This document shows, piece by piece, positions 1 through 64,000 of a DNA stretch of 64,000 nt (within the stretch, counting starts at the first letter, position 1; every line of letters starts with the position of its first letter). The notes beneath the pieces are model-generated. The model worked only from the letters and a program-made list of their open reading frames with translations, was not told where the DNA came from and ran no database searches. The DNA is from Moniliella sp. 'wahieum' (lineage: Eukaryota), in assembly GCA_003971905.1 (NCBI GenBank), contig RSEE01000012.1:496001-560000 (forward strand), given 5' to 3'. The translations under genes and the position numbers were made by a program.

Positions 1-1198
1 CGCGACACCAGCAATGGCGAAGACGAAAGCCACAGGGAACATGCAATCGCGCCCCCACGCTTCCACCATCCAGAGACCGGGGGCAGTACAGACAAAGTTT
101 GACAGCACCAAGGATAATTGGGTTGCGTATGAGTCCTTGAGGCCGGCGTTGGCAAACACCTGATTGCCGTAAAAGAAGAAGTCTGGACGGAACATTGTGT
201 CAGTGGCTGATTTGGCAATGACATGCTGAGGAAAGTCTTATGAACGTACAGTTTCCGCAGCAGAGTTGCTGCCCCTCTGGAGGGCCATGCCCATGCATGT
301 CCGAGCAAGTCGAGTTCTCCAATTTGAAGCAGTCCACCCAGGTCTTCGGAGACGTTGGAAGCCTTTTCCTCCTCGATATTCCGAATGAGGTCATTGTATT
401 CGCATTCAACGTGAGGATCGTGATCCTCAACCGTCACACCGTGCATAACAGCAATTGTTTTCTTCGCTTCGTCGTAACAGCCCTTTTGTGCGCTAATGGT
501 GGGAGACTCGGGGGTCAGCAACGCTAGAGCACCCTGGAGAAGAGCAAATACGAAGCCGATTGCAGCCAAAACTCGCCACGACGCCGAATCGTGTTGCCCG
601 CATGTCGAGTCCCAATAGCAATGGCGTATGCCAGCAAAATACCGAGGGTAATTGCAAACTGGAAAAAACCTCCCATCATGCCGCGGATTTGCCGGGGCAT
701 GAGCTCGGACTGGTATACGGGTGCAAGGGCTGAAGACATGCCAATGCCGTAGCCTGACACCAATCGACCAATTCCGAATTGAACCCAAAGCTGACGGAGG
801 CTACTTTAATGATGCAGCCAAAGATGATCCAGAGAGCCGAGATCTGGACACTGTACTTAGTGCCTAAGCGATGTTGCCATATGTTGCCAGTAAGAGCGCC
901 GATACCACAACCATCGACATAAATCCCGTTATCAAGCCCTGGAGCCAAGGAGACCAGGCTTTCTGGTACTTCCCATCAGGATAGGTGGCAGCGCCTGTGG
1001 CAAGCGGCGCTGAAAATCTTCCATGGGGTACATACCTGCCATAATACCGGTTTCATGCCAAACTGTCTTCATCCATACATCAAAAAGATCATCAGTAGGA
1101 TGTTTTGCTGTGCTGGCGCACAAAAATGCAGCAGAAAAGAGTTTTACTGCGTCCGTTAAGTCCGGCACCATAGTCACCAGGGTGACCAGGTGGACCAT
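1..1198 (-). CDS. MFS sugar porter (hexose transporter-like); spliced/frameshifted, 3' end outside window
   Basis: Sugar-porter motifs across frames: GIGMSSALAPVYQSELMPRQIRGMMGGFFQFAITLGILLAY, QQL..GN followed by a GTACGT donor, and FFFYGNQVFANAGLKDSY...LWMVEAWGR. Start ATG is approximate. Confidence 0.85.
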
Positions 1199-2406
1199 GA
1201 TGCCGACAGAAGTGCCCCCGATCTCATGGTGAATCAGACAGTTGACAGCAAAAATGGGAAGGCGATTAGAGGAGAGTGAAGGCCTCAAAAGAGGAGCTTT
1301 TTTCGTAGGGTTTCGTTATAGTGGTGAGAGAAGGCGGAAAGATGTTGCGGATGGGGTAAGAAGGATGGTTCGGCCCCGGCGGTTTCCATTTATACACTCC
1401 AATGATTTGTATACAAGAGAGAGAATATTGACTAACCATATCAGTCCATATGATTGGAACTGTCGAGCCTAATGTATGCGGCCATATCCTTGGCAGTCAT
1501 TTGCGGGTCTCTATAGGTTCTATTAGTCACTCACTAGGTCAGGAACAGCCTCGTCACAAACAGCAGTGTTTTGGGTGGGGAGATGCAAGCTGCACCAGAC
1601 CGCAACACTGCGGCAACTGTGCTGCACCCCGGAAAATCATACGGAGCCCCACTATGCTCCGGGTTGGAGACCCAATCCCATCTTCGCCTCTGTCTCCATG
1701 TGTATGTGCCACATGCTGCACTGTACCTGTGTCCCGGTTCCAACACACAGTGGGTTGCATCAGTCTTGTCTCGCTCCACGAGCTCACTATTGTAACTCCC
1801 GCGAGCTACTCTTGTACCCCCCTCCAGCAACCAGCAACGGCTCTTCGGCAGCCTTCTGCAGCACATTGCAAGGTGCGGGGAGCTGCATTATGGTGCCACC
1901 CCCCCGAAAAGGTCTTCGGTTGACGAGTCAATATTCAATGAACTAAATTGGTGCTCCCCAGGCCTGCTGCTGCATATATATAGGCGCATAGCCCTGCTAC
2001 ACGTCCCGCGGCAGTCGCACCGCCCTACTTTGCACACAGCTCGCATCGGGTCAGTGGCCTTATGCGGCCCTTTCATTGAGCGTCTCACTCATACCGTCGG
2101 CGCCGTAGCAATTTAATGATCACCGACCCATGGGGGCAGTTTAGCCTCTGTCTATATTCCCGTCTCCTCAATAAAAGTACGGAAAACATCCGAAGACCGC
2201 GGTCACCTGGTCTCAGATCTCACAACTCTTCGGAACTCTGCGCCTAAGCCGACCCGTTTACCCGGCATGTGTTGTTTGTTAGGGCCAACAACCCCGTTTA
2301 GGGAACAGGGGGAGAATCCAGGAGATCAGGACCCTCTGGTGCCCGTCATTCGTTCCCATATCCGAGGTTGCGTAAAAAACAGAAAAATTGTGTGTCGCTT
2401 TGTACG

Positions 2407-2459
2407 TCACGCGTCACATGTCACGCGTCATATAACGGCTCGTAACGCGTAAGGCCTAA
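2407..2459. repeat. 7-bp-phased TNA/4-bp-palindrome array
   Basis: TCA CGCG TCA CATG TCA CGCG TCA (2407-2430) and TAA CGCG TAA GGCC TAA (2443-2459). Confidence 0.9.
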
Positions 2460-2511
2460 GGCTGTCAAATGTCACGTGGCATGTCTTTTCACTGCACGCA
2501 GTCCAGCAACA

Positions 2512-2646
2512 TCTCGGTGATATGATTCCGCTTCTCCAGCGAGAGGAATGGTGGAAGGTGGAACGGGGGCTACGGTGGCGACGATGTAACGGTGGCTTCA
2601 GTGGCGAGCGAGCAGACCGCGGTCCGTAGGCCCGGTGGTCCCCTCG
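2512..2646 (+). mobile_element. Non-autonomous mini-Helitron-like element, copy 1 (~135 bp)
   Basis: A|TC 5' end, subterminal hairpin GGTCC-GTA-GGCCC, ends GTGGTCCC CTCG|T. Homologous to 39543-39673. Confidence 0.7.
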
Positions 2647-5600
2647 TGCGTATAATAGTAGTAGAGGGCTTTCTCATCGATCATCATAAGAACGACTTCC
2701 ATCAGTACATCATCACTGATGCAATGGGTTAGTAGTTTTTCATTTAGACTTCCTGCTTAATATAGTTGTCAAGTAGTAGCCAGTCTTCCTGACTTATTAA
2801 ACCCTCCTTGTACAGACCAGCTTGGGGCGATCTCCTGAGGCCCAAGGAGAAAGTGTGAGCCATCTCGTATGTGCGGCGGAACGGCTCATCCAAGCATGCA
2901 CTCACACAGGGATAATGTTCTTGGAGACCAACACAGATATTTTACTATATTACTAGATGTATTACTAGTAGATGAGGGACATAGTGAAATCGATCCGTGG
3001 AGGAATACCTGTGGTCTTGTATACACCACAGTTCAAAAACAGAGTCCTGGCGTGTCAACCGGTAAAACCGGCCATTGGCCAAAAAGGATATAATCGATCA
3101 CAGAATGTCACACGTCACATGTGTCACATGTCACAGCCGGCCAGATCTCAGAAGCCAGTCACTCTAGTCACTTCTTCCGAGGTCACACTGACCTTTTTAT
3201 TCTGACCACATGGAACACTTACCCTGCCTTTATCTCAACCCTCTTTTGTTTTGACCTATAGTAGTACCGCCACTCCAGGCTACTCTCCCCTTCTTTTTCT
3301 TCGATTCAGAGCCATTTGCCGTCCACCTAACAGCTAGCACCTGTCTTTCTTCTACCCATTGTGCGACACTGTACTTGGGACTTCGTTGGAGAACCACACG
3401 ACCATTATTCCGTCCATCACCACACCTTCGGAGTTGCTGAATTCATATACTTAGTAGCATTTGCACAATTTTCGACAGGAATAAACAGAAACGCCGCAGG
3501 CGTACTCATTCGACGTGCGCGGTTATGCTTGTGCCGACCCCATCCGGAAGCCGATGGCGTCGCCAGGAGACGTCTCAATACCCATTGGGGATCCCGCAAT
3601 TCGATTCTAAACCGGAGGTAGCATGAGGGTGCATATCATCGTTGCTGATGTATGGAAATGTTAGCACGAAAAATACACTCTGTTTGACAAAATTAGAGCT
3701 TTGAGTCCCTGCCACCTTTTGCTTTCTGTAGAACATCAGTGCATCAGAGAGTAGGTAGTTTTGATGGTGCATTGCATTGAACATGAACTACAGAGGCTGG
3801 AGATATTCCCGCCCTCCATACGACGGAATATTGTGCACGGAATGAACGAAGAATCCGGGCTTGTGGGCTACCGGCGCCAACACCAGTGTGGCGTCACACT
3901 TTCGCGAGAGATCATATCCTGCATTCTACCCTCCATTGCATCTACTGTATAGGGTTAAGAAAAAACCCCGCCAATATGACGAACAACCTCTCGACCAAGT
4001 ATATACACTAATGTATACTAATGAGACCATCACAGATTCAGGAGACTGCGAACTTCGATAAAGGGCCCCTTTGGTCAGTTCGTACAACTCTGTGCAGTGG
4101 GGACCGGTACAAGCATATATGCTCCTTCACCTGCTCCCCTAAACTATTCCCCGCTTTCAATTCAGTCAGTATATCCTATGGAGCTGTTGGGTATTTGCAA
4201 AGGATGCCTGCGTGGGCTGACCCTTGTGGTCTCGTTACTCCTTCTTCACGGCAAGGTTTATCTCATACAGTTGGCTGATTCATAATTGTCCAAAAACACC
4301 CTCTCCGTCTGTTCTTTTCTCTCTATACTACTACTCCATCCCACAGTATGTCTTGTCACTCGATGTCTCCTTATCGACCTTATCGACCTTTATCAATTTT
4401 CTGTATTGCTCATCCACATATACAACCACGAGATAGGCCAAGGGCTGTGACCCACAAAGGCCAATAATTAAAAGCTGAGGAGAGTGTCCATTAGGGCCGC
4501 TCTGAGAGATATATGAGACCAAATCTTACCATTATTTTCACGTTTGTGATATATATGACAGCAAGGATAGCTAGCTGCGAGCCATCAGCGCGTGCGCGTG
4601 CGCAACCTTTTCTTCGTTCTCTCGTTCCAAAATGACGCACATGCCGTCTCCCTTTCTCGCGACCACATTTCCCCTTTCCATGCCTTTTTTATACTCGACT
4701 TTTGATACTTGAATCAATACATACTCACTGTGGTTATAATGGTAATTGATCCTACTAGAGACAAGATGTCTCATGATCGTGTCCTTGTGTCGCTTCATTG
4801 AAGCTTCACCGGTCACCACAGTAGCGTCCGCGTCACCTGCCATAACACTGAGCAAAAATAACGTTAGGTCAATCTCAGTATCTGTTCCCTTTTTTGGCCT
4901 CTGAAACGAATGTCCTGCCTCCTTCTCCTCATTTGCCAGGAATTATGCCAGCTCGAAAGGACGAGCTCGGCCCACGCGGCTATCGCTGACGCGCGTTTGA
5001 GAGTCAGTTCCTCTTCAAAAACACAACACATTTTTTAGGCTATATATAGGTGGTCAAAAGAAAAAAGGCGCCTTATTTATCGGGTCTTCTTCCTGTTTCC
5101 CATCACAGGTCCCAACGTGAGACCTGTTGGCTTTCCTTCTCTCTCTCGAGGGCTCAGTCTCAGTCTCTGTGAGGATGTATAACGGGGAGCATGACGAAAG
5201 GCATTATTGTAACCCGCCATCGCTCTTCCCCCGTCGGCTGTGAGCCTCAGCTACTAAGTATATAGCTCAACAGTGGAAGACGAGAGTGGTGTGATGGTGT
5301 GCGCCCAGGCCCAGAGCTCAATGTCAATGTGCAAACTGTAATACATGCAGCTGTGTCATTGCTGCTCGGTCGCTTGATAGCACAGAGCACGGATGCTTGC
5401 GCAGGACCGAGCGACACTGCTGCCTCCGGCATGGCCGCAGTGGTAGGGGGGGTAAAGCTTAAAGATGCGAGAGGTCAGATTCAAGATCCAAGACAGGCGT
5501 AGGCCTCGGAAAACCCGTTTTTGAAATATTGGAACCGCGTATCCACCACTGGCCATGGGGCAGGTGGATGTGGCACAGGGCGCTGATGATCTAAGTATGC

Positions 5601-5699
5601 CGCAGCTGGTAGGCCAGCGTGTAGCTTGAAGCTTCAATCCCACCCCGCCACCTTCATCGCATCAACGTGGCCGCCGTGCCCTCCTACAGCGCAGACGTC

Positions 5700-7826
5700 A
5701 TGGCCGTCGACTTTCTTACTGCGCTTCCGCCCGAAGTCTCAGTCGCCATTCTCTCTCCGGAGTGCTTGCCCCAACCGACATTCGCCGTATAGCCTCGGTC
5801 AGCAAAGCGTGGGCCAACCTGGCGCACTTTCCGCACCTGTGGCGGACGCTCGCACTACGCTGGGGCGTGGCGGAGCGGCCAGCAGAGGGGGGTGAGCCCA
5901 GGTTAACAGCTGATACCGTGGCGCAACTTTATGCGATAGGGAACCCACCTTTGTCTCCCGAGATGCCTTCGGCCGGACCTTTTCCGCCTACCCTGTTGGA
6001 CGATTGGCGCATGGTGGTGGGCTTGATGGACCTGCGGAACATGCAGTGGACTGGTCGGTCACTGAATGGGGATGAGATGGAGATGCATCACTTCGAAGAG
6101 GTGGGCGTACTTTCTCTGCAGAGTCTCCGTTGACGTCGGTGTCCCGGCAGATGCTCGTCTGTCTGGCAGCCCCTACCGATGCTGGACTTTTGGCGTTTCA
6201 AAGTCTTGCCCGAAGCTCAAGCTGCCGTGGCTACGACGACCTCACCTGGTGGGCTTTACGTTTTGCCATTGAATGGGTCACCCACCGTGCGCCTTGTCTC
6301 CGCTTATGGTTCCTCCCCACTCTCACCTAGAGGCCGATGGAAGTTGGATGGCTTTTAGCGGCAGGGGGGGATATACGCGATGAAGCTGATCCCACCGCCG
6401 AGCACCCTTCAGGGTTGACGGCACAGAATCCTGGTTGGACCTTTAGCAGCGCCACACAAGTAACGTCCGCTATCGGGGGCGGTGACCAGGCGTATGCCTT
6501 CCGTCTCAAGAAGGGTATCTTGGCCACTTATACCTTGCTCAAGAAGGCGTACTTTGGGACTGGAGCGGGATGATCCAGCTGAGCGCGTTGAGCCGTTATG
6601 TGTGATGGACTTGGAGGAGGTACCCATCGAGATGGGTACCTACATTGACTTTGATGATGAATACCTGTTTCTTGCCGGGATGCTTTCGCGTGGCCTGACG
6701 GATGTATATGCGATTAGTCGGCACGACACCTCGCCGCGACGTTTTGTCTGGAGCTTGGTGCGCGGACCCTTACCCTTGGCCACCGACGAAGAGCGTCGCC
6801 AAGCTGGCTGGCCTCCACGACCTGCAGAAGTGACGCGCAAGTTTATGCGACTGCATTTCCCCCACTGGAAACGGGCTTCGTTCCATGATCCTGGAATTGG
6901 CATTCCAGGCTGCTTCCATGGTGTGACACGTTCGTTGATGACCATTATGGGGGCGGATCCCTTAGCAAGGGTACGTTGCCACTCTTCTTTTGTTTCTTTT
7001 GATCATGGGGACTGACCCCTGTTTTTAGGGAAGTTGGGCGGCGTCCTCGCGTGTCGCTCCCACAGAACCATGGGAAGCAGTGCACATGGACGAACCAACC
7101 GGCACCTTGGTCATGCTGAACAAGTGCACTATGGCCATTCTACGTGACTACCGCCGCCTCTTTAAGGAGCCTGGATACCAGCTTGAATTAGAGGCGTACG
7201 TGGATCTGAGCCATCCGCTTGGAACGCCCCCCGAAGATGTCTCCTTCTCCGATGAGGAAGACGAAGCAGAGCATGAGTGGCAGTACGACAATGCGGCGGG
7301 GCAAGAGACTGGGACGTGGGACCAGTCTGGTACTACATTTCCCCACAGCGATTGTCGAGCTGCGCTCAGTGTGGAAAATGGGCGTGCGCTGATCGTCAAC
7401 CAGGCCCCAATGATCGTTGATTTTTCTCATCTCCCAACATGCCCGGAGGAGTTGCGGGTGAGTTTGTTGTGGCCACGGCCGGGGATGCCGCGTGCCTCTT
7501 CAAGCGACAAAGACGGCATGTACACACTGCCCGATGTGGGGGCGTACCAATTCTCAACGTGCGCCATGATCGCTCCGTCGGGGAATCAGCTGTATGTGTT
7601 GCGCTCGGTCGAGGACTTGGAACAGCGCTCGGCCGAAGACTTGGATCAGCACTCGGTCGAAGATCCCTCGGATATGGACATGTACCATCTGATTGAGCAG
7701 TGGGACTTTACGCCCCCTCTGACCGCTCGGGCACAGAAACCGAGCCCCCCTACCCAGCTCCGTGGATGGGGGCGCCAGCAAGTTGAAAGCATACGGCCTA
7801 GGCCGGATCCGGCATCTCGTATTTGA
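5700..7826 (+). CDS. F-box domain protein (multi-exon, frameshifted)
   Basis: ATG at 5700 gives MAVDFLTALPPEVSVAILS, then after a shift LAPTDIRRIASVSKAWANLAHFPHLWRTL (F-box consensus). Intron GTACGT ~6971 to TTTAG ~7029; continues in ORFs 6482-7015 and 7080-7826. Confidence 0.75.
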
Positions 7827-7995
7827 TCCGAGGGAGAGGAAGAGTAAGCAACAGGCTGAGATAGCATGTGGTTGAAAATGCAGAGGGTATCGTTCCTTTA
7901 ACCAGCGAGATCAGAAAAGGGTGAAGCACCATCTATTCACAGAAAGGATGTGTGCAATCAACTGATGGGAACAAAGCCAGTGGCCTTTCCCTCTA

Positions 7996-8920
7996 TTAGC
8001 GGTTCTTCGCACCCGTCGGGACTGCCCAGTGGACATGAGGGGTCATGACCAACGTAGAGGCAAGACTGGGCGTGGGCACACTAGCACGCGTGATCGGCCC
8101 ACATTCCAAAGAGGATACCGAGGAGCCCGATGGCGCACTCCCCCGCAATTCATCGCTCTGGTCCAGCGGAGTAAAGGAAAAAGTATGAGCGCAAGTAGAT
8201 ACTGGAGACCTATGCGTCGTATGGACCGATGATGCAGATGGACTGGTCGGGCTGACCAACGCGTCCACCGAACTGGAGATGGCCGTGCTGACCTGAGGGG
8301 AAAAGTGCAATGCGCGGTGCGGTGCGGAGGAGGCAGATGCGCTGGAACTAGAGCGAGAGCGATATCGCGACTGAGGACGCGAATGCGAGGCAGATTGCAT
8401 GCGCAACTCGGTAAGAGCGGCAGAGATGGGGTCAAGGGAGGGATGGTGCGGATGGGCGTGGCTTGCACCTAGGAGTTGATGGTATCGAGGTTGACTGATG
8501 GTGTAGGGATCTACGGACGCGCGACTTTGTCTCACGGTTCGTACGGTGCCGGGGCGAGCGAAGGAGGGGGGAGCAGGGTGGCGTTGCGCGCGGGAGCCAG
8601 CGCGCGAGCGCCGAAGGGCGGGAGAGACTTGGCCTTGGGGGGTAGGCAATCGGGCGAGAGGTTGGTGGGCAGAGGCGAGCGCCGAGGGATGCAACCAATC
8701 CAGATGGGGGTGAGGGCGGGGAGTTGCCCCTGGACGACAGACCAGTTGGGCACCGGTGTGGGCGCTGAGCCGCGAGGGGTCGGGGGGGACCGAGGGCGAT
8801 GTGGCCTAGACTGGCAAAGAGTGTGTCGCGCAGGTCCTGGATTGCATGGCCGCGATCGCCGGCATGGATGGACTGGAAGGAGCGACTGAGGCAGTCGACG
8901 TCGTCGACGACAGCAGCCAT
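7996..8920 (-). CDS. Hypothetical Ser/Pro-rich protein
   Basis: ORF 8432-8920 (MAAVVDDVDCLSRSFQSI...) joins ORF 7996-8694 via a probable frameshift. No recognisable domain. Confidence 0.45.
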
Positions 8921-9335
8921 AGCCCAGCGGGAGATGGTGATGGCGGATAGGAGGCGAGCAGCGGGCGCGCCAGGGGAGAGACGAGGGGGAGCGATGTGGG
9001 CTCATCGCATCGACATGGCGCCAGCCCGCCAGCGCCTGCACTCTGCCCGAACAAAACAGACGATCGGGTCAGAGCAAGCCCCGAGGCGCAATCGGCCTGC
9101 GCTGCTGTGCTGCCCCGGATGCACCGCATGCGCATGTCACATGTGCGCACATGCCACATCATGCATGCATCATGCATCACAGCTCTGCCGCGCACATGCA
9201 CACTGGCCCGCGCGCACCCCCGCCTTCTGCCGGAGCATACCGGGCCCGTGCTTCAAGCCAGGTTCCTCCACACTGCTCCCCGGCCGCGGCGGTACCTGTT
9301 CCTGCTCGCCCGCCGCCATCTGAGACCGAGCCATC

Positions 9336-9510
9336 TGAGATCTGAGATCAGCGCAGCGGCAATTATTAAATGTGCCGCTGTCCGATCCACTCAGTAGTCA
9401 TGGTCATGCGTCACACCGCCACGCCGTCACATGCATATCAACGGGTGTCAACATGTCAATGTCAATGTCACCTCAGGTGACCGGTGACCGGTGACGACCG
9501 GTGACCGACC
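9336..9510. repeat. TNA/palindrome heptad arrays in a divergent promoter
   Basis: TGA GATC TGA GATC (9336-9349) and TGA CCGG TGA CCGG TGA (9478-9494); TGA TGCA TGA also occurs near 9773-9806. Confidence 0.85.
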
Positions 9511-10085
9511 CACGGCCAACAATTTGATCATTCTGGCTTGTTGGAAGGCTACCAAGTACTAACGCTTAAATGATGTTGTGCTTACGGCGCTGAGGTGCTT
9601 GCGTATGCCGGCGCTACCATCCTATGGAACTGAGTTCGGAGTGACATTGAGGAGCATGTGCGAGGGATCCGAATCGGGTCTGGAAGCCGCGGGGGCTGGA
9701 CGGTGCTGTGTGCGCTGGAAGCTACTCATCACAACTAAGCTGAGGGCGCTGAGCTGAGGCACAGATGTTGCATGATGCATGATGTATGCACCTGATGCAT
9801 GATGCAGGCTGCAGGCTGTGCTCTGCTGTGCTGCATGCTGCGATGCGATGCGATGCGATGCGAGAGGATGCGATTCGCCCATGCAAGTTCCCAATGATAT
9901 CACCCATCATGCAGACCGTCGACCATCGGCCATCGGATGGAGATATGAGTCTGACGCGATGACGTAGCCCCGCTGCCTGCGCTTTGCCTGCCTGTCGATG
10001 TCTGGACCTCCCTGCGCTGTTGCTCTCTGGCCCACCGCCACCACCGTCTCCCTCTTGCTCGCATCCTCCTCGCCCTCTATCCGCC

Positions 10086-11109
10086 ATGAGCCAGCTGGTC
10101 AACGACCATTACACCCGCGCCTCCGCTGCCCTCCAGCCGCACTATCAAAAGGCGAAGCCCTACCTGGCCAAGGGCCACAGCAAGCTCCAGCCCTACCTTG
10201 CCCCCATTGACCAGGAGCTCGCCCGCTTCCCTGCGCTCAACAAGCTGGAGCAGCGAACGGGCGTACCCAAAGCTTACGTTGGCCTGGCGGTTTTCTTCCT
10301 CTTTGGCGGTATGTATCCAATGTGTCCCACGCATGTGCCTTTTCTGAACAGGCGACGCCGTGGCGAGCAGCAGCTGACCTGTGCCTCAATCTGTTGATTG
10401 CCAGTTCATCTTTTTCAACATCTGTGCCTCCTTCCTGACCAATGCGCTGGGCTTTGCCATCCCTGCGTATTACTCGCTCAAGGCGCTTCAGACACCGTCG
10501 CCCAACGACGACACTCAGTGGCTGACATACTGGAGCGTCTTTGGTTTCTTCAGCGTGCTCGAAGGGTTGGGGGACCAGGTGGTGTATTGGTTCCCCTTCT
10601 ACTATACCTTCAAGGCCCTCTTCCTCGTTTGGCTCATGCTACCCCAAACCCAGGGGGCCAAGATTGTGTACGCCAACGTCCTGCGCCCCATCTTGTTCAA
10701 AGCGCCCAAGGGCACACTGCCGGCCGGCTACTACTCGAAATCCGCCACTTCTTCGGCTGTGCCCTCCAAGCCCGTGCCCACAGTTCCGTCGACCACCACA
10801 TACTCAGCCGCCCCGGCGACCGCGCCTGCCATTCCGCCCCGCGCCTCGGCCACGTCGACCGCCATTCCCTCTGCGCCTGTGAGCAGCCACTACAGCTCGC
10901 TTGCCTCCGTTCCTTCCGCTGCGGCCGCGACCCATGCTGCTTCCGGCGTGCACCCCCAGGCTGCCGCTGCCCAGGCTGTCCAGGCTGCCCAGCGCGCCCA
11001 TGAGCTTGACGGCGTTGCGGGCCACATCCCGCCTGACCTCAACGCCACCGTTGACGCTTTGGCCCATGGCGACTTTGTCACTGCCGAATCTACCAACCCC
11101 TTCCGTTAA
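10086..11109 (+). CDS. YOP1: Yop1/DP1/REEP ER-shaping protein
   Basis: LNKLEQRTGVPKAY, intron ~10309-10404, then GFAIPAYYSLKALQTPSPNDDTQWLTYWSVFGFFSVLE...YWFPFYYTFKALFLVWL.LPQTQGA. Confidence 0.95.
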
Positions 11110-12102
11110 ACGCAACAGTGCGCACGAGCGAATTGCAAGTGCGCAACTAAGGACGAAAGAGATCTCGTTCTACCTCCCTTACTCCACCTTGCGGAATGTC
11201 GTATGCATAAATGCATGCAAGACCAACATTTCTTTCTCCTTTCATGCCGTTTCCGATGCCTCAACCCCCCGCCTCCCCCGTCTGCTTTCTGTTTCTTGCT
11301 CTCTTTTGCTCTTTGACCTGCGTTCCATTGTCAATTAGAATGGTTTTGTTTCCCGTTGATCGTCCGTTGGATGAAGAGGTCTACCTAGCGGGCTCGGCCG
11401 CTCCCACCAGACTCTGCAGTGCACCCTGAGGCGTCGACCAAGAAACTAGCCTTGGGTGGGGGATGGGCACGAACGAAACGAGGGGAGAAGCAGCAAAGGG
11501 CATGTTCTGAATTTCAAGTCCGTGCGGAACCAAATGGTGCGAAGGAGACACAAGGTAGAACCAAACGACGGGGAAAGAGGGCAGGATGAGCCTGTAAAAG
11601 AGAGTGCGGAGAAGCACGAAGAGAGAAGCAGACGGAGGGCGAGGGGGGGGGGCAGGAGACCAAAGCAGGTACAACGATGGGAAGAAGGATAGGGCGCGGT
11701 GGGACAAGCAAAGATGAGGCGAGTGAGATGAGGTGACGGGCGGGAAAGGGGAGCGTACCGTACGTACAGGCACCAGACACATAGAAGACGCCCAGTCGGA
11801 CTTACCTGGGCAGCAGCTGACATGTCGCCAAGGCAGACTCATGAACAAAATCGAGCAAAACTGACACGAATGGAGAAAAACAAAGGCGAGGTCGAAAGGC
11901 AAAGGCGACACCGCAAACCACACCACTTTCGCTGCCCCACGCAATTGTGAACAAGACTCCTCCTAAATATCGCATCCTCCCGGCCGGATGCGTCCACAGG
12001 AAAGGCGAACAGAGGTTGGACAAAACCCAGGAGCGGGTCCAGGCGAGAAGTAGAAGAGTTTCACCCCATGTGCCTGTTGAACGTGCGCCAGCAAAGCACA
12101 AC

Positions 12103-15100
12103 TTACACCTCATTGTACTTTTGGGCGGTGGGTAAGTCGTGGGAGGTGCGGTAGGACATGCCGGAACCCATGACACGGCGCATGTCATGCCTTCGTGTGG
12201 GAGCCGGGGTGATCTGGAAGGAGCGGCGGGGCGTGGGGGACAGAGGATCGTCTTCTTCTCCCGCTGATTCCTGCAACGTGGCCGGCACATCCGGTTCAAT
12301 CAGCGCTGCTTCGGCCGGCCGGCCCATGTCCGAGAGCGAACGGCGTTGTGCCTCAGCAATCTCAGCCGCCTCGCGCGCCGCCAGCGCACGTTCGCGCTGA
12401 ACTTGCCTCTCGTCGCCCCTGCGACGACGGCGGCGGCGGGGAAGCGTGATGAACTTGGGCATTTGACGAGCATCCAAGTCCAGCGCGACATTGGTAGCTG
12501 CTTGCAGCGCTTCGATCCAGGCCACAACATGCGCTTGGTCGCAACACTGAATCAAAAACTGTTCCCCGCCCACGCGAACGCGCACCACATTCTTCCGCTT
12601 AATGTAGTCGGCCGCCAAGCCCGACTCGGCGCGTTGGAGAGAATACGCCTTGGACAAGTTGGCCCCATACGGGTCTTTCCCCGCGGCGTGCGGGTTGACG
12701 TACGTGTCATTCTTAATCGAGGCAAGGAGCGAGCCTTGGGGCTCGGCCATAGCTTTCCGTTGCGCTTCTGTTCCCGACATGTGCTCGGACGTGGTGTCCG
12801 ATCCTGGATTTTGGCCACCGCCGCCCAAATGGCCAATGGTAACATGCGAGTGACGCTGGAAACGCGCCGCGGGCCGACTGGGCGGCATGAGACGCTGTTG
12901 CGGCCACGCCCGAAGTGGCTGTCGAGTTGGATGCCGAGCTTTCATCTTCGTTGATCGGGTCGGGATGGACATGAATGCCCTCCATGGGCTCAAAGGCCTT
13001 GAGCGCGACCGCGCGAGGCACCAAAGCACTCATGTCCCCCTTGTACACCTTGAGGAAGGTGCCATGCAAGACAAAGTACCTGCGCCAGCTCCGGTCCCGC
13101 GACTGGACCCCAGGCGCGGAAAACTCCATCTTGCGCGCCAGATATCCTTCTAGGTGCACCCGCGCCGTGTACTGCGGCAGCGGCTCCTTGCCTTCCTCTT
13201 CGCGAGGCAGAATAAGCTGGTTATTGAACATCTCAGAGGAATACACTGGAGGGGCAGTGTCCATGGCCGACATGGACTTGCGCCGCAGTTTGGGCGAGCT
13301 TACTTGCATGGCCGGCGGCGCATCCACACGAGACGGAAGGTGCGCCGGCGTGGATTGCACGCCTTCATCCTCGGGAAAGTGGCGTGCATACTGCCCTCGG
13401 TAATGCTGTTGCCATGCGACGAGTCTTCCGTGGTTTCAGCCGAGTTGCCACTCGATACCGAGGCAGATTGGCTCGTTGGTTCCGGCACGGCCGAGCTGCC
13501 AATTCCTACTCCCGTCTCCGCCCCATCTTCAGCTCGTCCAGCTGCGTTTGTTTGCATTTTGAGTTCCACCATGGAGCGCGACACGCCCCGCCGCAGCGTC
13601 CCACGAGGCCGGACAGGTGCATCAGGATTTGAAGAAGGATTATTCGGAGGAGAGGCTGGGCTAGGCTCTGGTGGCGCACCTGCTGCACCTTCGGGTGGGG
13701 CTGGAGCTGGAGCTGGGTCCGGCGCTGGGGGAGGCACAGATGCCAATGCCGCCTTTGTAGGTGCAGGCGCAGGCACAGGTGCAGGCGCAGGCGCAGGCGC
13801 AGGGACAGGCGCTGCGACTGAACCCTCACGAGACGGCGTAGGGGTGAGGGACAGTGCTGTCGAGATGGCCGAACCACGGCGGGAGGGAGAGGCGGCGGTG
13901 ATGCCTGGGGCTAATTGGCGCGAAGGCACAGGCTGGATCGGGGCAAACCCGCCGCCCAGCGCGGCCAACGTCGAGGCCATTTGTTGTCGGCGTACTTCGG
14001 GTGGCACTTGCTGAGCTGCATCGTCGGGCGTCCGGAGGCGGCGCGATACGGTGATCATCGAGGGCGAAGGCGGAGGCATGCCGCCACTTGGAGCATTTCC
14101 GCTTTCGGCCAAGGCGCGTGCGGCTGCCGGTCCATGGTTGGTACTGGTCATGGGCACGAGGGAAAAATAATCCCCCTCGGAGCCCATCGCGCCGGGCGAG
14201 GCAGTGGCGGTGACCAGGCTGGCTCGACGCGAGCCTGGACGACTGGGCGCATGGGAGGTAAAACGGACCCAATTCGCACGCCGATTCGCATTTCTTTGCC
14301 AAATTTTTGCAGGCTCGTAGCGTTGGGGTTGGAGGGCAGAGTGCCGAGGTGGAGGGAGGGATTGGTCATCGACGGCTTGGGCATGGTCGGACTTGGATTG
14401 TCAAAGGCGGCCGGTAATGGCTCAGATGGCTCGGCAGAAGCGGGGCTGGCTAGATCCGGGGTAGACCCGTCCTCAGAGGAAGAGCCGGACGACTCACTGA
14501 GCTCTTGCGACTCAATCGAAGCGCGATGGTCATCTCCATCTAATCCGGACGGATGGCCGAGCGTGGGATCAAAGTTGATCTGTGGGAGTTGACGCATTGG
14601 ATCCCGCCGGCTCCGGGGAGGGGGGCGATGTGCGAGATCGTAAGAAGGCCGGGCGGCAGAGGGGGGCTCTGAGGAAGCAGAAAGCGGGGTGGTCAGCACA
14701 TGGGCATGGTGTGGACGAGTGGGGGGAAGGAGAGAAGGCGTACCAAACGACTCGACGGCATCAACAAACGTGTCACGCTCCTCGGCCCCCAGGCTGGTAC
14801 GGCGGGTGGAGGAGGCAGGGTGGGCGGGATGCGGGGAGTGTGACAGGGGAGAATGGGGCGCGCGGGCGCGGCGGAGGGCACTGGTGATGCGAGGAGCAAG
14901 GTGGATGTCGACGCTGTGGCGGATAGGGGAGTGGGAGGGGCTGCTGGAGGAAGCGGGAGGCGGTGTGGAGCAGGACTGCCGCTGGGGCTGGGGTTGGGGC
15001 TGAGGGAGGAACGGTCGTCGGTGTCGGCGTCGCGGCCAGAGCGGCGGGAGCCAAAGTGGGGGCGGAGGAAGCTGATGCGCTTCGCGGCGAGCGACGGCAT
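12103..15100 (-). CDS. PH-domain protein (YHR131C/YNL144C-like family) with long low-complexity N-terminus
   Basis: PREEEGKEPLPQY...EGYLARKMEF...RSWRRYFVLHGTFLKVYK and YSLQRAESGLAADYIKRKNVVRVR..EQFLIQ....VVAWIEALQAA. ATG at 15100 (MPSLAAKRISFLRP); several frameshifts. Confidence 0.8.
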
Positions 15101-15722
15101 GGTGGTGGGGGAGGTGGCAGGGGCGATGGGACGGCGAGAGAGATGGCGAGAGAGACGCGAGAGAGACGCGATGGGTGGAGAGAGGAGAGGCGATGAGAAG
15201 ACGGCGGGGAAGGCGAGAGCCAAGCGCTGGAGAGGGGCCGAGGGGCAGCAGAGGGGCAGCGAGAGCGGGGACCAGTGGGGTGTACGGGGAAAAGTCACAG
15301 CGTTGGTCCGATTGTGCTGCGCATCACCCGGCAGACCAGGCGGGCACCTGAGCCTGATGGCCCTGGCATGGCTGCCGATGGCAGTGGCACCCGCAGCAGG
15401 GGGCCAGCGCCCGCGCTGCAGGAGCCACACGCTGCCACACCCCGCCCACACCGGCGCTGTGCCGCACCCAACCCGACAGCCGTCTGCGTCATCCATGCTG
15501 CGCGTCATGCACCAGGCGCCAGGCCTCAGGGCGCAGCCTGAGCGCTGAGGCTCAGCGCATCGGCGCATCAGCACTGGCCCAGTGGCACAGGCAGCGACGG
15601 GGAGACATGGGGGCACACTGCGCAGCTGCCCGCCGGCAGGCAGGCCGGACGAGATAGCAGGGCGCCCGACGGCCAGTCAGGCCTCAGGCGGGTGGCTGAG
15701 TATTGAAAGCAGCCACCGAGAC

Positions 15723-16430
15723 TCAGTACTCAGGATCGGTATTGACGAGGACTGAGTCTCAGTACTGAGTGTGAGACTCCCAGTACTCACTACCAGTTCG
15801 AATGGGCAGCAGAAGGCGGCAATGCTGCGTGGGGGTGCCCTGTGTCCGTGTGTGGCCAGCAGCAGCCTTACAGCTGGCGCTCACATGCCCCACCAGGCCC
15901 CAGGCCACCCCCCCAGGTGTCCCATAGCATCCGAGCATCATGCATCATGCATGCATCATGCATCGTGCATCACCCTTACCGAGCTGTTGGGGCGCCCTGT
16001 GCCCTCCGACTAGCCACTGCCCTCTCCTCCCTTTGAGATCTGAGATCCTGAGATAGGACCAGCGACTATTTCATGTCTGGCCAACTTTATGCTAGCGCAG
16101 CCAACAACTCCGTTTCCTCGTTGGGTCAGCTGACCGGTCTTGGGCACCGTCGAGCGCTGAGCTCAGCCGCGGAGCTAAAATTGGCTGATTCAAGATAGTC
16201 GGCCGTCACGCGTCACGCATCACGAATCACGCATCGCATCTCACATCGTAGACATCCTGCTTCCTGAGCCTGACGTCGTTTGTGCCTCCTTGCTCTGGAG
16301 CCCTCGACAATGAGCTCATCGATCACTGGTCAGGCTGAGGCTCACTGGTCAGACATGTGCTTACGTGACCGCTCAGGCTGAGCGCTGAGTCTCAGCGCTG
16401 GCTTGAGTTTGAGTACCTCAGTACACTGAC
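15723..16430. repeat. Cluster of TNA/palindrome heptad arrays upstream of the PH-domain gene
   Basis: TCA GTAC TCA (15723), TCA TGCA TCA TGCA (~15938), TGA GATC TGA (16034), TCA CGCG TCA CGCA TCA CGAA TCA (16206-16229), TGA GCGC TGA (16379). Confidence 0.85.
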
Positions 16431-17099
16431 TCCCGCTTCCAACACCCCCGCTCGAGATCATGTGGCCATTTCTTCCCTCCCCGCCTGAAAGAATGGGGGT
16501 TAGGACGAAGCAACTACACTGGGAAAGCAACGGGTGAGCCGATGAATCGGTCACACCAACATGAGCCCAGAACCGCGGTTGTCCGTTGCATGTTCATGTT
16601 ATTACGCGTTAACTGTGAGAAGTAGCTACACTACCTCAACTTAGGCGGATTGCAGGGCGGAGAAACAGTCAGAGATAGATTCTTGTAAACTCCTGACACT
16701 AGTCTGGCCTTGCATGCAAGAGGTAAAAGAGGAACGAGAGGAACGAGGTGCGGCGGGAACCAATCCGGAGCGCGCCTGTCGCGAAACTCTGTAGCCAGTT
16801 CCGGTTGCCAGTGACATGGACATGGCCAACCAAGCCATCACACGCCAAGTGGTGTCATATGTTGGCACCTTGGGGCATCGCATCGCCCCAACAGCACCAC
16901 ACTCCAACACCACCAAGCTATTTTGCATCAGCAATTCCACATGTTGCGTTTGACTGCTGGGCCCCTGGCGTCTGGCATGAGCCTCATCGGGGCCTCAGGC
17001 TAAGCGCTAAGCTAAGCGCTGAGGGCGTCTGAGGCCTGAGGTGCTGAGGCCCTGAAGACTGAGCCTCAGTAACCGGCCCTACTACCCCTCAGCAATCGC

Positions 17100-17671
17100 G
17101 CGTGGTCGTAATGTCGTGAATATTGAATGCGAGAGCATGCGAGCGAAGAGCCAAGTTTATCGGGTTGCACGAGGCAGTAGGGAGCCCATTCTCCAGCTCG
17201 TGCGCTCCATCCCGACACCCACGTCCGCAACGAACCCGCTGTGGAGGAAGAGGATGGGTCGAGGCGCGGGCGGAAGGCGCTGCGCACCGACTACCGCGTG
17301 ATGGGGCCTGGAGCAATCGGAGGATCAGGGATGGAGGCGGACCACACGCTGCTCGACACGGAAACGTAGGAGCGCAGAGCGCGTACGGGAGAGTGGTGCA
17401 TGAGAGCACCGCAACACACCTTTGGAACGCCGGGAGAACTGAGCTGCTTCGGCTGCTGGAACAAGCAGAATGCGACAAGAACGCCAAGTACCAGGGACGC
17501 ACGCAGAGCTGTTTTCCCCCTGGTTTTGACGACGCGAGGATACTACGGCACCAGACGGCGGGCAAGGTGTCTGCGCATTGGAAGGATTTGGCTACTAAGT
17601 CTCAATGGAAATGGTTCCTCGCTCGGATGTCAACCACGTTCATCCGTGTCCACACGCTACCTTGGGTATGA
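17100..17671 (+). mobile_element. Degenerate C-terminal restriction-like endonuclease region of a CRE/Cnl1-like non-LTR retrotransposon
   Basis: Across frames: LHEAV..PILQLVRSIP-DTHVRNEPAV; later LLEQAECDKNAKY, VFPLVLTTRG, WKWFLARMSTTFIR. These resemble the RHE...EP, K..KY, F.PLV.S.GG and RLS..L.R motifs of CRE-clade elements. Confidence 0.55.
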
Positions 17672-17713
17672 TGGGACCGGATGGCGAGCACCAGAAGGTC
17701 CTGATATCCATCA

Positions 17714-18120
17714 GGCGATCCCCTGGTTCCTTTTAACTCATTGGTGGCGCTACCAAGTAACTCCGGCAAGATGAACGGTTCAGTTTAGACGCAGCGTTTC
17801 CCTGTCCCAGCCTTAAGCTCTGTCAATGATATGGATGCAGTATAGTGGTAGCGAGAATACGATCTCGACGTGTTGTATTTTATTGACCGTGGTGACGAAG
17901 TGTGCCGGCTCCCTAGCTCCTCTGGGCTCCCAGGTGGAACCTTAATCGTACAGGCCCCTGCAACCTGAGGACCGAGAACCGGCCTCGCGCCGGTTTCCCT
18001 CTCGCTTGTTCTTCGCCGGGAAAACAGGAGGAACCCAAGGAATTGGATGGAGAAAACCCGTGGGGGAGAAGTACTAAGAGTAATAGAGACCGATGAGATC
18101 GAGATAGTCGTGATTTTGTA
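17714..18120 (-). mobile_element. Probable LTR 3' part plus internal leader of an LTR retrotransposon (remnant)
   Basis: Minus strand reads AATAAA...ATCCATATCATTGACA (LTR-like CA end at 17821) then GAGCTTAAGGCTGGGACAGG. Segment 17714-17836 matches 29161-29283. The upstream boundary is uncertain. Confidence 0.5.
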
Positions 18121-19179
18121 AGTATCAGCTCTCAGATATCAGATCGATCAGACCGCATGCCTTGCTTGGTGGAAGTCATAGGCGCTACTCGCGTATATAC
18201 ACCCGCGTGTAGGCTTTGGAAGTCAAAAAGGAGAGTAGCACCTTGACATATTTCAGCGGGACCGTAATAGGTCCCAACAACATGTCCTCCATTTCCTTTC
18301 TGGGTCTAAGCAGGCGTAGTATTAGTCAGGAGAGGCTATAGTCTCACCTCTCGGTTTTGAATCGCCATGGCACATTCAGTGTTGAGCTAGGTGGCTCGTG
18401 CTTTGGCCAATGTCCCTTCAGTTCCTCCTCAGGCCTATAGAAGTTCCGCTGTTTCCCCTCTCCTGTTTTCCTCCTTGTACCGCAGCTTAGCCCTGATGGC
18501 GACTCGCTGCTTGAGATGTTCCTCTGTAGGCATTGCTGGTTGCCGCACCACCACCACCAGTGCGATTGCATCGCCTCGAGGCCATCAGGATCAGGTCTCA
18601 TCAATCATCTCTGTCGAGTCCCCAGTAGGGAGAGACGTTGAGAGACAAGGTTGAAAGCGATACTGACTAGGATGAGCGTAAAAGGAGTAGCATGCGACGA
18701 TGAGGTCTGCGAACGTGTGGAAATGTTGAATTGTAAAGCGTCCCCCGCCGACACCCCTTGTTCTTGTTCTCACGGTGTACGACGGTATACTTCTCTTCCG
18801 TACACATGGGCGATGAACGCGTTAATTTACAGTCGTATCCTCATTGGACCAATGATCAGTACCTGAGTAACACTAACCCCAGGAGGGCTTGGCCATGTGT
18901 GGGACGGGCAGGTGCGAACAACTGAGGCTGAGTACTCGATGCTCGCCCTGGTCGCCAGGCGACGTGCCACGTGCCAGCTGACATGCGCCTGGCTGAGGCA
19001 CGGCAGGGCACAGCGGAGGCTGGTGTGGCCTTGGCAATGGCCCAGCTGAAATGAAAGGTTGCAGCTTGAGCGGCAAGCGGCTGCCGTAAGCGCGCATTCT
19101 GCCTGGTCTGGAAGGCGGCGGAGGGGCGGCGGCCCCCGCATGTGTTCATTATTGGCTGCTGCGGACGCCCGCCCGCGCC

Positions 19180-21984
19180 ATGCGTCGTCGCCGTCGTCGC
19201 CGGCGCGCCCCCGCGCGCGCGCGCCCCCGTCGCGCCGTCCGCAGCCGCAGCCGCCGCCCCAGCGCCGCGCCCCACGACGGCCGCCTCTCGGCCGCCGCCA
19301 CATGATCCTCCACAACCCGAGCTCGAGGCCGAGTGGCTCGACTCGTACGCCCGCCCCCACAACCGCCAGGCCATCAGCACCCGCGCCCTCCCCTGCCGCT
19401 CCAGCCCAGCACCCGCCCACCCCCCGTACCCCACTCCCTCCGCCACCTCTGCCTCCGCGTCGCCGCCACCCACTTTGCCTCCCACGTCCTCCCCCTCGGC
19501 CTCCACGCCCCGCCCCCGGCGAGGAGTCGCTGGCCATCAAGCACGCGCTGGGCCAGAGCGGCGCTGGCATGGTCCTGACCGCGTTCGCGGCACCCAGCCC
19601 GCCGCCCCCGCCAAGCGCAAGCGCACCTCCGCCCTCGAGTATGACGAGGAGGCCGATTCCGACTTCCATGACGACGCACCACGCCGCCCTCCCGCCAGTG
19701 CCCGCCCCGGCCGACGCTCCCGCCGTGTTGCTGCCGCCGCTCACCTTCCCTCACCCCCCGCGCAGCAGGCATCTCCGCGGCCTGCTGCCCGAGCAGAAGG
19801 ATGACTTGGCCTTGTCCCCGGCTGAGCGCGCTCAGCGCCGCTGGCGACACCCGGCCACGCATCATTTTTGGCACTTTCGCAACTCTTACATTCTCCGCAC
19901 GGAAACTGGATGCCATCTGCACAGGGATCTACTCCAGCAATTGCTCCAATACGCCCCCGAAGCGCTCACCCCCCATGTCTGGCCACCTACTTTGTTCTGG
20001 GCTTGGACCAAGTTACCCTGACCAGCTCCATGGATGCCGTCAGCAAGAACTTGACCAGTCTCCCGGCAATGCTGTTAAGCCTCATCCTTGCCAAGGGATC
20101 GGCCCTTCTCAATCCTGCTTTGGCTGCAGCGCGCTGTGGGCGCTGTAGAGGAGGCGCAAGAGCTCCTTCACTCCATCGTCCCTAGCTCCCGCAATGGGGA
20201 CCCTTCCCAACCCCTGCGCTCCCGGGCGACGACTTGCCCGACAAGTGGGAGTTGGGTCCGCCCCAAGCCCCCGGGGGCAGACAAGTGCTTACCTCGCTCC
20301 ATCTCCGGGCCTGACCCGCCTGTCGACGCGGACAATCAAAGGCTTTTTCGCTGCCTACCCAGCCGGCTCGCACTTGACCTCGGTGCAGTTGCCTGGATGT
20401 GTAGGGGTGGGGGTGGCGGCCATCGAGGCGCTGGTCACCTGCTGTGGGGCGTCGCTGCGCACCGTGTCGGTGGAGAGCACGGATGTGGGTGCAGCCGGGT
20501 TCGAAGCGCTGCTGGCGGGGTGCCCAGCGCTCGAGGTGCTCAAGGCGAGTCGAGTCGAAGGCTTGGGCGATAGCGCGATGGCAGGCATCCTGGACAGGGT
20601 CGAGCAAGCGGCGCACCAGGCACCCATTCCTTTTCGCCCGCTGGCCCACCTCAGCACACTCAAGCTGGCCGGTACCGAAGTGGGCGATGCCGGTGCGGCT
20701 CGATTGATTCGCCTGTGCGCGGGCACCTTGACCAATCTGAATCTGTCCAACACCCATGTCGTACCCAAGGGCGACTTTGCGCCTCTGGCCACGGCCTTGG
20801 GCTTGCCTGGCTACCCCAGGAGACGGACTCGCCTGTGCGGGCCAAGTTGCGCAAATTGGTCCTGTCCCAGTGCACCTTGAACTCGAGTCGTGGCGCGCGT
20901 TTATTCATGCGTTGTGCCAACCCCCGGAAGCGCAAGACGACGACGGAGCCAGCCACCGACGGCATGCTCCTGGCCCCTCGATCGACGGGGGGCCTTCGTT
21001 TGCCAACCCACGGCCCGAGGCTCTGGGTGCGACCGACGGCATGTTGGACACGATCGTGCTCGAGTCGATGATGGCGGTGGAGAAGCGGGTGGCCAAACCG
21101 GGAGGAATGTCGCAAGCGGCCTTGATGGCCCTGACGGATGCACTGCAGCCCATTCTGTCCCTCCGAGCGCAACGGTTTGCCAACCAGAAGGGCACGCCGC
21201 TGATGGAACGCATCGATCTTTCGTTCAACGATGCGCTGGAATCCGAGACCCATGGCGGCTGGGGCGCCGTCCTGCCCTCGGACCCGAATTGGCGCCCCGA
21301 ACAGCACCAGCCCGGCTCGCACCATCGTGGTGGTCCGGCGCGCGGGTACGCCTATGTCCCAGAGGGGGAGATCGTACTGATGCGGACTACGCTGGGCCAC
21401 TTTGTAGCCCATGCCGGACGGTACACGCGCCGGCTGGTCCTCAACGGCATTGCGCTCGGACGCTCGGACCTGCTATTTGATGCGCCCGAGGGGGAGTGGG
21501 GGCCCAGCAGCACCCAAGTGCTTTCGCTTGCCCAGAGCAATGTGCCGGACGATGCCTTGGCGGGCATTGCCGGGCCACGCGGCTGCCGCTCTCTCACCCA
21601 CCTCAACCTCGAGACGTCGGGCATTGAAGAGGAAACCGCGATCCGGATCGTTGTCGCCAACCCGTTCCTGCAAGCACTCAACTTGACCCAGTGCAGGGCC
21701 ATTCCTCGCAACGAGCGAAGAACGTTTTTGTGAGTACGTGCCTGCGTCCCTTCGTCGCACACCTATCCTTCTAGTTGACTGACCCGCGATTGACCTCACT
21801 CCTCAGTCGTGCGGGGAACCAGGGAACAACTAACGGGCAACGACAACGCCAACAGTCTCGCCGCGCACGGTCGCTCTTGGATGCATATCTAGTCTGTCAA
21901 GAAATGGCTTGTATAGAGAGAGAGGAGGTGGAGGTGGATACATTATTGGCATATGCGTGGAGAAACGGCGAATTGCTCCTATAG
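19180..21984 (+). CDS. RNI-like (cysteine-containing) leucine-rich-repeat protein; boundaries approximate
   Basis: LTSVQLPGCVGVG, LRTVSVEST, CPALEVLKASRV, LSTLKLAGTEVGDAG, LTNLNLSNT, LTHLNLETSGI, LQALNLTQC. GTGAGT donor ~21730. Confidence 0.75.
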
Positions 21985-22289
21985 CTGCTAGTGACCACAT
22001 TTTTTTCCCTCTGAAAGCCTGCCATATTTACACCATTTTCCCATTCCTTTCTTCCGCAGCATTCCCATGCTTGACAGTGCGAGCTCTGCGGGACTGTAGG
22101 GATACTACAACGAATGCACATGGGCGCATACATGATTGGGATCTATCAGGGGTGGTGATGTACGGGGCAAGGGAAAGAGCTGGAAGCATTGCAGTGAAGA
22201 ACGAGTGGCACAAAGCGAGCTTTGGCAAGCAACAGCGACAGATGTAACCAGGGGATCAACCGAAGAGAGGAAGAGAGGGAGGTTTGCCA

Positions 22290-23652
22290 TTAGTCGTACA
22301 AATACGTGTGTTCCTCAAACAGGGTGCCCTCCACCGTGTTGGTACCCGCTTTGAGCTCGCCCATAGGCTCGGGCAATTCGAGGGTGAGCTTGGCCGGGTT
22401 GATCGTCTGGTACACGTAGGGCTTGAGCCCGGCCGCGTACGAGATGATTTTCTTCACCAGGTACGGAATCTCAGCCAGGACGTCGACCTTGTCCACCAGC
22501 CAGGCGCATCGTTGGAGGGGTAGGGAGGGCTAAGGCTCACCACCACATCCGCCTTAACTGCCTTGTCGGTCTGGGCCTTGGGATCGGCGGTATCGGTGAG
22601 CACAGGACCGTCCCAGTGGTACGCGATCTCAGTTGGCACATGGTATCCCGTGTCGGGGTCCAAGGTGGGCTTGTTATGCTGAACAAAGGCCTTGAGATGT
22701 GCGTCGGCACTCGCGTCCATCAGTGGCACCCCGGGCCGGCCACGCGTAGCAGCAACAACGGCGGTCAAGCGCCCGCCTACAGAGACGCTGCCAATCGTAA
22801 CCGCTAGTGGGTGGCGCTTGGTTGCCACGGGTTCGCCGGGTCCTTCTCGGCGCTTGCCTCATCTGGATCGCCGTACGATGCGATGGTAGTGAATTCCATC
22901 ATGATCGCGGTCGCCTGGGGAGACTGAAAGTTGGCAAAGTTCCACTTGGATGCCACCAGGTTAGGCCGCATGCCCTGAATGGCATGGATAAACATGCCCT
23001 GGCCCACGCCGTCCACAACGGCCATTAGCCAGGACACCCTCTGTTTTGGCCACGGGCCAGAAGGCGTGGAAGACGTAGCCGTCCGGCTCGGCGTTGGGTG
23101 TAGGGGGCGGCTGCGCACCAAAGATGCTCTTGCCGCCCTGGGGCCCGAGCCGATCTGTAGCCCTTTGCTTGCGGGGCGAACAAAGGACCAGCTCAGCTGC
23201 ACTTCGGCATCGTATGTAATGTCGAGAACGAACTTCTCATCGCCGTTGGGCAGGGTGACAAAGTCAATGTGCAGCTGGTCCGACTTGCACGTCCGCTTGT
23301 CGCTTGACTTGGGCGCAGGCGAGACAAACTTGCTCACGCTCACGCTCTTCCAGATCTTGGCGTGGGTCTTGGGGTTGTACAGCTTAAAGGTGACCTGGAT
23401 CTGGGGGAAGGGGATGCCGATGGCGCTGTGGATGATCTGGGCGGACACGAGGGAGCCGTCGGTGAGGATGCTGTACCAGGTGTAGGTCTCGGTGGTGAAG
23501 CCGCTGGCCTGGACCCAGCTCAGGTCGGCGGGCGTGAGGGCGCCAAAGAGCTGGTCCTGGGGGGTGTCGCTGATCGGCTTGAAGTTGGGGTTGTGCGTCG
23601 CGGCCTCGACGGCGGCGGGATCGGGGGTGGAGCCCCAGAGCCAGGAAGACAT
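22290..23652 (-). CDS. SVF1: Survival factor 1 (Svf1) family protein
   Basis: GFTTETYTWY, QIIHSAIG, FIHAIQGMRPNLVASKWNFANFQS, AIMMEFTT, DPDTGYHVPT.I.Y.W.G, DKVDVLAEIPYLVKK...KPYVYQ, GTLFEEHTYL. Confidence 0.92.
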
Positions 23653-24299
23653 GGTGGAGGCAGAGCACGAGAACAGATGAAGGGCGGAGGGTGCGGACCG
23701 AGCTCGAAAGCGAACCGGGTAGAGTCTGCTGACATAAGCCTGTTACCCCACCCGCCTGCAGCAGGCAGCAGGCAGCAGCCCCAGGCAGCGCCCCATGCTG
23801 CATGCGCGCGCCCCCCGCAGGCACCAGGCGGCAGGCCTGTCCAAATGGCCGAGGCCGCACCAGGGCAGTGCGCCGCCCCCAGGCGTTTCGGTGATTGATG
23901 ATGCATGATACCGGCGATCGGCACAACCACCCACTGCCGCCTGGCGTTCGTCCCGGGTACCAGCGAAGGGCCAGTGTGGCCAGCATAGCTCATCCATGCA
24001 GCCTGCCTCCCGCTCCTCTCGCCAGTGCGCGTTCCGTTTGCATGGTACAGCGTGTGGTCTAACGTTGGGCGTCTACGATCGATGATCTGGCCTGCGTCAC
24101 GCGTCACGCATCGCACATCACGCATCACGCATCATGCGCCGGTCGCTGGTTGGACAGTGCGTCACATGACACCACCCCACTCGCCAATGCATAATGAACA
24201 GCTCGCGGTCCTGTACCATCGATCGAGCCATGGCGGGTATCGTACGTCGAGTGGTAGCGCCAATACTCCAGCCCATGTGCGTCGTCCACCAAATCATAC

Positions 24300-25934
24300 A
24301 GCATGCATGCATCCGGCCTCGCTTTCGCGTCGCGCGCCTTGGACGCGGCCGTGTCGACGCGGACATACTCGGCCTCTTCCCTGCCCTTGGGATCCTCCGA
24401 CGCGGGCAGGACCGACGAGTAGACGTCGCCCAGGATGCCCAGCGCTTGCGCCCGCAGGCGCTGCGTTTCTTTGCTGGCCGTCTCGTCGTACAATACCTTC
24501 TCTGCCACATCGCGAATCACACTCTCCACCTCCCACTTGGCCCCCTTGAACATTGCCCTGGTCAGCTTGGCCGCGGCCTCTTGCTCCAGCTCTTGCTTGC
24601 GCGCCTCCGTAATGCCTTCCGCCTCTGCTTTGCTGATTTCCTCGTACACCCGCTTAGGTCAAGTGCTGCCCGCACCGCCGACATTGTCTCCCGCAGCGTG
24701 TGCACCCCACTCGACGCCCCATGCAGCATCCCGCCCAGGGCACCCCACATGCCTACACTGGCAAGGTAGTGCTTGGACTTGGCCGTGTACTGCCCCCCGA
24801 CTGCATGAAGCAGCTCACACCAAAGCTGTACAACAAAGGAACCAATCAGTACAGTTCACAACGTGGAGAGACAAGGTACCCACTTTTCGTCCCGTAGAAG
24901 GAGTGCCTTCTCCGTTTCAATCTTCTCAAAGCTCTCCGAGATGGCCCGCTGGTGGGAAGGATCATCAGAGGTCCTCATGGCCTCGGTGTATACATTGAGC
25001 TTGGAGATAAGGGTGTCCGCCAACTCGGCACCCTTGCCTTGCGAGCAGCCGCGCGGGCATCAGCCGTCTTGCGTTCCCGCTCCTCCTTGGCGGCCTTGAC
25101 AGCCGCTCGGCCTCCTTGCGCGCAAGGTCCTTGTCCTTCCCGTCTGCTTCGCCTTGGCTTGAGCCTCAGCAATCGCCTCATTGGATTCGGCTTCCATCTC
25201 CTCGTTCTGCATCGCGTCCTTCATATCGGCCACGATTGAGAGGGTACCAATGATGTCCTTGAATCGTTCGCCGCCAAACAACTGCCCAAAGACCTCCTCT
25301 GGGTCGACGGTAGCAGCGCCCTCCCCGTCGCATCCTCCCCCACTTGAGACATGCCAAACTCATTGTAGCGCGTACGCAGCTCCGGGTCCTTGAGCACATG
25401 GTACGCAGTAGCAAGTGCTTTAAACTTCTCGGCCGCTTGAGCGTCCCTGGGTTCTTGTCCGGGTGGAGTTGGATGGCCCGCTTGCGGTACGCACGTTTGA
25501 TTTCATGCGGTAGCAGAAGCTTTGATACCCAAAGCATCGTAGTAGGTCATGTCTAGCGGCGACTCGTCCGTCCCGATCCGCCGGGTCCGCTTGCCGGAAG
25601 ATTGCTGTCCACTCGACCCGGCTCCCGGTTTGCCCGCGGAAGCGCGTGCCTCGCGCACCCGCGCCACCGCCCCCGGCGGCTCAAACTTGGTCCCACACGA
25701 ACAACACTGCACTTGGAACGATCCTTGCATCGGGCCCACGTGGGCCTGCAACGCCGCTGCGCTGGCCGCGCATATTCCACCGACGCCTTGCACGTCTTGA
25801 CGGGACAGGGACCCGCACCCACTCCACATCCGCCGGGCGGCTCGGCACAGTCCAGTTTGCCATTCGCAGACGAGTAGCTGTACCCCGCTGCGGGTGTGTG
25901 GGCATTCAGCACCGGGCGTACACCCGCTACTCAT
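24300..25934 (-). CDS. Djp1/Caj1-like DnaJ protein (J domain + DnaJ-X domain); 3' end approximate
   Basis: MTYYDALGI, EIKRAYRKRAIQLHPDKNP (HPD motif), FGGERFKDIIG, AMFKGAKWEVESVIRDVAEKVL...RLRAQALGILG. Confidence 0.9.
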
Positions 25935-26719
25935 TGCTGCGCCAGAAGGAGAGCGATGGTCGACGGTCGATGGGCAGTGGCGCCGATGCAGCAGGGGTGT
26001 CGTCGGCCAAGCCGGGTGGCGCGTGCGTGAGAGATAAAATAGTGGGCGGAATGGCCCGTTCCGCTTGCTGCCCGCCTGCAGGGGGGCAGTGTCGGGGGGC
26101 TCTGGGCTCGAGGGGCAGCCGCAGAACAGCAGTGTGGCAAGATGATGATTGTGGATGGGAAGGGCCAGGCCAGTGTTTGAAATTTGAGAGTGACGAAAGG
26201 TGAAAGTTGAAACTGGGGCCCTTGAAAGGGGGTTTTGGCCTATTAACGGCATTCTGATGGTCTGAGGTCTAGCTTCCAGCCTCATCGACGTCAACGGCAC
26301 CGACCACCCCCCAATCAACGTCAAACGCGTCAGCATGCATAGCAGCAACGCGATGTACTCCACAGGAGCAGCCCTGCCTAATGAGGGAGAGAAAACTGCC
26401 ATATTTTTTCGGGGGTCAGGGTCGGATATACAAGAGGCAGGGGCAACATGATATCGACCAGGAGGCAGTTTGGCTGGCATGCCCCCCAGCGTACCAGTGA
26501 TGGGCAGGGAGGGGGGCCGAGGAGAAGAGGGAGGAGAGGGGAGGAGCGTATAGAGAAGGGGAGGATATTACGTGGAGATGAGGACATAGGAGAGTGAGAG
26601 TGAAAGACAAGGGGAGCCCACGTTCCTCCACAAAGAAGAAATCAGATGGACACAGGCAGCCCTTTTGAAAAGTCGCGGGCGATGGAAGGGGTAAATGGCG
26701 CAGACAGCTCCAAAGTGAT

Positions 26720-28226
26720 GTTGTAGCAAGAAATTACTTCGAACCGGAGGTGCTGAGGAGGGCGTGCATGTTGCTGAGGATGCCCAAAGCCTGGCCGGTG
26801 GCCTGTTGTGCAGGGCTTTCTGGCGGGAAAGCGCTGGCCGGTGCGGGCTTGTGTGCCCAAGGGAAGGGAAGGTACTCCTGCAAGTATTCAAATGCGACCA
26901 GTGTCGCCCCAAATTGGGGCGACGAGCGCAGGACGCGAGCAAGAGACCCTTGAAGAATGCTTTGGGCCCCTCTTGCGCCAGGATCTTGCGGAAGCAGTCG
27001 GCCATGCCGTTGTACGTGGCTTGTCCCTTACGAGCCTCAACTTGCAAGCGTGTCTTGATCACGTCCGCAGAGTGGTGAAGAAGGCGGCAGGCATACCACT
27101 GATGGCCGCAGCGGCAAGCGTCTCCCCAAAGCTCAGACGTTTCCCATTCACTCCCTCTGGAAGGTGTCCTTCTTGAGATGGGCGTAAGCAGGGAAGTAGA
27201 TCGCGCTGAAAGGAATGTCACGCAAGAGGCACGCCCCAGCGCCCTTGTACAGGCCTTTCAGGCCCAGGTCGCGCACAATCTGCACCGCGCCCTGCTTGAC
27301 GGGAGCCGCAGCACTTTCGGCCGCCTTGGCCATCTCACCTGAACCTGCAGACGAATTTTGACAATCTGCGGGAGCAAGGAACAGTCAGAAACAACGAACA
27401 AAAGTTAAACAGACCCAGAAAAACAGTTAGCCATACCGAGGGGATTAGTAAAAATGACTTGGCAGCCACCAGCCGTGCCACCGGCGACAAGCTCCCACTT
27501 GAATGCAATTGCGCCCGTAACGGGTCCTTTGTCTTGGACCGAACCAGGTCGTTGACCGTCAGCTTGATCGCCTTCTCGGGTGCCACGCCAATTAGCTGAG
27601 GCCCTAAACCCGAGTAGAAGCCAAGCAAACCCTCGTTGCGAAACACCTGGCGCACGCAATCGACACTATTCTTGTACATCGGCGCCTCGCCAACAACGGT
27701 GGTACGTTGGTTCTGCATCCGTGTCTTGACCAGATCAATGGGGTACACCAGCGTTGCGCCGACTGAACCGGCAATACCACCGAGAATAAAGTGGTAAATG
27801 GAATGACCGACATCGTACAGCAGCGACTGGGCAGACTCGTGGGACAGATCATGCTGTTTGGGCGCATGATCCAACGCCACCAGCTCACCCTCAGCGTCGA
27901 CGTGGGCGGCAGGGAGCTCGCCCGACGAGGAGCTTGCTGGCGCACCAGCCGGCGACGCGTTGAAGTCGTCCGAGATGGTGAGCTGGTGCACCACATCGCT
28001 GTCGCCCTGTTTAGCTTGCGGGTCAACGGCCAAGGCCTGGTAGGTCAGCAGCCCACTTGGGGCAGTGCGGGCGAGCTGGCGGTAGGCCTCGATCTGTTGG
28101 ACGAGCTCGGGAGAGGAGTGGGGGGGGGTGCGAAGCGTGGCGCGGATAAAAAGGGGCGGTCGGACCGGGTGCCGGGCTGTCACACGCCAGCGACGGCCGC
28201 CAAAGCGGGGGAATGAGGGACGACAT
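26720..28226 (-). CDS. AGC1: Mitochondrial aspartate/glutamate carrier (Agc1/aralar-like)
   Basis: [30 protein letters not shown]...[76 protein letters not shown]. Intron 27366-27436. Confidence 0.9.
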
Positions 28227-29160
28227 GGGAAGGGAGGCACGGGTGGTGGTGGGTGGGTGGGGAGAGGAGGAGGGGGGACGGGGAGGGGGACGGGGATGTG
28301 GGGGTGGGTCGGCGGGTACAAGGTGCGTGGCTGGGTGCACTGCTGTGGCCGGGAGCTGGGCGAGGGGCTGGCGCTGATCGCTGATCTGCTGGATTCCAGC
28401 GGCGGGACCGCGGGGGAAACAGGGAGGCTAAGTCCGCCTGGGACGGGGCAGTGTGCATCTCCGCCCACGGCGCCTGCGGGGTGTCGCGCCTCAGGAGCGC
28501 CCGAGTGAAGCATGAAGCTGCTAGTGACAGTGACTAGTGACTGCTCCTGAAACCAGGCACTCGTGGCTGCTGGAGGCGTGCGGGCGCTGCTTTGTCCGTC
28601 CTGGTCGGCGGGAACCAATTACCCGCACAATGTGACTCTCCCTGCGGCTCCGGCTTGTCCCGGCTTCGCAGCTGGCCTGCGGCGTCCTGGCCTCTCCCCG
28701 CCTGGCCCTCCTGGCGCCGGGCTGTCCGGTTGGCGCAGACCATGTGCCATGGCCGCCGAAGCGCCCGAAGCTCAGCGGCTCAGCTCAGCGCGCTCAGCGT
28801 TATTGAGGCTCAACACGCTCAGCTCTCCGTACCCAGCGCTGTGCACCGCTCTGCGCCACGGTAAAATGTTCAGACACGTTGGCACCAAACCACACGCCGG
28901 CAGTCACCTGCTGCGGCCTGCCTACTCCCCTGCACCATGCGGTTTCAATTCCAAACATTCATTCAGCGATAATCGGAGGCATGGCAGGCACAGCAGCGCA
29001 CAGCTGCAACCCTCAGCGTCTCAATCCTCTGGGGCCCCGCATTGCTGAGCTCAGCTGAACTGCTCCATTCATATCACGATCACTAGATCCCTATCTAGCT
29101 TCCCTCCTCGTTGATCAGCCCGAGGGCTCCCAGCAGCGACACTTGCCCGCTCCTTTTCGA

Positions 29161-31330
29161 ATCCATATCATTGACAGAGCTTAAGGCTGGGACAGGGGGA
29201 ACGCTACGTCTAAACCGAACCGTTCATCTTGCGGGGGTTACTTGGAAGCGCCACTAAGGTCAAGAGGGACCAGGGGGATTGCCAGGTGTAAGCCAGGCTA
29301 AACGAAGTTCCAGCTATGATGCATGGTGTTCTCCACTGTCAATCAAAACATGCTTGAGACTTGAAGATTGACGCTAGCTTGACGCCGCAACCGACCCAAT
29401 GCCTAACAGGCCTAACGCCTAACGCCGCCTTAAAGCCTCAAACAACGCCAAACGCCTAGTGCACATACCATGTTTGACACTGTCGAGATGACATATCCAC
29501 ACCCTGTCCCATCCATACCATTGCTACCACCCCCAATTACGACCCGGCGGTTGATTGGACGCCAGCTTGCCAACCCGCCTTCGACGACCTCAAGAGCACC
29601 TTCCCTTCTCCCCATGATGTCTCATTTGCCTCTTTGATCCCGGTCGGGCGCTCCGCATCGAGGCGGACGCATCCCCCATGCCGCCTTTAGTCGGGTACAC
29701 AGTGCTGTGGCCATGCAGGACGACAGAACCTGCCGTACTGGTTGCTCGCAATGCTCTGCTCCCGAAATCGCTTATTGTTGTCCCGCCGCCCCGACATCTC
29801 CTCCGGCTCTCACCCTGTCGACGCTGCCTGCCAAACGTTGTTGGATCCTGTGTCCGAGCTTTGGTACTCGTGCTCCAGCTCACGTCCATACAGTCAGGCC
29901 GATCCGTGGATGGGATGGTGGCGCTTTTGTCGGCCGACAGCGCATTCGCGACTTGAGTCCCGAGACCCCCGTTGGACAGTGTCGCGACATCCCCACGACC
30001 TCCTCTCCATGCTCGGCTGTCCTTTCCCACCGGCACTTGACTCGGCGCAGGCAGAAAATGAAGGGCGTGACAAAAGGCTCGGCTACGTGCCCGGTCGCGA
30101 TATTGGTGGCGCCGCCTGCCGCGGTCAATGTGTGGGCATTTGAGCGCTCTTGCAACCGTTGTCGGCCGACCAAAATGCTGAGGCGTTTCTCTCGCCGGAT
30201 TACTACAACCCCTGGCCTCACCCTCAAGGCCTGTGGACTCACTTGGCGATTGGCCGCTTCACCCCGCTGCCATCATCGAGAGGGTGCGATGTGGCCCTGG
30301 TCGTGGCGGACGGGTTCACCAAGATGACGCATTTTATCCCTGCTCTCACTGCCGCGGCTTTTGCTCGCGGCTATGTTTACCACGTCACCCGCTACCATGG
30401 CCTGCCGCACGACGTGGTGTGCGACCGTGATCCCACCTTCACGATCACTTTTTGAGGGTGGGGGGGGGGGCAGTGCAGTGACTTGGGCATCCACTCGAAC
30501 TTCAGTACCGTGCGTGTATCACCATCAATCGGCCGGAACCAGTCCGAGTTTCACCAGCTTTTCCAGTAGTACCTCTGTTTTGCTACCTGGATGAGCGGTA
30601 GTCGAGCTGGACTGCTCTTCTCCACATGGCTGAGTTGGTATAACTCTTCCCCCCACTTCATACAGGACAGGTGCATCCCCCTTTTTCCATACACATGATA
30701 ATATGGTTTTACTCTCCCCCCGGGAGTTAGCGGCAACCTCTTCGGTCGTGCCCGGCACCGCCTTGTATCCCGATGGTTTCCGTTCGGCCCAGACCTAATT
30801 CAGAAGACGTTGTCGCAGCCCATGAACGGTATCTCGGTACTACGCTGATCGGCATCGCACCGATGTCACCTCCTTTGAAGTCAGGCAACCGTTCTTGTTC
30901 CGTCGCCATGACTATACTTTTATCCCCCGACCGCCCTTCCGACGGAGTGGACTGTCGCTACGTGTGACCCTTTCCAAACGTCTGTGTTGCCGGACGTGCT
31001 GCGTACTAACTTCACGTGCCCGATGGGCTCCATATCCACGATGTCTTCCATCTCTCCTCCCGTTTGCGCGCCCACACTCCAGGCGATGAGGTCTCTAACC
31101 GCTTGATCAAGCTCCCTGCCTCCCTCCTTGAGTATACCGACGATGAGGCGATTCACCATGAGGTCCAGGAAGTCCTTGGCTCCCACCGTAAAGGCTGAGG
31201 CGGGAGTTTTGAGTATTGTGTCCGTTTCAGGACGTACCCTGTCCACGAGCGGGGGTGGGTGCCACAACTGCAGACATGTCCCAGAATGCATAACTCCGTC
31301 CAGTCGTCTGTTTCTATGCGACGTAGCCCG
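29161..31330 (+). mobile_element. Decayed Ty3/gypsy chromovirus remnant (LTR end/leader, RNase H, integrase, chromodomain)
   Basis: FDPGRALRIEADAS (RNase H); LPSSRGCDVALVVADGFTKMTHFIP...HGLPHDVVCDRDPTF, YHHQSAG, W..LLHMAEL..NSS..GASPF (integrase); LHIHDVFHLS and EVQEVLGSHR..EYCVRF..Y (chromodomain). Many stops, frameshifts and deletions. Confidence 0.9.
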
Positions 31331-32078
31331 CCAAGCCGGTGTTGCGCCAACGCGGGTGGCTCGTGTGTTTTGGCCAACGCCCCTTCAGTCCCTCCTCCGG
31401 CTAGGAGTTCCGTTGTTTCTCGCTCCAGTTTTGCATGGTCCGCAGCCTAGACTCTAGCACACGCCAGTCAATTCGCGTAATTCCATCGGTCTTGACATCC
31501 GTCAAGAATTTGACCACTCCAACCTCAATCGGAGCACGTTTATGGTACAAAGTTGTTCTCGACCAACCGAGGACGTAAAGGCTACTCTGACGTCCAACAG
31601 AAGGCTGGATTAGAATAGCGAGAGAGGGTCAGAGTGAAACTTGGATATCCTCCGCGGCGGCGGCCACATCTGGTCGCACAAGCTCATTGGGGTAAGATGC
31701 TTTAATTGTGCCCATCTCGCACCTATACAAACGCCGTTGGAGTGGCCAAAAGACGCCGCTCTCCCCAGAAGGCCCCCCCATCCAAAGTGAAGCTGGCGTG
31801 TTGCAACAATTGAGGGGCATATTTCTGGAATCGGATGTTATTTCGGAGCTGAGAAATAGCACTCCATGGGTGGGAAAACAGGGCGGAGACGTGCCCGACG
31901 GTGTACGGTTATATGTGTCCTCTCACTCTGTGCAGGCATGGCGCCAGTTTGGGCGTGGTGATATTCGTGTTGGAAGAGTGCTAAGTCCGTGCGCACGAAC
32001 CTTCTCCGGTCGGTGGATGGAAAAGACAGTTGTCTCGCCACCCCGCCGTCTTCTTCCTTCCACCATCGCATTCCCGTT

Positions 32079-33297
32079 ATGTCTGCCCGTGCCCCCCAGA
32101 CTGCTCTCCGTGCCGCTCAGCGTGTTGGGCTTACCCGCATCGCAGCCCCCCGTTCGGCTCCCCTTGCTCGTACCCTCAGCACCCTTGTCGCCGGCGGTGC
32201 CCGTGCTGCCCGCCCGGCCATGCGTGCCGCTGCTCCTACTCTGTCCGGGGTATGCGCACCATGAAGTTTGCTGACACGGAGGAGACCGTTTACGAACGTT
32301 CTGACTGGCCGACGGAGAAGCTCCAGAGCTACTTCAAGGACGACACGTTTGCCGTTATTGGCTACGGGTCGCAGGGCTACGCCCAGTCGCTCAACCTGCG
32401 TGACAATGGCCTGAACGTTATTGTTGGCGTTCGTGAGGGTGGCCGCTCCTGGAAGGAGGCGCAAGAAGACGGTTACGTTCCCGGAAAGACCCTCTTCCCT
32501 ATTGAGGAGGCCATCAACAAGGGCACGATCATCATGAACCTTCTCTCGGATGCTGCCCAGTCGGAGCTGTGGCCGAAGATTGCCCCCCTCATCAAGCCCG
32601 GCAAGACGCTCTCTCGCACGGCTTTTCGGTTGTGTTCAAGGATGACACTCACGTTGTGCCCCCCAAGGATGTGGATGTGATTCTTTGCGCTCCCAAGGGC
32701 TCGGGCCGTACCGTACGCAGCCTCTACCTGGAAGGCAAGGGAATCAACTCTTCGGTCGCTGTGTACCAGGACGTGACGGGCAAGGCTCTGGAGAAGGCGG
32801 GTCGCTACCGGTATTGCCGTTGGGTCGGGGTACATTTACGAGACTACCTTTGAGAAGGAGGTGTACTCGGACCTGTACGGCGAGCGTGGCGCGCTCATGG
32901 CGGTATTCAGGGCATGTTCAAGGCCCAGTACGATGTGCTGCGTGAAACGGCCACTCGCCCTCGGAGGCTTTCAATGAGACGGTGGAGGAGGCGCTCCAGT
33001 CGCTCTACCCCCTCGTGGGCGAGCACGGCATGGATTACATGTACAAGGCCTGCTCCACCACCGCCCGCCGTGGCGCCCTGGACTGGGCCCCCGAGTTTGA
33101 GAGGCCAACAAGCCCGTGTTTGAGCGCCTCTACGCTTCGGTCCGCAAGGGCGATGAAACGCGCCGCACGCTCGAGTTTGCCTCGCGTCCCACGTACCGTG
33201 AGGACTATGACAAGGAGACGGATGCGATCGCCGACCAAGAGATGTGGCGGTTGGCCACACTGTCCGTGCTCTCCGCCCTGACCGCCAGAACAAGTAA
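32079..33297 (+). CDS. ILV5: Ketol-acid reductoisomerase, mitochondrial
   Basis: Arg/Ala-rich presequence, ETVYERSDWP, AVIGYGSQGYAQSLNLRDNGLNVIVG, APKGSGRTVRSL, EEALQSLYPLVG..GMDYMYKACSTTARRGALDW; stop TAA at 33295. Confidence 0.97.
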
Positions 33298-33436
33298 GGT
33301 TGGGTACAGTCGGATGCACCCATCTCTTTCGGGATCTCTTCCCCTCTTCTAAAACGCCCGGCATGGTTGCCCGTGGAAATAATATCTTTGAAGATTTGAG
33401 TGCATTCCCGTAGTCTGGTATCTGATGTCTGTCATT

Positions 33437-34091
33437 TCAGTCCACTATAGGTGTGCCAGCATTGGTCAAACGCTGGCTCCCCGGCGCTTCTGACCATTTG
33501 GGCAGGTCGTCATTGACATCGACCGTGCGATAGGCGTAGAACTGGTGCATGGTCGGTGCAAAGTGTTCGAGGCCAAGCAATTCACCTTCGGGGTGCTGAG
33601 GCGTTGGGTCCGCGCTCAAGGGTTGTGGGCCAAAGGGAGTAACTGAGAAGAAGGAAAGGAGCAGGTTGGTCAGCCCATCGCACTTTTAGGGTGAAGATTG
33701 TGCGCACCCTCCCTTGACGCGACTCCAAGTCCCAAGGGGCGAGCCGCACTTGCGGCAGCGCAGCTTCCACTTGCGCCCAGGCTTGGACATCCAGTTTCCA
33801 CCCGATCACCGAGGAAGGCAGCAAGGAATTCGGGTTGTAACTTCATCAGGCAGTGAATCGGGCACGGCGGGGGGCGGGGGGCCCGTGGCGCCGAGCCACT
33901 GGACCGCAGATGCCTTCCAATGGCTCGTCCAGATGTAGGGAGCGCCATTGATGCGTGCACAGGAGGTGCAGTGACACGCCCGCGCAGCGTCGCTCAGGCA
34001 CATCGGGCAAGGTGAGGGTCACCGAGTACCGGGCATAGCCACAGGCACAGTGCCCATGCACTTGGATTCGATCGGCATCGGATCCTGACAT
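33437..34091 (-). CDS. GFA / CENP-V (Mss4-like) zinc-binding protein
   Basis: HGHCACGYARY, CHCTSCARINGAPY, TMHQFYAYRTVDVNDDLPKW. Confidence 0.85.
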
Positions 34092-34317
34092 GGCAATCGA
34101 ACGGCAGGGCGTTGGCGTTGAGTGTGGGGGGTGAGAGAGAGGGGTAAAGTCACCTGGCCGTAACAAGAATGATGGAGAGCGGAGGCGGATGAGTGATCGA
34201 TGATCTCAGCGGTAATTGCGGAACTGAGGCGCTCAGGACAGCCTCATCAGACTAGCTGAGCTCAGCCGGCCTGAGTACTACTGTGGTCCCCAAGGAGCTT
34301 CCTGTATTCATATGTTA

Positions 34318-34700
34318 CTAGAGGACCACCCGGGCCTACGGCCCGGAATGCGTACTCCTCATGCTTTTACCGTGTCTGTACTGAAGGGCTGGGGCTTCGC
34401 CCCAGCCTTCCTCTGTGTTGGTTGCGGACACCCACGGCCATCTTTCCCCCTGGTCCACCGTTCCATAGGCCTCTTTCCCCACTCGTCCCCGCTGTCCACC
34501 GGTCCATCGTCAAAGCGACTCCAGCACGCGACAGGGAACCGTCCCAAAGCAGGGAGATGGTAGGGTTAGGTGGATTTATCCTTTAGTTCCATATCCGAGT
34601 ACCCATCAAAATCCGCCAACAACCCTACTGCTCTCCTGCCTGCATGTGACGGGGGGGAGGCTTGCTGCGCCAGCTGGCTAATAATCGGGCATATCACACC
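34318..34700 (-). mobile_element. Helitron-like element, copy 3 (longer; 5' end uncertain)
   Basis: Minus strand: GGCTGGGGC-GAA-GCCCCAGCC hairpin, then CCGGGCC-GTA-GGCCCGG GTGGTCCT CTAG|T. This is a canonical Helitron 3' terminus shared with copies 1 and 2. Confidence 0.7.
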
Positions 34701-34703
34701 TAA

Positions 34704-34940
34704 ATGGCACCTAAGTCGCGTCGACGCGTCCCTCCTCCCTCCTTAAATGCCCCTACCCGTGCTCACTGGCGGTGCCCCCATTGCCGCACCAGTGACCACA
34801 CTCGCGCCCAGTGTTCCTTCAATCCACGCCGAGAGTTGTGCCGCCACTGCCGTCGCCATGGCCACAAGGCTGCCGCCTGCGGTAGTTTCGGGTTTGGGCT
34901 ATTTGATGGATCCAAGCCGAGGAGAAGCCTTTGGGCGTGA
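34704..34940 (+). other. Short ORF with two CCHC zinc knuckles (gag-like / TE-derived fragment)
   Basis: CPHCRTSDHTRAQC and CRHCRRHGHKAAAC, both exact CX2CX4HX4C. Confidence 0.6.
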
Positions 34941-37590
34941 AGCCGAGGCGGCCGCACCCGCGGAAAGGCTGTGTATGCGCCGGCTTGGGGGTAGTAACGT
35001 GTCTGAAGCCTCCGGAGCTTAGGGACGGGTAGATGCTGTGGAGGACAAAGACTGCCAGGGCTGAAGCTGGGCGGGGGCGGCTGTGGGCGTAGCTGTGAAA
35101 GGAACCCACGCGATACGCTGTGGTAGAGCGAATCGACGCCGCTGAAGGAAGGCTCGCGTGACTGGGCGGATGGAAAGCTGGAGGACGAGGTTGGATGATG
35201 AAGATGAGGCAGCTAAGTGGAGACGAGAGGTTGCCTGTATTACTCAATCAATTGGTTGCAAACGGTCAGGAGATGGACAAGAAAGGCGGGAAGGAACGAG
35301 AATGGAAGGTGGAATAAATGATTCCCACTGACCGAGGATGCTGACTGTTAGTTGACCCCTTTTTGGTAACCTCCTTCTGTCTAAGCCCCATCGCACTGGG
35401 ATAGATGTTGACAGAGCGAAGCAGACGAAGCTGCTATAGAGTGCGACTTGGGAGCACTCGCGATCCTATGGATCACCTGCAAAGCAGCCTTCAGACAAGG
35501 CGTGAAGGCAAAGCTCAAGCAACATCTGAATTGAAGGGAAGGAGACAGGAGGGAGAGAAGGGAGATGAAGCGAGCAGGGCGCGCGCGCCCTGCAAGCGGA
35601 ACTCTTCCGCCCGGTTAAGTGAGCGTCGCCGATCCACCGAGGGCCGTGCAGGGGAACCCCAGTACTACCCTCCAACAGAAGCAAGCGAAGACTGCGAAGG
35701 CACTAAGAATGTCATCCGATAGCACTTCCTCGTAGCCCATGTGTGGTGTTGAGGCGAGTGGCTGGGCTGCACGTGCTATTAGGTCAGAACTTGGCATCGA
35801 GCTCTCTGTTTTATTAAAAGGGGGATTTGCGAAAAGCGCCGTACGGCCCCTCATGAGGAGACCTGAGGTCTGCATGAGGTATAAAGAAACGCTGCCCATA
35901 TACCAGGCTCGCTCATCAAACGTGCCCCGCTAATTCATGTGGCCCATTCGAGAGCTCAGAGGCGTTGCCAGCAGAGTATGATTATTAGGTTTCAGGATCC
36001 ATCTGCCAGTGGCTCAACATATATGTACCCCTCCACGCTTCCAGCAACCCTCCGCCGGTCAAGGCGAATGAACGTGGTAATAGTCTTGTCATGGGAGGAT
36101 CCCCGAGGGGGGACCCGTCTTTGTTGTTTAGGGGTACAAACCCTTGGACAGCCAATCGAAGCCACGTGTCACGGGCGGGCCCCGCCAGGGGAGCTCACCC
36201 AGGTTTGTGGGGTACAATGCCTTAAGACGGACGGACGACTCACAGTAGTGTCGGATTTGGGCTAGTTGGTAGATCTGAGCGGAGCGAGAGAGGGAGAGAG
36301 AGGCATTTGAGCGGGAAGCGGAGGCGGATGAGGTTGGTTGTGGCAAGCAACTGGTAAGGAATATGAACAGGATCGTCAATGAGGGCGACAGCTAGGGAAC
36401 CTTAGACAGGGCTGCTTATATACAGAGAAGCAATAAGGCCTCAAGCCTCACGAGAGGTGTAATAGGAATGCGGGAACTTTCTAGACATGTATAACAACTT
36501 ACACACAGCCCCGTACTCTCCAAAGCGCTGACGCGGTGCAGTCCAGCAGGTAAAGGGCTCTCCCAAAAGACTGGGTGCGACGGGCACAAAGCATCGTATA
36601 AAGATGATCCCATGCACCATAGCGGTCCGTGGAGGATATCTGCACCACTGATAAGTTGTCCGCTGAGACTCTCTTTCGCTAGTCTAATGGGACTGACGTG
36701 TGTTTGAAAGATATGTCTACTACACTCGGTGCTCTGCCTCCCGGGATAATTGGAGCGCCCCGGAGCACGTATATACAAAGCAGGGCGGAGGCGAAGGCGC
36801 TGGAAGCCAACAGACAGGGTGAAATTCACCAGTATCAGGACGTAATGATAGTGTGTGATCGTCTATGTGCAAATAAGGTCAGGCCGCAGGTATATATACA
36901 GCTCTCTCTATTACACAGGCGCGTCAGAATCAACAAAAGATCGAGGTACAGACGCGGCACACTTTGCAGAAGTATGAGCCCCAGCCGTTTTCAGTGAAGG
37001 GCCATGAGTCCTGATGGCCCTTGAGGGTATGCAATGCTACTAGTGGTTTCGGTTGTGATCAAATCCGACTAAGGGAATCTACTACAGAGGGAGGACAGAA
37101 AGGAGAGACAACAGTTGACACCTCGACCTGCGGAGGGGCAGACTGAGGGGACCTGTTTGCTAAACGCACGAGCCACATCCTTATGTAACTCAACACTCTA
37201 ACGACGTCATTTTCATCCGTCCTCTTCCCCAATTTCAAGCTCACAGGAACGTTGCTACCACAAAGTGGCACTATGATCCGTCCCCCCTTCTTCCACAAGC
37301 GTAAAGGCTTCAAAAACGCTTCCTCAGCGCCGTTGTGTTCTGCTGTACACTACGTTAATGACGGGACAGTGACAAATGGTTGTTCTAAACAAGGCGAGCT
37401 CAGTCTCGCCCTGGTTTTCCAGCTTTTGTATCCCGTGAGGAAAGGATCTTTTGGCCATATCCTCAACTTTGAGCCCCCCCCCCAAATGTCACGGAGATGA
37501 GCAAAATAAAAATTGAGAGGATCTTGTTGCCCGTCAGTCTATAAGAGTTGTTGGGTGCGTCGAGGATCATCCATCGGCGGTCTAACCCTA

Positions 37591-37720
37591 AGGATGGAGG
37601 ATGGAGGATGGAGGATGGAGGATGGAGGATGGAGGATGGAGGATGGAGGATGGAGGATGGAGGATGGAGGATGGAGGATGGAGGATGGAGGATGGAGGAT
37701 GGAGGGAGGATGGAGGATGC
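37591..37720. repeat. (GGAGGAT)n heptanucleotide tandem repeat, ~16 perfect copies plus degenerate tail
   Basis: Read directly from the sequence. Confidence 0.98.
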
Positions 37721-38086
37721 AGGATCGGTGGATGTAGACTCTGTATCTGTCGCATTGAAACGTGGGGACTAATCGGCTAATCGATCGCTAATCATTAAAA
37801 GCGTCAAGTGATTAATGATGATCGATCGAATGGATCGCCGCGCTCTGCTCTGCAGCGCTGCAGCGCCAATGCCCCCGGGTACCCTGGAGTACCAAGCAAA
37901 GCTTAACCATGGATGATCGATGACGCACACCGTGGCAAGTGAAGCACGAGGGCGCTGTTGCACCGCAGCTGGCCGGTGGGGGGTCACGCCTCACGCGTCA
38001 CACCTTCACCTTCTCCGATCCGACCACACTACCTCGCCGCAGCTCACCAAGCCGTCGCTCCCACCATCCCCTCGCCTTCCCACAGC

Positions 38087-39160
38087 ATGGCTACTGCCTC
38101 CGCCCCCCCCAGTGCTGCGCCCACCCTCCAGAACAATGCGCCGGTCGATCTCTGGGCTCTCATGGCGCCCGGCTATGTCCAGCGCGACGATGAGCCCCGC
38201 ATGACCTGGGCGCGCATCTTTGAACTCATCACCACCGGCAGCTTGGGCAACTTGGACCGGCAAGACTCGTGCCAGAACGAGTACGACGAGTGGGCGCGCT
38301 GGGTGCGCTCCCACGGCGTGTCTCTCGAACAGCTGCTCCGTCTTCGTCTCGGCTGGCCCGCCGAGGAGCTTCCGGCTCCCACTTCTGCCGATGGTTGCCT
38401 CCAGGTCCCTGCCCGTGATGCGCCCAATGTTCTGCCTGGAACGCCCCCCGAGTTCCCTCCGCCTAGCGCCGTCGCTGCCGATGCGTCTTTGGCTGGTGTC
38501 GCTACCCCGCCCGCCAAACCCCCTTTCTTGGTTCACACAGCTTCCGGCATCACAACCAAAATCGTTCCCAACGACTGGCCTTACGCTGTGCCCGACAATG
38601 CCCAGCACTGGGTCGTTTGGGCAGATGTTCCCATTGTGCACCCCGCCCTCTTTGCTGAGGCGCCCATTGATCCCGAGAACGAAGTGCCTTATCCTCCGAC
38701 CCCTGAGGTTGCTAATGTGCTGAGCCGCGACCGTGCAACGCCTATGCTGCCGTTGGCAGCGATGGCGTTCGTGGCCAGTGTGGGTGGGATCACCCGGCCA
38801 GTGACACCCCCATGATCGACCTTCAAGTAGTTGGGATGGCTACCTTGACCTATGCCCGCTCGGTCATCAATGCTTCGCCTGAACACTCGTCCCATTCTGA
38901 CCAGGAGAAAGAACAAGCTGCCCGTTCTCTAGCTAGCCAGCTGCAAGCCTGGGCGGGGCGGCACATCGAGGCCATGGTGCTGGCTAAGTTCCCTCCTGAG
39001 AAGTACCAGTCTGTTTGGTTTCTGCAACCCACCGCATTTGCGCACGGTGCCCGGACTAAGCCACTTCCAGTACGTCTCTTTTGCTTTCTCCCTGTTTGAC
39101 GATATGACGCTGACCGGGGGTCTGATTAGCGTGATTGCGGCTGCTCGGCCCAGTCCTTGA
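38087..39160 (+). CDS. DUF3605 (GIG1/YPL067C-like) family protein
   Basis: MTWARIFELITTGSLGNLDR..Y..W, KIVPNDWPYAVPDNAQHWVVW, C-terminal WF..P.HLRTVPGLSHF(H)V across an intron ~39070-39129. Confidence 0.85.
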
Positions 39161-39542
39161 ACTATTGAGCGCTAGGGGCTGACCCTGGCTGACCCCACTT
39201 TGCTCTTGCTTGCTCTTGGACTCTTTCGGCTACACGCTCCTTTTTTGGCCCCACCCAGCTCTCCCTACTTACTTTACTCATTTGGCACCCTTTCTTCCTC
39301 GTTCTGCACTTTGGTCCTTGTCTCTGCTCGCCTTGCTGTCCCCTCAATCCCTGCCATCACATTCCCTTCCTGCAATCTACAGTCATGCAAGTCATGCGAC
39401 TCTTGGTGTCTGCCCAATCTCTACTTCAATAAAAAATGAGAAATACTGCTACTCCTTTTGCGTGCAACCTTCACGTACGTATCGAGCCAGGCCTGCCAGT
39501 CCCGCCAGTCAGCCCCGCCAGCCAGCCCCGCCAGCCAGCGTA

Positions 39543-39673
39543 TCGGTGATAAGTTTTTGCCTCTCCAGGGCAGAACGGTGGAACGGTGGTTACGGTGGTT
39601 CCGGTGGCTACGGTGGTGAGCAGGCTGCGGCGAAGCCCTAGCAGAGCGGGCCGTAGGCCCGGTGGTCCCCTCG
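39543..39673 (+). mobile_element. Non-autonomous mini-Helitron-like element, copy 2 (131 bp)
   Basis: A|TCGGTGATA 5' end; GGCGAAGCC hairpin; CGGGCC-GTA-GGCCCG GTGGTCCC CTCG|T 3' end; no TSD. Confidence 0.75.
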
Positions 39674-39708
39674 TTTCATGATAACACCCTCGTTTGCTGT
39701 TCTCGACT

Positions 39709-41382
39709 TTATTCATCGTCCTCCAATGCGCGCGCATCGTCCTCGTCAGCATCCGGACGATGAAGCATCTGGGAGGCCAGTTCAAATGCCATGCTATCCT
39801 CCTCAAGCGTAGCCGGCTCAGGTTCAGGGGATTGAGAACCTTCGGGACGCATGCTCCTACGGGATCGTATCTCTGGCGCAGGAGTGGAGCCTGCCTGGCC
39901 GGGCGTAGATGAAGGAGAATGAGACAGACGGCTGTACCGGGACCGAGTTGGGCCAGTCATTGGTGCCGGCATCAGGACACTGGCTTGGCGACCTGGCTCC
40001 AAGCCCACTGGGATGACGCTTCCGCCGCGAGGAAAGAGGGAGAGGGAGCGTTCCCGCTCTGGCGCCAGCGTCCAGTCGCGTAATGCGGGGGTCGGAGTGC
40101 GTGCCCATCCCATCTCGGACGGTACCTGGCTGCCACCGCGGAACAAGGGCAGCCGCACCGACTCGCTCCTTCGGGCAAGAGAGGCAGCGATGGAGGCTTG
40201 CCGCACCCTCTCTTTCTCTTCGGCCTGCATGCGGAACCGGTTGCGCTCCTCGGCGTGTAGGGTGTGGCGCTCAGCTCTCTGCCTGTCTCGGCACGGCCCG
40301 CTGCGTCCCATGCTTGCTCCAACCTACGCTTCTTACTCGCCGGAACGGCCGATTGAGACCGGGTGCGAGCATCGGGCGGGCGAGATACCAGCCGATCCCG
40401 ATCCGCCTCCGGGTGGAGAAACTCATCGGCAAACAGATGGGGAGCCCGCTCGATGGAACTTCGCGTGGGCTCCACCACCACCACCAGCATCTTGCCAAAG
40501 ATCCCAAACCCACTGTACTTGACTCGCACCGCCGGCTTGATATCATCTCCTTCCTCCGCCACAGGCCCGGCAGGACCAAGACCTGCCGGAAGGGGCGCAG
40601 GGCCCGGCCCTTCTTCCGCGGCAGGGTCGTCGGTCAGATCAAACCCGGCATCCGGGTGGACATGATTGATCCCGACAAACATTGGCTCGTCGTCCTCTCT
40701 TCTCCTTAATTCGGAAGCGAGGCGCTGGACGCACACCCGCTTCCTTTGGATGGGGTGGGGGGAGCGTGTATCCTGCGCTTCAGCCTCCCGCAGCGCTTCC
40801 ATCTCATCATCTTCGTCCGCTTCCCCGCCTGTTTGTACTGGGTCCTGTGGGCCAAGGGGCATGGGAGGAGGCGATTCGGGAGTGGGGGCGTCTTGCGCAG
40901 GTGGGCGACGGGTAGGCTGGTACAGGACGTAATCCTTGAGCAGCACCGCGTGGCGCGAGGTAACCTTGCGGAAAAAATAGGCTACCTTAAAGTCCTCCGT
41001 GTGCTCTTGGTCCACCTTGGATGCTTTGGACGAGCTGGAGGCGAGGCCTTCGCGTTCCGAGGCCACTTCGGCATGCAGCTTGGGCATGATCCTGGTCGTG
41101 GGTCAGTCGTGCCATGCCAGCGGCAACAGAGAGGGGCGGAAAAGAAACGCACTTGGGACGGAGGAGATCCATGACAAGGGGAAGCACATTGGCACCCTCT
41201 TCGTTCATCCAGTCCAGGTGGCGCGGGTCGAGATAGAGCAGCATCTGGATCACGGTGCGGGGCGACGCACGAAGATAGTAGAGGTTGCGCTGCCCAAAAA
41301 CCAGGCCCGAAGGAATCTGGGCCGGGTCCAACCTGCCCACGTTTGCCCCGGCAATCTGGGTGGCAGCGATGGCATAGTCCAT
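39709..41382 (-). CDS. Hypothetical protein, probably a conserved fungal family
   Basis: YYLRASPRTVIQMLLYLDPRHLDWMN, intron ~41092-41152, IMPKL..., VAYFFRK..RHAVLLK, DIKPAVRVKYSGFGIFGKMLVVVVEP; acidic C-terminus. Confidence 0.75.
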
Positions 41383-41485
41383 GCGGCCTACTTGCCTGCG
41401 CAAAGGGGGGCTGGCAGTACTACTGGTGGGGCAGCTGTCTGTCTGGTGCACTGTTCCAGCTGGGGATAACTAAAGTGCCCTCGCC

Positions 41486-41610
41486 AAGCTTGAAGCTTGA
41501 AGCTTGATTCCGCCAATCCAACCCTACCACAGTTCTGAGGCCGCGATGAGATCACAGAGATGCCTCCGCTGTCACATGTGATGTTGATTGTCACACGTCA
41601 CATGTCACGG
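41486..41610. repeat. TNA/palindrome heptad arrays ~100-230 bp upstream of the ATG at 41382
   Basis: A AGCT TGA AGCT TGA AGCT TGA (41486-41507); TCA CATG TGA; TCA CACG TCA CATG TCA (41591-41607). Confidence 0.9.
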
Positions 41611-42303
41611 CCCTCCTAGCTAACTTAATCAGGTAACTCTTCTCTGCGCCGGTCCTGTTCCCTTCCCTCTACCAGTACATCTTTTGCTTCCCTTTTTGGT
41701 ACTTGGCTCTCTCAGATCTCACCGGGCATTTTCACTGGTTCCCAACGGAGAGCCTGATCAGTACCACCAGACCAACCTCATGCCCACCCCGGCCAAGACA
41801 CGCCTGCCCAGCAATTTGGGGGCCACACGCCCATGGGCGCCTTTACCCCCTGCCGTATAGCCAAGGGTGCGATCCCCTCTCTATCGGACGCCGCCTCCTT
41901 CGAGCATATTGTCAGTAAGTTGGCTACGTTCCAGGCGGACCGGGCTCGTGCCGCCGCGCCCCGGTGTGAGGGCCAGATTCCCTACTCGGTTTGATACTCT
42001 CTGTGCTTTTGATGATGCCAAACAGGATAGAGACAGCTATAAACTCTGCCCTGACCAAGTCCAATGAAACGAAGATATAGGCAGCTCCGCATGTGAAGGG
42101 ACGAAAAGCGAACGAGACACTAACGATGCAGAGATTGAGATTGCAGGATGAGCAAGAACATTAGAGAGAAACCTCGAGTTGTTCAGGCAAGACAAAAGGA
42201 GACGAGGGCATGGGGTGGGGGGGCAGGAAGACCCGGAGGCCAACCAGGGGGACACGCGAGGGTATAGGCCAGCCTCTCCTTTCGTGTGTGAAGAGCAAAG
42301 AGT

Positions 42304-43258
42304 TTAGTGCCACTTGTCGGGAACGTGGCCGGCCAGGTCGACAGCCGTGGCAATGTCCTTGGCAACATAGGTAGGCGTAATGGGCCGGTCGGGGCGGTCG
42401 AGCATGTCCTTGGAGGTAATGCCGGAAAGCACGAGACATTGGGCAAAGCCAGCACGCTGACCAAAGGGAATGTCCGTGTCAAGACGGTCGCCAAAGAAGA
42501 TGGCACGCTTCGGGTCGACGTTGGGCCCGCACAACACAGTCCAGAATGGGCTGGTGGGGCTTGCCAATCACGATGGGGTGGCGGGCCGGTCGAGTTGATG
42601 ATGGGCGCAACGGTCGCACCAGCCTCGGGCCATGGTCCACCAATGGCAGGAGTAGTGGTGTCCTCATTGGTGAGGATAAAGTGCACTTCGGGGTCCATCA
42701 CGTACTTGGCCGCTTTGGCCGTCTTGGCATAGTTCTGGTCAATGTCAAAGCCGACAATCACGGCACCCACCTTGGGGTCAATGACGCCAGGGGCAGCAAG
42801 GGCCTCAAAGGGGTGGTCCGAAGGCAGACCGGCGAGCGGTGGTGGGGGTCTTGGGTACCGCCAATGTGCTCCACGCCCTCGAGGTCGAGCTCGTGTTCAA
42901 TGCCCTCCATGCCGAGCACATACACCTTGTTGCGCTCCTGCTCCTTAATCTTGAGCACTTGGGACACGTAGACCGCAGCAGCGTAGGCGGACGAAATCAT
43001 CTCGTCCTCATGCACCTCGATGCCGAGCTTGGCAAACTTCTTGAGGTACGTGGCGCGGGAGACGGAGGCATTGTTGGTGACAAAGAGCACCTTCTTGCCC
43101 TGAGAGCGCAGGTAGGCCAGAGCATCAGCACTGCCAGTGATGGGGGTGTCGATGCGGTAGAGGACACCGTCGCAGTCAAAGACGAAGGTGTCGTACTTGG
43201 CCAGCAGCTCGGAGGAGAAGCCGTCCTTGGAGAGGTGGAGAGTGTGGTAGGCGTCCAT
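42304..43258 (-). CDS. PHO13: HAD class IIA phosphatase (p-nitrophenyl/phosphoglycolate phosphatase)
   Basis: YDTFVFDCDGVLY (motif I), LFVTNNAS, AVIVGFD, FILTNED, VIGKP, FFGDRLDTDIPFG...LVLSGIT. Confidence 0.92.
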
Positions 43259-43337
43259 GATGCAGAGGAAAGCAAGCGGCGGCGCGGGTGGGGGTGGGTG
43301 GAGAAGAAGGAGGAGGGGAGGGGCGGGGGGGGGCTGG

Positions 43338-43345
43338 TTTATATA
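43338..43345 (-). promoter_or_regulatory. Putative TATA box of the PHO13-like gene
   Basis: TATATAAA on the minus strand ~80 bp upstream of the ATG, followed by a C/T-rich leader. Confidence 0.5.
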
Positions 43346-44010
43346 GGTAGCGAGGAGCAGAGGGTACGGCATGGCAGGGCTGCTGCTGGGCCTTGTATAA
43401 CCACAGCCTCCTGCGTCGCTGTGCCACCCTCTGCCCGCGACGAGACGCGGGTTGATAATCTGAGGTTGTGATGTCATCGATGCACCTGCAGATTGATCAT
43501 CGGTCATCGCGCCCATCCGTCCAATCAGACAGGGCATCGTAGCTGCAGGTAAAACCGACGCGGAAACCGGTGAGCTTCCAATTAGACGCGTAGGTCGCGG
43601 TGTCGAAATTGAAATTGCATCAGCCCCCTGCTTTCACCAATCCGGCTTCCACGCAGCGGCTGGCATCGCGCGGCGAGTGCATACGCAGCCCACGGGGGCA
43701 GTGTGTGTGGCTGGGGGCTCGTGCTGCGGGCGTGGTTGCCCCGAGAGCCGAGCTGGCCGAACGTCCAGCGGCCGAGTTGGCGTGCCATGGGGCACAATTT
43801 TAGTTTGAAATTTGATTCCCGAGCCCCAGCGACACGCGTGGCGTCACGCGTGCATGGGTCTTATCCACATCTCGACGGTTGACTAGTGCTTAGTGATTTA
43901 TGTCCTTTGATTAATTTGAGCTTTCCACCACAGCCGCCGGGTGGGAACGCATCATGCATCGCCTGTACTCATCGATCCTCTACATCGCTCTGGAGTGGGG
44001 CCAGCGAGCG

Positions 44011-44580
44011 TCATGCATCACATGTATCATGCGTCACGTGTCACGTGCCCCTGTCACTAGTGAAACGGTGGCCGCAAACCGGGACCCAGCGCAGCACCAT
44101 CGTGCCCGTCCGGCCCATCGTCCGGCTGCCCCCGTGCCCATCGCGGCCACCAGCGGGTGGGCCACCCAGGAAAAACACTGTTTGCGAACACACCCATCGC
44201 CGCCTACCAGCCCTGCCCCATCATGTGCATCATGCATGCATGCTATTGCCAGCCGCTTGCATTGGGTCAGTATAAGCAAGGACTCAGCGCGTACTCAGCA
44301 AAAGCTTTCTCTTACAGCTCGACCGCGGCTTTCACCATCTGGAGGAGCTTCAATTAAAGCCTGAAGCTTGAGGCTCGAGGAGCTTAACGCGTAACGCGTG
44401 ACGCGTGATGCGCGTTTCAACACGACTGGGTCCGCCAACCGGTAACTCCAAAGAGCGCAGTATCTGGGCCCTACCAGGCCCCACCACAGCGGTCACTCTA
44501 ACCCTAGCTGTGAATGGCCACTCTACCCACACCCACTCATAGCGTGTGACATGTGACATGTGACATATGACAGTCACATG
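44011..44580. repeat. Cluster of TNA/palindrome heptad arrays upstream of the PHO13-like gene
   Basis: TCA TGCA TCA CATG (44011); TCA CTAG TGA (44054); AGCT TAA CGCG TAA CGCG TGA CGCG TGA (44381-44408); TGA CATG TGA CATG TGA CATA TGA (44547-44570). Confidence 0.9.
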
Positions 44581-44759
44581 CGACACGTGGCCGATGCGTT
44601 GATCTGTTGATCATGTTGATTGCAAGTGGCATAGCAGCGTACAGCCTGGTATTCGCCATGGCACCCATCCTGCATCCTGCCCATCCCTGTTTTCCTCTCT
44701 GGGCGCGCAATCCCGGTAAGATCTGAGATACAGAAGCGAATTATGTGCTGGGGTTCCAC

Positions 44760-47700
44760 TACAGGAACGCCTTGACACGATTGTAGAGCCAAAATGCCAT
44801 TCCAACAGCTCTTTTTAGCCAAAGCAGAAAGTCGTGGCCAAACGAAAGTGGCCTGGGTCGTAGGGAAAAAAAAAAGCCAGTCCGCGAGTAGAATCCACAA
44901 GGGTGGGCAGGCGTCGGCGGCCGTTCCAGGAGGCCTGAGCGCAGCCCGGCCTCAAGCCCTGAAACCAGACGCCTCACAATACATAAATCGTAAGCACACA
45001 GTAGAGCCATCTGCATCATCGAGACGATCACTTTATCACAGTGTAAAAATGCGGCACAGAGGAGACAGCCACTGCGAACCAACCACCAATAAAACGAGAC
45101 TGCGCTCCCAACCGATGCAAGAGAAGAACGCATATCTCCATTTGAGAGAGGCAAAAGGAAAGGGACCCACAGGCGGGGGGACACCACGGTCCCAAACGCC
45201 CTTGTCCCGCCATGATGCTGAGCTTGGCATCACATCCGAGAAGCAGCGTGGTGGGCCACCACCTGCGCCCGCATCTTCTGATCAGCCTGGTTGAAAGCGA
45301 AGAGCATCTCGTCAAAAGACTTGTGGCCAGATGGGGACGATAGGGGACTGGAAACGGGCGCCGAGGCGATCACGCGGGCCAATGGTGGGCTCAGGGAGAG
45401 GGGCATGTTGCTCAACAGCTTTGGCGCGAGGTCCCTCCGCTGCGCCTTGTCCGCCATGCTGGGTAAGGAAGGGCGGGCCAAACCTGCACCGTCTAAGGGT
45501 ACCTCGGGCGTGTGGGAGCGATCCGGGGCCGTCTTGCTCGTCAAAGGTTCGGCAAATGTAATGGCCATCCTGGCAACAAGAGAGCTCATTTGTCCCTCCT
45601 CCTCCACGGCGACGGGCGTTCGAAGTTCAATGGTGCCAGGGCAGGAGGATTGCCCAGGAGTGGGGATGGAACGTCATCAAGCGACTCATGCATCTCGCCC
45701 GCAGTGTGGACGGAGCTGGCCTCGGTTACCAAGCGAGGTGTGAGACTCTTGTAGATGGTATCCTGGGTCCCGCCACCATTCCAGTCGGGGCTCGATGGGC
45801 CGGAGGAATTGGTGCTGGGGGGGAGAAGAAGCTAGACGTCGCCTTACTTGGCCAGGAATGGGTCGGCGTACCCGATCGGCTCGGGAGCAGGCTGGTATAT
45901 ACACTTCGCCGCTGGGGAAGGTGTAAGGGAGGCGGGCGCTTGGTGTGGCGCTCCATCCATCCGTTGTATACCGAAGCGAAGTCCGCCCACGGTAAAGAGC
46001 CAGAACGTTGGGAACGACCGGCCTCCTCGTTCAAAGGGAGAAGAATGGGTTCGCTCAAGCCCAGCGGAGAGCCAAGAGCGTCCCCCCCGGAAAATAGGGG
46101 AGTGACCGGGCTGGGCGAGACCGTTCGAGAAGCAGGCTGGGAAAGAGAGGGTGTGCAGACTGTCTCTTTCTCTTCTTTGGTCCCTACCGTGGCCCACTTC
46201 TGACTGTTGACAGGTGGACAGGGGAACGGGGCCTTGGACGCAGAGTAGGCGGTAGTAGAACGAGCTCGAAGCAATTGAAAGGAAGGCAAGCGAGGCTTAG
46301 AGAAAGAAAGGGACGAGGACCGCGTGCGGACTCGGATGCGTCGCGAGGGTTCATGCTGGCTCGTTCGCGGAGAGGTCGAGGACACAGGTTCCTTGCCCGT
46401 CCCCTCGACAACGGCTCCAGGGCTACTCGGAACCTCCGGAAGCGGTTCGTCGGCCATCTGCTCCATCTCATCGGATGAGGAGTGGGAGGGGCGAGATGAC
46501 CGTGGCCCGAAAAAGAGGGGGTCGGAAGGACCCTTGTCGCAGTGGATTGCAAACCAGAGGAGGCAAGGTGATTCCGTCCTGAGACTCCGAGTGGTGAAAT
46601 GAAGGACATGCAAGGGGAGAAGTGGGTATCCAACCCACCGCTGAAGAAGACCGGGATCGCACAGGGTGATTCAACCCTGGTCGAGGTCGAGAGCGCCAGC
46701 CCGTAGTCAGTCGGGTAAAGAGACTGCCACTGGTGGGTCCTCCGCTGGGCGGAGTAGCACTCATAATAGAAGCATCTGATCCCTCCGTTCTCATAGCGGA
46801 GCTCTTTGCCTCGACCCTCGATGACTCCTGATGGCCCCCGGGGTGGTTCCAGACCCGTTCGAGGCAAGTGACAGGGCGGAGCTGAGGTAGCTCAAGCCCA
46901 ATGCGACACCCATCCCTGACCCCCCCCGGGAAGGCGGGGATGCAGAAAAAGCGGAAGCGTACGGTGAGTGAGGAACGGAAATAGAAGGAGATCCTTGACT
47001 TGGACTAGCCGTTTGCACCCCCGGCAATGCCCATCGCGCTAAGGACAACGAGTCTGGCCTTGATGGAGGAATGAAATAAGTGTTGGCCACATACAGCTCT
47101 TGTCGGTTAAAGGGAGTGTGATGCACCTTCTCTCCGATCTTGTTCTCGTCGGCTCGGGCGAAAATGCTTTTTCAGGTGGATCTGTCCGGCGACGGGAGTA
47201 GATATGCTGTCCTGAGGGAAGACCGAAACCAAAGTCGGGAAAAGAGGAATCGACGCTTTGCGAAAGGGCGTGCTTTTTGCGGCCAGCAGATGAATTTGTT
47301 GGGGCGGTAGGGGCTGCATCAAAAGAGACATGCGTGTGTGCTCCTCTTGTCCCTGGTTGCGGTTAGTATGTTCAAGAGTGGGAATGTTGACTCGGGGAGT
47401 ACGCTGTTGCGAGGATAGTCCAGAGTCTGTCCAGCTCGGCAGTTCGGCAAGCTCCACCTCGGTTACTTGGGACGCCGAGGCAGTCCGACTAGACCGGTGT
47501 TGGGAATGCGAGGAGGAGCGGGGGCGACAGCGAGAGTGATGGGACGAGCTTCGCTGTCGATGGCGTTTTTGATGGCGCTGTTGGCTGGAGGCGAGCGACC
47601 CGGGTGGAGAGGAGGTGGGGACGCTCTTGGTGCGATGCTTAGCCCTATGCTTGTGGTTCTTGTGTAGGTGGGTGGTGGGGCGGGGAGAGGAGCTGGTCGA

Positions 47701-47912
47701 TGGGCCGTGCGGGCTGCCTGGACTGTGTTGCACCGGACGCTCGGACGGGCGGGAGAGGGCGAGGAGATGGTCAAATTCGTCGGGCGGCCGAGGGAGGCGG
47801 GAGGGGCGAGGCACAGTGAAGGAGCGCAGGCGGCCTCGGCCAGTGCCCGCCGCCATCGTCCGGACGGCCGAGAGGGGAGGGGGAGCGGCAGGTAGTGTGG
47901 TGGTGGCGGCAT
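44760..47912 (-). CDS. Long hypothetical Ser/Pro/Arg-rich protein, fragmented by frameshifts
   Basis: Chain of overlapping minus-strand ORFs (47107-47856, 46791-47126, 46184-46867, 45726-46613, 45230-45607). No domain recognised; both ends uncertain. Confidence 0.45.
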
Positions 47913-49329
47913 TGTTTCCAGGCCAAGGCAGGTGCTTGGATATGCATCGCTGGTTTCAGGGGTCTGGCCTGCTTGTTGTGCTATACGGGGATCATCGATC
48001 AGGGCCGAGTGGCCCACAGCGGGTGGAGGGGGGGGGCAGAGCCAGAGCCGCAGTGCCGGCGCCAGCAGAGCCTAGGCTCAGTGCGGCCAGGGCCGCCTAC
48101 TGCTATCGATCATCGATTATGCCCCCCTAGTGCCCCCGCCCACACCTTGGCAGTCCCGCCAGGTCCCGCCCACAGCGCCAGTGTCCCACACCGGTTCCCC
48201 ACATTTCGCGGTGCTGGGCTGCCCCGGCTCCATTGGCACCACACGCTCCACCCCGGCCTCCCTGCTTTCTGCTGCGTCGTTGGCCTCTCAGATCGCAGTT
48301 TCTCAGTACTCAGTGAGTACTCAGTTGCTGATCTCGCTCCCCCCACCCCTCACCGTCACGTGACCAGCCACTGAGCATCACTGGCTCGGCTTTTTGCTGT
48401 CTGCTCTGGCATCATGCATCACCTGCTCCACCGTCTATCTGCTGCACAGTTAGATGCATAGCATAGCTAGTTGATGAAGTTGACCGCGGGATCTGAGATC
48501 ATCGATCAGAGTGGATCAAGAATTTACATCATGTCCACTGATGCCACGTTCTCGGCCCCTCCATGACGCAGGCGATAGAGCTATCGGGATGGTAAGCCGT
48601 CGCACAGCTTTTGACCAAGCAAGAGTGCCATGGGGGGGGAGTCCTGAGGTGGGACCCACCCCTGTAGTTGAGGGATACAAACCCTTTTGGACGGGGCCAA
48701 TTGGAGCCACGTATGGTATGTCCGGCCTCAGGTCCTGGTCGAACCGAGCGGAGTGTATAGAGGCGAGGGAGAGACCATCTAGTTTGGGCGGCTTTGCCTG
48801 TGTACAAAAAGGAGCTCAGGCCCCTAGCATTAGGTAGAGCAGCATACGTAGGCTGTCCCCGTTGAAGGGGTCCAGGTAGTCCGGGGAAATGTAGGTCCCT
48901 TGATCGTTACCACAGTCGCTGCCTGTAATAGACTGAGTCTTCCTGACGAAGAGCAAGCGCTACTGAGAGTAACCGCGGCTTGCAGTGTAATCGAGACGTG
49001 AGTGGTAAATTTGTAAGGGTGGTAGAAGGTGGAGGGGAGAGAGAGAGGAATGGAAAGTTTGGATCAAGGACGGGTGGAAAAAGTGGATGGCATTTTCCTA
49101 ACACCGAGCCGCCTAAAGGGACAGCACTACATACGGAGGTGAAGTAAGACGTAGGATTGTGCGACATGGGGAGTACCGCAGCTCCCGGGGGCGTAGAGGA
49201 GGTGAGAGGGGACTCTTTAATGGTACAGAGCACCAGCGTAACCGGAACAATATCGACCGGGTCATGTTCCCCTGCTCCCTCGTCTCCGCGCCCCATGCTT
49301 GAGAGTCCTGGCATTCTAGTTATACGGAG

Positions 49330-49975
49330 GCAAGGTCCGACAAACGTGAGTGCGATCCCTGCCAAATGGATGACCGGAAAGAAGACGAGCACTTTTGTAA
49401 TATACCACCGTGAGGGTCATGAGCACAGAAGCGCATCCTGATGAGAGTACAGAGAGAATAATGTTGATCTTGTCCATAGCGTTCTCCTGTTCTTTAACTC
49501 CTACAACACTGGTGCCGGGAATGCCCATTTCTCATCCATCATTCCAGAAAGGAAACTAGCTTGGACGGAGGCGAAGTTCTACTGTGTCCCGTTAGGGATT
49601 TCTTGGAGTAAACGTATTGAGCCACACATAAATTATCGTCGAAAGCCAAAGTGATCTCCCCTCGATCAAGGCTGTGGGTGAGCAGCACACGGCCAATGCA
49701 TATCAGCATGCTCCCGAGTGTGAACGGACAGAGGGAGAATCAAGTCTGGTATGTTAGCTAATACAAAACAACCCCGAGTAGGCTATAACGGTAAACAAGT
49801 GGGATAGAGTCAAAGCCTTCATCTCGTATTCACCACCATGGCAACCGTTGTTTTGGTATATTCCGCGGGAGATGGCAAAATTGCTCAAAGCATGGCCTAC
49901 TGCGGTAAAGACCGAAAACTTACCCACGTCGAGGATTCGAGATTCACACGGGGAGAAATTCAGAGGCCGGGACAC
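49330..49975 (-). pseudogene. Decayed triose-phosphate/SLC35E transporter family (SLY41-like) fragment
   Basis: FTAVGHALSNFAISR, KALTLSHLFTVIAYSGLF, SLCPFTLGSMLIC, VAQYVYSKK, MDKINIIL..SSGCASVLM resemble the family motifs GHIFSSMAISR, KALSPLFTV.AY, SLLPLTLGVMLAC, SQNIFFKK, LDKLNLL.YSSG. In-frame stops present. Confidence 0.65.
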
Positions 49976-50367
49976 GGTGCACAGTCGTTGGGTGTAGAAG
50001 AGTGGGAAGAGGATGCCCGAGCGGCGGCTGGTTTGGGGCAGGGACTGCGACTAGGTTCTGGCATGGTCATGTGATGCGTCACCGATGGTGGCATTGCGTG
50101 TCACTGTCACAGTGGCATGCCACACATGCCGTGACGCCCCCACTGCCCCCCTGCTGGTGTCGCGTGTTGGCTGGTCGCAGGCCACACTGGCGCTGAGGCG
50201 GAGCCAGAGGCCAGACCCAACTCCAGGAGAGCGTGGGTGACCGGTGAGGCTAATCCATGCGTTCGGTGCAAGTTTTTCGATGGATTGCAGAGCAAGGGTC
50301 GTCTCCCATACAGTCCAGACACGACCTTCAACACCAGCGGCGCCACCGACGTCCAACACACGAACGC

Positions 50368-51040
50368 ATGTCCGAGATTGACGACATCTTTGGCGGCGCA
50401 ACCACCATCCCCACGCCCAAGGATGCCCAGGGAGTAGCCTCCACCACCAAACCCAAGACAAATCCAAAGCCAAGGCCAAATCCAAATCCAGCTCCTAAGT
50501 CCCAGCAGGCTCAGGCCACCCCGGCCACGTCGGACCCCAGCGTGTCCAGCGGGCAGAAGCGAAAGCACACCGACGTCTCCCAACCGCCACCAGAGAAGGA
50601 TAACGAAGAGAGGAAATCGTCCAAGATCAAAAAGCCCAAGACCAAGAAAGCAGTAGAAGAGGTGGAGGATCCGAGTGCCGGTGTGGGCCTTGTCTCGGCC
50701 GCCGCTCCGACGCACGGGTGGCCGCTGCAGCGGCCCGCCTGGTCGCGCAGCACGATGCTGGGAATGGCAGTCGTGGACTGAAGAAGGGGCGGCCGTACAT
50801 TGCCCCTCCCGAGATGGACGACTCGGAAGCGGCGTTTGCCGACTCGCGCGGGCTGCGCGGCGGCGGGCGCAAGACCACTGCCGAGGGATGGTCCGTCTAC
50901 ACAGAGGAGGAATTGGGCATGGACAACCCCTACGCGGGCGAAACTGACCTGTGTCCTTTCGACTGCGACTGTTGTATGTTTCACTCACTGACTCTGTCTA
51001 CTTTGGCGCTGACCTTGTCCTCCCCTTTGCAGGTTTCTAA
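50368..51040 (+). CDS. DUF1764 family protein
   Basis: MSEIDDIFG...FADSRG...RKTTAEGWSVYTEEELGM...GETDLCPFDCDCCF, with a terminal intron 50974-51032. Confidence 0.9.
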
Positions 51041-51157
51041 ACATCCTACTTATACACACATGGCTTTGTTGGTCACAACTGTTTCCAATTGGTTTTAGCC
51101 CCACGTCGGAACCGAAGCAAACAGTGGGTAAAGAAGGGAGGGCGAGCATGAACAAAA

Positions 51158-53555
<2,398 letters not shown>

Positions 53556-54049
53556 CGTCGGCAGGCGCACGGGGGGCGGTGGAAGACGACACCAGGGGGA
53601 CAGAAACGCAGCGGCGCTGACTGCTCCCTCCCGCCGCCCCCCGCCGCACCTCCACGTAGCCAGTTCGGGCGCTGGGCCACGTACACTGCCCCTGTGCCCG
53701 ACCCTCACCCACCGTTCGGATGCTTGCCACCTCCAACAGCGGAATTGGGAATCAAAGCCGCCCATCGGTCACGTGCTAGGCGGTGGATGCATCTTCGTAG
53801 AATTTGGCAAAGTTAATATATAGCCTGCTTTTGGCCGCTTCGCCCATTGCATTGTGCAGATGCTCTCTGCTGTCCACAACCCAAGCCTAGCCAACACACC
53901 GCCACTACAAAGACACAGTTTGATGCAAGTAACCTACGCCAACCCTAAACAACATCTATGCAGAAAAACGGCTGACGCCGAGACTGTCACAGTCTTTTCG
54001 GGGGGCTATAGAAGGCCAGGGAGACCATGAGTCGATACAAGATCAAGGG

Positions 54050-55460
54050 ATATTGCAATCGTTCGTGGGGAAGCAGTAAGAGCAGAGGATATGGTGCCAA
54101 GTGGAAGAAACAGGGAAAGATCGAGACGCTCCGGACGAATAAATTGGAAATATGGGGGCGAGATCAGCCAAACTATGGCAGGTATAATATACGTCCTTTT
54201 TTTGGTCGGACGTGAGTGACATATGGATGTTAGGCGTGGGATTCAAGGTCGAATCCCGGCGCCCCTTCAATCACGTCGCTGTTGGGCGCCTATGGTGGGC
54301 GGTCCACCTTGCTTGTCTCCTTCAGAGCAGGCGATTTGTTTCAAACTCAATGTCCCCTTTCGATGGGGAGAAAACACGAGTTGCAGGGGCTGGCAGTCCT
54401 TAGCCACGACGGGAATGTTATGACAGACACAACGGGGAAGCGATGGCACCTGCTTGAAAGAGGGTTGGTGGTCTATACAATGACCCAATGGCCACACCCC
54501 CAAGGAGAATTGTCCTAGTTTTAGAGGTACTGTTGCGTAGTAAGGAACAAACTGTGGCGGTGGAAGACCCAAGTCAGAACTGAGCTGGCCACGAGGCCGG
54601 TTCTGGTTTTCTCTATGGTGGGCCGGCTACTAGATGCGAACATTCCCATCTGGTCACCACACTTCTAGGAAGGGGGTGGATAAATCGGGATAGCGTCCAC
54701 AATGTGGGTAAGAAGGAGTGCCATAATAGGTGGTGGAGGGAGTTGTGGAATTGAAAATGGCGAACAGATGGGTTCAGTTTTATTTGGTGAGACCAGTGGA
54801 ACCTTCGGTGTCCAGAAGAGCGTCCTTAGACCCTTGTGGTCCGAGTCGATACGGTAGGGTAGCATCTCTGACCGGAAGTGGGGGATGGAGCCCATGAATT
54901 TTCTCTGCAATCAATCATGTCCTATTGAAAGTGCAGTCAGCGGGGGACGGATGAAGCGGGGGTTTTGAGGTCCTAGAAGGAAGGATGAGGTGAATACCGG
55001 CTTGGAATTATCGTAATTGTACCCTTCTCACATACTTCAAGAGTGTGACCCCTCTAATTCGATTGGAATACTTGTATAATGTGGTGCGCAACCGCGCACA
55101 ACTTCAACCGTGGAAACAACGGTGTTTCGAAAAGTGTAGCAGGAGTCGCGAACGCAAGTGCGGCGTGGGTAGATGTTTTCTGCTTTGGTGCTCATTATGC
55201 TACTGACCTGCACCCGTACCCCCACAATAGTATAGTTCCGGGGCGCTTCAGAGCACAGCACAGGGCCGATGACGATCCTCGACCTGGTGCGCTCCAATCG
55301 GGCCATCCAGTTTCTCTTTGAACCACAGAGTTGAGGAGGAAGGAGAGGAACCGCGACCGATGAGGACGACCAAGCTCATGAGGGAGCTGTACGACCATCG
55401 AGTCGCTTTTGATGTATTTCCCACCTCCAAGAAAGTCAGTCATGTTTTCCATCAGTACGT
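54050..55460 (-). mobile_element. Heavily decayed Ty3/gypsy pol remnant (RT thumb/RNase H/integrase zinc finger)
   Basis: In expected order: RFLSFLLN, LERTRSRIVIGPVLCSEAPRNYTIV, HYTSIPIELEG, YRIDSDHKGLRTL (TDHK motif), LGH...VAKDCQPLQ. Confidence 0.5.
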
Positions 55461-55551
55461 TCACAGAGCCACGTGTGCAAGATATACCAACTTTTGATGA
55501 TCCGCCACATATCCCACGCCATCACTAGCTCGTCACTGCCATCCCATCCCG

Positions 55552-55602
55552 TCACATGTCACACGCCATCAAGCACATTGAAGCTTGAAGCTTGAAGCTC
55601 GA
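55552..55602. repeat. TNA/palindrome heptad arrays
   Basis: TCA CATG TCA (55552) and TGA AGCT TGA AGCT TGA AGCT CGA (55579-55602). Confidence 0.9.
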
Positions 55603-55880
55603 AGATCCCTATCAAGCTTTAAATTTAAGGCCTCCAAGATCGACATGATCGACATGATCACGGCCTCATTCACATGGCCTCCTCTACTTCTCTTGACAAG
55701 GAGCCCCTCTAAGAAGGAGCAATAAGACATGTGCAAAGCCTAATTGCATCACAAGAGTATAGGGCCTTCTGCAGGGGCCACAGCTCAGGAAAATGGTGCA
55801 CAACTGTACACTTGTCAGTTCACATGTGGTAATGTGTGTTGATATTGTTAATTTCCAAAGCTATTATGGGCCGCAAAAGG

Positions 55881-56663
55881 TTACATGGTCCCAGACAGAA
55901 CCATCCACACAGAGAATTGATCATCGAGACGTGGCATATAGCGCGGAGCAAAAAGAGAACGAGTGACAAGAAGGCCCGCTAGTAAAATTAAGCGCACATC
56001 ATGCACATCAGAGCGCAAAAAGGGCCGAGAAACGAGCAAAAGATGGGATTGGTTCCTTCTCTGGAAAAAGATCGACATGCAGAGTTTGAGGAGAGGAATC
56101 CAGGCGGGTGGTGCAAAACGAAGGACAGATACACGAAGGAGAGGTAACAAGGGGTCGGGCCAGAAAGGAGGGTATGCTGCTATAGAGGGCATGATTAAGA
56201 AAGAGCCTTGGGGTTGGTGTCTACCCCTACTGTTGGGCAGAGTCTTTGAGGGCTTGATGAAACTCGCGCTGTTGGGCGATCAGCTGAACTAAGGTCAGCT
56301 CTATACGCTGACAGTAAACGGAGAGACGGGAGACGTACCGTGGCATAGTTGATGATGCGCTCCTCCGACCGTCCGCGGGTCAAGGGTGGCTCGGGAGGAA
56401 GTTTCAGCACCTCCTCCCACGAAATGGGGGGGGGCGTCAAAGGCGACCTCGGCTTTGTTCAGGCCAAGGTCGTAGGCAGAGTCGCGCATGTCATACTGCC
56501 ATCGGAAGAGCGAGCGAAGCCTGGCGGGGCCCTTGGGACTCCAATCGTACGTGGGCTGGGCGAGGTTGAGGGCGTCACCGGGGTTGGGGACGTTGACCAG
56601 CATGCCGCGCGACGAGGCCATTGCGCCGGTAAGGGCGGAGAGCAGGAGCAGTGGCAGGCGCAT
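55881..56663 (-). CDS. Hypothetical protein with N-terminal signal peptide (3' end uncertain)
   Basis: MRLPLLLLSALTGAMA-SS signal-peptide pattern after a C/T-rich leader; GTACGT donor near 56338. Confidence 0.55.
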
Positions 56664-57018
56664 TCTTGGGGGGTTGGTAGGGGACGGTCGAGAGACGGAA
56701 ACGAAGGACGGTGGACGGGAGGCAAAGAGAGAACGGGCGAGGGAGAAGGCAGGGAGAGCGAGCGGCAACGGTGGTTAGGGGTGGGGGCGTGAAGCTGTAC
56801 ACAGTATACGGGTGAACTGGGGAGGGGCCGAGTGCTGCGAGGAGCTACCATATGCGCTGGCTATAACGATTCCGCAACGCTGCCCCACCTTGGTGCCTGG
56901 ATACTGGATGCATGTGGGCGGGTCAACTGGCGGGGGACGTGACAAAGAGAGCTGATGCTCAGCGCGGCCCAGCCTCAGTGCTGCCGCGCTTGCGCTCGCT
57001 CAGTACCTAGCGATGGGT

Positions 57019-57690
57019 TTGAAGCTTAACGCTTCCCGTGACCGCGTGACCGGTGACCCCCAGGATGCTTAGTGCGCAGTCTGAGATCTGAGACTCAGAT
57101 CCCAGATTTGAGAAGGCCGCGCTGCTGCTGTCCAACGCCCCCAGCCGCAAGCGAGCCCTTGAAACCGAAGATCCCTATATGGGACGGACGCCCGGACGAT
57201 CGGCGGCTGGGCAGAGTGTGAGACGAAGCACCCGAAGGCGTGTAGGATCTGGGATCTCGGATCTAGACCACCGGCTTTTTGCCAAGCTGAGCTACATGGG
57301 ATCGGCGGTCGATGTGCCGATGGAAGCGATGGACGGTACGTAGGTACCGGCTGCTTCCAACAGAGCCGTGGCATCGGTAACGCATAACGCGTGTGATTGT
57401 AACGTTGAACTGCAACTTTCAACGTTCAACGTATTCCACCCAACACCAACCATGCAACGCAACGCGTCACGCTTTGCCGCTGGAGTGTGAACACCCGGGT
57501 CTTTAATATTCACCCTCGATCTTCCTCAACGCGATCACCCACCGCTCGCTCCCCACGCAATCGCAATCATTAATATTGCATGCATTAATCACCACCCAAA
57601 TCTCACGTGTCACATGTCACAGGTCAAGTCGGCCACCTGGTGCCCCAATGGGCGGCGTGAGGCGTGAGGCCAGGCGTGAGGCGTCGCGCC
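57019..57690. repeat. Cluster of TNA/palindrome heptad arrays in a divergent promoter
   Basis: TGA AGCT TAA, TGA CCGG TGA (57047), TGA GATC TGA (57082), TCA ACGT TCA ACGT (57419-57432), TCA CGTG TCA CATG TCA CAGG TCA (57603-57626). Confidence 0.9.
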
Positions 57691-58007
57691 ACGCCTGCTG
57701 GATGTGGCAGGCATCCTACCAGTGGCTGCGTCGGCGCCCCCCCGGCCAATCTGAATCAGCAATCAACGTAATCATTAATCAACATGCAATCAGCCCAAGA
57801 CACATTCGGTGGCGTCGGCGCCAGAGACTGTCAGCGCGGGGGCAGTGTCGCGGCGTGCAGGCTTCGTACATGGCACACTGCTTGCGCACACTAGCACTGC
57901 CCTGGCGGCTGTGCTGCGCGCGGCAAGCGGCAAATTGGCGTGTTGCGTTGCCACTGCGTTGCAATTTCAGGCCACCACCTCCGGCAGCGCCGGCCGCTCA
58001 GCCCGCC

Positions 58008-60245
58008 ATGGCATCTCCCACGCCTGGACCCGGGCCTGGGTCCATCCTGCTCCCTCTCTCGCCGCCCCCACGCCACCCCGAGCACGAGTACTTCCCTCCC
58101 CCTCCCCCCCCCAAGGAGCCCCGCGTGCGCTCGCCTGCCCCGCTGCCCAACCGCCTCAGTGCCACCTACAGCCACCACCCACGCCTCCCGCGCCTCCGTC
58201 CTCACCACCGCCAGCGGCAGCGGCAGCGGCAGCACATCTACCGAATGGGAGGAGCACGCCGGGCGCGTCGAGATGCGGGGGCGCACGATTCAAGTGGTCG
58301 CGGATGCGTATGCCCGCGCAGGCACCGTTAGCCACCTCCTCATCCCGCGCACCGCTTCCCAAGTCGGGGCCTTCCTCGCCTCGATCCCGCTCCAGGCGCT
58401 GGAGGAGATGGATGTGTCGTACTGCCAGCTGAGCTCCTTCCCCTTCTCTTTCAGCACCAATTTGCGCGTGCTCAATGTCGAAGGAAACCCCTTAGGCGAC
58501 CCTCCGGCATGTCTGGCTGATCTCACCGCACTCACCACCCTGGTGTGGAGCAAGACTGGTGCACAGCACGTGCCCGACCTATCGCCGTTACGTGAACTCA
58601 CTACGCTTGCTCTTGCGGGCAACCAGCTGATTGAGCCCCCGAGGTGGATCCATCGTCTCCCGCGCCTCAATCACCTTCAGCTCGAGGACAACCCATTGAT
58701 CGATCCTTGGCGCGAACTCCTCTTCCCCTCCGCTTTTCAGTCTTCCCGTTCCTCCCGTCCCTCAGCTGGTGTCTCCACCTCTCCAGCTTCACCCCGCCCT
58801 TGGAGTCCACGCCTCTCCCACAGCCCCCGTCTTTCAGGCTTACCAATACGCACCTTTCCCCTCGACTGGACCGGTACAGGCTCTCCCGATCGCTCGCGCA
58901 GGCGATGGACTAAGTTCATGCGTCCCTCTTTCTCGGGTGAGGGAGAGATGTTGTCCGCACCTCATTCCCCACATTTGGAAGAGCCGCGACCGACGTTGGA
59001 TGTGAGTGGGCTGGATTCGGCATTGGAGATCCTTTCCAACGAGGAGGTGCCGCTGGCGGTGCTGCGCCAATATCTGCAGGACTTGGATGAACTCTGCTCC
59101 CCCCTCCCCCCCGGGCCTACCAGAGTTGAGACCGGTGTCCCCATGACGGGCTTAGGGCCGGCTATGGCGTCCCAATCTGCCGCGGGAGGGCGAGTGGAAG
59201 AGATACAGAGAACGGCTACGGATAACCCTTCTCGTCGCCAACAAATTCTCGCCGAGCTGCTTGACTCGGAGGAGCGGTACGTGCAAGGGCTGACAACGCT
59301 TGTTGACGTCTACATTTCTTCCCTCCGCGGCATCATTCCTCCCTCGCATGACCGTATTGTGTTCAGCAACGTCGAGTCGCTGTTGGCCTTCCATCGGGTC
59401 TTTCTCCCTTCTCTCCGCATCGCCAAGGATGGGGAAGGAGTGGGACGGGTATTTGTCGAGCACATGGCGTTCTTACGCCTGTATATCTACATCTACATTC
59501 TACGCGTCCCGAAGCAGCAGTTGTGCTGGAACAGTGGAACAAACCGCTCAAGAGGAAGAGTCTGCCTCGGGAGGAGAAAAAATCAGATTTGCCCTCAACG
59601 CAAAGGAAAGCGATCCAGCTGGCGCTCCGGCGTGCTGATGAGGACCCACGCACTTCCTCCCTTGGGTTGGGCAGCTACCTCTTACTTCCCGTTCAGAGGA
59701 TACCTCGCTACCGTCTTTTCCTCGAGGATTTGGTCCGATCTTCTGCCCCCGGCGCGTCCGGCGCGGGGGCGAGGCGCTTACCCAGCTTCTCCAGATGGCG
59801 GGGGGCATCAACGAGGCCCAAAAACGGGCCGAGATGGAGAGACAGCTGCACGCATGGGGGGACAAGCTGAGTGGATTGACATTGAACGTGCCCCACCGTC
59901 GGCTGTTGCGGGACGGGCAGTTGTGCCTGCAACACATCGTGCGTTTGGGCCAGTTTTATCTTACGCAGCAAAGTGAACTGGGCAAGGTGGATGTCCTGGA
60001 CGTGGAACGACCGGGGACGACAGTCACACTGCTCCTGTGCAGCGATACCATCGTTCTTGTCCTACCGCTGGGCGGGGGGGAAGACGCTTACTGCACAGCT
60101 GGATCTCTGTGACGCCAAGCTGGAGCGCGACACCCTCCGTCTCAGGGGCGAGAAAGCCATCTACTACCTTTCAGCGTCGTCCGAGGCCCTGGCAGAGGAG
60201 TGGGCGCGCGAAGTCCAAGATGCTTATTGGGCGTGGAGGGGGTGA
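58008..60245 (+). CDS. LRR + RhoGEF (DH) + PH domain protein
   Basis: LRRs LEEMDVSYCQL, LRVLNVEGNPL, LTTLALAGNQL, LNHLQLEDNPL; DH RQQILAELLDSEERYVQGL...VFSNVESLLAFH and YLLLPVQRIPRYRLFLEDL; PH RRLLRDGQL...LLLCSD...AEEWAREV. Confidence 0.9.
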
Positions 60246-60796
60246 GGGCGCGAGGGGTGTTATATACCATGTCTTGTACTTCTAGACGTCTGTGTGTATA
60301 TGCAGTGCATTGTATGCCTTGACAGAAACGTCAGGCAGCCTCAGAGCTTCCTTCGTGGAACCGCATAAACGACATGGACTGACTGTCCCTCCTCCCAAAT
60401 TCACATCGAACCGCCCGGCCAGACCAGCGTAGCTCGCACTTACGGCGGGTCTATGACAGAATCATCGGGGGAACCGGAGAGGCGCTGGGGTGCGGAGGAG
60501 TTGAGGCACTCGTCGGCCGTGAGGTTGAAGTGATCGCGGGGGCCGTACAGTACAAGTGAGCCTCACTTGCTTGAACGCGGAGTGGCGACCGGTATCAATA
60601 TCGTGCATCATACATCACGTGGCCACTGGACAGGCGACGGGGGATCGAGTGATCGCCTCCATGCTAAAAGCCACTAGTCTGCCAAAAGACGCAGCGGGCC
60701 AGTTTCTTCAGGAAGCCTGTCACACTGCCCCCACGTGGCGGACTAGTATATGTGCACTAGCAAGCGATCAAGAAGAGATCAATATTCAATGGTGGA

Positions 60797-60850
60797 TGAT
60801 CGATGATTGATGATTGATGACGCGGATGATGCATGATGCATGATGCATGA
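60797..60850. repeat. TNA/palindrome heptad array upstream of the LtrA-family gene
   Basis: TGA TCGA TGA TTGA TGA TTGA TGA CGCG GA TGA TGCA TGA TGCA TGA TGCA TGA. Confidence 0.9.
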
Positions 60851-61091
60851 CGATGGCCAACAATGGATGATGGATGATGCATTACTGGTTCCCCGCATCT
60901 GTGCTCCTGTGCCTGAACGCAGGGAGACCCCGGCGTGCAATGCCCAGTTCTTACATCATGCTTTGTCTATTTTCGCCCTAACAGGCATTCCCCGAGCTGG
61001 ACAATCGGATCCATTGATTCTATGTAACCCCCTTCCCGAATCGACAGTCCATCTCGCGTATCTGCCCCCTCCCACCATCGGCTTTCCGCAC

Positions 61092-63075
61092 ATGGGCGAC
61101 AGTAGGGACAGCGCCACCTCATCCCACAGTCCCGACGCCAAGGGAAAGGTGCCGGACCACACGACACATCCAGCAGTCATGCCCATGTCCACCATCTCAA
61201 GTTCGGCGCGATTCCAACCGCTGGCTTTGGCACGGTTGCCGATCTGGAGCGCGAACCCAGCCATGTCTCTCTCGAGCAGACTTGTGGAAGAAACAATGAT
61301 GGGGAGAGTACCAGAAAACGCGCAATGGTGCGCGACCGCGCTGTGGAGGTTCTCGATGCCGAGTCCCGCCGCATTCACGACAAGCGCCGCTATCTCTTCC
61401 GCAAACCACGGGCACTGCAGTATTTCCGAGGGAAGACCTTGATCCGGTCTGACGAAGAACGCTCCTCGTCCCGGTTGGAACTCTTTTTTGACCTCACCTT
61501 CGTCGGGCTGGTGAGCGTAGGGGGAGAGGAGGTGTCTGCCGACCCGGTCGGCTCGGCATTGGTCCGTTTCCTTCTCACTTTTGCCGCTGTTTTCCTTATT
61601 TGGTCCTGGATGCGGGAAATCTTTAATGCTTTTTACCGCGACGATCTTGAAAGCCGGGTGATGGTGTTGTTTGTTATGGCTTGCCTGATTGTTTTTGGAA
61701 ATAACTCGACCCATGTCGAGCTGCGCGAAGGCAAGGGCGGCAATGCACGCGCCGTGACCATTGCGTCCTACCTTCTTGCCGAACTGTGTATATTCTCTCA
61801 CTTTGTTTTCTACTCGTTTCACGTCAAGGCCTTCCGTATCCAGCTCCTTTCCCACTGCTGTATGGATTATTTCCTCTGGCATCTGGATCGGAGCCATCTT
61901 TGTCGATGAACGTGCGGCGGTAGCGATGGCGACTGTTGCCCTCGTTATCGAGTACGTGGGCTGGTTTACCGTCTATAGCCCCCCCTTCAAACGCTTGCTC
62001 AAGCTGCGTTACAGCTCCGCTACCAACATTGAGCATTCGCTGGAGCGGCATTCCGACTTCATCACCTTGGTTACGGGCGAATTTGTCGCGTCCGCTTTCA
62101 AGGGTCAACCGGCCGGGGTTGGGTTCCACGACCGTGCTGGACGTGCGATCATGTGCCTTATGGTAGCTTGGGCTTTCCAGCTGCTCTATATCAATGGCGG
62201 CGGGTCAATCAAGATCATTCACCCTATCCGTTACTCAGTCTACACTGTATTTATCTTTTCACTGCCCACATCCCCGTCGCCGCCCTCACCATTTGTGGTG
62301 ACGGGATGGGGGAGATGATCAAGGAGAGCCATGCGTCAACCGGACTTCGTTGGCTCGTGTGCGAGTCCTTCGCGGTTGCGATGCTGGGCATGTGGGTGCT
62401 GGCCATGATCGAGGTCGAGGAAGATGCGAAGGGGATACTCTGGATGCCCAAATGGCTACGCCTATTCCCCCGTCTCATCGCCATGACCGTCGCAGCCTTC
62501 CTTCCCTTTACTTATCAGCTCCCTGCCATGCCCGAGGAAGGCGAAGAACAACAGGAGCTGGAGCTCACCAGACTCGTTCGCCGCGCCCTTGAATCCATTC
62601 CAGGCGGTACTGACACCATTCAACATCACGGAGACGACCTTACCACCACCAAGTTGCTCGGCATCCTTACTGTCCTTTCTGTCTTCTGCTTAGTGTGGGA
62701 ACTGGTGGGCGCCCTGAACGGTCCTAATGCGCCTGATGAGTCGGCCCACCGCACCTAATTGACCTTGCCTCTAGCAAACTAGGGGATCGCCACACCACGG
62801 TCGCTGCGCTTCAGACACCGAAATGGAAGGGCGTACCAACTGTTTTGGAACCAGGTTTGTTCCACTTTGACTATTCTCGTCAGCGCGGGCCTGCGCCACT
62901 TGCGGACGAGGCCGAAGCGTCGCGACAAGAAGATGCGCTCCAGCATCAAGCCCCTAGCCGAACGTCATTTCATTCGGCGCCCCCGGCCCCGCTTTCCTCC
63001 GAGCTGCCCAAGCCTTCGAAGCAAACGTCAGGCGAAGGTGTTGAGAACGCCGCGTCCGAAACTTCCGAGTGGTAG
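61092..63075 (+). CDS. Low temperature requirement A (LtrA)-family multi-pass membrane protein
   Basis: PRALQYF, ERSSSRLELFFDLTFVG, NAFYRDD..SR, NIEHSLERHSDFITLVTGE; multiple hydrophobic segments. Confidence 0.88.
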
Positions 63076-63819
63076 GAACTGTGAGGAATTTGGAATGTCC
63101 AGGCTTGAGAGTGGCCATGTACCCGCGAAAGATCTGCCACTGATTCAGATGCACTGTGGCTCTCCCTTCTCTTCCACCCCCGCCTATTGGAGCTATTTCG
63201 TTCCTCACACCCTGCTTTCCGTCCTATACTGTCATCGTTATTCAAGCCTCTGTTTCTTGTCCGCACTTTGCGACGTTCTAATCGTTTGTCATTCACGTCG
63301 TGTTGTCGCTCTTTTTGTTTAACCACGAACTACGTTGTCTATAGCTGATAGGAGATTTGCGGAGATAGGTGTTCGACGGTCAAAACATACCCTTGAGAGG
63401 TCCAACGTCCACATCAATTTGTCCTTCATTCGCTTTCCAAGGGTAGTCGGAGCGGTGGCTGCGAAGCAGGCACACTTCCATGCTATACTCTTTGTATTGG
63501 TCCCGTCTCCTGGCCTAGTTAGTCCAAATGATGCGTCCACGACACATTGCATATTTCCGGATAAGAATGCATGCACATCATTATGGTGGGTTGGTTTTTC
63601 TTTGCCCGCTTGGGGATTTGGGCCTGGTTTGAGACTGTTTTTTCAAGGAAATCTGTCCCTCCCTCTTTGCAAACCAAGCAGGTTGGCACTACAAACCCCA
63701 AACGTAGGCGGGGAGAAAGGAGGGGGATCAAGAAATGCATGGTCCACACCTCGCTCGAGGTGTAGAACAACAGCTGAGGACATGAATTGCATCCCCCGCC
63801 TTTTGGAGGTGAAGTCGCT

Positions 63820-63991
63820 TTACTTGAGCACCTTCTTCTTGCGCAGCTGCGACGAGTGGCCGCACTTGCGCTTACGGCAGTTGGTCGCACGGGGAGGAAG
63901 GCGCGCGTAGCACTTGCGGCAAATCTGCTTCTCCACGTTCGTCTTCGACGCGAGGACCTTGAGCGATGGCTCAATGATACCACCCAGCAGG
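63820..63991 (-). CDS. RPL40: Last exon of ubiquitin(-like)-60S ribosomal protein eL40 fusion; 5' part outside window
   Basis: [56 protein letters not shown], preceded by a TAG acceptor. Confidence 0.93.
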
Positions 63992-64000
63992 CTAGCGGAG

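Follow-up and report, generated by a model that had tools for sequence, protein, structure and literature searches.

What process fills the intergenic DNA of this 64-kb window (the whole stretch analysed, 64,000 nucleotides) with pairs of T-N-A triplets separated by 4-nt palindromes? The motif had been listed by a first-pass annotation at 2407-2459, 9336, 9478, 15723, 48303, 15938, 60827, 17001, 28531, 34194, 37809, 41491, 55579 and 57419, and it is present at every one of these positions. All 13 palindromic spacers named there occur, and ATAT and AATT bring the total to 15 of the 16 possible in the window, leaving only TATA missing. The spacer is palindromic in 83 of the 190 TNA-N4-TNA sites (43.7%), whereas Markov sequences of order 1, 3 and 5 (60 simulations for each order) had on average 7.5, 6.4 and 11.9 sites with a palindromic spacer, respectively, and never more than 19. 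The predicted excess over a composition-matched null is real and strong, and the feature is lacking in a control set of 80 loci from other fungi and eukaryotes (754,625 bases), where 133 of 2211 such spacers (6.0%) are palindromic.

The effect is limited to a spacer of 4 and to T-N-A flanks. TNA pairs at spacers of 2, 6 and 8 have palindromic fractions of 29/101 (25% by chance), 4/126 and 2/114, respectively, with nothing like the excess at spacer 4, as the annotation would require. When all pairs of flanking triplets around 4-nt palindromes were counted, TGA/TGA (32 vs 2.9 expected), TCA/TCA (28 vs 3.0) and TAA/TAA (5 vs 0.2) were the only outstanding ones, and spacers between non-TNA triplets are palindromic at chance level (98/1851, derived from the totals). 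An excess of CAT/CAT derives from TCATGCA arrays. Both the T and the A are needed: sorted by the first base b, bNA-palindrome-TNA occurs 132 times with T, 15 with C, 8 with G and 3 with A, and the flank-base count of the window gave no enrichment for C-N-G, G-N-C or A-N-T. The middle base is identical in the two triplets in 66 of the 83 palindromic cases, and reconstructed targets (n=38) are TGA/TCA rather than TAA/TTA by 36 to 2, against a background of 1511 to 551. More than half of the non-palindromic TNA-N4-TNA sites (59/107) are one pair short of a palindrome, and palindromes in general are not enriched in the window, the exceptions being odd palindromes centred on TnA and a small number of long ones.

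These sites, hereafter scars (none is assigned a strand), form 70 chains at a density of about one per kb of the window. They had been described as arrays, a term that suits few of them, as 60 chains have a single spacer and only 10 have several. Runs of matching bases at distance 7 with lengths of 3 to 9 number 4, 3, 20, 12, 7, 4 and 3, respectively, and only 7 of 53 runs reach at least 10; the mode of 5 is too short for slippage and makes the unit object a 12-mer. None of the 83 palindromic sites lies within the Pfam-supported coding ORFs (14,004 bases). The scars are confined to non-coding DNA and cluster in intergenic stretches, mostly upstream of genes, with gene context taken from Pfam hits only, crude GC3 gene calling being too weak for use. 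Rfam and tRNA scans of the 64-kb window returned no matches.

The palindrome can be predicted from its surroundings. With U and D as the 2 nt immediately outside the TNA pair, upstream and downstream, and rc as the reverse complement, 58 of the 83 palindromic spacers can be written as rc(U)+U or D+rc(D), compared with a mean of 10.8 and a maximum of 22 when flanks were permuted (2000 permutations). Single scars (n=60) divide into 18 of upstream type, 17 of downstream type, 10 that fit both and 15 that fit neither. In multi-spacer chains the left palindromes fit the upstream flank and the right ones the downstream flank, and the reverse order is found in no chain. Two chains lie at 2405..2459, TCA-CGCG-TCA-CATG-TCA-CGCG-TCA and TAA-CGCG-TAA-GGCC-TAA; in the latter, the left palindrome fits an upstream CG and the right one a downstream GG. 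A cluster of TAA/TGA scars at 17001..17063 has GCGC and GGCC palindromes that each fit a flank. Of the 25 spacers that the flanks do not explain, some are probably chance occurrences (about 6-12 expected) and some appear to be one CpG transition off; the flank TG of the chain TAA/TGA-CGCG x3 (44385..44412) is one such transition from the expected CG. As 58 of 83 palindromes are built from the adjoining two bases, the symmetry is attributed to repair, and its reading by a factor is not supported.

The two bases on each side of TNA are also duplicated, making the duplicated unit 7 bp, and nnTNAnn 7-mers are found in two intact copies with 1, 2, 4 or 2+2 reverse-copied bases between them. Those with two such bases lie at 3157, 4369, 28783, 39381, 44219 and 55644, the one with four at 48308, and those with a single base at 28770 and 57037. 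At 3157..3172 (7-mer with TCA at positions 3-5, class 0,2) the filler is the reverse complement of the right copy's first two bases, at 39381..39396 (TCA-centred, class 2,0) that of the left copy's last two, and at 44219..44234 (TCA-centred) it consists of two reverse-copied bases of the right copy. The TTA-centred repeat at 4369..4390 was scored by TRF as period 9 with 2.4 copies. An AC-TCA-GT 7-mer occurs twice at 48303..48325 around a 4-nt reverse-copied filler, overlapping TCA-GTAC-TCA and TGA-GTAC-TCA. The segment at 55578..55659 combines a TGA-AGCT array, the chain TCA-AGCT-TTA-AATT-TAA and a 9-bp-period repeat of a TGA-centred 7-mer plus two reverse-copied bases, and that at 57037..57101 a CG-TGA-CC 7-mer repeat with one reverse-copied base, TGA-CCGG-TGA and a GATC composite. 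Duplicate 7-mers of classes (0,2), (2,0), (2,2) and (0,0) number 3, 4, 3 and 23 in the window and 5, 4, 0 and 10 in the controls (755 kb), and the D7-P2-D7 arrangements were observed 9 and 8 times vs 0.4 and 0.4 expected.

Scars in which both overhangs would have been kept are predicted as well, and they occur. Two 4-nt palindromes fill 3 of the 114 TNA-N8-TNA sites, all 3 in the predicted crossed order, in which the downstream flank supplies the first palindrome and the upstream flank the second. The only non-degenerate one, at 44282..44299, is the clearest scar of the window, AC-TCA-[GCGC][GTAC]-TCA-GC, with GCGC built from the downstream GC and GTAC from the upstream AC. A 7-bp target duplication would give this sequence if the hairpins on its two flanks were each opened 2 nt away from the tip and neither overhang was lost. 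Of the two marks of a hairpin-type excision footprint, a directly repeated target duplication of constant length is present here and at 3157, 4369, 28783, 39381, 44219, 48308, 55644 and 57037, and junction bases that are the reverse complement of the adjoining flank end are present in the 58 flank-explained spacers, in the crossed palindrome at 44282 and in the D7-P2-D7 arrangements.

The scars are thus probably the excision footprints of one or more cut-and-paste DNA transposons with a 7-bp target duplication, and the hairpins on their flanks were probably opened some 2 nt from the tip. The putative element would insert at nnTNAnn, mostly T-G/C-A, and duplicate 7 bp; on excision its transposase would close both flanks as covalent hairpins with the tip precisely at the end of the flank, and a host nuclease of the Pso2/Artemis type would nick each about 2 nt 3' of that tip. 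A 4-nt self-complementary 3' overhang would result, made up of the final two flank bases and their reverse complement, which would explain a palindrome length of 4 nt. End joining would usually retain one overhang, the other being trimmed to duplex that ends in TNA or starts with TNA, giving ab-TNA-[fg g'f']-TNA-fg or ab-TNA-[b'a' ab]-TNA-fg, in which the triplets are 7 apart; retention of one overhang predicts the 12-mer, and the period is indeed 7 wherever one overhang replaces the other. Chains and arrays would grow by repeat visits to either new TNA site. Flank hairpins that are joined with footprints are described for hAT, Transib, RAG and MULE (PMC5499845), and hairpin opening about 2 nt from the tip for Pso2 and Artemis (PMC3299998, PMC2175297). 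The annotation had offered fold-back repair and 7-bp duplication at palindromic nnTNAnn targets as alternatives; its mutational reading was essentially right, but the two belong together, the target need not be palindromic beforehand, as repair creates the palindrome, and neither transposon excision nor hairpin opening at +2 had been named.

Several observations count against excision, among them the lack of an element or transposase in the window, the 25 spacers that the flanks do not explain, and a palindrome axis that differs from that of Ac-type hAT footprints. Odd palindromes of the form TGAG-N-CTCA with arms of up to 8 nt (15531, 16371, 57074) are not yielded by the simple model; the composite at 15531..15558 (family D7), TGA-GCGC-TGA followed by the 17-nt odd palindrome GCGCTGAG-N-CTCAGCGC, is explained only partly, and its architecture recurs at 16371-16398 (GCGC) and 57074-57101 (GATC). 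Density is a further objection, 70 chains in 64 kb being very high for this smut-related fungus, which belongs to a group that is usually transposon-poor. Among variants, a 5-bp duplication (TNAxy) with two P-nucleotides was rejected, as its mirror product TNAxy-N'A-TNAxy is absent, TNA-N2-TNA is not enriched and intact 7-mers are duplicated; footprints containing element termini, in the style of Tc1/mariner or CACTA, are out because the palindrome covaries with the flank.

The kind of scar is already known, and what is notable is its density of about one per kb and its confinement to non-coding DNA. As in the footprints of hAT Ac/Ds elements in plants, S. cerevisiae and C. albicans, the target duplication persists in two copies, flank ends serve as template for short palindromic (P) nucleotides, and variable hairpin opening would yield a family of products. 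Ds footprints in C. albicans and yeast contain P-nucleotides, and Ac-type footprints have the complement of the neighbouring base as their centre (PMC5873905); yeast excision hairpins are opened by Pso2 (PMC5873905, PMC3299998). Ac/Ds duplications are 8 bp with an odd axis (the complement of the element-adjacent base), whereas here they are 7 bp with an even axis, and the terminal flank base survives with its complement immediately after it (39381, 44282). The palindrome axis here coincides with the end of the flank, so that hAT in its Ac form, the superfamily best studied among those compatible with fungi, does not account for the scars without modification; Ac-like odd-axis hairpins, worked out by hand for duplications of 7 or 8 bp, gave period 6 or the wrong filler order and were rejected. 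Ac/Ds footprints are known from single loci and assays rather than as a layer spread over a genome at roughly one per kb. V(D)J coding joints (RAG hairpins, Artemis) share with the proposed intermediate a fully paired hairpin sealed at the exact end, and they are opened mainly at +2, giving a 4-nt self-complementary 3' overhang, with P nucleotides typically surviving on one side (PMC2175297). V(D)J joining is specific to vertebrate lymphocytes, depends on signal sequences and lacks a target duplication; the 7-bp duplication here implies that insertion came first.

Two Basidiomycota transposons are described as having 7-bp duplications, hAT7 in Pucciniales and Kyakuja (KDZ group) in Agaricomycotina (PMC12730594). 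They share phylum and duplication length with the scars; hAT7 clusters with Ac and Tam3, elements with an odd-axis hairpin from which these scars would not arise. No hAT7 or Kyakuja element or transposase was found in the window ORFs. PIF/Harbinger elements (Tourist, mPing) also insert at a T-N-A-like trinucleotide, but these have a 3-bp duplication and precise excision via staggered cleavage of the duplication (PMC4561436), whereas here the unit is 7 bp, scars are the rule, and TNA pairs with no spacer between them show no excess (111 vs about 110 at other spacers). Drosophila Galileo and 1360 (P-superfamily) have 7-bp duplications in common with the scars, and are animal elements. Galileo and 1360 have a palindromic consensus with a central N, and P-type cleavage leaves element-derived ends, not flank-templated palindromes. 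A search of 7-mer pairs 40-6000 bp apart in the window gave no candidates with a 7-bp duplication and inverted termini, no transposase domain was found among its 218 ORFs of at least 110 aa, and a general inverted-repeat scan returned motif-to-motif matches only. The nearest metagenome loci have only 78% identity, in Sec23, and no earlier description of a genome-wide TNA, 7-bp and palindrome pattern was found in the open-access literature searched.

The lack of an element or transposase in the window, the clustering of scars in gene-upstream DNA and their very high density would suit a host process in which a host-encoded or domesticated nuclease cuts open promoter DNA at TNA, staggered by 7 nt and with the ends closed as hairpins, and repair leaves the same scars. 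We consider this unlikely, as full 7-mer duplication requires fill-in of two separated staggered ends, for which an inserted element is the standard separator, and complementary 7-nt overhangs would presumably re-anneal; we know of no such nuclease. Template switching, fold-back copying at a stalled fork that adds 7 bases at TNAxy with no double-strand break, has reverse-complement copies of adjoining bases as its hallmark, and the 12-mer can be written as TNAxy + rc(Axy) + NAxy. It is quite unlikely, since it leaves the strict T-N-A unexplained (C-N-G, G-N-C and A-N-T are not enriched), would involve a zero-loop fold-back with no priming homology, and predicts neither the crossed double palindrome at 44282 nor intact 7-mers with exactly 1, 2 or 4 reverse-copied bases between.

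Slippage of heptanucleotide microsatellites whose near-self-complementary units form hairpins and expand preferentially is favoured by the predominance of period 7 among the short tandem repeats of the window, with 44 full-unit duplications vs 3.5 expected and 8.1 per 64 kb in controls. We regard it as very unlikely, as most objects comprise 1.7 units, below any start of slippage and short of the two full units of a satellite; adjoining units may bear different palindromes that each fit a flank, so that the flanks predict the unit; and neither the T-N-A rule nor the side products of 9- and 11-bp period would be predicted. True arrays are a minority, some having 3-4 units, and an unrelated AGGATGG array has 21. 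The cis-regulatory or chromatin element under selection for dyad symmetry and 7-bp phase, which the annotation had raised, is highly improbable although scars lie mostly 5' of genes and some units coincide with hexamers, such as ACGCGT and CACGTG, that are factor sites in other fungi, for 15 different cores occur with only T-N-A constant, the neighbouring dinucleotide predicts the palindrome within a 12-mer of fixed mutational anatomy, many copies decay by single substitutions and the 80 other loci lack the feature.

If transposon excision has acted genome-wide, the genome would hold a fossil record of very many excisions, perhaps tens of thousands by extrapolation from the window density, and a natural data set on fungal hairpin opening and joining, including its +0, +1, +2 and +4 spectrum. 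It would permit a blind prediction of the unseen element, which should duplicate 7 bp, insert at nnT(G/C)Ann and be cut precisely where it meets the flank, and would gauge how much non-coding and heptamer 'microsatellite' DNA is made by transposon traffic, not slippage; it also cautions motif finders that a phased dyad-symmetric promoter 'grammar' can be purely mutational. It is doubtful, if conceivable, that scars are more than debris and that a hairpin-forming transposase, mobile or domesticated, acts on open promoters so frequently as to have written a measurable fraction of their sequence. If so, the process would drive regulatory evolution by mutation: each scar makes a perfect A-NNNN-T hexamer palindrome, and dyad-symmetric factor sites, ACGCGT and ACATGT among them, would be generated continually beside TGA/TCA. 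At its boldest, this idea would dispense with the mobile element, a host nuclease making programmed breaks at TNA.

Arrays range from a perfect one of 7-bp period, TGA-CCGG x3 (9476..9495), to one of TGACATG units that decays to CATA and CATGC variants (44545..44589). A dense run 5' of an LtrA-like gene (60779..60884) holds TCA-ATAT-TCA, TGA-TCGA-TGA, a (GATGATT)n array, TGA-TGCA x3 and ATGGATG units.

Palindromic N4 spacers occur in 83 of the 190 TNA-N4-TNA sites of the whole window, compared with 7.5, 6.4 and 11.9 under Markov nulls of order 1, 3 and 5, respectively (60 runs each, maximum 19). A natural control, 755 kb in 80 loci that surround Sec23 relatives on metagenome contigs mostly from other fungi, contained 133 palindromic spacers among 2211 sites (6.0%), the chance value. 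The palindrome pattern reported in the first-pass annotation thus stands and is real. The check across spacer lengths likewise agreed with it, enrichment being found at a spacer of 4 only. It is also limited to T-N-A flanks: TGA/TGA, TCA/TCA and TAA/TAA pairs were observed 32, 28 and 5 times vs 2.9, 3.0 and 0.2 expected, respectively, and replacing the first T of the flank lowered counts from 132 to 15, 8 and 3. Within these flanks 15 of the 16 palindromic tetramers are present, and the middle base is identical in both triplets at 66 of the 83 sites.

The window is eukaryotic DNA in which introns split several genes, and its ORFs carry Sec23/24, mitochondrial carrier, RhoGEF-LRR, DnaJ, Svf1, KARI, Yop1-type and other domains. 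The Sec23 C-terminal fragment is 97% identical to one assembled protein, 82% to Violaceomyces, and about 80% to Tilletia, Ustilago, Ceraceosorus and Malassezia; these matches place the source among the basidiomycetes, in the Ustilaginomycotina (smuts and yeasts). None of the 83 palindromic sites (hereafter scars) lies in the Pfam-supported coding ORFs (14,004 bases). Scar clusters are intergenic and mostly located 5' of genes whose orientation is fixed by Pfam hits, including DUF3605, HAD, DUF1764, RhoGEF, LtrA-like, Svf1, DnaJ and carrier genes. At 24097-24134, the stop codon of an open frame with a DnaJ C-terminal domain (24128-24658, minus strand) is supplied by one of the TCA triplets in a (TCACGCA)n scar array; this array makes TGA available in all three minus-strand frames.

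The motif had been described as forming arrays, a form that mostly did not hold, as 60 of the 70 chains have a single spacer. At sites with the same middle base, runs of matches at distance 7 have lengths of 3 to 9 in 4, 3, 20, 12, 7, 4 and 3 cases, respectively, with 7 longer runs; from this distribution, the basic object is a 12-mer, either TNAxy-y'x'-TNAxy or its mirror y'x'TNA-xy-y'x'TNA (' denotes the complement). The palindrome is explained by the two bases outside the TNA pair in 58 of 83 cases, consisting either of the upstream two preceded by their reverse complement or of the downstream two followed by theirs, vs 10.8 when flanks were permuted among sites (maximum 22 in 2000 permutations) and 30 of 133 in the control loci. 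Among the 60 single-spacer scars the two types occur equally often, with 18 upstream and 17 downstream. In chains, palindromes on the left agree with the upstream flank and those on the right with the downstream flank, e.g. TAA-CGCG-TAA-GGCC-TAA between CG and GG at 2443-2459; no chain in the window has the reverse order.

The favoured reading of these scars is that transposon excisions of the hairpin type, at nnT(G/C)Ann targets duplicated over 7 bp, left a dense layer of footprints, and a five-step hairpin model is the simplest process that yields all of the scars' features. An element would insert at ab-TNA-fg, duplicating all seven bases. On excision, each flank would be sealed as a fully paired hairpin, and each hairpin would be nicked 2 nt 3' of its tip, leaving a left end of ...abTNA plus the overhang fgg'f' and a right end of the overhang b'a'ab plus TNAfg.... 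Ligation of one strand would then keep one overhang, with the other trimmed and the gap filled, and the product would be abTNA-fgg'f'-TNAfg or abTNA-b'a'ab-TNAfg. The period would be 7 regardless of the hairpin opening distance. Openings at +2 and +3 would yield an identical product, T and A being complementary; opening at +4 or beyond would give complementary middle bases (TNA-palindrome-TN'A), a form found at 6 of the 83 sites, four of them flank-explained. The window yielded neither an insert bounded by TIRs and flanked by a 7-bp duplication nor, among its 218 ORFs, a transposase domain; transposon excision is therefore inferred from the scars.

Predictions for side products were set down with the model before testing. 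If both overhangs were kept, an 8-nt spacer would result, in which the palindrome from the downstream flank comes first and that from the upstream flank second. Two palindromic tetramers occur in 3 of 114 TNA-N8-TNA sites, all in this crossed order; two are degenerate and lie within TGCA arrays, and the third is AC-TCA-GCGC-GTAC-TCA-GC at 44282-44299, a full crossed match for which the chance expectation is about 0.002 in the window. If one hairpin were opened at the tip and the other at +2, with both ends kept, intact 7-mers would be separated by two reverse-copied bases. Such sites are located at 3157, 4369, 39381, 44219 and 55644, with a degenerate case at 28783; intact 7-mers with a +4 filler occur at 48308 and with a +1 filler at 57037 and 28770. 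Classed by the number of reverse-copied bases from the left and right copies, (0,2), (2,0), (2,2) and (0,0) sites number 3, 4, 3 and 23 in the window vs 5, 4, 0 and 10 in the controls, which hold twelve times as much DNA, and an unbiased scan for D7-P2-D7 returned 9 and 8 vs 0.4 and 0.4 expected. The duplicated intact 7-mers fix the length of the duplication as 7 bp, with TNA at positions 3-5, and set the hairpin axis precisely where the flank ends.

A mechanism that leaves hairpin footprints is of an already known kind. Flank hairpins are made by hAT, Transib, RAG and MULE enzymes, and their joining leaves footprints (PMC5499845). In a yeast Ac excision assay, pso2 deletion cut reversion about 100-fold, read by its authors as Pso2 repairing hairpins in >95% of revertants (PMC3299998). 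For Artemis, +2 is the main opening site and 4-nt inverted-repeat overhangs are dominant (PMC2175297); opening at +2 would thus account for the four-base length of the palindromes. P-nucleotides (bases copied backwards from the hairpin end) are present in Ds footprints from C. albicans, yeast and plants, with the complement of the neighbouring base as their centre (PMC5873905), a geometry that the window scars do not fit. PIF/Harbinger elements share the TNA-like site and differ in their 3-bp duplication and precise excision (PMC4561436). Reported transposons of Basidiomycota with 7-bp duplications include hAT7 from rusts and Kyakuja from Agaricomycotina (PMC12730594). Relative to the open-access literature searched, three things are new: the target, the pairing of a 7-bp duplication with an even hairpin axis, and most of all the density. 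Odd-axis hairpins with 7- and 8-bp duplications were worked through and rejected, as their products would repeat at period 6 or have fillers in the wrong order. Polar P-nucleotides on a 5-bp duplication were rejected too, since the mirror product is absent and intact 7-mers are present.

Non-palindromic cases with the same middle base within clusters are mostly one substitution away from a palindrome, many by CpG-to-TpG or CpA changes, which points to ageing scars. CGCG cores appear in a decay series (CGCA, CACG, TGCG and CGTG, then CATG and TGCA) in clusters such as 16206-16235, 24097-24134 and 44027-44050, suggesting that CpG transitions occur at a high rate in this intergenic DNA. The flanks leave about 25 of the 83 spacers unexplained; chance covers roughly 6-12 of these, and several are one CpG transition away (e.g. 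41598, spacer CATG with flanks CG and CG).

Among other explanations, a host nuclease that works by the same chemistry may have acted instead of a mobile element. Replication template switching would leave the T-N-A rule and the crossed double palindrome unexplained. The first-pass annotation had offered either a symmetry- or shape-read cis element or a mutational footprint; a factor that reads symmetry is contradicted by flank dependence, core diversity and visible decay, and the footprint is upheld by the duplicated 7-mers with reverse-copied fillers. Slippage fails on flank dependence and run length, the 12-mer being far too short for origin or growth by this route.

Odd palindromes of the form xyy'x'TGAG-N-CTCAxyy'x' at 15531, 16371 and 57074 fall outside the simple excision model. 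They belong to a composite, TGA-core-TGAG-N-CTCA-core with core GCGC or GATC, at 15531-15558, 16371-16398 and 57074-57101, whose last 17 nt read as an odd palindrome in which the centre base is free. The commonest spacer-3 form is TGA-GNC-TCA; as a guess, this form and the odd palindromes may be long hairpin tracts missing their tip base. Period-6 and period-9 duplications exceed Markov expectation, partly inside coding repeats, and (ATGTCA)x3 at 9453-9470 and (TGCGA)x7 at 9839-9874 share an intergenic region with heptamer scars. A 21-copy (AGGATGG)n array at 37591-37734, just upstream of the DUF3605 gene, lacks TNA and dyad symmetry and is therefore a true minisatellite distinct from the scars. 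A conserved non-coding element of ~115 nt, matching no Rfam family or tRNA, is present as inverted copies 11.3 kb apart at 17718-17836 (+) and 29161-29270 (-), with arms 89-100% complementary and both copies ending in ...CAATGATATGGAT. The intergenic regions on either side of the HAD-hydrolase gene region (41585-41726 and 44546-44728) each contain a TCACATG-type array followed, 125-165 nt past it, by TCTCAGATCTCA-CCGGG or its reverse complement. These elements are individually inverted and in the same order on both sides, a layout that may have arisen by chance from the reuse of common scars.
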